Source of the DNA: Synechocystis sp. PCC 6803 substr. PCC-P
Lineage (GTDB): Bacteria > Cyanobacteriota > Cyanobacteriia > Cyanobacteriales > Microcystaceae
Reading direction: 5' to 3'
NCBI RefSeq assembly: GCF_000284455.1
Contig: NC_017039.1
Span: forward strand, 330,001-362,000
Length of the DNA stretch: 32,000 bases
Below are positions 1 through 32,000 of the stretch, piece after piece. The translations under genes and the position numbers were made by a program. How positions within the stretch are numbered: position 1 is the first letter of the stretch; every line of letters starts with the position of its first letter. The notes beneath the pieces are model-generated. The model was given only the letters and a program-made list of their open reading frames with translations. It was not told the DNA's origin and did not search any database.

Positions 1-1060
1 CTTCCATGGGCAAAAAGAAGTCGGTGATTTCCGAAACCTGTTGCCGCAAAATTGGCGTATAAATCCGGTTCAAGGCGATCGCCATCATGGCTTCTTCTTT
101 GGGGGGACGACCGCTGAAAGTAGTTAAATAAACGGGATTTTTGCGGTGGGTCAGACACTGGAACCGCACTAGGGGAGAATCCTCCACGCCGCCGTAGTAG
201 CCCATGTGATCGCCAAAGGGGCCATCGGGTAACATTTCGCCGGGGGTAATGGTACCTTCCAGCACAAATTCTGAGTCCGCCGGCACTTCCAAATCGACGG
301 TTTTACATTTAGCTAGGGCCACCCCAGAACCACCGTATAACCCCGCAAATAACCATTCTGACAAATCCACCGGGATCGGTGTGGCCGCCGCCATAATAAT
401 TAATGGATCTACCCCCAAGGCGATCGCCACTTCTAATTTTTTGCCCTGTTCCGCCGCTTTGCGTAAATGCCTGGCCCCTCCCCGCACCGACAGCCAATGG
501 ACCGTCATGGTGGTTTTGGATTGCAGTTGCAGACGATAAACCCCCACATTGGGGGTGCCCGTTTCACAGTCCTTGGTGATCACTAAACCAAGGGTAATAA
601 TTTTGCCCGCATCACCGGGATAGGGCCGGATCAAGGGGATTTGGTTTAAATCGAGATTTTCACCATCGATGACTACTTCTTGGCAGGGGGGAAAGAAGTT
701 ACGCCCTGGTTTGGCCTTGAGCACATCAAACAACACTTTGCCAAAATCAATGGCCTGGGAAATTTTCTTGGGCGGCTTAGGCTGTTGCAACAGGGCTAGC
801 TTTTTGCCCAAATCCTCCAACTCCAGAGGATGGTCCATATTCATGGCCCAACAGATGCGCTCCACTGTGCCCATCAAATTCACCGCCACCGGGAAAGGGG
901 AGCCTTTGACATTCTCAAATAACAGCCCTGGGCCACCGGCCTGTAGCATCCGGTTAGAGATTTCCGCCACTTCCAAATCGGGATCCACCTCAGCGGTAAT
1001 GCGGCGCAACTGCCCCCGTGTTTCCAACAACTGGATGAATCCCCGTAAATCTCTGGCCAT
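1..1060 (-). CDS. ubiD: UbiD-family prenyl-hydroxybenzoate decarboxylase, N-terminal ~353 codons; the C-terminus lies beyond the left edge
   Basis: Absent from the ORF track because it runs off the window. Reverse-complement translation from the ATG at 1060-1058 is open to position 1. It reads MARDLRGFIQLLETRGQLRRITAEVDPDLEVAEISNRMLQAGGPGLLFENVKGSPFPVAVNLMGT ... DGPFGDHMGYYGG ... TFSGRPPKEE. This is colinear with E. coli UbiD as I remember it (LRDFLTLLEQQGELKRI ..., GPYGDHTGYY, TGRPPDE). Confidence 0.9.
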   Translation of the reverse strand, partial: MARDLRGFIQLLETRGQLRRITAEVDPDLEVAEISNRMLQAGGPGLLFENVKGSPFPVAVNLMGTVERICWAMNMDHPLELEDLGKKLALLQQPKPPKKISQAIDFGKVLFDVLKAKPGRNFFPPCQEVVIDGENLDLNQIPLIRPYPGDAGKIITLGLVITKDCETGTPNVGVYRLQLQSKTTMTVHWLSVRGGARHLRKAAEQGKKLEVAIALGVDPLIIMAAATPIPVDLSEWLFAGLYGGSGVALAKCKTVDLEVPADSEFVLEGTITPGEMLPDGPFGDHMGYYGGVEDSPLVRFQCLTHRKNPVYLTTFSGRPPKEEAMMAIALNRIYTPILRQQVSEITDFFLPME

Positions 1061-1143
1061 GGCTGATGTCTAAACAAATACGCTCTCTAGCTTAACGGGT
1101 TTAGCCCGACCAGGATGGCGATCTCCAACGAGAATTTGCCGCT

Positions 1144-3027
1144 ATGCTAGGGGTTGACAATGATAGACGGCAAAAATTGTTGAAAACTTTTCATCCCCTT
1201 ACGGCGATCGCCGTCACTCCCCAAGCCGTTAAATTGCTTCTGCCCGTGGTGGAAACGTTGACGGGAAAATTGCTTTTATCAAAATCTTTGGCAGAGGAAT
1301 TAGAGCTTGGCAAAAATTCCCTAGTGGAAACCTATGGCGATTCTTTGGCAACGGCTGTGGCAGAACGCTGGAATAACCATCAAGCCTTTATTTTTGGTTT
1401 AGCCACGGGGGCCGTAGTCCGCTTAATTGCTCCTTTATTGCAAAGTAAACAAAGTGATCCCGCTGTGCTGGTGGTGGATGCCATGGGTCAATCGGTGATT
1501 AGTTTACTCAGCGGCCACCAAGGGGGAGGCGATCGCCTGGCGCAGATAGTGGCGGAACAGTTGCAGGCAAAAGCAATTCTCACTGGCGGGGCCAATGGCT
1601 TGGGGCAGATAGCAGTGGATTGTTTAGGCATCCCCTTTGGTTGGCGCAAAGGAAAAGGAGATTGGACAGCGGTAAGTTCTGCTTTGGCCGCTCAAAAATT
1701 AGTAGGAGTAACACAAACGGCGGGGTTAACTCTTTGGCAAAATCATTTACCCCCAGGCCATGGTTTTACTTTTTCTGGAACTAAGGAGACGACGGCAACC
1801 TTATTAATCACCGTTCAAGAAAGTAATTTGGAAAAACTGAATAAACCCATGGCCCCATGGCATCCCCGACTGTTATGGATTGGCGTTGGCTGTGTGCGGG
1901 GTACGGATTTAGCTTTGTTAGAACGGGCTTTGTTAGAAGTTTTAGAACGGGAAAATTTAAGCCCTTTGGCGATCGCGGGCCTGGCCAGTGTCCATTTAAA
2001 AGCCGACGAAGTGGGAATGCAACAATTCGCCCAAAAATACGATTTGCCCTTTTTCACTTTTCCCCCAGAACAGTTAGCGGCCCAGGCTGTCCCCAATCCC
2101 TCCGAGGTGGTTCTTCAAGAAGTGGGTACCCCCAGTGTGGCGGAAGCGGCGGCATTAACGGCGGCTCAAATGTATAGCCAAGGGGGAAAATTGATAGCGG
2201 AAAAAGTAATTGTTAAACAACACAACCAAGCAGTAACAGTGGCGATCGCCAAGGGAGAAAGGGAATACATCGGCAAACCGGGACAGTTATGGTTAGTGGG
2301 CACCGGGCCCGGAGAATTAAGCCAAATTTCCCCAGCGGCCCGAACGGCTATTAGAGAAGCAGACGTGCTCATTGGCTACGGACTTTATTTAGATTTGATT
2401 GATCCTCTACGACGACCCGGCCAAATTTGTGAAACGTTCCCCCTCACCCAGGAGCGGCAACGGTGTCAGCGAGCCATTGAGTTGGCCCAATGGGGTTTAA
2501 CGGTGGCGGTGCTATCCTCCGGGGATTGTGGCATTTACGGCATGGCTGGGCTAGTGTTGGAAGAACTGGAGAAATTAAATTGGGATGGGCAAACCCCCGC
2601 AGTGGAAGTTTTTCCCGGCATTAGTGCCTTCCAAGCAGCGGCGGCCCGGGTGGGTGCTCCCCTGATGCACGACTTTTGCGCCATTAGCCTCAGCGATTTG
2701 CTTACCCCCAAAGAAAAAATTCTGCAACGGTTAACGGCGGCGGCCCAGGCGGATTTTGTCACCGCTCTGTATAACCCCAAATCCCAAAAGCGCACCGAGT
2801 TGATTGAACAGGCCCAAGCTATTTTCCTACAATGGCGATCGCCAACCACTCCGGTGGCCCTGGTGCGTTCCGTTTATCGCCAAGATGAAACCATTGTGCG
2901 TACCACGTTGGCGGCAATGCTGAACTTTCCCATTGATATGCTGACGGTGGTGCTCATCGGCAACAGTAACACCTACAATTATCAAGATTATTTGATTACT
3001 CCCCGGGGCTATTATGCCAATGCCTAG
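1144..3027 (+). CDS. cobJ: Fused CbiG-like / precorrin-3B (cobalt-factor III) C17-methyltransferase (CobJ/CbiH-type), cobalamin biosynthesis
   Basis: 627-aa ORF with an ATG start. The C-terminal half carries the tetrapyrrole methylase signature (LWLVGTGPGELSQISPAARTAIREADVLIGYGLYLDLI ... VAVLSSGDCGIYGMAGL). The N-terminal ~370 aa resembles CbiG (AFIFGLATGAVVRLIAPLL ... LWIGVGCVRG ... LASVHLKADE). Confidence 0.85.
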   Translation: MLGVDNDRRQKLLKTFHPLTAIAVTPQAVKLLLPVVETLTGKLLLSKSLAEELELGKNSLVETYGDSLATAVAERWNNHQAFIFGLATGAVVRLIAPLLQSKQSDPAVLVVDAMGQSVISLLSGHQGGGDRLAQIVAEQLQAKAILTGGANGLGQIAVDCLGIPFGWRKGKGDWTAVSSALAAQKLVGVTQTAGLTLWQNHLPPGHGFTFSGTKETTATLLITVQESNLEKLNKPMAPWHPRLLWIGVGCVRGTDLALLERALLEVLERENLSPLAIAGLASVHLKADEVGMQQFAQKYDLPFFTFPPEQLAAQAVPNPSEVVLQEVGTPSVAEAAALTAAQMYSQGGKLIAEKVIVKQHNQAVTVAIAKGEREYIGKPGQLWLVGTGPGELSQISPAARTAIREADVLIGYGLYLDLIDPLRRPGQICETFPLTQERQRCQRAIELAQWGLTVAVLSSGDCGIYGMAGLVLEELEKLNWDGQTPAVEVFPGISAFQAAAARVGAPLMHDFCAISLSDLLTPKEKILQRLTAAAQADFVTALYNPKSQKRTELIEQAQAIFLQWRSPTTPVALVRSVYRQDETIVRTTLAAMLNFPIDMLTVVLIGNSNTYNYQDYLITPRGYYANA

Positions 3028-3129
3028 AAAAAAACAGTCAATTACTGGAGCGGTGCTCAAGCCCTCTAATCCCATAATTTTCAAGGTACCCTGAATAGAA
3101 GTGAGTCCGTTGACCGGGAGTATTTTCCA

Positions 3130-4485
3130 ATGAAGCTGGTGAAGGATGTACAACTGAGGCGTTATACCCCTCCCACCTGTACTTTAGAGTTGTGGCAAAC
3201 TCGACGGGTATGGCAAAGACCTCCCCAAACTTTGCCGGCGGATTATCGTTTTGCGCTCCATTTTGACGATCCCCGTTTGCCGGAAGTAGAACAATTAACT
3301 TTGTCTGGCACACCGGAGGAGTTGGAAGCCCTCGCTTTAGCGGTGGAAACCTATCTCCAGCAACGGCTTAACCCCTGTGCTTCCTTGGAACCAAGCACCT
3401 ATCCGGAACCAGTATTTAATGCGGACGGTGAACCTTCTTTTTGCCTACGACCCCAGGGATTATGGAGCCATGAACTTTTGGGGATGGGGGCTCCCATTAC
3501 CCTCAATACTTCCCAGTTGTACGATCTGATGCTGGCCTTGGAAGGTTTCCGTCTCCAGGATTTAGAGCCGAGCCGGATGTCAGTGCTCATGGCCAGAGAA
3601 CAGTCGCCTAAAGCATTGGTCTTAGCCGGAATGGTAGCAGCCGGTAGTGTGGCGGCGATCGCCATAGCGGCCCTGTGGATGCGCCAACCCCAACCCGAAG
3701 TGGCGGTGCAGAATAATTTTCAACTGCCAATGCCCAACCAATTTCAGTTTGAGGAAGTTAGCTCTATGGTGCCACCACCACCGAGGGGCGATACCCCCTC
3801 CCCTCAATTGGCCCCAATCCTAGCTTTACGGGATCCTCTGCCTTCCCCCAGTGCCGTGCTAGCTGCTGCTCCCCCTCCCCGTAATCCTAATATTCCCCTA
3901 GTGGTGCCCCCAGAAAGGGTGCGTCCCCCTGATTTACAAGCTCCAGGAGCCCCAGGGGAAACCTATATTGCCATTCCTGATCCCACTAATCTACAACCCC
4001 TGACACCGCCGCCAGAACCGTCTTACCCCGGTGCCTTGGCTATTTTGCCCCGCCCCGACGGTCAACCCCTACCCTATGGTGGCGAGATATTGTCCACTAC
4101 CCCCGATTTACCGCCTCTGCCCCCTGCTTCTAATCCCGTTAGTTTTAGGCCGCCTCGACCCCGTGCTGTGCCACCCCGTTCCACCAATTTACTGGACACC
4201 ATTCCCCAGGTGGCGGAAGTGCGTAAGTTCTATCAAGAGCAGTGGCAACCGCCGGAAGATCAAACCCAAACGTTGGAATATCGCCTACAAATTGATCCCA
4301 GTGGGACGGTGAAGAGAACCATGCCCCTAGGCCGAGCCGCTAGCATTTACATGGCCCGCCTGCCCCAACCTGCCCCTGGGGAACCGTTGGTCTCTCCCCT
4401 CGCCGATGACAGGATGGAAACCATTCGCTTAGTACTTACTCCCCTGGGAGATGTGAAGGCTTTTCTGGAAGATCAACCCCAATAG
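3130..4485 (+). CDS. Hypothetical membrane-anchored proline-rich protein (DUF4335-like N-terminus, one TM helix, ~170-aa Pro-rich spacer, small C-terminal domain)
   Basis: 451-aa ORF with an ATG start. TM segment ALVLAGMVAAGSVAAIAIAALWM. The following region is very rich in P. No recognisable catalytic motif. Confidence 0.7.
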   Translation: MKLVKDVQLRRYTPPTCTLELWQTRRVWQRPPQTLPADYRFALHFDDPRLPEVEQLTLSGTPEELEALALAVETYLQQRLNPCASLEPSTYPEPVFNADGEPSFCLRPQGLWSHELLGMGAPITLNTSQLYDLMLALEGFRLQDLEPSRMSVLMAREQSPKALVLAGMVAAGSVAAIAIAALWMRQPQPEVAVQNNFQLPMPNQFQFEEVSSMVPPPPRGDTPSPQLAPILALRDPLPSPSAVLAAAPPPRNPNIPLVVPPERVRPPDLQAPGAPGETYIAIPDPTNLQPLTPPPEPSYPGALAILPRPDGQPLPYGGEILSTTPDLPPLPPASNPVSFRPPRPRAVPPRSTNLLDTIPQVAEVRKFYQEQWQPPEDQTQTLEYRLQIDPSGTVKRTMPLGRAASIYMARLPQPAPGEPLVSPLADDRMETIRLVLTPLGDVKAFLEDQPQ

Positions 4486-4506
4486 TCCGCACCATCCAAC
4501 AAAAAA

Positions 4507-4533
4507 AGGCCCGCTGGTTTTTCCGTCGGGCCT
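4507..4533. terminator. Candidate bidirectional intrinsic terminator between convergent genes
   Basis: 7-bp GC-rich stem AGGCCCG (4507-4513) / CGGGCCT (4527-4533) with a 13-nt loop. An A7 run precedes it (a T7 run on the minus strand, immediately 3' of the hairpin for the DAHP synthase transcript). T-rich sequence follows it on the plus strand. Confidence 0.55.
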
Positions 4534-4567
4534 GGTTTAATCTGTTTTAGTTTTACAGCGCGAATTC

Positions 4568-5623
4568 CTAGGCCAGGGCCGCTACTTTAGGCCAACGTCC
4601 TACAGTTTGCCCAATAACCGCCAATTGCTTCATGGTTTCGTCGAAGCGGTCGGGGGTCAAAGATTGGGGCCCATCGGACATAGCTTTAGCCGGGTTGGGA
4701 TGCACTTCAATCATCAAGGAGTCTGTCCCCGCGGCGATCGCCGCCATGGCCATGGAGGGCACATACTCGGATTTACCGGTGCCGTGGCTGGGGTCGATCA
4801 TAATGGGCAGGTGCGTAAGGGAGCGCAGGACAGGCAACACCGACAAATCAAGGCAATTGCGGGTGTAATGGCCGTCAAAGGTGCGAATGCCCCGCTCACA
4901 AAGAATCACGTTGGGATTACCCGCCGCGAGAATGTATTCTGCCGCCATTAACCATTCATCAATGGTGGCCGCCATGCCCCGCTTTAACAGCACTGGCTTA
5001 TCCTGGGCCCCTACCTTTTTCAGCATGGAGAAATTCTGCATATTGCGGGCACCCACTTGGATTACATCCGCCACTTCCGCAATGATTTCTAAATCCGCCG
5101 CATCCATCACTTCGGTGATAATGCCCAAACCAGTGGCTTCCTTAGCTGCTGCCAACAGACCTAGAGCACTTTCCCCATGACCTTGGAAAGCGTAGGGAGA
5201 GGTACGGGGTTTGAAGGCGCCGCCCCGTAAAAACTGGGCCCCGGCCGCCTTAACTCGACGGGCCGTTTCCACAATCATGGTTTCATTTTCCACCGAACAG
5301 GGGCCTGCTACCACAGCCACCGGATGGTTTTTGCCGATCGCCACGGGGCCAGCGGGGGTAGAAACGATTACTTCACTGTATTCCCCATGGCGGAAAGTCA
5401 AACTAGCCCGTTTAAAAGGTTGTTCCACCCGTAATACATCTTCAATCCAGGGGCTAACCTCTTGGATTTGCAAAGGATCAAGTCCGGCTGTTTCCCCCAC
5501 CAACCCCATCACAACTTTGTGCTTACCAACAATCTTTTCGGGGGTGAGGCCCCGTTCGGCAAACTCCTTACCAATGCGCTCAATTTCTATTTCTGGGGTG
5601 CCGACTTTCATGACGACGATCAT
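4568..5623 (-). CDS. aroF: 3-deoxy-7-phosphoheptulonate (DAHP) synthase, type I-beta, with an N-terminal ACT/ferredoxin-like regulatory domain (historically mis-named carboxysome formation protein CcmA in Synechocystis)
   Basis: 351-aa ORF with an ATG start. The core motifs AGPCSVENE, FLRGGAFKPRTSPYAFQG, KRG and IDPSHGTG are typical of the KDO8P/DAHP-synthase I-beta family. The first ~80 aa (MIVVMKVGTPE...) form an extra small domain. Confidence 0.9.
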   Translation of the reverse strand: MIVVMKVGTPEIEIERIGKEFAERGLTPEKIVGKHKVVMGLVGETAGLDPLQIQEVSPWIEDVLRVEQPFKRASLTFRHGEYSEVIVSTPAGPVAIGKNHPVAVVAGPCSVENETMIVETARRVKAAGAQFLRGGAFKPRTSPYAFQGHGESALGLLAAAKEATGLGIITEVMDAADLEIIAEVADVIQVGARNMQNFSMLKKVGAQDKPVLLKRGMAATIDEWLMAAEYILAAGNPNVILCERGIRTFDGHYTRNCLDLSVLPVLRSLTHLPIMIDPSHGTGKSEYVPSMAMAAIAAGTDSLMIEVHPNPAKAMSDGPQSLTPDRFDETMKQLAVIGQTVGRWPKVAALA

Positions 5624-5774
5624 GACAAACTTCCTCTATTCGATAGGTTGGGACAGGGAGGGTTAAAAGCTTAGCTAAAGGTCTGACAGTAAATGCGGAC
5701 TCGAAAAGCCGATGCTAATGCTAATTTTAACGAAATTATTTTGACCAACAGGACTGGGCAATTATTATTGACCA

Positions 5775-5792
5775 ATTGTTAACTTTGTTAAC
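5775..5792. promoter_or_regulatory. Tandem 9-bp repeat (A/T)TTGTTAAC x2, each containing the palindrome GTTAAC; possible operator upstream of the DAHP synthase gene
   Basis: attgttaac (5775-5783) is followed directly by tttgttaac (5784-5792). The site lies in the AT-rich gap ~150 nt upstream of the aroF start at 5623. Confidence 0.2.
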
Positions 5793-5818
5793 GAAAATTT
5801 ACAAATTCTGAGTTTTGT

Positions 5819-6295
5819 TCAACGATCGCCATTGTCCTGGGCCGTTTGTTGGGCGTTGCGCCAGACAGCGATGGTACGACTGAGGTTGAGGCGAAATTCC
5901 GGCCAGCCCCAGACACTGCCAGGCTCATCTTCCCAGGAGGTGGAAAAAATGCCATAGCTTAAGCCCACCACCCCTAGACCAAAAAAGAGCAGACTCACCG
6001 AAAACACCACATAGGTGGGAATCTCAAACCAGTCCCGGCTCACAACAAGATAAAAAAGCACAAAGGATAACATGCCCAGCCCAGTGGGAATGCCGGAGAA
6101 CAGGGCCATGCGTTTAACCATCCTTTGGCTCACCACGGCGGGAATGCCACTGTCTGCTGAACGGCGGCCCTTTTTATCTTTGGCTCCGCTGGTTTTAGTG
6201 CTCGGAGCCACCACTGCAGGGGGCTTTTTTTCAACCTTTTTCTTTTTTGATTTCCGCTCAAAAGGAAGACGGTCTCGATTGGTGGGGTCAGCCAT
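5819..6295 (-). CDS. pam68: Pam68-like photosystem II assembly factor (DUF3464 family)
   Basis: 158-aa ORF with an ATG start. It has a basic N-terminal tail (KKKKVEKKPP...) followed by two TM helices (MALFSGIPTGLGMLSFVLFYLVV; VVFSVSLLFFGLGVVGLSYGIF). It lies 17 nt downstream of rpsO, matching my recollection of Sll0933. Confidence 0.75.
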   Translation of the reverse strand: MADPTNRDRLPFERKSKKKKVEKKPPAVVAPSTKTSGAKDKKGRRSADSGIPAVVSQRMVKRMALFSGIPTGLGMLSFVLFYLVVSRDWFEIPTYVVFSVSLLFFGLGVVGLSYGIFSTSWEDEPGSVWGWPEFRLNLSRTIAVWRNAQQTAQDNGDR

Positions 6296-6312
6296 GGGAA
6301 AAATGCAAAAAC

Positions 6313-6582
6313 TTAACGACGGATACCGAGGCGTTTGATCAGGGCTTGGTAACGTTCTGGTTCCCGGGCATTGATGAAGCTTAATAGACGCTTACGACGA
6401 CCAATCATTTTGAGCAGGCCCCGACGGGAAGCGTGGTCTTTGGGGTTAGCTTTGAGGTGCCCTGTGAGCTGGGTAATTCTTTCTGTCAAGAAGGCCACTT
6501 GCAGATCAGCGGACCCAGTATCAGTCTCGTGGGCTTGATACTCGGTCATCAATTCTTGTTTACGGATTTGGGTTAAGGACAT
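6313..6582 (-). CDS. rpsO: 30S ribosomal protein S15
   Basis: 89-aa ORF: MSLTQIRKQELMTEYQAHETDTGSADLQVAFLTERITQLTGHLKANPKDHASRRGLLKMIGRRKRLLSFI... This is a canonical S15 sequence. Confidence 0.97.
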   Translation of the reverse strand: MSLTQIRKQELMTEYQAHETDTGSADLQVAFLTERITQLTGHLKANPKDHASRRGLLKMIGRRKRLLSFINAREPERYQALIKRLGIRR

Positions 6583-6746
6583 AGTCTCTGTGGAAAAAAC
6601 CTAGGCTGTAAAGTATTGGGCGATAAATTTCGTTGCAATCTCTTACTATATCACGTTTGCCGGAGGGCTCCTTTCCATCACGAAAAGGGAAAGTTATCGA
6701 CAACCAAAGACGTTGGGGGGCAAATCATTCCAGATTCAAATCAGAT

Positions 6747-7760
6747 CTAAAACAGATAACTATGGGCCAAACTGAGCAGAAAGGTTAACTGGCCTGTCAG
6801 GAGGAGCAGATAGATAACAATGCGCCGTTGGAAAACGGAAAGCAATAGCCCGATGCTTTTGACATCAATCATGGGGCCAAAGACTAAAAATGCTAACAGG
6901 GAGCTACTAGTGAAGGTGGAAACAAAGGAGAGGGCAAAAAATGAGTCCACTGTGGAACAGACCGATACCACCACCGATAGCAACATCATGGCCAAAATGG
7001 AGCTAATGGTGCCTTGTCCCAACAGTAAAATCCATTCCCTGGGAATGAAAACTTGGATGACGGCGGCGATTAAACTGCCTAAAATTAGCATGCCGCCCAA
7101 TTCCCGTAATTCCTGCACAATATTGTCGGTGAACATTTCCCAACGGCTGGGGGCAATGGGGGGTAGGAGGGTTTCCACCGCTTGCTCGTCTAATTTCAGC
7201 AGTTGACCGCTGTTACCACTTCCCAAGAGAAAGGTGCCCGATTGCAAAAGGGGGGATTCACAGGCGATCGCCGTGGGGGATTCTTCCGGACGAGTGAGGT
7301 AGGCCAATCTACGACCCAAAGCAGGTTTAAGCAGAGGCACTGCGTCCAACTGACGACTAAACACCCAACTGACAATCACAGTAATAATCAGGGAGCAGAC
7401 TACCCGGGCCACTACCATGCCCGGTTGATCCCGAAAAGCCACCCAGGTGGACCAAATCACAATCGGATTAATGGTGGGAGCAGCCAACAAAAATGCCACT
7501 GCTACCGAAGGGGGCAAACCCTGCATCAAAAATCTTCTGGCCACGGGCACATTGCCACACTCACACACCGGAAACATAAACCCCACCAAGCTACCGGCGA
7601 TCGCCCCGAGGAAAGGATTACGGGGAATATAGGCAATTAGCTTTTTTTCATCGCTGAAGACTAATAGGGCACTGGAGAGCACTACCCCAAAGGTGAGGAA
7701 GGGGATGGCCTCCACCAGCAAGCTCAAAAAAATAGTAAAGGCTTCGTGCAATTGGGTCAT
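6747..7760 (-). CDS. Predicted permease (COG0701 / ArsP_1-DUF318-like multi-pass membrane protein)
   Basis: Polytopic hydrophobic ORF with the family-typical FPVCECGNVPVARR motif. The ORF-track start at 7772 is TTG. I prefer the in-frame ATG at 7760-7758 (MTQLHEAF...). Confidence 0.75.
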   Translation of the reverse strand: MTQLHEAFTIFLSLLVEAIPFLTFGVVLSSALLVFSDEKKLIAYIPRNPFLGAIAGSLVGFMFPVCECGNVPVARRFLMQGLPPSVAVAFLLAAPTINPIVIWSTWVAFRDQPGMVVARVVCSLIITVIVSWVFSRQLDAVPLLKPALGRRLAYLTRPEESPTAIACESPLLQSGTFLLGSGNSGQLLKLDEQAVETLLPPIAPSRWEMFTDNIVQELRELGGMLILGSLIAAVIQVFIPREWILLLGQGTISSILAMMLLSVVVSVCSTVDSFFALSFVSTFTSSSLLAFLVFGPMIDVKSIGLLLSVFQRRIVIYLLLLTGQLTFLLSLAHSYLF

Positions 7761-7860
7761 AGATTTAAGCAAAGCCAGGCAGAGTCAGCCCAGGGGACAA
7801 AAACTTCCTGAAGCTCACGGTGAGAGGAGCAAAAAACGATAATACCAAACTGCGATCTTT

Positions 7861-8331
7861 CTAGGGTTGGGTAGGGGTAGGCGTCCCCCCGGTCCCCCCG
7901 CCCTGGTTATTGGGTTCCGTCGGTGCCAAAGGGTTTTGGGGTGGGGGTAACTGGGGATTTTTCACCTGTAGTTTAATGGCCTCCAGCAACTGTTTTAGCC
8001 CCTCTTCCTCCGGATAAATTTTCGTCAACTTCTCCATCGGGGCGATCGCCCCGGCCAAATCCCCCATTTGTAAACGAGCTTCCACCAGCCCTTGCAACGC
8101 GTTGGGATTATCCGGTTCCCGTTGCAATACTTTTTCATATCCCCCAGCGACCTCCTTTAAGCGCTCCAGATCTGCCGCTGTGGGTTGTTGCGGTGTCCCC
8201 TGGGATGGACCCTCAGTCTGGTTAGCATTGCCCCTCAACACAGTCAGCATCGGCACTGTCATCATGCCTAGAAAAGCCAACCCTGAAGCAATGATGAAGG
8301 TCTTTTGTAAAATCTTTTTGGTGGAAGCCAT
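7861..8331 (-). CDS. TPR-repeat protein with an N-terminal signal-anchor helix
   Basis: TM segment TFIIASGLAFLGMMTVPMLTVL, then a TPR-like sequence (YEKVLQREPDNPNALQGLVEARLQMGDLAGAIAPMEKLTKIYPEE) and a Pro/Gly-rich tail. The track start at 8448 is TTG. The ATG at 8331 (MASTKKIL...) is more plausible. Confidence 0.6.
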   Translation of the reverse strand: MASTKKILQKTFIIASGLAFLGMMTVPMLTVLRGNANQTEGPSQGTPQQPTAADLERLKEVAGGYEKVLQREPDNPNALQGLVEARLQMGDLAGAIAPMEKLTKIYPEEEGLKQLLEAIKLQVKNPQLPPPQNPLAPTEPNNQGGGTGGTPTPTQP

Positions 8332-8502
8332 AGAAAAGGGGAAAATTCCCAATAACAACAAAATTAAGCTGGGGGAGCCGGACTTTCTGCAATCCAATGC
8401 CGATGATAACGCGAGGGCCTGTCGGCAAAGTTTTAGTTTCCCGGCCAAAACTTGGCACTAAATAAAAGCTCCGACAATATTAAAGGGCTTTCAAAACAAG
8501 CT

Positions 8503-9096
8503 TTAGTTAAGAGAAGGCAACGGATAGTAGGAAAAATAACTGTAAACCCCCCCCGCAAAAGCCGAGCCACAGATTAGGGCTAATAATAACAAGCTTTGCC
8601 CCTGGCCCATACCCAGATTACGCAACTCAATCCGACCCAGAATAGCCGCCGCTAGTAGCAACAAAAATGAAGTGAAATAATTAAACCACCGCAGGGCCAC
8701 GACAAAAACAAAACACCAAAACACCATGGACACCATCGACCGCAATTCTGACTTAGCCCAATTGCCCACCACATAGGTCATCAGGGTAATGGGGGTAGTC
8801 AAAGCTAAAGTGGTCAACGTAATGATGAACAGGGTAAAAATATGGATTAAAGCCAGAATCGTCCTTTGATCCAGTTCTATCTGCCAACCCTTGAGGTGTT
8901 CGTGGAACATCGTGCTCCAGGGCACACTGGCCTCGGCCAATCTCCAGCCAAAGGCCACATAGGCAACAATTACCAAAGCAAGGGATAAAAAAGGAATGGA
9001 TTTGAGCCAGGGCATGGACAGTTTCCCCCCAGGGCTGAGGATTATCGTGATCAAAACAGCCAAAAACGAGAAAACGAAGAAGGCATAGTCGGCCAC
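8503..9096 (-). CDS. Hypothetical integral membrane protein (about 6 predicted TM segments)
   Basis: 197-aa hydrophobic ORF with a GTG start at 9096. No recognisable motif. Coding is supported only by length and consistent TM periodicity. Confidence 0.55.
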   Translation of the reverse strand: MADYAFFVFSFLAVLITIILSPGGKLSMPWLKSIPFLSLALVIVAYVAFGWRLAEASVPWSTMFHEHLKGWQIELDQRTILALIHIFTLFIITLTTLALTTPITLMTYVVGNWAKSELRSMVSMVFWCFVFVVALRWFNYFTSFLLLLAAAILGRIELRNLGMGQGQSLLLLALICGSAFAGGVYSYFSYYPLPSLN

Positions 9097-9139
9097 AGAA
9101 ACCCACCGCCATCTTCGTTAATCTTCGTGCCAAAACAAA

Positions 9140-9625
9140 TCAGGACATAAACTGAATGATGTAATCAAAATAGGGAGCTGTCTCATTGGCATCCTCTGCA
9201 CTCAACAGTCCCAACGCCGCATCCTTCAGTACAGTTACCGCGTCGACCATCCCTGGCACCGGCACATTTAAGGAGTTGTACATTTCCTTCACACCGATTA
9301 AACCAGTAGTTTCAATGGGTTCTTTGTTGCCCGCTAAAACGCCATAGGTAACTAGGCGCAAATACCAACCGTAATCGCGCAAACACTGATTATATTGCCG
9401 CTGACCGTAGGCATTACCTCCGGGAGCACGGTATTCAGGGTGCTTCTTAAACAGTTGTTTTTGGGCTTGATCGACTATCTTTTTTTCATTTTCGGCCAGG
9501 GTTTCCGCAATGCGAATACGCTGGGCACCGGTGGTTAAAAACGCCTGGATCCCTTTGAGTTCACCGCTAGTGGGGTAGCGGAGTTGATCGTCGGCTTGCA
9601 AAATAACTTGACTAACTACACTCAT
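9140..9625 (-). CDS. apcD: Allophycocyanin alpha-B subunit (phycobilisome terminal emitter)
   Basis: 161-aa ORF: [30 protein letters not shown] ... [22 protein letters not shown] ... This is a globin-like phycobiliprotein alpha fold containing the chromophore Cys. Confidence 0.93.
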
Positions 9626-9657
9626 GATATCAACAAGAATTTCATATCATACTGTAG

Positions 9658-9693
9658 TTTAGCCTGAGTTGCCCCATACTGCCCCAGGCTAAA
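9658..9693 (-). terminator. Candidate hairpin downstream of metK / upstream of apcD
   Basis: 9-bp inverted repeat TTTAGCCTG (9658-9666) / CAGGCTAAA (9685-9693) with an 18-nt loop, located in the 111-nt metK-apcD gap. The long loop and the absence of a clean U-tract keep confidence low. Confidence 0.3.
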
Positions 9694-9736
9694 TACCCTC
9701 TCATCCTGAGGCAGTGTACTTTTTCCTGCTGCTTCC

Positions 9737-10999
9737 CTAGACGGCCACGGCCTGGGGGCTAGAAGCAAAAGCTGCTTTCAACACATCCACTTTGTCGGTG
9801 TATTCCCAGGGCAAATCCAGGTCATTGCGACCAAAATGGCCATAGGCGGCCACATCTTGATAAAATCTCCCCCCCCGTTCGGCGGGCAAATTCCGCAAAT
9901 TGAGGGATTGGATGATACCGGCTGGGCGCAGTTCAAAGTTTGCCAATACGACTTCCAGCAGTTTTTCTTCATCTACCTTACCGGTGCCAAAGGTATCGAT
10001 TAAAACGCTGACTGGGCGAGCAACCCCAATGGCGTAGCTGACCTGTACTTCGCATTTATCTGCTAAACCGGCAGCAACAATGTTTTTGGCCACATAGCGG
10101 GCGGCATAGGCCGCAGACCGGTCTACCTTGGTGGGATCCTTACCGGAAAAGGCACCACCGCCATGGCGGGAATAACCACCGTAGGTGTCCACAATAATTT
10201 TCCGTCCCGTTAAACCAGCATCCCCTTGGGGACCCCCCACAACAAATTTGCCAGTGGGATTAACAATAAAGCGGGTTTTATCAGTGGGCTTGAGGGCAAT
10301 GTCGCTGAAGCAATGACCCACCACTACGTCCCAAAGATCGGCTTTAATTTTGGCTTGGACTGCATCGTTGTCGGTGATATCGCCAATGTGCTCGTCGTGC
10401 TGAGTGGAAATGAGGATGGTATCAATGGCTACGGGTGAGCCATCTTCGTACAGGATGGAAACTTGGGTTTTACCGTCGGGGCGAAGATAAGCCAATTGGC
10501 CAGATTTACGTACTTCCGATAGGCGCAGGGCAATGCGGTGGGCCAAACTAATGGGTAGGGGCATCAATTCTGGGGTTTCGTTGCAAGCATAGCCAAACAT
10601 TAGGCCCTGATCGCCCGCACCGATTTTGTCTAACTCGTCGTCGCTGAGGGCATGGCGCTGTTCTTGGGCGGCGGTTACACCTTGGGAAATGTCGGGGGAC
10701 TGTTCGTCGATCGCCAGCATGACGGCACAACTGTTAGCGGAGTAGCCATTATCGGCGTTGGTGTAGCCAATTTCAGCAATTTTCTGGCGGATCAATTCGA
10801 CAAAATTAATGTGGGCTTGGGAAGTAATTTCCCCCGTCACTAGGGTCAAGCCTGTGTTGACTACGGTTTCCGCCGCTACTCGACTGTTGGGGTCCAGGGT
10901 TAGGAGGGCATCAAGGATGGTATCGGAAATCTGGTCACACACCTTATCAGGATGGCCTTCTGTCACCGACTCGGAAGTAAATAAATAGCGCTTAGACAA
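9737..10999 (-). CDS. metK: S-adenosylmethionine synthetase
   Basis: Canonical MetK sequence ([22 protein letters not shown] ..., [28 protein letters not shown]). The track start at 11038 is TTG. A TTG at 10999-10997 gives (M)SKRYLFTSE, the usual MetK N-terminus, and is preceded by GAGGA 9 nt upstream. The exact start is uncertain. Confidence 0.95.
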
Positions 11000-11134
11000 A
11001 GTCTTCAGTCCTCGTACACGATAAAGGCTATTGGGCAAACAAGACCTTCAACAAAGCTTGTTAAGTTAAATTAACATTTCATCATACAGGTTATTTTCCC
11101 TGGTACGGGAACGGAAAGGGCTAAAATTTGTTCC

Positions 11135-12139
11135 CTATGCTACCAATACCCCTGGGAATTTTTGGGCTTGGAGGGCTGTTTGTAATAGCTCCGGCCCTGC
11201 AGAAGCCAATAGAGTGGAATCACTCAGGGTACGACGCCAAAATTTAGCCCTGGGTTGACCATTGAACAAACTCAATAAATGCCTGGTAATTTGATTAAGG
11301 CGATCGCCGTGACGTAAACGCTCTTCCACATAGGGCAACATACGTTCAATAATTTCCGCTCGGCTGGGGACTAAATTGGTTTTGTGGTAAATGTCCCGGT
11401 CTACGGTGGCGAAAAGGTAGGGATTTTCGTAGGCGGCTCGGCCCACCATCACTGCATCCACATGGCTAAGATGCTGTTGAATTTGCTCAGTTTGGGTGAT
11501 ACCGCCATTAATTTCGATCAATAACTGGGGAAAATCCTTTTTTAATTGATAAACATCTTCGTAACGTAGGGGAGGAATGGTTCGGTTTTCCTTGGGACTA
11601 AGCCCCTGGAGCCAGGCTTTACGGGCATGGACAGTGAATCTTTGACAGCCAGCGTTTGCCACGATTTCGACAAAATGCACTAAATCTTCATAACTGTCCC
11701 GATGATCAATGCCAATGCGATGTTTAACGGTGACGGGAATTTCCACGGCCTTTTGCATTGCACTCACACATTGGGCTACCAAATCCGGTTGAGCCATTAA
11801 ACAAGCCCCAAAATTGCCGCTCTGCACCCGATCGCTGGGACAGCCCACATTCAAGTTAATTTCGTCATATCCCCAATCCTGGCCAATGCGGGCACATTCC
11901 GCTAGGAGTTGGGGATCATCGCCCCCCAATTGCAACGCTACGGGTTTTTCCTCCGGGCTAAAATTTAATAACCTCTGGCGATCGCCGTGGAGGATGGCCT
12001 GGGCCGTAATCATTTCTGTGTACAACAGGGTGTGGCGGGTTAACTGCCGTAGAAAATAGCGAAAATGGCGATCAGTATGGTCCATCATTGGGGCCACACT
12101 GAGGGGATTAATAGAAGAATCAGCGAAAATTTTTGTCAT
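11135..12139 (-). CDS. dusA: tRNA-dihydrouridine synthase A
   Basis: 334-aa ORF with an ATG start. APMMDHTDRHFRYFLRQLTRHTLLYTEMITAQAILHGD matches the DusA N-terminus. TIM-barrel flavoenzyme motifs are present (NLNVGCPS, VKHRIG). Confidence 0.92.
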   Translation of the reverse strand: MTKIFADSSINPLSVAPMMDHTDRHFRYFLRQLTRHTLLYTEMITAQAILHGDRQRLLNFSPEEKPVALQLGGDDPQLLAECARIGQDWGYDEINLNVGCPSDRVQSGNFGACLMAQPDLVAQCVSAMQKAVEIPVTVKHRIGIDHRDSYEDLVHFVEIVANAGCQRFTVHARKAWLQGLSPKENRTIPPLRYEDVYQLKKDFPQLLIEINGGITQTEQIQQHLSHVDAVMVGRAAYENPYLFATVDRDIYHKTNLVPSRAEIIERMLPYVEERLRHGDRLNQITRHLLSLFNGQPRAKFWRRTLSDSTLLASAGPELLQTALQAQKFPGVLVA

Positions 12140-12150
12140 CAGGACAATAT

Positions 12151-12759
12151 TTACGTTAAATCAGTCTCCATGCCAACTTCATCCACCAATGCCGGCAGAT
12201 TCAGGGTGGCATAAATTTCCGCCAAAGGAATGGCTAAATTAAGCGCCTCAATGTCGGCGATCGCCTCTAGACCCTCATAGGACTTCAGCAACCAAAAATC
12301 CTGGGGAGTCCGCTGAAAACACTCCACCAAATACTGCTGGGCGTTGACCAAAATATACGCCCATAAACTGGGCAGGGTGCGGTAATCCTGAAACTTTTTG
12401 CCCCGGTCAAAGCCTTCTGTGGATTCCGACAAAACCTCAATAATCACCCTGGGAAAATTAACAAATGCCTGGCTCGGAGCATCTCTTTCGTCACAAGTTA
12501 CCAACAGGTCAGGATAATAAAACCGTCTTCCTTCCTTTAGTTTCACCTTCAAATCAGCAAAGTAGACACGACAGCCAGAATTTTGGAGGCGACTACGAAG
12601 GGCCATGTAAAAATTGCCACTGATGATGTTGTGAATTCCACCAGTGCCGGCCATGGCGTAAATCTGGCCATCGATGTATTCATGCTTAACGTCACTGCGG
12701 CTTTCCAGCTCTAAGTAATCGTCGGGGGAAAAGTATCCATTGGAGGAGAGCGCAACCAT
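12151..12759 (-). CDS. Uma2 (DUF820) family putative endonuclease, copy 1 of 5
   Basis: Family-typical N-terminus ([28 protein letters not shown]) and a PD-(D/E)xK-like core (YYPDLLVTC ... [12 protein letters not shown] ... DRGKKFQDY). The stop lies 11 nt upstream of the dusA start. The track start at 12771 is TTG; I prefer the ATG at 12759. Confidence 0.85.
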
Positions 12760-13025
12760 CTGCCTTGCCAAATTTGTCTAATTGATTGCCTTCATTCTAT
12801 GGCCCCACACCATTGCGTTAAATATCTTTACGATCGCCATTGGCTAGCCATGGGAAGCTAAAATACAGGCCGGATAACCCCATTTACCCTTTCCCAAAGC
12901 CAGAGTACCCTAGGGGAGAGCGAGTAAATTGCAGGCCGAAAATCCGAGAGAATCGGTAAAATGGCAAAGTCAGCATTTTCGCTTGTAAACCCAACATTAC
13001 CTACAAACTTCAACAAAAAACACCT

Positions 13026-13559
13026 GTGGCCGATAAAAGAAGACCCCAACGCGACTTACCTCAAATTAACGAAAGAATACGTTTCCCAGAAATACGAGTC
13101 ATTGACAGTGACGGTGCCCAATTGGGGATCATTACCCCCAATGAAGCCATGGAAATCGCCGACGAGCGGGGGCTCGACCTTGTGTTAGTGAGTGAGACCG
13201 CCGATCCGCCGGTGTGCCGCATCATGGACTATGGCAAATATAAATTTGAGCAGGAGAAAAAAGCCCGGGAGGCCAAGAAAAAACAACATACCGCCGACGT
13301 TAAGGAAGTAAAAATGCGGTACAAAATCGATGAACACGACTATCAAGTGCGCATCAATCAGGCCAAACGCTTCCTCAAAGCTGGGGATAAAGTCAAGGCA
13401 ACGGTGAACTTCCGGGGGCGGGAAATTCAGCACGCCCACCTAGCGAAGGAATTACTGGACCGCATGGCAACGGACCTGGCCACCGAAGCCGATATCCAGC
13501 AGGCTCCCAAACGGGAAGGACGCAATATGATGATGTTCCTTTCCCCCAAAAAGGTTTAG
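13026..13559 (+). CDS. infC: Translation initiation factor IF-3
   Basis: [66 protein letters not shown] ... is canonical IF-3. The called start is GTG, with an in-frame stop at 12957. A non-ATG start agrees with the discriminating-start autoregulation known for infC in E. coli. Confidence 0.95.
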
Positions 13560-13704
13560 ACCTATACAAACGATGAACCTACGCCGTTGAATGGTTCTTA
13601 AAAAGTTTTGTGAATCCCCTGAGAAGGTGTTTGGAAAGTTTTATTCTGCCCCCTAAATCTCCTCACTAAAGCTCCGGCAATACTAGAGGACTTTCAGTCA
13701 GTTT

Positions 13705-13735
13705 CCCCCTAAATTTGGGGGTCAGGGGGGCTTTT
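13705..13735 (+). terminator. Candidate intrinsic terminator (infC 3' UTR or an independent small transcript)
   Basis: CCCCC (13705-13709) can pair with GGGGG (13717-13721) or with GGGGGG (13725-13730). The latter is followed by CTTTT (13731-13735). Confidence 0.35.
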
Positions 13736-13862
13736 AAAGCATGTTCTGAGACGATCTGAGGGGATTTTTCTTTTGGCTGTTACAACGGGGTCAATGTTGC
13801 CGGAGGGCCGCACAAGTTTTCGGCCCCTGTCCTAGAATGGGGAAATTAGCAGAGCCCCACTG

Positions 13863-14720
13863 GTGGAGGAAACGGTCTTGGACGAACTGCGCTCAGCGTT
13901 AGAGTTGGCGACGGAGGATGAACTGACCCAACTAACGCAAATTCTCTTTTGTAGAAAATTTAATCCTTTGGATTATCTGCAAACCCCCCTTCCGGTGGAG
14001 GTACAAAGCTTGGATCGTCCCCTCTGGGAAAGTTCCCTCGAGGAAAGATTCCGCTATTTAGCCGCCGATGGCCTAACGGTTTTACGGGGCAAGGCCAAGC
14101 AATTTAGCTACCGGGACACCCTCATTCGGGTTTGTCAATTCCTCAAAGTGCCCTACGCCCAACAGATGACTACCCTGGATTTGGAAACGGATATTTTTCT
14201 CCACTTGGTCAACCAAGCTTGGCAAAAATTGCCCCCGGCGGAGCAGAATAATTTGACTCGTAAAATCCAACAGTCCCTGATTAATTCTCCTTTGCCGGAA
14301 CCTCTGCCCCTGCAAATTCAACACAATCCCGTCAATGTCATCCTCAAGGGAGGTGGGGCGATCGCCGTTAGTTCGGTGCTCAGACCCCTACTGTTGGGGC
14401 GCATCTTACAGCAAGTGACGGTACACATTGCCCAATATCAAGTGGCCAAATCGTTGCTGATGAAGGGGGGACTAAATGTCGCCAGTCAGTTACAAAATCA
14501 GTTAGCCCTCCAAACCGCTAAACAGGGGGTGCTGATGGGAACGGCTCGTTACGGGGCAGTGCGGACAATTTTTTCGGTGTTGGGACCGGCTCTGTGGGGA
14601 TTATTCCTAGCGGATCTGGGCTGGCGAGCGATCGCCACTAACTATGGGCGTATTATTCCGGTGATTTTTACCCTGGCCCAAATCCGTTTAACGAGGGAAA
14701 CCTGTTGGCAACTGGCCTAG
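13863..14720 (+). CDS. Hypothetical protein, YaaW/UPF0174-like N-terminal half with a hydrophobic C-terminal half
   Basis: 285-aa ORF with a GTG start and no upstream in-frame ATG. The N-terminus (ELATEDELTQLTQILF ... FRYLAADGLTVLRGK ... SYRDTLIRVCQFLKVPY) resembles the YaaW family from memory. Confidence 0.6.
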   Translation: MEETVLDELRSALELATEDELTQLTQILFCRKFNPLDYLQTPLPVEVQSLDRPLWESSLEERFRYLAADGLTVLRGKAKQFSYRDTLIRVCQFLKVPYAQQMTTLDLETDIFLHLVNQAWQKLPPAEQNNLTRKIQQSLINSPLPEPLPLQIQHNPVNVILKGGGAIAVSSVLRPLLLGRILQQVTVHIAQYQVAKSLLMKGGLNVASQLQNQLALQTAKQGVLMGTARYGAVRTIFSVLGPALWGLFLADLGWRAIATNYGRIIPVIFTLAQIRLTRETCWQLA

Positions 14721-14743
14721 GTTTGGCTAATTAATTCGACCTA

Positions 14744-15298
14744 TTAGGAACGCCGGCGAGATTTAGACTTGCCTTGGCTAGAGTGTTTTTTTTGCTGTGG
14801 CTTTAGCTTTTTTTTGAGCCAACTACCTCCCCAATCGCTCACACTATGGGCCATGGCCCCTGCCTCCAAGCCAACAAAAATTGTTAGCAGTTCCCAACGG
14901 TGTTGCTCCAGCCATTGTCTCGGGATCAACCAGTTAATTCCCTGTAAATTAAGCTTTTGTAACAGTATCAGCACTGTCCCTATGCCTGCTGAAGCCAGTA
15001 GCAGCCAACTGCCTAGATACAATAAACGCAAAATCGTACCAATCAAAAAGCCGTGGGAAAGGGGCGATCGATGGGGAATGAAGTGGCGGTAGGGAAGCCA
15101 GACCCATCTCAGCCAGCCCCACCTTTTATATTGACAGGAATGGATGTCCAGATCCGGGCCAAACATCAACCCGCTAAATCCAAAGGCGATCGCCATTAGC
15201 AGGGTTAGTCGGGCACTACCAGTGCCAATAAATGTGATGGCCATAACCGCTGGGGTGGCTCCCAGGGTAATGCGGTCATGGATTTTACCGGCGGGCAT
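14744..15298 (-). CDS. Membrane protein, DUF2227-like putative metal-binding protein
   Basis: 184-aa ORF with an ATG start. It has an N-terminal MPAGKIHDRITLG motif, His-rich conserved patches (FGPDLDIHS, HRSPLSHG), several TM helices and a Lys/Arg-rich tail. Confidence 0.65.
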   Translation of the reverse strand: MPAGKIHDRITLGATPAVMAITFIGTGSARLTLLMAIAFGFSGLMFGPDLDIHSCQYKRWGWLRWVWLPYRHFIPHRSPLSHGFLIGTILRLLYLGSWLLLASAGIGTVLILLQKLNLQGINWLIPRQWLEQHRWELLTIFVGLEAGAMAHSVSDWGGSWLKKKLKPQQKKHSSQGKSKSRRRS

Positions 15299-15397
15299 GG
15301 CAAAGGCAAAAAGGGAATAGGTAACTAGGAAAAAATTTTTTCCGATGGCGATCGAACAAAACGATAACCTATGATATAGTGGTTAAGCACGAGTAAA

Positions 15398-15470
<73 letters not shown>

Positions 15471-15535
15471 TACGTTAAGCCTTTTTTGGACCTGGCCATT
15501 TTTGCCCCGCAAGGTGGGGTTCTGTGCTCCCGATC

Positions 15536-17806
15536 CTAATTGTCTGCCTGGGCAACTTTTTGACGATCGTAGTAACGGTTATTGTAGTAACGACCATAGT
15601 AGTAGCCATAACCGCCGGACGTAGAAGTGATAGCATTGGCCACAATTCCGATAACGTTGAGATCAGCCAACGCCAATTCCCGAAAAGCTTCCTTGATGCT
15701 ATCCTTGCGGGTCTTATTGAGGCGCACCACCACCACCAGACCATCGGTTTGATCTGCAATCAGACGGGAATCCGTTAGACCCAAAATGGGGGGCGTATCG
15801 ATCAAAATTAGGTCGAAAGTCTCTTTCCACTGATTCATTTTGACGACAAAATTTTGGGAAGCAGAAACCAACTGCTCCGGGGTCATGGTGTCATCTTGGA
15901 CTTTGAAGTAGAACAGATTCTTGCCCAAAGGTTCGGGTAAATCCCCATTGTGACCATTAGAGTTGGCCACCAGACTGCCGAGGACGCCATTACCATCGGG
16001 GGTGGTGTTTTCGCCTCCGAAGCCGGTAATTTCAGCTAACTTCAACCAGGACTCCTTTTGAGGAAAATAGCGATCGCCATCCACCAGCAGCACTTTTTGC
16101 CCCAACTTAGCGGCAGCTTGGGCCAGGAAAAAAGCCGTGGTAGATTTTCCATCACCGGACTCAGCCGAGGTAACCACAAAGGAATGGCACTGGCGTTTGC
16201 GCTTGAGGAAAAACAGGTTGGAATAGAGCCTAGCGTAGGACTCTTGCATTGCCTCATTGGGCAGAGGGGAGCCATACTTAATACTGGCTCGCAAATCCTT
16301 TTCCAAGGGAATGTACCCTAGGATGGTGTGGTGCTGACTAGCTCTCAAATCTTCGACACTGTGATAGGCAGGATCTAGCTTATCAACCAATAGGGCCGCG
16401 CCTCCCCCGGCCAAAAGTCCCAGCATGACAGAAAGTAAAATATCCCTGGGCAGGGTATTAATCGGTGTATCGGGTAGGGTAATGGCGGAAACTAAGCGCC
16501 AGGGTACAAAGCTCCTCGCGACCTCCACTTCCAGTGCCTGCCTTGTGGTCACTAATTGGGTTAAACCACTTCTTTGAAGCTCCAATTCCTGTTGGAGACT
16601 GGCAAACTCGCCAGCAATGGTGGTGAAATTTTCCAATTGATTTCTCAGTTCCGCTTCCGACCCAATGATACTTTCCAGTTCAATGTTGAGAATATCTAGC
16701 TCAATGCCCACACTGGCAAGTTCCTGCAAAGCTTCTGCCTTGGGCCCCCCCACGTCTGTGGCAATGAGGACCTGATCCAATTCTCCATTGCTGAGCGTCC
16801 CCTTTTCTTTTTCGGCTTCGGCTCTGATCAACTGCAAAACGTTATCCTTTTCTTCTTGCAACTGCTCCATCTGGGGGCTATTGCCAGTGTAGATGGTGCT
16901 AGCTTCCGCCAATTTGAGGTTGATTTCGTTGAGCCGACTAACTAAGCCTGCATAGACAGGGGATTGTCCCAGGGAGCTCAAGCCAAAGGCACTATTGTTA
17001 TCTATGCCCGTTTTTTGTTCCAGGGCATCTCGTTTGGCGGTTAGTTGTTGGATTTTGATCGACAAATTTTGCCGGAGCACATTAATTTCGTTGAGGCGTG
17101 AGCTGAGATTTTCTGCTGTCTGGCTAGGGTCAAAAAACTTATATTGCTGCTGCAATGCCAACATTTGCGCTTGCAACTCTGCCACCCGGTCTTGGAATTT
17201 GGGCAACTGGTCATTAACAAAGCGGAGTTTTTCACTCTCCTGTCTGGCTTGCTCTCTACGGGTGTAGTCTAAATATTGTTCAGCTAGAGCCTCCAAAACC
17301 GCCTTGACCCTTTCTTGGTCATTGCCCCGGTAGCTGATCTCAACAATGCCTGTGTCCGGCACCACCATCACCGACAGGCTAGCCAGAAAACTACTATAGG
17401 AAATTTGCTCCTCTGGGGGGAGGGCGTCATAAATTTGGCTCCAGACCGGCTCCAATAGAATATTACTTTGTAGAATTTCCGACTGGGTGTTCAAATATTC
17501 TTTGCCCCGGGGAAGGCTGCCCAGCAGTCCCGAACCTTGGAGTTGGGCCAGGGGATTAACCGTTTCATTCTCGGGGGGGGAAACCAGTAATTGGAAACTA
17601 GATTGAAAAACCGGCGGCTTATCAAGTTGCCGCTTGAGGTTCAAGCCTCCCACCGCTAGGGCCACCAGGACAACAATCCACCATCTCCTCCTCAATACAC
17701 CTGTCAGGTTACCAAGGGAAAAAGAGTCCACTTCTTCAGCACCGTATGCTCCAACTAGCGGAGGGGGGGGGCTACCTTGGGGCAATTCTGGGTAACTGTA
17801 GGTCAT
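15536..17806 (-). CDS. wzc: Polysaccharide co-polymerase / BY-type tyrosine autokinase (Wzc/GumC-EpsB family)
   Basis: 756-aa ORF with an ATG start. N-terminal TM helix (WWIVVLVALAVGGL), a long coiled-coil periplasmic region and a second TM (LLSVMLGLLAGGGAALLV). The kinase domain has Walker A SAESGDGKST, A' VLLVDGD and B DLILIDTPP. The C-terminal Tyr cluster is GGYGYYYGRYYNNRYYD. It matches my recollection of Sll0923. Confidence 0.92.
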   Translation of the reverse strand: MTYSYPELPQGSPPPPLVGAYGAEEVDSFSLGNLTGVLRRRWWIVVLVALAVGGLNLKRQLDKPPVFQSSFQLLVSPPENETVNPLAQLQGSGLLGSLPRGKEYLNTQSEILQSNILLEPVWSQIYDALPPEEQISYSSFLASLSVMVVPDTGIVEISYRGNDQERVKAVLEALAEQYLDYTRREQARQESEKLRFVNDQLPKFQDRVAELQAQMLALQQQYKFFDPSQTAENLSSRLNEINVLRQNLSIKIQQLTAKRDALEQKTGIDNNSAFGLSSLGQSPVYAGLVSRLNEINLKLAEASTIYTGNSPQMEQLQEEKDNVLQLIRAEAEKEKGTLSNGELDQVLIATDVGGPKAEALQELASVGIELDILNIELESIIGSEAELRNQLENFTTIAGEFASLQQELELQRSGLTQLVTTRQALEVEVARSFVPWRLVSAITLPDTPINTLPRDILLSVMLGLLAGGGAALLVDKLDPAYHSVEDLRASQHHTILGYIPLEKDLRASIKYGSPLPNEAMQESYARLYSNLFFLKRKRQCHSFVVTSAESGDGKSTTAFFLAQAAAKLGQKVLLVDGDRYFPQKESWLKLAEITGFGGENTTPDGNGVLGSLVANSNGHNGDLPEPLGKNLFYFKVQDDTMTPEQLVSASQNFVVKMNQWKETFDLILIDTPPILGLTDSRLIADQTDGLVVVVRLNKTRKDSIKEAFRELALADLNVIGIVANAITSTSGGYGYYYGRYYNNRYYDRQKVAQADN

Positions 17807-18184
17807 TATCTTGGGGGGAATGGTTATTGGGCAAGGATGCTTGGGGAATTAGCCATGGTTTAGCACCTAGTGTGTGGAAGCAGTTTTATTTACTTGGGTC
17901 AATATTACCGTTATTTTCGGTGACTGTGCACTGTCAATACTAGCCTGGATCTACTGGGAAGGACTCCCACCGGGTTGTTCTAGTTCCTCGGACTACAGCA
18001 GGGCCGGAGGACAAAAAACCGAGTCAGAATCGGCGATCGCCATTGGCCAAAAGATTTAGCACCGATGATGATGATCATCTGTGGCCGGGTGGAGGGATGG
18101 AGAGTTTGAATTGTTATGACCATAATTGTCTTAGGTCAGTGTGATGCTAACGCAGAACCCCTGTCTCCATAAATTTGAACCTTC

Positions 18185-18259
18185 ACACTTAAGTATTGTT
18201 TGCAACACTTAAGTATTAACCAGGTAAGATTGATAACAAATTTTTCCTTGTTTACCTGG
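18185..18259. promoter_or_regulatory. Compound repeat element in the wzc / Uma2-wzm divergent intergenic region (candidate operator)
   Basis: The 13-bp direct repeat ACACTTAAGTATT occurs at 18185-18197 and 18205-18217 (20-bp phasing). Each copy contains the 8-bp palindrome ACTTAAGT. An 8-bp inverted repeat follows immediately: CCAGGTAA (18220-18227) / TTACCTGG (18252-18259). Confidence 0.35.
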
Positions 18260-18700
18260 ACAAAAATGGGTCAATAAATTAGATTTGTCTGTAACCGAAT
18301 TCGCTTGATCACGGACTCATATCCTGGAATAAAAACCAGTTCAGACTGAATAACTTTTTTGTTTTCCACAGCGGGAGAAGTTCTTAGTATAAGCTCTCGG
18401 CAGGAGTGAATGTTTTTTTCTTATAAAAACAATTGAATTTTCGTTTTTCCACCCTAGCCGGAGCCTCGACGGTCCCACAGATCTCGGTTTCGTCTGCCGT
18501 ATTCTTAGACCAAGCTAAGAACGTATGCAGGATTCCTGTGGCCAAAAATAGGAAATGTAACCGGTGAAAAGCCAATAGTTTGCTCCCATTTGCGGTCCAG
18601 GGGAGAACGGCGACATAAATGCCCGGCAGGATTTCTGCCCACTTGGGGCAAGCCATTATGATGGAAGCCGGCCCTTCTCCATCATCATTCGGAGGACAAT

Positions 18701-19429
18701 ATGTCAGCAATAACGGCCCAGGAACTGGAATCACAAATGCCGGATGCCACTATGCTTTTGAGTGATGAACCGGAGATGGAAAGTTCAGTGCATTATTTGC
18801 AACTGCTCTTGCTAGTTACTAGTCTGGAGTGGGCCTGGCGTCAGAGGGATGATTTTTTTATTGGTGCCAACCTAACCATCTACTTCAGTCGACAACAACT
18901 CAAACACCGTGATTTTCGAGGCCCTGATTTTTTCCTGGTCAAGAATACCACCAGACACCCCCGCAATTCCTGGGTCGTGTGGGAGGAAGACGGGCGCTAC
19001 CCCGACTTGATCATTGAGCTACTTTTCGAGTCCACTGCCAAAGTGGATAGAACCACCAAGCTGGACCTTTATGCCACTAGGTTCCACACCCCTGAGTATT
19101 TTTATTTTTCCCCTGAAACTTTGGAATTTGCCGGTTTTAGGTTAAATTTCAACCAATACTCTCCCGTAATTCCCAATGAGCAAGGATGGCTATGGAGTGA
19201 GGCGCTGGGATTTTTTCTTGGCATCCACCAGGGTCAGTTGCGCTATTTTTCCGTGGAGGGAATTTTAGTACCTACCCCTGAGGAGGCGGCCCAACAGGAA
19301 ATATTGAGGCCTGACCAGGCCATGGCAAAGGTAGAGCAGGAGGCTCAACGGGCGGACCAAGAAAAATTCAGGGCCGATCGCCTGGCGGCCAAGCTGAGGG
19401 AGTTGGGATTGGATCCCGATGATGTTTAG
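18701..19429 (+). CDS. Uma2 (DUF820) family putative endonuclease with a C-terminal coiled-coil tail, copy 2 of 5 (paralogue of 27748-28608)
   Basis: ATG start preceded by GGAGG (18691-18695) with a 5-nt spacer. The core is GPDFFLV ... YPDLIIELLFEST. The tail is charged and helical (AKVEQEAQRADQEKFRADRLAAKLRELG). The gene ends 38 nt before the wzm ATG. Confidence 0.85.
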   Translation: MSAITAQELESQMPDATMLLSDEPEMESSVHYLQLLLLVTSLEWAWRQRDDFFIGANLTIYFSRQQLKHRDFRGPDFFLVKNTTRHPRNSWVVWEEDGRYPDLIIELLFESTAKVDRTTKLDLYATRFHTPEYFYFSPETLEFAGFRLNFNQYSPVIPNEQGWLWSEALGFFLGIHQGQLRYFSVEGILVPTPEEAAQQEILRPDQAMAKVEQEAQRADQEKFRADRLAAKLRELGLDPDDV

Positions 19430-19467
19430 CCATGGGCCTTTGGGCGTAGCAAAAATTGACCTCAAGT

Positions 19468-20298
19468 ATGAAAACTTCCCCCCCAGAACTGATTATTGAA
19501 GCAGGACGCACGGAGCGTCAGTATTGGCAAGACCTATGGCGTTACCGGGAATTGTTTTACACCCTGGCTTGGCGGGACATTGCGGTACGGTACAAACAAA
19601 CGGCGATCGGTATAGCTTGGGCCTTAATCCGGCCATTTTTGACCATGGTGGTGTTTACGGTGGTATTTGGTAAGTTGGCTAATTTACCTTCGGAGGGGGT
19701 GCCCTATCCCATTCTGGTGTTTGCGGGAATGTTGCCCTGGCAGTTTTTTTCCACTTCCCTTAGTTCCGCCAGCGATAGTCTAATTGCCAATGCCAATCTA
19801 ATTTCTAAGGTGTATTTTCCTCGCTTAGTGGTGCCTACCAGTGCCGTGGTGACTAGCTTTGTTGATTTTTTAATTTCTGGGATGATTATGTTGGGGCTGA
19901 TGGCTTGGTATAATTTCTTGCCCAGTTGGCATGTGATTACATTGCCTTTCTTCATTTTGATTGCCTTTATGGCTTCCATGGGAGCAGGGTTATGGCTTTG
20001 TTCCCTCAATGTCAAATACCGAGATTTTCGCTACATTGTGCCATTCATTGTCCAATTTGGTTTGTACATTTCCCCGGTGGGTTTTAGTAGTAATGTGGTG
20101 CCGGAAAAATGGCGATTGCTCTATTCCATTAACCCGATGGTGAGTGTAATTGATGGTTTTCGTTGGGCGATTTTGGGGGGAGAATCAACTATATTTCTGC
20201 CGGGTTTTTTGTTGTCTTTACTGTTGGTGATCATTATTTTTATAACAGGAATTCTCTATTTTCGTAAGATGGAACGCACCTTCGCTGATGTGATTTAA
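19468..20298 (+). CDS. wzm: ABC-2 type polysaccharide/O-antigen exporter permease
   Basis: YRELFYTLAWRDIAVRYKQTAIGIAWALIRPFLTMVVFTVVFG is the hallmark Wzm/KpsM N-terminal motif, followed by 6 TM segments. The track start at 19456 is TTG; I prefer the ATG at 19468 (MKTSPPELI...). Confidence 0.9.
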   Translation: MKTSPPELIIEAGRTERQYWQDLWRYRELFYTLAWRDIAVRYKQTAIGIAWALIRPFLTMVVFTVVFGKLANLPSEGVPYPILVFAGMLPWQFFSTSLSSASDSLIANANLISKVYFPRLVVPTSAVVTSFVDFLISGMIMLGLMAWYNFLPSWHVITLPFFILIAFMASMGAGLWLCSLNVKYRDFRYIVPFIVQFGLYISPVGFSSNVVPEKWRLLYSINPMVSVIDGFRWAILGGESTIFLPGFLLSLLLVIIIFITGILYFRKMERTFADVI

Positions 20299-20487
20299 CC
20301 ATGGCAACAAACAAATGGTTTTATGAGCTATTGAAGGATTTTAAATACAGTTGCCTGAATTGGGTTTGACCGTGGCACAAGTTGCTCAGGTTGAACAGTT
20401 GAACAATGGCGATCGCCAAAGTAAGCTACCCATTAAAATAGGATTATCTTGCCCTGACCCTCAATGTGATTAAATTTCCTGGCATTA

Positions 20488-20916
20488 TTGCCATCAAGCA
20501 TCTTAACGGTGCTATTGATTACGATCGCCTTTTTGAGGTTCTATGACCAAACCGACTTTGAATTCCTCGGACTCGTTGCCAATCCCCGACAGTGGAGCAA
20601 TGGATTCACTGTGGCAGCCCTCCTGGCTACATTGGCTAATTTCGGCGTTGAGTGGAACCGTCGAAATCGAGAAACAAACCGCTTGGCTCAAGAAGCACAA
20701 CGAAGAGTTGAGGAAGGGCAACGCAGAATGGCTCAGGAAAGAGCAGATGAGTCTCGAAGAGCTGAGGAGAGAGAACGCCAAATTGCGCGAACTCGAATCG
20801 AAACTCGATGCCGTATTGCCGAAATACAATTCCAGCTTGACCCCTCAGACCGAAATCGAAGACTCTTAAGGGAGGCCTTAGCACTACTGGCTGAATATGG
20901 TGATCTGTTCTCGTAA
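20488..20916 (+). CDS. Hypothetical protein; the reading frame is uncertain (142-aa TTG-start frame versus the overlapping 108-aa ATG-start frame at 20543-20869)
   Basis: The longest ORF has a TTG start, two N-terminal hydrophobic segments and an Arg/Glu-rich remainder. The +1-shifted frame has an ATG with GAGG upstream and reads as a heptad coiled coil. See the finding for this locus. Confidence 0.4.
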   Translation: MPSSILTVLLITIAFLRFYDQTDFEFLGLVANPRQWSNGFTVAALLATLANFGVEWNRRNRETNRLAQEAQRRVEEGQRRMAQERADESRRAEERERQIARTRIETRCRIAEIQFQLDPSDRNRRLLREALALLAEYGDLFS

Positions 20917-21035
20917 AGGCGATCGCCTAGGAATTTGCCCATTACAATGAAATCATCTTCTCTCCATTTTTGATGTGGTTAGATTTTCTGGCTGACCCCA
21001 TCCAATAAAAAGAGTGACTAAATACTACTACTACT

Positions 21036-21467
21036 ATGGAGCAACTTTACGAAAGAGATTTTAGTCGATGGGCAGAAACCATGGCCGATCTCCTTGCTGC
21101 AGGGGATTTTACGTCCCTTGATATCGAGAATTTAGTGGAGGAAGTCCGGGATTTGTCAAAACGGGAAAGGGATCGCCTTTTAAGTAGTTTACGTTTAATT
21201 CTTCATCACTTCCTCAATTGGGACTACCAGCCCCAGAAACGTTCCCGCAGTTGGCAGAATACAATTGATCGAGAGCGGAACAATATTGAACTATATCTTG
21301 AGGACAGTCCCAGTCTGCAGCGTTATCTCAATGATGGGGTGTCTCTCGCTAAAATGTATCGGCTGGCGCGGGCCGACGCGATCCGGGAAACTGATTTAGA
21401 TTTTCCCAAAGATTGCCTATACGATATGGAAGATGTATTAAGTCGCGTTATTTCCCTCGGTGAATGA
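21036..21467 (+). CDS. DUF29 family protein (copy 1 of 2)
   Basis: 143-aa ORF with an ATG start. LYERDFSRWAETMADLLAAGDFTSLDIENLVEEVRDLSKRERDRLLSSLRLILHHFLNWDYQPQKRSRSWQNTI matches the DUF29 consensus as I remember it (LYExDFxxW ... LDxxNLIEEIExLG ... W.YQP..RS.SW). Confidence 0.85.
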   Translation: MEQLYERDFSRWAETMADLLAAGDFTSLDIENLVEEVRDLSKRERDRLLSSLRLILHHFLNWDYQPQKRSRSWQNTIDRERNNIELYLEDSPSLQRYLNDGVSLAKMYRLARADAIRETDLDFPKDCLYDMEDVLSRVISLGE

Positions 21468-21537
21468 TCCTCTAGAGGGCGATCGCCAAATGAAAACCAA
21501 TTGTTAAAATTAATTCACTCTTCTAAGCTGCACCATT

Positions 21538-22101
21538 ATGGCTACCGTTTTAGACCTTCAGCCAATTATTTCGTTGAACCGAGGGCAATTTTATCAGCTC
21601 TGTCAAAACAATCCTGACCTCAGCCTAGAAAGAAACCCCCAAGGGAAGCTCATCATTCTGTCCCCAGTTGGTGGTGAAAGTGGTGCCCAAGAAGCGAGCC
21701 TTATTTTCAAAGTTTCTCTCTGGAATTATCAGAGTCAACTCGGAATTGTCTTTAGTTCCTCAACAATCTTTAGCCTACCCCAAGGTGGCGATCGCTCCCC
21801 CGATGTGGCTTGGGTCTCCCGAGGTAATTGGGAAAAGTTAACCCCAGCAGAACGAGAGGGTTTTCCCCCAATTTGTCCTGATTTTGTGATTGAACTCAGA
21901 TCAAAAAGTGATCGTCTTAAACCCCTACAAGACAAAATGCTAGAGTACCTAACATCTGGTTTGCAACTAGGCTGGCTAATCAATCCACAACAAAAACAGG
22001 TGGAGATCTACCGCCAAAATCAACCCACAGAAATAACTAATCTCCCCACAAAATTGTCTGGGGAGAATGTTTTACCCGGATTTAGCATTTCTCTAGACTA
22101 G
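21538..22101 (+). CDS. Uma2 (DUF820) family putative endonuclease, copy 3 of 5
   Basis: 187-aa ORF with an ATG start. The core is SPDVAWVS ... CPDFVIELRSKSD ... KMLEYLTSGLQLGWLINPQQKQVEIY. It lies 70 nt downstream of the DUF29 gene. Confidence 0.85.
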   Translation: MATVLDLQPIISLNRGQFYQLCQNNPDLSLERNPQGKLIILSPVGGESGAQEASLIFKVSLWNYQSQLGIVFSSSTIFSLPQGGDRSPDVAWVSRGNWEKLTPAEREGFPPICPDFVIELRSKSDRLKPLQDKMLEYLTSGLQLGWLINPQQKQVEIYRQNQPTEITNLPTKLSGENVLPGFSISLD

Positions 22102-22262
22102 TTTTTTTTGTGGTCTATGGCTAATTCCTAAAAGTTGTCAGTTTTCTGCGGATGAGTTACTAAATCCAGAGTTTTTTCCTGATTAAGAATTGAACAATTA
22201 TTTTTTTGGCTTTGTCTGGTAAGCTTACGCTATCTGGTTAGGGCGTTTTAAAAACTTTATTT

Positions 22263-23555
22263 ATGTCTGATACAGTCATTCGAGTGGAAAATCTTGGGAA
22301 AAAATATATCATCGGTCACCAGCGGCGGGAACGCTATACAACTCTCCGGGATATGATGGCAGAGAAGGCCCGCTCCTTTGGTCAGATGTTTAGACGTAAT
22401 GGTAAGGAAGATTACCCTACCCACGAAGAGTTTTGGGCGCTGAAGGATGTGTCCTTTGAAATTAAGCAGGGCGATCGGGTTGGCATTATTGGGCGCAATG
22501 GGGCGGGTAAGTCAACACTTTTAAAGATTCTCAGCCGGATTACGGAGCCGACGGAGGGGCGCATTTCTATTAAGGGTCGGGTGGCGAGTCTGTTGGAGGT
22601 GGGGACGGGGTTCCATCCTGAGTTGACGGGGCGGGAGAATATTTATCTGAATGGGGCGATTTTGGGGATGGGCAAGGCGGAAATTAAGAAGAAGTTTGAT
22701 GAGATTGTGGCGTTTGCGGAGGTGGAGAAGTTTTTGGATACTCCTGTCAAGCGGTATTCTTCGGGGATGTATGTGCGCTTGGCGTTTGCGGTGGCGGCCC
22801 ATTTGGAGCCGGAAATTTTAATTGTGGATGAAGTGTTGGCGGTGGGAGATGCCCAGTTTCAAAAACGTTGCCTTGGCAAAATGGAGGATGTTGCAGAAAA
22901 AGAGGGTAGAACGGTAATTTTTGTTAGCCATGCTATGCCCATGATTGCTTCTTTATGTAATAGCTGTTTTCTCCTAAAGCACGGCGAAGTTATTAAGGAA
23001 GGAAGTCCCGGCTCTGTAATTGCCTATTACCAAAGTGATGGACAGCATAGTCCAGGCTCTGTTGACTATACTTCATCTCCTTCTCCCCCTGGAGACCATT
23101 TAGCAGTTTTAAGAAGGGGATGGATCGAAAATGAAAAAGGAGAGCAATCTTTAGATGTTCGGATTGATGAGCCCCTAACGGTTTATATGGAATATGAAGT
23201 TCAACAAAAAACACCAGGCACCCCCTATCCAAATTTTCACTTTTATGATGATAAAAATAATTGTGCTTTTGTGACTGCCGCTATGGTTGATATAAATTCT
23301 CCTCTAGAAGAGGGAGTTTATCGTGCCCTTTGTCATATCCCGGCCAATTTTTTGAACGACGGTGTTTACTCGGTGGGATTGGCTGTCACGTTTATGCACT
23401 CAGGCGTCCACGTCAGTTTTTATGATCAATCTGCTTTGGTTTTTAATGTGACTGACCCGATTGAAGGGGTGATAACCCGGGGCATGGGTTATGTAGGGCC
23501 GATACCAGGGGTTTTAAGGCCAGTACTTGACTGGAATGTGGAGAAAATTGCATGA
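22263..23555 (+). CDS. wzt: Polysaccharide/O-antigen ABC exporter ATP-binding protein with a C-terminal substrate-binding-type extension
   Basis: Walker A GRNGAGKST, signature YSSGMYVRLAFAVA, Walker B ILIVDEVLAVGD. An additional ~170-aa beta-rich C-terminal domain follows residue ~250 and is typical of Wzt rather than KpsT. Confidence 0.92.
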   Translation: MSDTVIRVENLGKKYIIGHQRRERYTTLRDMMAEKARSFGQMFRRNGKEDYPTHEEFWALKDVSFEIKQGDRVGIIGRNGAGKSTLLKILSRITEPTEGRISIKGRVASLLEVGTGFHPELTGRENIYLNGAILGMGKAEIKKKFDEIVAFAEVEKFLDTPVKRYSSGMYVRLAFAVAAHLEPEILIVDEVLAVGDAQFQKRCLGKMEDVAEKEGRTVIFVSHAMPMIASLCNSCFLLKHGEVIKEGSPGSVIAYYQSDGQHSPGSVDYTSSPSPPGDHLAVLRRGWIENEKGEQSLDVRIDEPLTVYMEYEVQQKTPGTPYPNFHFYDDKNNCAFVTAAMVDINSPLEEGVYRALCHIPANFLNDGVYSVGLAVTFMHSGVHVSFYDQSALVFNVTDPIEGVITRGMGYVGPIPGVLRPVLDWNVEKIA

Positions 23556-24322
23556 AAGCTGTAATTCTTGCCGGTGGCTTGGGGACTAGAATTTCCGAAG
23601 AAACTCATCTTCGACCTAAGCCGATGATTGACATTGGCGGGCGACCCATTCTCTGGCACATCCTTAAACTCTATTCTGCCTACGGTGTAAATGATTTTAT
23701 TATTTGCTGTGGTTATAAAGGCTATGTTATTAAGGAATATTTTGCCAATTATTTTCTACATATGTCCGATGTAACCTTTGACATGGTTTCCAATGAAATG
23801 ATTGTCCATCAGAGAAAGGCAGAGCCATGGAAAGTGACCTTAGTGGATACCGGGGAAAATTCCCTTACAGGGGGAAGATTAAAGCGGATTAAAACTTTTA
23901 TTGAAAATGACAATGCTTTTTGTTTTACCTATGGTGATGGTTTGGCAAATATTAATATTCAAGAATTAATTGCTTTTCATCAAAGTCATGGTAGGTTGGC
24001 TACGGTCACAGCAGTTGTGCCCCCCGGTCGATACGGCGCACTGAAATTAGAAAACTCTAAGGTTTTCGGGTTTACGGAAAAGCCTCCCGGTGATGGCGGT
24101 CTAATTAACGGCGGTTTCTTTGTTTTATCTCCCCGTTGCTTGGATTTTATTGGGGGGGATATGGATAGTTGGGAGGGTGAGCCCCTAACTGAATTGTCTG
24201 GTAAGGGGGAGTTGATGGCATTTGAGCATAGGGGTTTTTGGCAACCAATGGATACTTTACGGGATAAGAATCATCTAGAAGAGTTGTGGCAATCTGGTCA
24301 GGCTCCTTGGAAGGTATGGTAA
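23552..24322 (+). CDS. rfbF: Glucose-1-phosphate cytidylyltransferase
   Basis: MKAVILAGGLGTRISEETHLRPKPMIDIGGRPILWHILKLYSAYGVNDFIICCGYKGYVIKEYFANYFLHMSDVTF is near-identical in pattern to enterobacterial RfbF/DdhA. The start overlaps the wzt stop (ATGA). Confidence 0.93.
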   Translation: MKAVILAGGLGTRISEETHLRPKPMIDIGGRPILWHILKLYSAYGVNDFIICCGYKGYVIKEYFANYFLHMSDVTFDMVSNEMIVHQRKAEPWKVTLVDTGENSLTGGRLKRIKTFIENDNAFCFTYGDGLANINIQELIAFHQSHGRLATVTAVVPPGRYGALKLENSKVFGFTEKPPGDGGLINGGFFVLSPRCLDFIGGDMDSWEGEPLTELSGKGELMAFEHRGFWQPMDTLRDKNHLEELWQSGQAPWKVW

Positions 24323-25405
24323 ATGCTAGATAAGTCGTTTTGGCAAGGTAAATCCGTTTTTTTAACGGGCCATACGGGTTTTAAAGGCAGTTGGTTAACT
24401 CTCTGGCTCAGTCAGTTGGGAGCAAAGGTGTCGGGCTATTCATTAGATCCTCTGACAAACCCTAACTTATGTGAACTGGCTGAAATTGCTAAATGTTTGC
24501 GCTCTGATACTCGGGCTGATGTCAATGATTTAGCGAATCTTCAAAAGGCGATCGCCGAAGCCAGGCCGGAGATTGTCTTTCACCTTGCAGCCCAGCCTCT
24601 AGTGCGCCGTAGCTATCGTGATCCAGTCGGCACTTTTGCCACTAACGTGATGGGAACTGCCCACCTTCTTGAGGCGTTGCGGGCCTCTGACTCAGTGCGA
24701 GTGGTGGTGATTGTGACTACCGATAAGGTTTATCGCAATGTTGAATGGTGTTGGCCATACCGAGAAGATGATCAACTGGGAGGTCATGATCCCTATAGTG
24801 CGAGCAAGGCCGCCTGCGAAATCGTAGTAGCCAGTTATCGTGATGCCTTTCTTCGAGAACAAGGAGTGGCCGTGGCCAGCGCCCGGGCCGGCAATGTCAT
24901 CGGAGGGGGAGATTGGTCAGAGGATCGTCTCATTCCTGATGTTGTCCGCGCCCTAGATGCAAAAACGATGGTCATAATCCGTCGTCCCCAAGCTATTCGT
25001 CCCTGGCAACATGTGTTAGAGCCTCTAGCTGGCTATTTATTGTTAGCTCAAAAACTTTGGCATTCACCAGAATTGGCAGGGGCCTATAACCTAGGCCCGG
25101 AAACAAAAGACGCAGCCACTGTGCGTCAAATATTAGAATTTGCTTCGCGAATAGAACCCGGCTTGCAAGTGGAATATGGCGATGGCAATGAAGGGCCCCA
25201 TGAGGCGGGTTGGTTATCCCTCGAGATTGCAAAAGCGCGAACTTTACTGGGATATCGTCCTAGTTGGGGGGTCGAGGAGGCAGTACGACGCACAATGATC
25301 TGGTATCGTTCTCAACGACAGGGAGAAAGCCCATTAACTCTTTGTCAGACAGAAATTGAAGAATATGAAAAGGAGCTAATGGCTCTGTCAGACCTTGCTA
25401 TCTGA
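24323..25405 (+). CDS. rfbG: CDP-glucose 4,6-dehydratase
   Basis: FWQGKSVFLTGHTGFKGSWLTLWLSQLGAKVSGYSL is the RfbG/DdhB N-terminal NAD-binding motif. The SDR catalytic YSASK is present. The start codon directly abuts the rfbF stop. Confidence 0.92.
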   Translation: MLDKSFWQGKSVFLTGHTGFKGSWLTLWLSQLGAKVSGYSLDPLTNPNLCELAEIAKCLRSDTRADVNDLANLQKAIAEARPEIVFHLAAQPLVRRSYRDPVGTFATNVMGTAHLLEALRASDSVRVVVIVTTDKVYRNVEWCWPYREDDQLGGHDPYSASKAACEIVVASYRDAFLREQGVAVASARAGNVIGGGDWSEDRLIPDVVRALDAKTMVIIRRPQAIRPWQHVLEPLAGYLLLAQKLWHSPELAGAYNLGPETKDAATVRQILEFASRIEPGLQVEYGDGNEGPHEAGWLSLEIAKARTLLGYRPSWGVEEAVRRTMIWYRSQRQGESPLTLCQTEIEEYEKELMALSDLAI

Positions 25406-25423
25406 AACAAAAACCCAGCAAAA

Positions 25424-25993
25424 ATGACTACTATGGGAAGATTTTTGACTGAAGATTTGGGCATTGCCGGACTCAGAACCGTTATCCGTCAGCCCATCGG
25501 CGATCGCCGGGGATTTTTGGCCCGTTTGTTTTGTGCTGAGGAGTTGAAGGAAGTAGGTTGGCATAAACCCATTGCCCAGATTAACCATACCCATACGGCC
25601 CAAGGCGGCACTGTGCGAGGTATGCATTACCAAAATCCTCCCTCTGCGGAAATGAAATTGGTTACTTGCATTCGGGGTCAGGTTTGGGATGTGGCGGTGG
25701 ATTTGCGGGTTGATTCCCCCACTTTTTTGACTTGGCAAGGGGTAGTACTAAGTGCGGATAACAATAGGGCATTGTTGATACCCGAAGGCTGTGCCCATGG
25801 TTTTCAAGCCTTGAGCGATGATGTTGAATTGATTTACTGTCACTCGGTCGCCTATAACCCGATGGCGGAAGGGGGGTTGAATCCCCAAGATCCTCGCCTA
25901 GGGATTGAGTGGCCCCAAGCAATTACCGAATTATCCCAGCGAGACCAAAATCACCCCTTACTAGATTCCACCTTTTTAGGTCTGAGTTTATGA
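25424..25993 (+). CDS. RmlC-like cupin NDP-4-keto-6-deoxyhexose epimerase (3,5- or mono-epimerase; nucleotide specificity probably CDP given the context)
   Basis: 189-aa ORF. RGFLARLF ... VRGMHYQ ... KLVTCIRGQVWDVAVDLRVDSPTFLTW ... LLIPEGCAHGFQAL matches the dTDP-4-dehydrorhamnose 3,5-epimerase fold family. Confidence 0.85.
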   Translation: MTTMGRFLTEDLGIAGLRTVIRQPIGDRRGFLARLFCAEELKEVGWHKPIAQINHTHTAQGGTVRGMHYQNPPSAEMKLVTCIRGQVWDVAVDLRVDSPTFLTWQGVVLSADNNRALLIPEGCAHGFQALSDDVELIYCHSVAYNPMAEGGLNPQDPRLGIEWPQAITELSQRDQNHPLLDSTFLGLSL

Positions 25994-27210
25994 AATGTCG
26001 CCATTGCCATACACCTTTAAAGCAAACATTCCTGGATTTGGGTTTTGCCCCCCCGTCCAATGCCTATTTGAACCAGATTGATTTAAGTAGACCGGAGGTT
26101 ACTTATCCATTAAGGATCAAGGTTTGTGAACAGTGTTGGCTAGTACAAACAGAAGACTACACCCAGGCGGAAGAGTTATTCTGTGGGGACTATGCCTATT
26201 TTTCCAGCACGTCTAGTAGTTGGCTTAGCCATGCGGCCCGTTATGTGGAAAAGATTACAGAGCGGCTAGGTTTGACTACGGATAGTTTTGTCATTGAGGT
26301 GGCGGCCAATGATGGCTATCTGCTCAAGAATTTTGTGGCGGCGGGGGTTCCCTGTCTGGGCATTGAACCAACAGCTAGCACGGCGGCGGCGGCGGAAAAA
26401 CTAGGGATTGCTGTTTTAAAAGAGTTTTTTGGAGAAAATTTAGGGCGATCGCTCTCAGCAAAGGGCCAACAGGCTGATTTGATTATTGGTAATAATGTCT
26501 TTGCCCATGTACCGGATATTAATGATTTTACGTTGGGTTTAAAACAAGCCCTGAAACCAGGGGGAACCATTACCTTAGAATTTCCCCACCTAATGCAATT
26601 ACTGGCCCAGACCCAATTTGATACGGTTTACCATGAGCATTTTTCCTATCTTTCTCTCTACACGGTCACAAAAATCTTTGCTAAAGCTGGCTTGCAGGTG
26701 TGGGATGTGGAAGAGTTACCTACCCATGGCGGCAGTTTACGGGTCTATGGCTGTCATCTAGGCGATCGCCAAGTTAGTGAGCGAGTAAGGGAATTATTGA
26801 AACAGGAAACGGCCCAGGGTTTACAGGATTTAGCAATCTATCAGCATTTCCAGGAACGGGCAGATCAGATTAAAAATCAATTGCTAGCCTTTTTGATTGA
26901 ACAGAAAACAGCGGGGAAGGTGGTGGCCGGTTATGGGGCAGCGGCTAAAGGTAATACTTTGCTCAATTATGCTGGGGTGAAACCGGATTTGTTGCCCTTT
27001 GTTTGTGATGCATCTTCATCTAAGCAGGGTAAGTTTTTACCCGGTAGTCATATTGCCATTTTGCCTCCAACGGCGATCGCCGAAAAACACCCGGATTTTG
27101 TCCTGATTTTGCCTTGGAATTTACGGACAGAGATCATGACCCAGTTGGGCTATGTGGGAGACTGGGGGGGGCAATTTGTGACCGCAATTCCTAATTTACA
27201 GATTTGTTAG
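25990..27210 (+). CDS. SAM-dependent NDP-hexose C-methyltransferase (TylC3-like: N-terminal Zn-ribbon, class I methyltransferase core, C-methyltransferase C-terminal domain)
   Basis: From the ATG at 25990 (ATGA overlap with the epimerase stop) the ORF reads MKCRHCHTPLKQTFLDLGFAPPSNAYL ... CEQCWLVQ, which forms a four-Cys ribbon. The SAM motif is VIEVAANDGYLL, and the C-terminal domain contains VAGYGAAAKGNTLLNY. The track start at 25909 is an upstream extension inside the previous gene. Confidence 0.85.
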   Translation: MKCRHCHTPLKQTFLDLGFAPPSNAYLNQIDLSRPEVTYPLRIKVCEQCWLVQTEDYTQAEELFCGDYAYFSSTSSSWLSHAARYVEKITERLGLTTDSFVIEVAANDGYLLKNFVAAGVPCLGIEPTASTAAAAEKLGIAVLKEFFGENLGRSLSAKGQQADLIIGNNVFAHVPDINDFTLGLKQALKPGGTITLEFPHLMQLLAQTQFDTVYHEHFSYLSLYTVTKIFAKAGLQVWDVEELPTHGGSLRVYGCHLGDRQVSERVRELLKQETAQGLQDLAIYQHFQERADQIKNQLLAFLIEQKTAGKVVAGYGAAAKGNTLLNYAGVKPDLLPFVCDASSSKQGKFLPGSHIAILPPTAIAEKHPDFVLILPWNLRTEIMTQLGYVGDWGGQFVTAIPNLQIC

Positions 27211-27244
27211 AATGTTGAGCAGGTAAAGAAAATAAGCAACTCCT

Positions 27245-27697
27245 ATGGTTGAAGCAACAGCCCTCACCTCACTTTACGAACAAGATTATCCTGCCTGGTT
27301 AGATTTGACCCTAACACAACTTAAACAGCAGCAATTTAGCGTCATTGATTGGGCTAATTTGATTGAGGAAATAGAAGAATTGGGCCGAGAACAACGACAC
27401 AAGGTAGAAAGTTATCTGTTGCGTCTTCTCATCCACCTACTTTTGTACGAGCATTGGCAAGCTGAACGCCCCTGGTCAGGTAAAGGCTGGGAAAAAGAGA
27501 TTGATAATTTTCGGTTAGAGCTTGATTCCCTGCTGGAGTCCCAAGTTCTTCATAACCATTTTGAGACAGTTCTACCAAAAAACTACGCCAAAGCCCGCAA
27601 ACTGGCTATCAAAAAATCTCACTTATCACCAACAATATTTCCTGAAGTTTGTCCCTATACCCTGGGTCAAATTCTTGACTTTGGTTGGTTGCCATAA
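27245..27697 (+). CDS. DUF29 family protein (copy 2 of 2)
   Basis: 150-aa ORF with an ATG start. LYEQDYPAWLDLTLTQLKQQQFSVIDWANLIEEIEELGREQRHKVESYLLRLLIHLLLYEHW ... FPEVCPYTLGQILDFGWLP follows the DUF29 pattern. Confidence 0.85.
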   Translation: MVEATALTSLYEQDYPAWLDLTLTQLKQQQFSVIDWANLIEEIEELGREQRHKVESYLLRLLIHLLLYEHWQAERPWSGKGWEKEIDNFRLELDSLLESQVLHNHFETVLPKNYAKARKLAIKKSHLSPTIFPEVCPYTLGQILDFGWLP

Positions 27698-27747
27698 TCA
27701 AAAAAGTTTTTATAATTGTTGGTAAATTTACCGGACGATTAAGTATT

Positions 27748-28608
27748 ATGTCTGCCATAACTGCCCAAGAGTTAGAAGCTCAAATGCCCGATGCTAGTCA
27801 ATTATTGAGCGATGAACCAGAAATGGAAAGTTCTTTGCACTATATGCAGTTACTACTGTTAGTTACCTGCTTAGAATTGGCCTGGCAAGACCGAAACGAT
27901 TTTTTTATTGGTGCAAATTTGACTATCTATTTTAGCCGTCAGCAATTAAAGAGTCATGACTTTCGTGGTCCTGACTTTTTCTTGGTTAAAAATACTGCCA
28001 GAAAACCTCGAAAATCTTGGGTGGTTTGGGAGGAAGATGGTCGCTATCCTGATTTGATTATTGAGCTTTTATCGGATTCGACTGCAGACACTGATCGCCA
28101 TTTGAAACGAGATTTATACGCAGAAAGATTTCATACACCAGAATATTTTTATTTTTCTCCGGATACCCTGGAGTTGGCGGGCTTTAGGCTAGATGGTGAC
28201 AAGTATCAACCTATTATACCCAATGATCAGGGTTGGCTTTGGAGTAAGGTGCTGGGTTTTTTCTTGGGAATAGAGGGGCAAGAATTGCGCTATTTCACCC
28301 TAGAGGGCGCTGTTCTCCCCACCCCCCAAGAAGCGGTAAGAATAGAAGTGGACAAGGGGATGGCCATGGTTGAACAGGAAAGACTCAAGGCAATTCAAGC
28401 TGAGCAGGATGCTGAACAGGAAAGACTCAAGGCAACTCAAGCTCAACAGGATGCTGAACAGGAAAGACTCAAGGCAATTCAAGCTCAACAGGATGCTGAA
28501 CAGGAAAGACTCAAGGCAATTCAAGCTCAACAGGATGCTGAACAGGCTAAGGCTGAACTACAAAAATTACAAGATAAAGTTAGATCCCTTGGTATTTCTA
28601 TAGATTAA
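27748..28608 (+). CDS. Uma2 (DUF820) family putative endonuclease with an expanded repetitive coiled-coil tail, copy 4 of 5
   Basis: The alignment to the paralogue at 18701 begins exactly at MSAITAQELE, so I take the ATG at 27748 rather than the track start at 27685. The core is GPDFFLV ... YPDLIIELLSDST. The tail contains four 14-aa repeats. Confidence 0.87.
   Translation: MSAITAQELEAQMPDASQLLSDEPEMESSLHYMQLLLLVTCLELAWQDRNDFFIGANLTIYFSRQQLKSHDFRGPDFFLVKNTARKPRKSWVVWEEDGRYPDLIIELLSDSTADTDRHLKRDLYAERFHTPEYFYFSPDTLELAGFRLDGDKYQPIIPNDQGWLWSKVLGFFLGIEGQELRYFTLEGAVLPTPQEAVRIEVDKGMAMVEQERLKAIQAEQDAEQERLKATQAQQDAEQERLKAIQAQQDAEQERLKAIQAQQDAEQAKAELQKLQDKVRSLGISID
28382..28549 (+). repeat. 42-bp tandem repeat, 4 full copies plus a partial fifth, in-frame within the Uma2 gene
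   Basis: The unit is gaacaggaaagactcaaggcaattcaagctcaacaggatgct. Copies 3 and 4 are identical, copy 2 differs by 1 nt and copy 1 by 2 nt. Each unit encodes EQERLKAIQAQQDA, which is two heptads. Confidence 0.95.
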
Positions 28609-28615
28609 TTAGTTT

Positions 28616-28666
28616 ATGTCTAAATTCCGCGTTTACTACACTAATCCCTCGATCACCAAACTTTAA
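28616..28666 (+). pseudogene. Relic copy A of the 5' end of the DegT aminotransferase gene (17-codon stub ending in TAA)
   Basis: atgtctaaattccgcgtttactacactaatccctcgatcaccaaactttaa encodes MSKFRVYYTNPSITKL*. The live gene at 30030 begins MAKSRIYYTKPSITEL. The relic starts 7 nt after the Uma2 stop at 28608. Confidence 0.8.
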
Positions 28667-28759
28667 AGTGGAGAACTCCACCGCTGAGGCCAGCTATGAA
28701 GAAAAGATGCTAAAAGGTCACTTAGTTCTTAATTTACTTAACGGGGAAAATAAACTGCT

Positions 28760-29350
28760 ATGGTTTTTACATTAGAAAAGTCTCAATCAGCGGCTAATCA
28801 CTTAGTTTTACCAGGTGTTTCTTGGGAAAAGTTTGAGGAAATTGAAGCTACTTTTGAAGGTATTGAAGGAGTTCGTTTTATTTATTTAGATGGAGAGCTG
28901 GAAATTGTTATGAGTCCAAGCAAGGCCCATGAAAAAGCAAAAAGTACTATTGGGCTTTTGCTGGAAGCCTATATGAGGGCAAAGAAAATCAGGTTTTATA
29001 CGATGGGTAGTTTAACTTTAGGTACGAAAGAAGTTACGGGACGAAAGGAGCCAGATGAGTCCTATAATATTCACATAGTAAAGGACATTCCCGATTTAGT
29101 TATTGAGGTAATTGTCACTAGCGGGAGTATTAATATTTTGGAAATATACCGCCGCATTGGTGTTCCCGAAGTTTGGTTTTATCAGGATTCTGCATTGACC
29201 GTTTACACGCTTAAAGAGGGACAATATTTGAAGGTTGATAACAGTCAATTATTGCCAGAATTAAATCTAGAAATATTCGTAAAATATGTTAGTCACCCGG
29301 ATCAATATGATGCGGTAACTGAATTTATTGATGAGTTAACCTGTCTATAA
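28760..29350 (+). CDS. Uma2 (DUF820) family putative endonuclease, copy 5 of 5
   Basis: 196-aa ORF with an ATG start. LVLPGVSWEKFEEIEATFEGIEGVRFIYLDGELEIVMSPSKAHEKAKSTIGLLLEAY ... EPDESYNI ... IPDLVIEVIVTSGS ... YRRIGVPEVWFY follows the Uma2 pattern. The gene is visibly AT-rich. Confidence 0.85.
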   Translation: MVFTLEKSQSAANHLVLPGVSWEKFEEIEATFEGIEGVRFIYLDGELEIVMSPSKAHEKAKSTIGLLLEAYMRAKKIRFYTMGSLTLGTKEVTGRKEPDESYNIHIVKDIPDLVIEVIVTSGSINILEIYRRIGVPEVWFYQDSALTVYTLKEGQYLKVDNSQLLPELNLEIFVKYVSHPDQYDAVTEFIDELTCL

Positions 29351-29358
29351 TCGTTTTT

Positions 29359-29400
29359 ATTGCTAAATCCCGCATTTACTACACCAAGCCGTTGATCGCC
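29359..29400 (+). pseudogene. Relic copy B of the 5' end of the DegT aminotransferase gene (start codon degraded to ATT)
   Basis: attgctaaatcccgcatttactacaccaagccgttgatcgcc encodes (I)AKSRIYYTKPLIA. It has 2 mismatches to the live gene over the first 30 nt. It starts 8 nt after the Uma2 stop at 29350 and runs directly into the DUF4160 gene. Confidence 0.8.
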
Positions 29401-29405
29401 ATACA

Positions 29406-29663
29406 ATGCCCATTATTAGTCGTTTTTTAGGAATCACAATCTGCATGTACTAGAATGATCGTTCGCCTCCCCACTACCATGCAAGATACGGTGAATATGA
29501 AATCATTGTCGAAATCGAAACAGGTGTAGTGAATGGGTCATTTCCAAAACGAGCATTACGTCATGTTTTAGAATGGCATGATTTACATCAACCCGAGTTA
29601 ATAGCCAATTGGCAACTTTGTCGCCAACAAGAAGATCTAAAATTCATTCTTCCTTTGGAGTAA
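29406..29663 (+). pseudogene. DUF4160 family gene interrupted by an in-frame TAG at codon 16
   Basis: Below the 60-aa threshold of the ORF track. Hand translation gives MPIISRFLGITICMY*NDRSPPHYHARYGEYEIIVEIETGVVNGSFPKRALRHVLEWHDLHQPELIANWQLCRQQEDLKFILPLE*. This is full-length colinear with the DUF4160 consensus (MP.IS.F.GI.I.MY.NDH.PPHFHA.YGEYEA...). The TAG at 29451-29453 replaces a conserved aromatic residue. Confidence 0.7.
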
Positions 29664-29667
29664 AGTT

Positions 29668-29973
29668 ATGTTTTTACATGTTGTTTCTGCTTCTTACATG
29701 GATAACTACAAAATTAAGCTTCAATTTAATGATCATCGTACTGGAATTGTCGATCTAGTCGATAGTTTAAACGGCAAGATGTTTAGTCCATTGCAAGATC
29801 TGGTTTTGTTTCAACAATTTGGAGTTGATGCAGAATTGGGAACAGTTTGTTGGTCAAATGGTGCTGACTTTGCGCCTGAATATCTGTATTTTCTCGCATT
29901 TCGTGATCTTCCTGAATTGAAGGAACAGTTTGAAAAATGGGGGTATTTGCGAGCTAAAGTTGCCGTTAGTTGA
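29668..29973 (+). CDS. DUF2442 family protein (usual partner of DUF4160)
   Basis: 101-aa ORF with an ATG 4 nt after the DUF4160 stop. YKIKLQFNDHRTGIVDL ... FGVDAELGTVCWSNGADFAPEYLY is the typical DUF2442 pattern. Confidence 0.8.
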   Translation: MFLHVVSASYMDNYKIKLQFNDHRTGIVDLVDSLNGKMFSPLQDLVLFQQFGVDAELGTVCWSNGADFAPEYLYFLAFRDLPELKEQFEKWGYLRAKVAVS

Positions 29974-30029
29974 TTCTACCTCTGAAATAAATAACCCTGA
30001 TATGTGGAGTTCAAATTAAGACTGATTTT

Positions 30030-31166
30030 ATGGCTAAATCCCGCATTTACTACACTAAGCCCTCAATAACTGAGCTGGAAGTCGAGTATGCTACTGATGC
30101 CGCTCGCAATGGCTGGGGCGATCGCTGTTATGAATATATTGTGCGTTTTGAAGAAGTATTTAAAAAATATTTAGGGGTCGAATATAGCATTGCAACTTCT
30201 AGCTGTACGGGGGCTTTGCACATGGGGATGGCGGCTCTGGGGATTGGCCCTGGTGATGAGGTGATTTTAGCGGATACGAATTGGATTGCTACGGTGGCTC
30301 CCATTGTCCATCTGGGGGCCAAGCCGGTATTTGTGGATATTTTGCCAGATAGTTGGTGTATTGATCCCGTTTTGGCGGAGCAAGCGATTACGCCACGGAC
30401 GAAGGCGATTGTGGCGACTCATATTTACGGCAATCTCTGTGATATGGAGGCTTTATTGGCGATCGAGCAACGCCATGGCATTCCGATTATTGAGGATGCG
30501 GCAGAGGCGATCGGCTCGGTTTACCATGGCAAGCGGGCTGGCTCGATGGGTAAGTTTGGCAGTTTTTCTTTCCACGGTACGAAGACGTTGACAACTGGGG
30601 AAGGGGGGATGTTCGTGACCAATGATCCTGATTTATACGAGACGGTGTTAACGCTCTCGAATCATGGCCGGGCTAGGGGGCAAACGAAGCAGTTTTGGGC
30701 GGATATGGTGGGCTTTAAATATAAGATGTCCAATATCCAAGCGGCGATCGGCTGTGCTCAAATGGAGCGCATTGAAGAGTTGGTTAGCCGTAAACGGGAA
30801 ATCCTTAGTTACTATAAAGAAAATTTGGAGTCTTTACCGGGGATAACAATGAATCCTGAGCCAAAGGGTATGGTTAATGGTGGATGGATGCCAACGGCGG
30901 TATTTAGCCCTGAATCTGGTATTACTCGGGAAAAGTTACAAGTCCTTTTTAAGGAGGCGAATGTGGATGCCCGTGTTTTCTTTTGGCCGTTATCGAGTTT
31001 ATCGATGTTTGATGATAAGCCCACAAATAAGTTGGCATGGGATATTCCAACAAGGGCAATAAATTTGCCTAGTTATCATGATTTGAGTGGCAAGGATATT
31101 AAACAGGTTATTGATTCTATGACAGACAATCTTTATCCGAAAAACGCAAATAGATCAAAAAAATGA
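30030..31166 (+). CDS. DegT/DnrJ/EryC1/StrS family PLP-dependent NDP-sugar aminotransferase
   Basis: 378-aa ORF with an ATG start. It contains TSSCTGALHMGMAALGIGPGDEVI, DAAEAIGS and FSFHGTKTLTTGEGG. The PLP lysine is present, which argues for an aminotransferase rather than an E1-type 3-dehydrase. Confidence 0.9.
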   Translation: MAKSRIYYTKPSITELEVEYATDAARNGWGDRCYEYIVRFEEVFKKYLGVEYSIATSSCTGALHMGMAALGIGPGDEVILADTNWIATVAPIVHLGAKPVFVDILPDSWCIDPVLAEQAITPRTKAIVATHIYGNLCDMEALLAIEQRHGIPIIEDAAEAIGSVYHGKRAGSMGKFGSFSFHGTKTLTTGEGGMFVTNDPDLYETVLTLSNHGRARGQTKQFWADMVGFKYKMSNIQAAIGCAQMERIEELVSRKREILSYYKENLESLPGITMNPEPKGMVNGGWMPTAVFSPESGITREKLQVLFKEANVDARVFFWPLSSLSMFDDKPTNKLAWDIPTRAINLPSYHDLSGKDIKQVIDSMTDNLYPKNANRSKK

Positions 31167-32000
31167 ATCAACGAATCAAAGTAATGATTGCTGGGATTGG
31201 AGGGGCTTCTCTTGGCACAGAAATTTGTAAGTCCCTCAAACTGGCTAAAATATACGACGTATTTGGATGTGATATTTCTGCTACTGCCTATGGTATGTAT
31301 GAAAATGACTTTTTGAATACCTATCAAGTCTCATCTAGTAACTATGCGAGAAATGTTCTGGATGTTTGTGTTGATGCGGGCGTAAAATGGCTAATCCCAG
31401 GTGGCGAAGAGCCAATGAAACTGTTAGGTCAAGAAACAAAAATGTTTGCTGCGGCAAATATTCATGTGGTAGCAAATTCACCTAGTTTAATATCTATTTG
31501 CTCCAATAAAAAGCGTACTTTTAATAAATTAACTGAGTTAGAAATATCAATTCCTAAAACTATTGCGCTACAAAGTAAATCAGATTTAGACTACATCGGA
31601 TTGCCCTGTATTGTTAAGCCTTCAACGGGAACAGGGGGTAGTGTTTCTGTCTTTTTTGCTGTTAGTTTTGAAGAGGCTATGGTTTATGCTGAGTTTATTA
31701 AACGTAATGGAAGCGAGCCTATCGCTCAAGAATATATTGATATTAACGAGGGCGAATTTACGATTGGTGTTTTGTCTCTTCCCAACCAAAATGTTGTCGG
31801 TTCGATTGCTCTAAAGCGAGAATTGAGCGCCAAATTATCCGTTGCATACCGAGGCCGTGGTGGTATTATTTCTAGTGGCTACTCCCAAGGGTACATTGGT
31901 GAATATCCAGAATTGTGTAAGCAAGCGGAAGATATAGCTAAAGCACTCAATAGTGCTGGCCCTATTAATATCCAAGCAAGAGTCAGGAATGGAAAACTTA
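31163..32000 (+). CDS. ATP-grasp domain ligase (carbamoyl-phosphate-synthase-L-like), N-terminal ~279 codons; continues beyond the right edge
   Basis: Absent from the ORF track because it is edge-truncated. The ATG at 31163 overlaps the aminotransferase stop (ATGA). Hand translation gives MNQRIKVMIAGIGGASLGTEICKSLK ... LPCIVKPSTGTGGSVSVFFAVSFEEAMVYAEF ... IAQEYIDINEGEFTIGVL ..., open to 32000. Confidence 0.75.
   Translation, partial: MNQRIKVMIAGIGGASLGTEICKSLKLAKIYDVFGCDISATAYGMYENDFLNTYQVSSSNYARNVLDVCVDAGVKWLIPGGEEPMKLLGQETKMFAAANIHVVANSPSLISICSNKKRTFNKLTELEISIPKTIALQSKSDLDYIGLPCIVKPSTGTGGSVSVFFAVSFEEAMVYAEFIKRNGSEPIAQEYIDINEGEFTIGVLSLPNQNVVGSIALKRELSAKLSVAYRGRGGIISSGYSQGYIGEYPELCKQAEDIAKALNSAGPINIQARVRNGKL

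Follow-up and report, generated by a model that had tools for sequence, protein, structure and literature searches.

The window, i.e. the whole 32,000-nucleotide stretch analysed, holds the left-hand portion of a previously known island of Synechocystis PCC 6803, the low-GC rfb/EPS island (slr0976-slr0985, slr1610 onward). The rfb region was previously described as a low-GC island that is wholly different between strains 6803 and 6714, with its left border at slr0976/slr0977, i.e. at wzm (PMC4060947). The core genes, assigned with Pfam, are as follows.

19468-20298, + strand: wzm/kpsM (slr0977), ABC-2 permease (ABC2_membrane)
22263-27210, + strand: core block wzt, rfbF, rfbG, epimerase, C-methyltransferase (slr0982-0985, slr1610), coupled or abutting
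22263-23555, + strand: wzt (ABC_tran and Wzt_C)
23552-24322, + strand: rfbF
24323-25405, + strand: rfbG
25424-25993, + strand: 3,5-epimerase
25990-27210, + strand: C-methyltransferase
30030-31166, + strand: DegT aminotransferase (AT), where the core operon continues
31163 onward, past the window end (32000), + strand: ATP-grasp gene, in ATGA overlap with AT

The ATGA overlaps seen at 23552, 25990 and 31163 in an earlier, sequence-only reading are real, as is the direct passage from the rfbF TAA to the rfbG ATG. From wzt to the C-methyltransferase, the junctions measure -4, 0, 18 and -4 nt, and the synteny of this block is kept in loci L001, L083, L084, L090 and L091. Wzm shows 80-87% identity across cyanobacteria. 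For AT, protein identity between phyla is ~80%, and the N-terminus, IYYTKPSITELEVEYATDAA, is near-invariant.

Accessory Genes

The accessory genes are in operon orientation (10/10 on the + strand), as first read. Their three blocks cover 5550 of 13300 nt, that is 41.7% with spacers and 33.8% for coding sequence alone, which bears out the share of about 40% proposed initially. Together with Uma2_E and dusA, located elsewhere in the window, they are:

11135-12139: dusA (Pfam Dus, 4e-109)
12151-12759, - strand: Uma2_E (Pfam Uma2, 2e-37; PADLOC PDC-S03, 1e-29), 11 nt 5' of dusA
18701-19429, + strand: Uma2_A (slr0976; Pfam Uma2, 9e-20), 38 nt 5' of wzm
20488-20916, + strand: unassigned small ORF (slr0978), start codon uncertain (20479, 20488 or 20509)
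21036-21467, + strand: DUF29_a (slr0980 by numbering; Pfam DUF29, 7e-43)
21538-22101, + strand: Uma2_B (slr0981 by numbering; Pfam Uma2, 9e-45)
27245-27697, + strand: DUF29_b (Pfam DUF29, 8e-44)
27748-28608, + strand: Uma2_C (Pfam Uma2, 1e-21)
28760-29350, + strand: Uma2_D (Pfam Uma2, 2e-20; PADLOC PDC-S17, 8e-73)
29406-29663, + strand: DUF4160*, full-length toxin pseudogene with a single in-frame TAG at 29451-29453
29668-29973, + strand: DUF2442, antitoxin partner (Pfam DUF2442, 1e-13), 56 nt 5' of AT

Uma2, DUF29 and DUF4160/DUF2442 belong to toxin-antitoxin-like and phage-defence-candidate families expanded in cyanobacteria, and DUF4160/DUF2442 is the dhiTA toxin-antitoxin pair (PMC8198452). 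The gene calls and Pfam identities of the first reading check out, apart from DUF4160* and the Uma2_C start: since Uma2_C begins at ATG 27748, its gap from DUF29_b is 50 nt. With its TAG repaired, DUF4160* matches the entire Pfam profile (9e-20); the corresponding codon in L082 is TGG, and L082 has the same DUF2442 gene at the same spacing as well as a Uma2_D orthologue (88% DNA identity). Uma2_B matches PDB 1WDJ (TT1808; 2e-39) and keeps the PD...E core. Uma2_A and Uma2_C share 71% protein identity, their DNA similarity beginning at the ATG, and the 3' part of Uma2_C carries a 42-nt tandem repeat in 4.2 copies (28371-28546; Tandem Repeats Finder). By its position in the gene numbering, Uma2_C is presumably slr1612. 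The slr0978 ORF has neither a Pfam nor a PADLOC match; a homologue is present in L088, 3' of an extra 208-aa gene. As first noted, Uma2_E lies 11 nt 5' of dusA, an arrangement also found in the relative L085.

Fossil Starts of the Downstream Gene

The spacers around accessory genes do have the lengths given earlier (34-189 nt), but those after Uma2_C and Uma2_D are not empty, as they contain fossils of the AT 5' end:

28613-28656, + strand: AT relic 1, with its ATG 8 nt past the Uma2_C stop
29355-29390, + strand: AT relic 2, beginning 10 nt past the Uma2_D stop, its start codon changed to ATT

Relic 1 is 86% identical to 30027-30070 over 44 nt, and weaker, frameshifted similarity continues to about 28700; its local alignment score is 58 (shuffles 16.5 +/- 2.3, maximum 27). 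Relic 2 is 94% identical to 30026-30061 over 36 nt, with a score of 62 (shuffles 14.3 +/- 2.3, maximum 32), and similarity has gone by about 29405. In L082, the counterpart of relic 2 retains its ATG, in ATGA overlap with the stop of another DUF2442 gene. The N-termini encoded by the relics are closer to other AT alleles than to the resident AT; relic 1 encodes MSKFRVYYTNPSITKL, the N-terminus of another allele type. Each AT relic marks one insertion event.

Among direct-repeat pairs in 77 sequences (1.2 Mb), an orphan exact gene start upstream of its own gene occurs only in the window and in the Pseudanabaenales loci L002 and L028, in every case with cassettes between the orphan start and the gene. 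The order is relic, DUF2887, relic, BrnT/BrnA, relic, DUF29, wzt in L002, and BrnA, relic, DUF29, wzt in L028. Three of these wzt relics (L002 b, L002 c and L028) have identical ends, about -13 to +190, and the common end at about +190 is more readily explained by a site-specific process or by shared ancestry than by illegitimate joints formed at random. L002 also holds a wzt relic of just 20 codons, and the two AT relics are unequal (about 45 nt vs. 44-90 nt). No wzt or wzm relic is detectable inside the window, so that for two of the three blocks (wzm and wzt) the route proposed below is extrapolated from other loci.

Empty Sites and Variable Cassette Sets in Relatives

The accessory genes had been seen as placed at the uncoupled junctions of the operon. 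Comparison with relatives reverses this view. L084, L090 and L091 carry rfbF, rfbG, epimerase, methyltransferase, AT and ATP-grasp genes without any cassette, and there the methyltransferase and AT genes overlap by 4 nt; L083, also cassette-free, has a 21-nt gap 5' of AT. Similarly, seven loci (L004, L009, L011, L022, L034, L053 and L066) have wzt directly after wzm, with 4-113 nt between the two. Because these junctions are coupled or abutting in cassette-free relatives, the cassettes made the gaps rather than settling in pre-existing ones. The existence of cassette-free operons, together with the wild-type phenotype of a delta(slr0978-81) mutant, whose adherence, flocculation and growth are unaffected (PMC3769361), upholds the idea that the accessory genes are secondary, dispensable operon-strand insertions.

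The comparison of the locus across relatives, as had been suggested, reveals variable cassettes, with extra or missing ones in L082, L085 and L088, all three short-read assemblies from public runs in which assembly errors are possible. These close relatives differ in cassette sets at 96-97% protein identity for wzm and ~88% DNA identity in the AT region. In L082 (87-88% DNA identity), DUF433/PIN-like and DUF4160/DUF2442 pairs are inserted between Uma2_D and relic 2, and the right joint of the insertion falls within relic 2. L085 and L088 have two Uma2 genes 5' of wzm, with the junction in the conserved Uma2 3' tail, and L088 has an additional gene 3' of wzm.

Recurrent Landing Places

The 5' side of wzt and that of AT are recurrent landing places in other cyanobacteria. 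Across 36 cyanobacterial wzt loci, 16 of the 22 Uma2/DUF29 ORF hits fall in the 2.6 kb that precede wzt, and all of them share its strand. This region makes up 14% of the sampled DNA (enrichment p about 1e-9, 9 loci vs. 5, although inherited events shared by the Pseudanabaena loci may inflate this enrichment). No such hit was found in 40 non-cyanobacterial loci. In eight cyanobacterial loci, DUF29 is the gene immediately preceding wzt; in L092 it immediately precedes AT, and in L028 a Uma2 gene lies 5' of a DegT gene. Homologues of DUF29_a (~70% identity) precede wzt in the Pseudanabaena loci L017, L018 and L028, a DUF29_b homologue (63% identity) is directly 5' of wzt in the Dolichospermum locus L008, and a Uma2_C homologue (68% identity) adjoins DUF29 and wzt in L018. 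Bona fide toxin-antitoxin pairs are found within the same stacks.

Transcription Signals

Two candidate signals lie among the cassettes:

22056-22109, + strand: terminator-like hairpin followed by U8, at the Uma2_B 3' end
27689-27716, + strand: promoter-like site TTGCCA-16-TATAAT, sigma-70-type (11/12 matches), 5' of Uma2_C

The hairpin (-18.9 kcal/mol, z = -2.7; 2/200 shuffles fold equally well) escaped a simple scan because its loop is 12 nt. The initial statement that there are no convincing terminators does not entirely hold, given this element; none of the other spacers folds better than shuffled sequence. The promoter-like site is the top scorer in 14.5 kb. In published work, slr1612 was reported to be SigD-dependent, slr1612 and slr0978 were separately sigma-factor dependent, and slr0982-slr1610 was treated as its own transcription unit (PMC8875361, PMC12285223). 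Taken together, these elements and published units do not support the full co-transcription that was first proposed.

Origin of the Stacks

We consider it probable that dispensable toxin-antitoxin-like and defence-candidate genes accumulate via recombination for which the conserved 5' end of the following core gene serves as anchor. The ancestral operon, on a horizontally acquired island, was compact and translationally coupled (wzm, wzt, rfbF, rfbG, epimerase, C-methyltransferase, AT, ATP-grasp onward). Later, three gene starts (wzm, wzt and AT) gathered stacks of Uma2/DUF820 nuclease-fold, DUF29 and decayed DUF4160/DUF2442 genes. A cassette that already precedes the conserved gene in a donor would enter a recipient through one crossover in the strongly conserved 5' portion of the gene and a second, illegitimate joint a few tens of bases into the resident copy. 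What had been the gene start in the recipient would persist as a fossil, with the new cassette and then the complete gene behind it. Repeated rounds would build a same-strand stack, and recombination between the repeated ends would cause cassette loss. This model accounts for spread and stacking, not for the first placing of a cassette 2-11 nt before a gene.

Synechocystis is naturally transformable, and short circular or excised cassettes carrying the target 5' segment could enter by a Campbell-type single crossover or through a trans-acting site-specific recombinase, in an integron-like manner with no integrase of their own. A single crossover between such a circle and the gene's 5' segment yields exactly the relic-cassette-gene order, the direct repeats flanking each cassette would permit excision, and the identical ends of the three wzt relics agree with it. 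However, those ends may reflect one inherited event in related Pseudanabaenales, the AT relics and the 20-codon wzt relic differ in length, no attC-like inverted repeats were found around any cassette, and no recombinase gene is present in the 13-kb operon part of the window or among the L002/L028 stacks, all of which makes this route unlikely. Autonomous mobility of Uma2, for example by nuclease-driven homing, with insertion directly 5' of and co-oriented with a gene for promoter or translation capture and the operon read as one transcript, is quite unlikely. It would explain the tight spacing of Uma2_C and Uma2_D, which are followed by the fossil AT start codons after 8 and 10 nt, and of Uma2_E from dusA. 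All five Uma2 copies retain the PD...E nuclease core, and the lack of better-than-shuffled folding in every spacer but the Uma2_B 3' end also speaks for this view. Nevertheless, the same positions, flanked by the same relics, are taken by DUF29, BrnTA, HicAB, HEPN/MNT, DUF4160/DUF2442 and DUF2887, the last a different nuclease-fold family, so that an insertion preference specific to Uma2, as first suggested, does not hold. It is likewise unsupported by metagenomic relatives of Uma2_D, sampled via the Uma2 gene, whose downstream neighbour is convergent in about 5/10 independent contexts. Neither terminal inverted repeats nor target-site duplications were found at any cassette, and a single transcript is at odds with the terminator-like element after Uma2_B, the strong promoter-like site before Uma2_C and the sigma-factor-specific expression of slr1612 and slr0978 (PMC8875361).

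Finally, the small genes could be working parts of the polysaccharide system, such as regulators or quality control of Wzm/Wzt export, rather than hitch-hikers. Their operon-like spacing on one strand, the recurrence of DUF29 directly 5' of wzt and the DUF29_a-like genes travelling with wzt in Pseudanabaena and Synechocystis would fit. This reading is nonetheless highly improbable given the silent slr0978-81 deletion (PMC3769361), the complete absence of cassettes from many relatives, the pseudogenes (DUF4160* in the window, Uma2 fragments in L001, L008 and L031) and the occurrence of the same families in unrelated contexts, namely at dusA, in the hox operon (PMC4963859) and in a tandem DUF29 array (L094). 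Recombination anchored in the downstream gene is thus the reading that we retain.

Relationships With Known Systems

Homology-facilitated illegitimate recombination in natural transformation, described for Acinetobacter, likewise combines one homologous anchor with a nearby illegitimate joint, which explains how foreign DNA comes to lie beside a conserved gene when the host is naturally competent; for cyanobacterial cassette stacks, such a process is a proposal. Orphan toxin-immunity modules, which lie downstream of rhs and cdiA genes, are displaced by recombination in the conserved part of the gene. Their arrays also grow via one-sided homologous recombination in a conserved segment, with displaced units retaining a short fragment. 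The rfb locus would be a mirror image: the conserved segment is at the 5' end of a housekeeping-type sugar gene, displaced pieces are found on the upstream side, and the cargo does not consist of a variable domain of the gene that serves as anchor. Integron arrays resemble the locus by their same-strand stacks of small, often promoter-poor genes with many toxin-antitoxin pairs, accumulating at a single entry point upstream of resident genes. However, the rfb locus has no integrase, attI or attC, and what is repeated in it is the beginning of the gene downstream.

In the same organism, the hoxEFUYH operon of strains 6803 and 6714 contains toxin-antitoxin modules and a DUF820 (= Uma2) protein; these small selfish-type genes are interspersed with the core genes in operon orientation, belong to a longer transcription unit and were proposed by the authors to stabilise the gene cluster (Kopfmann et al. 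2016, PMC4963859). The hox arrangement is conserved in both strains and gene-start fossils were not described there (PMC4963859), whereas at the rfb locus the complement varies in close relatives, up to five genes are stacked and insertions are recorded by fossil 5' ends. The comparison of strains 6803 and 6714 by Kopf et al. 2014 dealt with the same low-GC island and left border, interpreted as a locus that diversifies surface glycans, with a link to phage avoidance, and treated the island as a whole; cassette stacks, ancestral empty sites and fossils were not described (PMC4060947). The cassettes themselves may have selfish, addiction or defence functions. New here are the fossil AT starts, the ancestral empty sites, the relic-cassette-gene pattern at Pseudanabaenales wzt, the variable cassette sets and the wzt hot spot.

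The Export Locus and Its Accessory Genes

The gene order is that of the published slr0976-slr0985 plus slr1610 cluster of Synechocystis sp. PCC 6803, for which mutant phenotypes have been described (PMC3769361, PMC7885315). An ABC-2 permease and a Wzt_C ATPase are encoded beside nucleotide-sugar genes, which identifies a Wzm/Wzt (ABC-transporter-dependent) polysaccharide export operon; Pfam matches in the core are ABC2_membrane, ABC_tran with Wzt_C, NTP_transferase, dehydratase, and epimerase. To the right of slr0976/slr0977, a low-GC genomic island of ~40 kb, entirely different from strain PCC 6714, was reported (PMC4060947). In agreement with this, the GC content drops from ~0.50 before 18.5 kb to 0.37-0.45 in the accessory blocks; the region is an already known island. 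Exact-protein matches to Wzt (22263-23555) came only from identical PCC 6803-type assemblies, many in number and including the chromosome CP094998.1 (3.57 Mb; window coordinate + 330,000), and a Wzt scan of genome contigs returned no other Synechocystis, the best match being a Chamaesiphon MAG (73%).

A sequence-only reading of the window had described three blocks of accessory genes, or cassettes, within this operon. Every gene and overlap that it listed was borne out by six-frame ORFs, junction sequences, and Pfam scans. Its share of about 40 percent is also correct, the three blocks taking up 5550 of 13300 nt (41.7%; 33.8% for coding sequence alone), and all 10 accessory genes lie on the operon strand. 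Of four points that are corrected, two are taken up further on (DUF4160* and the hairpin at the end of Uma2_B); the others are that Uma2_C starts at 27748 and that the spacers 3' of Uma2_C and Uma2_D are not empty but contain copies of the start of AT, the downstream DegT aminotransferase gene. The main features are as follows.

12151-12759 (-): Uma2_E, 5' of dusA
18701-19429 (+): first block, Uma2_A, 5' of wzm
20299-22262 (+): second block, between wzm and wzt
21036-21467 (+): DUF29_a
21538-22101 (+): Uma2_B
27211-30029 (+): third block, between the methyltransferase gene and AT
27245-27697 (+): DUF29_b
27748-28608 (+): Uma2_C
28760-29350 (+): Uma2_D
29406-29663 (+): DUF4160*, a DUF4160 toxin pseudogene
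29668-29973 (+): DUF2442
30030-31166 (+): AT

Uma2/DUF820 proteins (PF05685) are putative endonucleases of the PD-(D/E)XK fold. The five copies reach 71-153 bits, where the Pfam gathering cutoff is 27, and all of them keep the acidic core PD ... E-x-x-S, the P-D and E columns being invariant in the alignment. Uma2_B matches the TT1808 structure (PDB 1WDJ, 2e-39), and the four matching PDB entries carry generic names only (hypothetical, uncharacterized, or "putative restriction endonuclease domain-containing protein"). The two DUF29 proteins (PF01724) reach 146.5 and 149.6 bits (Pfam cutoff 22.5), and no solved relative of DUF29 was found by sequence. PADLOC profiles make Uma2_D (PDC-S17, 8e-73) and Uma2_E (PDC-S03, 1e-29) phage-defence candidates; the other Uma2 copies match weakly, DUF29 and DUF2442 have no PADLOC match, and slr0978 has neither a PADLOC nor a Pfam match. 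Deletion of slr0978-81 left adherence, flocculation, and growth unchanged (PMC3769361).

DUF4160* and DUF2442, 4 nt apart, have the layout of dhiTA, a type II toxin-antitoxin pair in which neutralization of DUF4160 toxicity by DUF2442 was demonstrated only for Dickeya dadantii (PMC8198452); in Thermus, such a pair makes plasmids persist better (PMC12724237). All 85 codons of DUF4160* are present, with one in-frame TAG, at codon 16, and when this codon is repaired the full Pfam profile is matched (9e-20). The pair is a decayed module, with a dead toxin and an orphan antitoxin. Genuine toxin-antitoxin pairs occupy the same kind of stacks in other loci, and a DUF820 gene with a toxin-antitoxin pair lies inside the hox operon, where operon stabilization was proposed (PMC4963859).

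Several sequence details of the cassettes may be recorded here. Within the 3' part of Uma2_C, 4.2 tandem copies of a 42-nt unit (28371-28546; 97% matches) encode AEQERLKAIQAQQD-type repeats. Uma2_A and both Uma2 proteins of L028 (comparison loci from other genomes or assemblies are numbered in this way) have similar Q/E-rich tails ending in LRxLGI. A 108-codon ORF lies in another frame inside slr0978 (20543-20869). HIP1 palindromes (GCGATCGC) are found at 20409, in the spacer before slr0978, at 20919, 3 nt past the slr0978 stop, and at 21479, 12 nt past the DUF29_a stop; slr0978 is bracketed by a 16-nt inverted repeat containing HIP1 (20522-20537, 20910-20925).

A Compact Ancestral Operon

AT homologues are ~80% identical across phyla. 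Four of them stand in cassette-free operons with the gene content of the window, in the same order in three.

Cassette-free operons containing an AT homologue
L084 (6.0-Mb genome): methyltransferase/AT overlap of 4 nt
L090 (Oscillatoriales): methyltransferase/AT overlap of 4 nt
L091 (Spirulina-like): methyltransferase/AT overlap of 4 nt
L083 (public run assembly): methyltransferase and epimerase genes swapped, 21-nt gap before AT

Likewise, wzm abuts wzt, with 4-113 nt between them, in seven cyanobacterial loci, and wzt, rfbF, rfbG, epimerase, and methyltransferase genes are uninterrupted in L001 (Chamaesiphon, Wzt 73% identical). Because these junctions are coupled or abutting in relatives, both the third block (2.8 kb, 27211-30029) and the second (2.0 kb, 20299-22262) are insertions. 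The cassettes had been described as placed at uncoupled junctions; they produced those junctions rather than choosing them. The methyltransferase/AT junction was also considered as a boundary between two transferred modules, and this was rejected, the operon being contiguous there in all four cassette-free relatives.

Fossil Gene Starts Upstream of the Aminotransferase Gene

Comparison of the window with itself revealed two short copies of the first bases of AT, which we call relics or fossils, that is, orphan copies of a gene's 5' end left upstream of the intact gene.

Relics of the AT start in the window
Relic 1, 28613-28656: 86% identity to the AT start; its ATG lies 8 nt past the Uma2_C stop
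Relic 2, 29355-29390: 94% identity; starts 10 nt past the Uma2_D stop; start codon changed to ATT

The DUF4160 ATG directly follows relic 2. Local alignment scores are 58 for relic 1 and 62 for relic 2; 500 shuffles gave 15-17 +/- 2.3 and at most 27 and 32, respectively. The AT N-terminus (IYYTKPSITELEVEYATDAA) is almost invariant among 120 homologues. At the variable positions, relic 1 (MSK..., ITKL) and the relic of L082, a close relative (MNKPR...), match other AT alleles and not the resident MAKSR, which suggests that each fossil derives from the start of a once-resident AT allele rather than from decay of the present one. The order is Uma2_C, old AT start, Uma2_D, old AT start, DUF4160*-DUF2442, AT; this alternation therefore records at least two successive insertion events. 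Before insertion, Uma2_C and Uma2_D each stood 8-10 nt before an AT start, as Uma2_E stands 11 nt before dusA. In the first two blocks of the window, no relic of wzt, wzm, or other gene ends rose above chance.

Variable Cassettes in Close Relatives

The cassette complement varies across relatives. L082, a public run assembly (AT 90% identical as protein, 87-88% as DNA), carries a Uma2_D orthologue, relic 2, remains of DUF4160, DUF2442, and AT. Its DUF4160 has TGG at the position of the window's TAG codon, the remainder being deleted. Between Uma2_D and relic 2, L082 has an additional 1.36 kb with a DUF433/PIN-like pair and a second DUF4160/DUF2442 pair; the stop of this pair and the ATG of the relic, still intact here, form an ATGA overlap. 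On its left the insert is joined within the last four Uma2_D codons and on its right ~15 nt into the relic; the fossil itself therefore served as a recombination site.

At the first block, a tandem pair of Uma2 genes precedes wzm in L085 (6327-7968; wzm protein 97% identical to that of the window) and in L088 (4655-6279; 96%), vs. a single Uma2 gene in the window. The breakpoint falls in the conserved Uma2 3' tail, and the tail of Uma2_A is nearer the second copy of these loci (88 vs. 81%), so that Uma2_A looks like a fusion product. L088 also has an additional 208-aa gene between wzm and the slr0978 homologue.

Recurrence in Other Cyanobacteria

Our survey covered 76 wzt loci of a species-level genome collection (36 cyanobacterial, 40 non-cyanobacterial), which were queried with the window's proteins, Pfam, and our own profile models iterated on the ORFs of these loci. 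Cassette genes lie directly 5' of wzt in 9 of the 36 cyanobacterial loci, on the wzt strand every time.

Cassette genes directly 5' of wzt
L028: Uma2, DUF29, MNT, HEPN, BrnT, BrnA, wzt relic, DUF29
L017: DUF29, BrnT, BrnA, HicB-like, HicA
L018: Uma2, Uma2, Uma2, DUF29
L008: Uma2 fragments, DUF29
L007: Uma2, DUF29 fragment
L031: frameshifted Uma2
L016: DUF29
L001: DUF2887, Uma2 fragment
L002: 3-4 wzt 5' relics alternating with DUF2887, BrnT/BrnA, DUF29

The 2.6 kb upstream of wzt account for 14% of the DNA sampled and for 16 of 22 Uma2/DUF29 ORF matches (binomial p ~1e-9; 9 vs. 5 when counted by locus). Two reservations attach to this figure: the Pseudanabaena loci may have inherited some events in common, and a few matches are pieces of a single pseudogene. 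None of the 40 non-cyanobacterial loci has a Uma2/DUF29 match. A DUF29 gene is also found 32 nt before an AT homologue in L092, and in L028 a Uma2 gene precedes a DegT gene.

The wzt relics of L002 and L028 are 81-94% identical to the intact gene, and three of them share one end nucleotide, at about +190, just before the Walker A codons. Among direct-repeat pairs in 77 sequences, those of the window, L002, and L028 alone include an orphan exact gene start upstream of its own gene, with cassettes intervening every time; a protein-level relic scan of all loci found nothing beyond L002 and L028.

Other observations were made in these loci. In L002, wzt relic b is split by a 135-nt insert (~8290-8430) with perfect 13-nt terminal inverted repeats (CCCAGTTAAGGTG / CACCTTAACTGGG) and GGTCGCTAAAG duplicated on both sides, which looks like a miniature transposable element. 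L010 (6615-9762) and L020 (1624-6202) each contain two complete wzt genes sharing the 5' ~740 nt at 89-91% identity, the remainder being divergent, which suggests swapping of the C-terminal glycan-binding domain. DUF29 and Uma2 are immediate neighbours, in either order, in 6 of 12 DUF29 occurrences (window, L018, L028, L007, L008); this may reflect either a functional pair or merely common hot spots.

Transcription of the Locus

The cassettes had been thought to lack terminators. This holds for 10 spacer segments, which are no stabler than shuffled sequence, and fails at the 3' end of Uma2_B, where a hairpin of ~15 pairs with a 12-nt loop is followed by U8 (22056-22109; -18.9 kcal/mol, z = -2.7). 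It looks like an intrinsic terminator; a loop of this length had kept it from being picked up by a simple terminator scan. Immediately 5' of Uma2_C (27689-27716) is the site that, within 14.5 kb, best fits the sigma-70 type. Together, these two elements argue against a single unit running from Uma2_A to the ATP-grasp gene. In the literature, slr0982-slr1610 is treated as one unit (PMC12285223), and slr1612 (Uma2_C by gene numbering) is listed as SigD-dependent and slr0978 as SigC/E-dependent (PMC8875361). The locus probably comprises several transcription units.

How the Cassettes May Have Arrived

The order relic-cassette-gene would be accounted for most simply if recombination were anchored in the start, conserved as it is, of the gene downstream. 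The incoming DNA would carry a cassette and a complete gene; a homologous crossover would occur within or beyond the gene, and the other end would be closed by an illegitimate joint a few tens of bases into the copy already present in the recipient. To the right of each cassette lies conserved 5' sequence of AT or wzt, so that the one-sided homologous anchor of homology-facilitated illegitimate recombination is present. Short relics would persist because long direct repeats remove the cassette again, a matter of survivorship. Anchored recombination explains why the stacks keep to one strand and lie at gene starts, why their complement varies, and why very different families behave alike; it does not account for the first arrival of a cassette 2-11 nt before a gene. 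The relic-cassette-gene product would equally result if a circular fragment entered by one crossover. The joint shared by three wzt relics at about +190 could reflect a site-specific rather than a random process, and leaves room for one. An integron was rejected, there being no integrase among the ORFs. Around the cassettes, no convincing terminal inverted repeats, attC-like or MITE-like ends were found; inverted repeats are weak and mostly based on the HIP1 palindrome, and HIP1 itself, which is present at several junctions of the cassettes and ~25 nt past the end of the wzt relic, is indistinguishable there from chance (one site per kb).

An insertion preference specific to Uma2, as the sequence-only reading proposed, is unlikely, since very different families behave alike at the same positions; its idea of hitch-hiking genes was right in spirit. 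In 20 metagenome loci for which a Uma2_D relative was itself the basis of selection, the next gene downstream has the same orientation in ~5 independent contexts and is convergent in ~5. The closest relatives stand before an epimerase gene (L093) or end a Uma2-DUF29x4-Uma2 array (L094), and not before AT. In L094 (1213-4588), the array consists of Uma2, four DUF29 genes in tandem, which recur every 500 nt and are 77-85% identical, and the Uma2_D-like gene, a 50-nt copy (96%) of whose 3' end lies upstream of the array (1213-1262).

Beyond anchored recombination, the conserved first 40-190 bases of surface-glycan genes (wzt, AT) might act as portable attachment sites for an integrase-free exchange of cassettes among naturally competent cyanobacteria, a tentative proposal that we consider rather improbable. 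If it were true, toxin-antitoxin and defence-candidate genes would shuttle between genomes attached to a gene start, stack in operon orientation, and excise again via the repeated starts.

Significance

The accretion of toxin-antitoxin and defence genes in islands is of a known kind, as are displacement arrays. The ancestral coupled state and the gene-start fossils are new, and so is the finding that near relatives differ in their cassettes and that other cyanobacteria show this architecture again at wzt and AT. It is of practical interest to strain engineers that, in the main model cyanobacterium, the EPS/O-antigen locus carries inserts that are dispensable and, probably, internal promoters and an internal terminator, and that its "uncoupled"-looking junctions are secondary. 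The linkage of phage-receptor glycan genes to defence-candidate cassettes may matter for phage resistance. Finally, Uma2/DUF820 and DUF29 belong to those unexplained families that have expanded most in cyanobacteria. Gene-start fossils offer a concrete, testable route for their spread and also explain the presence of such genes inside operons, on the operon strand, as in hox.

Follow-up and report, generated by a model that had tools for sequence, protein, structure and literature searches.

The aminotransferase gene of the DegT/DnrJ/EryC1 family in a 32,000-nucleotide stretch of the Synechocystis sp. PCC 6803 genome (hereafter, the window) is preceded by two relics, A and B, which are probably the dead 5′ ends of earlier DegT alleles, left as scars when blocks of DNA were replaced serially through host recombination. 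The relics are real and derived from the gene, and their divergence from the live copy built up under selection at the protein level. Each cassette was found in another genome in combination with a live DegT gene, and the empty site exists as well. The locus and its relatives form a readable fossil record, with an empty site, intermediate states, and up to three stacked scars, which suggests that recombination by the host with diverged alleles was the vehicle.

The arrangement of the locus is given in Table 1, and the first ∼45 nt of the live DegT gene are referred to as copy C. The N-terminus encoded by the live gene is kept in about 160 relatives. DUF4160 is the first gene of a DUF4160/DUF2442 pair, and a protein identical to the DUF2442 product of the window carries the name slr1614 in Synechocystis sp. 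PCC 6803. The product of the second Uma2 gene matched the candidate defense family PDC-S17 in PADLOC (E = 8e-73).

Table 1. Features from the C-methyltransferase gene to the live DegT gene, in window coordinates.
Feature	Coordinates	Strand	Evidence and remarks
C-methyltransferase gene	25909..27210	+	Pfam Methyltransf_13, Methyltransf_14; putative ancestral immediate upstream neighbor of DegT
DUF29 gene, accessory insert	27245..27697	+	Pfam DUF29, E = 8e-44
Uma2-1, long Uma2 nuclease-like gene	27748..28608	+	Pfam Uma2
Relic A, probable dead 5′ end of earlier DegT allele	28616..28713	+	Repeat and self-alignment vs. copy C
Uma2-2 unit	28714..29358	+	ORF 28760-29350, 46-nt leader; Pfam Uma2
Relic B, probable dead 5′ end of second DegT allele	29359..29405	+	14 codons, ATG changed to ATT, plus 5 nt
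DUF4160 pseudogene	29406..29663	+	Pfam DUF4160, E = 1.9e-19; in-frame TAG at codon 16
DUF2442 gene (slr1614), intact	29668..29973	+	Pfam DUF2442
56-nt spacer	29974..30029	+	Moves together with the DUF2442-DegT block
Live DegT/DnrJ/EryC1-family aminotransferase gene	30030..31166	+	Pfam DegT_DnrJ_EryC1, E = 5.8e-130

The three direct copies of the DegT 5′ end begin where the original prediction had placed them, at 28616, 29359, and 30030, and the neighboring genes and spacer lengths (7, 8, and 56 nt) also agree with it. The copies make up one repeat family, D4, at 28613-28661, 29356-29404 (80%), and 30027-30075 (82%), and the 23-mer GCTAAATCCCGCATTTACTACAC, searched with ≤3 mismatches, matched at these three copies only, with 0 matches in 100 shuffles. 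Relic A is present at the expected site but is longer than had been thought, since it goes on past its TAA: the similarity between A and C spans 86 nt (28613-28698 vs. 30027-30111, 72%), ∼27 codons are recognizable, and the TAA is created by one extra base (a +1 frameshift) after codon 16, beyond which the frame-corrected relic reads KVENSTAEA where C reads EVEYATDAA. Because the Uma2-2 unit begins at 28714, the position at which homology to a related locus (L166) begins, relic A can occupy no more than the interval listed in Table 1. Between -4 and +32, 34 of the 36 positions of relic B are the same as in C, and the two can be aligned up to nt 42. Relic B is a hybrid, with a C-like 5′ part of 30 nt, identical to C at 29 of the 30 positions, and a 3′ part of 15 nt that is common to the relics in loci L004 and L164. 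This near-identity (29/30) speaks against host recombination to the extent that it needs an extra step, either gene conversion or crossing over within relic B.

Relics in the window are 42 and ∼85-98 nt long, and those elsewhere measure 42 to 205 nt; instead of the landing zone of 45-60 nt that had been claimed, the joins were found at ∼42 nt and at 85-98 nt. Among the 170 loci that were fetched, the 45-mer occurred only at DegT starts or in relics upstream of them, which rules out a generic dispersed repeat. Nor are the relics absent from orthologous loci, being kept in L004, L164, and L168, and L164 has an ortholog of relic A with a different stop.

The way in which the copies differ from one another carries most of the argument. 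Differences between relic and live copies, sorted by codon position, numbered 9/4/18 in the window (p = 0.008) and 37/16/93 in nine relic/live pairs at other loci (p = 7e-15), and Nei-Gojobori estimates gave pS 0.55 and pN 0.16 in the window (Fisher p = 1.4e-4) and pS 0.44 and pN 0.069 for seven pairs at other loci (p = 8e-28), all of the compared sequences being short (42-200 nt). For relic A against C, pS was 0.45-0.75 and pN 0.14-0.29. That the differences are mainly synonymous and at third codon positions shows that the copies diverged as working genes in different genomes, in line with the earlier argument that they are not a simple target-site duplication. When relic A was compared with its L164 ortholog, pS was 0.10 and pN 0.12, which is the neutral pattern expected after inactivation. 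Orthologous B relics, when compared, also showed pS greater than pN, and the history of B therefore does not consist of one event followed by neutral decay.

These patterns make it quite improbable that the copies arose in situ, by an insertion with long target duplication in which a staggered break is filled in over 45-100 nt and the upstream copy decays. Decay of one copy should hit the codon positions roughly evenly, contrary to the strong synonymous and third-position bias, and the 42 to 205 nt spread of repeat lengths, the presence elsewhere of every cassette with a live gene, and the finding that live copies of other genomes are closer to several methyltransferase 3′ relics than the adjoining live copy is also speak against it. 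What an in situ duplication would account for is the 34/36 identity of B and C over their first part, and the architecture does fit that described for restriction-modification units (PMC2853133), with direct repeats of >30 bp, no mobility genes, and hosts that are mostly competent species, including Microcystis.

The related loci supply the empty site and the intermediate states. As anticipated in the proposed check for empty sites, 101 of 134 related loci have the C-methyltransferase stop directly next to, or overlapping with, the DegT start. Close relatives of Uma2-1 lie 10-15 nt upstream of a live DegT gene in L009 and L091, and Uma2-1 is the former upstream neighbor of the DegT allele that is now relic A. 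L010 contains DUF2442b, then CTTT, then a live DegT gene, and its junction, AACTTTATG, is the same as that before relic B in L164 and L004. In L168 there are three DegT 5′ relics and no live DegT gene, so that even copy C is a relic there, and the third of them is followed by unrelated sugar genes. The proposals that the events were serial, and that every incoming block came with a DegT 5′ end of its own, leaving the resident start stranded, were both supported.

Colinearity of the window with the Snowella locus L004 begins exactly at relic B and extends through DUF4160, DUF2442, and DegT onward, with the genes 84-88% identical, relic B 74.5%, and the 56-nt spacer 68% compared with 85-88% for the genes on its two sides, whereas upstream of relic B the window has Uma2-2 and L004 has DUF2442b. 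In Snowella, the ortholog of relic B and the live copy of that genome are just 67% identical. Four loci, namely the window, L004, L164, and L168, share an identical B/DUF4160 junction; DUF4160 is intact in L168, has been disrupted independently in L004 (TAA at codon 60), and carries an internal deletion in L164. The Uma2-2 unit, with both ends unchanged, was also found in a different setting in L166 (window 28714-29359 vs. L166 795-1440, 83%). The shared B/DUF4160 junction and the ends of Uma2-2 could hint at discrete units with defined ends, which would count against host recombination. Between the DUF4160/DUF2442 pair and a copy in an unrelated context (L170), the coding sequence alone is common, and close relatives of these cassettes are also found in unrelated contexts without DegT.

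Similar scars lie at gene ends of many other bacteria. The same architecture was seen at the 3′ end of a CmcI-like methyltransferase gene in L001 (from the same genome as the window), L010, L020, L088, L091, and L014/L016, at the 3′ end of the C-methyltransferase gene in L112 and L078, and at the DegT 5′ end in L044; because the 3′ ends of two methyltransferase genes bear such relics, the phenomenon is not specific to 5′ ends. Units bracketed by scars belong to Uma2, DUF29, DUF4160/DUF2442, PemK, and RelE/YafQ-like and MNT/HEPN-like families, and ordinary sugar genes are bracketed likewise in L044, L078, L014/L016, and L168. Arrays with near-identical separator units occur in L026 (92-98%) and L010 (89-91%). 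No relic accompanies four of the cassette insertions at the same junction, so relic formation is occasional. The original prediction had likened the insertions to a tRNA-island-like element aiming at the 5′ end of the gene, but the 3′-end scars, the many cassette families, the plain sugar genes, and the insertions without relics do not favor a targeted element. Since there is no specificity for 5′ ends, for a cassette family, or for selfish cassettes, we judge host recombination to be a better explanation than the unexplained mechanism to which the prediction had resorted.

The exact boundary at relic B may also be read in another way, in which gene-end relics serve as portable homology arms, and relic and live gene end together make an addiction or defense cassette a self-contained knock-in construct. 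The two arms would overlap, each being homologous to an uninterrupted target. A linear donor consisting of relic, cassette, and gene start would enter any genome with an intact gene, whatever lies upstream, and would spread by host recombination (natural transformation), with the duplication remade each time and arrays growing without an integrase. Colinearity of the window and L004 that stops precisely at B, with different upstream contexts and an identical B/DUF4160 junction, would follow from such transfers, as would the near-identical separators in L026 and L010 and the hybrid structure of relic B, whose 5′ 30 nt vary between genomes while its 3′ 15 nt are common. Orthologous B relics differ mostly synonymously, as expected if the 5′ part was derived in each case from the lineage's own live gene. 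We nevertheless regard this reading as unlikely, given that 42-100 nt is short for RecA-dependent recombination, the B junction is present in four loci only, cassettes without a relic and ordinary sugar genes with the same scars are both found, and the hybrid can be accounted for just as well by gene conversion between B and C.

An even lower probability attaches to a site-specific or homing element, in which a Uma2 or DUF4160 nuclease would cut the cassette-free DegT 5′ end and repair would copy the cassette together with donor flank, much as free-standing homing endonuclease genes co-convert their flanks. The Pfam description of Uma2 is that of a putative restriction endonuclease, and the B/DUF4160 junction identical in four loci and the Uma2-2 ends defined in two contexts would suit such an element. 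However, the same scars accompany six or more unrelated cassette families, as well as non-selfish sugar genes, at several gene ends, three of the four genomes have DUF4160 only as a pseudogene, close relatives of the cassettes sit in unrelated contexts without DegT, and the junctions showed no conserved target motif. A local tandem duplication, in which cassette and DegT start were copied as one unit and then diverged, is effectively refuted because the cassettes share no homology. Although two of the three units start with Uma2-family genes, self-BLAST detected no nucleotide similarity between Uma2-1 and Uma2-2, and DUF4160/DUF2442 makes up the third unit. The relics, which are non-functional, also resemble each other more closely than do the genes supposedly duplicated with them; in L020, the relics have 81-83% DNA identity, while its two DUF4160/DUF2442 pairs are clearly more diverged as protein, as judged by eye from translations.

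No recombinase domain was found in any ORF from 25.9 to 32 kb, where Pfam gives Uma2, DUF29, DUF4160, and DUF2442 for the inserts, and terminal inverted repeats and terminators were looked for and none were found, confirming the earlier statement that no integrase, transposase, or terminal inverted repeats are visible. A DNA transposon or insertion sequence was rejected on the grounds that transposase and terminal inverted repeats are missing and the duplications are long and variable in length. An integrase-mediated island was rejected as well, there being no tyrosine or serine recombinase, and relic lengths vary, so that there is no fixed att core. Integron arrays resemble the locus in having promoterless small cassettes, often toxin-antitoxin genes, in one orientation and with repeated separators, but they depend on intI and attC; intI was not found in the window, nor were attC-like imperfect palindromes (judged without a formal attC model), and the separators between cassettes are coding fragments of the neighboring DegT gene, so an integron was also discarded.

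For host recombination, we infer the nature of the left-hand join, the route of DNA entry, and the order of events as follows. In the ancestral state, the C-methyltransferase gene would have run straight into DegT, and DNA of related but diverged sugar-gene clusters would have arrived several times, with natural transformation of this polyploid cyanobacterium as the assumed route. Synechocystis PCC 6803 is naturally transformable. Each incoming block would have comprised a small accessory unit and the donor's own DegT gene. The right-hand crossover could be ordinary homologous recombination within or beyond DegT, and the left-hand join, 42 to ∼98 nt inside the resident DegT gene, may have been illegitimate or may have formed via short homology to a pre-existing relic. 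The product would be a complete gene with the incoming start and read-through transcription, and the resident start would be stranded beside the accessory gene that once preceded it. Repeated rounds could have yielded the order Uma2-1, A, Uma2-2, B, DUF4160/DUF2442, and C, and a cassette-encoded recombinase would not be needed.

The closest published class is the insertion with long target duplication of restriction-modification units (Nobusato et al., 2000; Furuta et al., 2010, PMC2853133), for which an amplification-release cycle through the repeats has been proposed (PMC2853133). Like the units studied here, this class combines a selfish unit, direct repeats of >30 bp, a target that is single-copy in relatives, and no transposase or integrase; at our locus, repeats of 42 to ∼98 nt flank both units, the empty target is single-copy, and mobility genes are missing. 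In contrast, the published repeats hardly differ from one another or from the empty target, whereas those described here are 72-92% identical (A-C, 72-82%) with synonymous-biased differences (pS far above pN) and so derive from different alleles. Furthermore, the inserts here are toxin-antitoxin-like, Uma2, DUF29, DUF4160/DUF2442, and even sugar genes rather than restriction-modification systems, and several events have piled up one after another at a single gene end. No methyltransferase/restriction pair was found, Uma2 alone being annotated by Pfam as 'Putative restriction endonuclease'.

Several other systems share part of this behavior. Homology-facilitated illegitimate recombination during natural transformation, which has reportedly been shown in Acinetobacter and Streptococcus, combines one homologous anchor with one illegitimate join and needs no mobile-element enzyme, and when the illegitimate join falls inside a resident gene, a stranded gene fragment is therefore predicted. 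At our locus, the xenologous live and relic copies and the colinear donor-type blocks would be in keeping with such an anchor. The hallmark of this type of recombination is microhomology (3-8 nt) at the join, and to our knowledge serial build-up at one junction has not been described for it. End-restoring elements include tRNA/tmRNA islands, SXT at the prfC 5′ end, and phage 21 and e14 at the icd 3′ end. They too bring in a surrogate gene end and leave the displaced original as a diverged relic at the far side, and the incoming DNA did so here, where the copies are xenologous and cassettes with live genes occur elsewhere; however, those elements have a tyrosine recombinase, a defined att core, and lengths of 10-100 kb, unlike the 0.6-0.75 kb units with variable joins and no recombinase seen here. 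In the atp6 gene of Allomyces, a mitochondrial endonuclease ORF is said to bring a foreign 3′ end and strand the resident one. A small ORF at a gene end, xenologous end replacement, and an original end that becomes a relic are common to both cases, but the Allomyces case is organellar and endonuclease-driven, while the cassette families here are heterogeneous and mostly not nucleases. Minimal mobile elements of Neisseria, a concept to which PMC3787668 and PMC1797815 refer, are cassettes swapped by homologous recombination in conserved flanking genes. They also represent an integrase-free exchange of alternative cassettes between conserved flanks in a transformable bacterium, but with clean replacement, whereas here each event leaves behind a piece of the gene end, which may in turn act as a flank.

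Small toxin-antitoxin, nuclease, and defense-like genes often lie between conserved genes with no mobile-element machinery nearby, and their route of arrival matters for defense-island and pangenome work. The third-position bias between relic and live copies offers a simple sequence test that distinguishes imported allele ends from in situ duplications. Should relics indeed act as homology arms, they would define a recombination-dependent class of mobile cassettes and a route by which defense and toxin-antitoxin genes reach hotspots between core genes. The surface-polysaccharide cluster of PCC 6803 is a mosaic, and for its annotation, short ORFs like MSKFRVYYTNPSITKL represent fragments of pseudogenes rather than genes. 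The order DUF29 then Uma2 occurs twice in the window, and in L016 (Pseudanabaenaceae) DUF29 is again followed by a Uma2-1-like gene upstream of DegT. The 3′ end of Uma2-1 also contains 42-nt tandem repeats (repeat family D1).

The start of the DegT aminotransferase gene occurs three times in a surface-polysaccharide cluster, as one live copy (C) and two dead upstream copies (relics A and B), and the surrounding gene order is given in the table. A repeat search of the window returned the copies as one three-member family (28613-28661, 29356-29404 and 30027-30075), and the gene-start 23-mer, with 3 mismatches allowed, matched only the three copy sites and nothing in 100 shuffles. Chance and a generic repeat were both rejected as the source of the copies, and the three predicted DegT starts are real. 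BLASTN aligned A with C over a longer stretch than the original prediction had given (28613-28698 to 30027-30111; 72% identity), and past codon 16, after one extra base, the DegT reading resumes in A (KVENSTAEA versus EVEYATDAA in C). A further extension of relic A was rejected: by-eye codon alignments of sequence past ~28700 with later DegT codons were unconvincing, and a comparison locus, L166, places 28714 onward in the Uma2#2 unit. Copies B and C agree at 34 of 36 positions and diverge beyond them, but can be aligned up to nt 42. The spacers preceding A, B and C, of 7, 8 and 56 nt, are as first described. In the search for a donor of relic A, no DegT 5' end among 160 loci was nearer to A than C is.

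Features of the window, in gene order
Feature	Coordinates
Wzm and Wzt transporter genes	
CDP-glucose pathway genes	
RmlC-like epimerase gene	
C-methyltransferase	25909-27210
DUF29	27245-27697
Uma2#1	27748-28608
Relic A	28616-28713
Uma2#2	28760-29350
Relic B	29359-29405
DUF4160 pseudogene	29406-29663
DUF2442	29668-29973
DegT/DnrJ/EryC1-family aminotransferase	30030-31166

No intrinsic-terminator-like site was found between 27000 and 30300, against an expectation of 2.9 from shuffled sequence, and a single strong promoter-like site (27689-27716; 11/12 matches) lies just 5' of Uma2#1, consistent with transcription of the cassettes by read-through as operon members. An exact match to the live DegT protein is also encoded on chromosomes such as CP129343.1, and the DUF2442 protein directly upstream is slr1614 of Synechocystis sp. 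PCC 6803, by the name of the matching protein. The order DUF29 then Uma2 is seen twice in the window (21036-22101; 27245-28608) and again 5' of DegT in a Pseudanabaenaceae locus (L016), suggesting a two-gene module. The third Uma2 of the window (18701-19429) shows 69% DNA identity to Uma2#1 over 590 nt. The C-terminal tail of Uma2#1 contains four tandem 42-nt repeats (28371-28546; 96-97% identical) encoding EQERLKAIQAQQDA units, and its relatives in L016, L087, L091 and L166 carry such repeats in other numbers and variants.

We fetched 160 loci encoding relatives of the window aminotransferase, and located the C-methyltransferase 3' end upstream of the gene in 134 of them. In 101 of the 134, the DegT start adjoins or overlaps the methyltransferase stop, indicating that methyltransferase straight into DegT is the ancestral order and providing the empty sites proposed as a check on the original prediction of serial insertion at the DegT 5' end. 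In another 31, mostly from cyanobacteria, an insert separates the two genes, and this junction is an insertion hotspot. At four loci where a cassette at the junction is followed by live DegT (L009, L010, L012, L091), no relic was found 5' of the cassette, local alignments there being no better than shuffles.

Informative intermediates were found by exact-protein look-ups of cassette homologs; in one scan of metagenomes, no closer relative exceeded 81% protein identity. In a Snowella MAG (L004), whose DegT is 88% identical, colinearity with the window begins exactly at the first base of relic B and continues through DUF4160, DUF2442, DegT and the next genes, at 78% identity overall. The genes in this stretch are 84-88% identical, relic B 74.5% and the spacer 68%, so that relic B has been evolving like non-coding DNA. 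A Logan contig (L164), ~88% identical to the window, has the order Uma2#1 end, relic A with another stop, Uma2#2, a DUF433 and PIN-like pair, a second pair (DUF4160b/DUF2442b), relic B, an internally deleted DUF4160, DUF2442 and live DegT. In L168, RmlC is followed by a 26-codon DegT relic, DUF4160b/DUF2442b, relic B, intact DUF4160, DUF2442, a 46-codon DegT relic and unrelated sugar genes, and all three DegT starts are dead. DUF2442b is joined through CTTT to a live DegT in L010, and the same junction, AACTTTATG, stands before relic B in L164 and L004; in L009 and L091, a Uma2#1-like gene lies 10-15 nt 5' of live DegT. Cassette and live-gene states in other genomes thus match relic A and the ancestral form of relic B, each taken with its upstream cassette. 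L166 carries the Uma2#2 unit in a different context but with both ends unchanged (window 28714-29359), which fixes the boundaries of the unit, and no fetched locus had a live counterpart of the window's junction of Uma2#2 to B.

These loci also yielded several minor observations. DUF4160 was broken independently in three genomes, by TAG at codon 16 in the window (29451-29453), TAA at codon 60 in L004 (1539-1541) and internal deletion in L164 (~2240), and is intact in L168; its partner DUF2442 has stayed whole in each of the four. Should the pair be a toxin-antitoxin system, one of its two members has been lost repeatedly. In an unrelated context, L170 carries a close relative of the pair that has only coding sequence in common with it. 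This closest non-DegT copy (L169 4605-5385; L170 176-2282) lies near RuBisCO genes in a toxin-antitoxin-rich stretch, with 44-nt HIP1-rich repeats on both sides that recur several times in the stretch; as HIP1-rich short repeats, they were rejected as gene-end relics. Behind the Uma2#1-like gene of L166 (469-764), a probable glycosyltransferase 5' fragment (by eye) and a 62-codon C-methyltransferase 3' fragment precede the Uma2#2 unit, so that debris from several kinds of gene end is piled in one intergenic stretch; after the unit (~1497-1520), a DegT-like snippet, seen by eye only, overlaps a HIP1-like motif. The DUF2442-DegT spacer of L164 has a second copy behind the DUF433 and PIN-like pair (1519-1556 and 2559-2592; 82% over 34 nt), which may be the leftover 3' flank of another DUF2442-type unit.

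If an insertion had duplicated its target and stranded one copy, decay should be even over the three codon positions. Relic-to-live differences in the window were instead distributed 9/4/18 by codon position (p = 0.008), and those of nine relic/live pairs at other loci 37/16/93 (p = 7e-15). By the Nei-Gojobori method, the proportions of synonymous (pS) and nonsynonymous (pN) differences were 0.55 and 0.16 in the window (Fisher p = 1.4e-4), and 0.44 and 0.069 in seven pairs elsewhere (p = 8e-28). A small control of five differences, relic A against its L164 ortholog, gave pS 0.10 and pN 0.12, as expected for neutral change once a copy is inactive. Several methyltransferase 3' relics were also nearer to live copies of other genomes than to the adjacent live copy. 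The codon-position and pS/pN biases and these cross-genome affinities indicate that most relic/live divergence arose in working genes of different lineages, and the uneven differences led us to reject a decayed in-situ target duplicate as the origin of the relics. The original interpretation is borne out in part: the view that these are serial events other than target-site duplication holds, and divergence accrued in working genes supports the proposal that incoming blocks brought their own 5' end.

The same scars were found at other gene ends. In the PCC 6803 genome itself (L001), ~2.9-3.6 kb past the 3' end of the window, a 76-nt relic of a CmcI-like methyltransferase 3' end (14870-14945 versus 15574-15649; the last ~25 codons, 76% identity) follows a 68-aa ORF and PemK toxin pair, just 5' of the next glycosyltransferase gene. 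The 3' end of CmcI-like genes elsewhere has left two relics behind a 189-aa ORF and a second, short ORF that is RelB-like by eye (L010), relics of 200 and 60 nt with two DUF4160/DUF2442 pairs (L020), a relic with an inserted pair, RelE/YafQ-like by eye (L088), and a relic with a DUF29 insert (L091); in L014 and L016, methyltransferase 3'-end relics are present and the CmcI-like gene itself is swapped for a divergent paralog. In L112, copies of the C-methyltransferase 3' end flank an inserted gene pair that is MNT/HEPN-like by eye, and in L078 they flank a reverse-strand gene; in Rhizobium (L044), 205 nt across the DegT start flank two reverse-strand sugar genes. Since the inserts come from at least six unrelated families, with ordinary biosynthetic genes among them, a cassette-encoded enzyme cannot be the common cause, and the phenomenon is general and cassette-independent. 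Between 27.0 and 30.3 kb of the window, no recombinase and no terminal inverted repeats were found. A targeted element, as the original prediction implied, is not borne out.

Most likely, host recombination brought in blocks from diverged sugar clusters. One crossover would be homologous, in or past a conserved gene, and the other join would fall a few dozen to ~200 nt into the end of the resident gene. Selection would retain only products with flanking genes intact, which would explain why the scars are gene ends, and repeated events would pile them up. Such a relic-bearing product is the expected outcome of homology-facilitated illegitimate recombination, a process whose hallmark is microhomology at the illegitimate join, and the host is naturally transformable and polyploid, which the proposed mechanism fits. 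A literature search that paired this kind of recombination with toxin-antitoxin returned nothing relevant; among the titles and opening abstract lines of papers matching DUF4160, DUF2442, Uma2 and DUF29, none on their mobility was found, and several titles were on toxin-antitoxin topics.

Of the published classes, the nearest is "insertion with long target duplication", described for restriction-modification units and characterized by long direct repeats, an absence of mobility genes, a bias toward competent species, a Microcystis example and an unexplained mechanism (PMC2853133). The window scars share this architecture, but the two repeats do not both copy a single target, and none of the inserts is a restriction-modification system. 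The resemblance to islands that carry an integrase and rebuild tRNA, prfC or icd ends is limited to the outcome, and unlike Neisseria minimal mobile elements, the window case leaves duplicated gene ends. The window array is neither an integron nor a transposon.

Relic B of the window is a hybrid, in which the first 30 nt are C-like (29/30) and differ from those of the Snowella and L164 relics, while the last 15 nt and the DUF4160 junction are common to all; differences among orthologous B relics are mostly synonymous. The hybrid reflects either partial conversion by C, or crossovers inside the relic as the block entered a genome with live DegT, and the latter reading leads to the idea that relics act as portable homology arms. 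The idea is compatible with, though not proved by, the L026 and L010 arrays, whose separators are near-identical, and an L167 array flanked by 99-nt repeats.

The L026 array (8759-11987) consists of a 352-aa gene, two inserted pairs (by eye, PemK-like and nucleotidyltransferase/HEPN-like) and a DUF4160/DUF2442 pair. Its separators are a ~130-nt unit, 92-98% identical, in which the first 76 nt of the 352-aa gene are fused to ~30 nt from its end, and the same RBS-ATG leader follows two of them; the layout is similar to that of an integron, but the separators are gene-derived. The L167 array (3852-6705) comprises Uma2, Phd/YoeB, a second Uma2 with 91% identity to the first one, MazE/PemK and a 115-nt Uma2 3'-end relic, which indicates that a Uma2 gene can itself be the duplicated target. 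The whole array lies between the 99-nt direct repeats, which are 75% identical to each other; the second is just 5' of a GT2 gene.

Within the window, no Wzm or Wzt gene-end relics were found, and self-BLAST detected no other relic-type repeat except a weak 79-nt pair at 20.4-21.0 kb. This direct repeat (20405-20483 and 20915-20992; 68-73% identity), with a HIP1 motif (GGCGATCGCC) inside, flanks a 142-aa ORF (20488-20916; family unassigned) between the Wzm gene and DUF29, and may be another insertion-with-duplication scar, though not one derived from a gene end.
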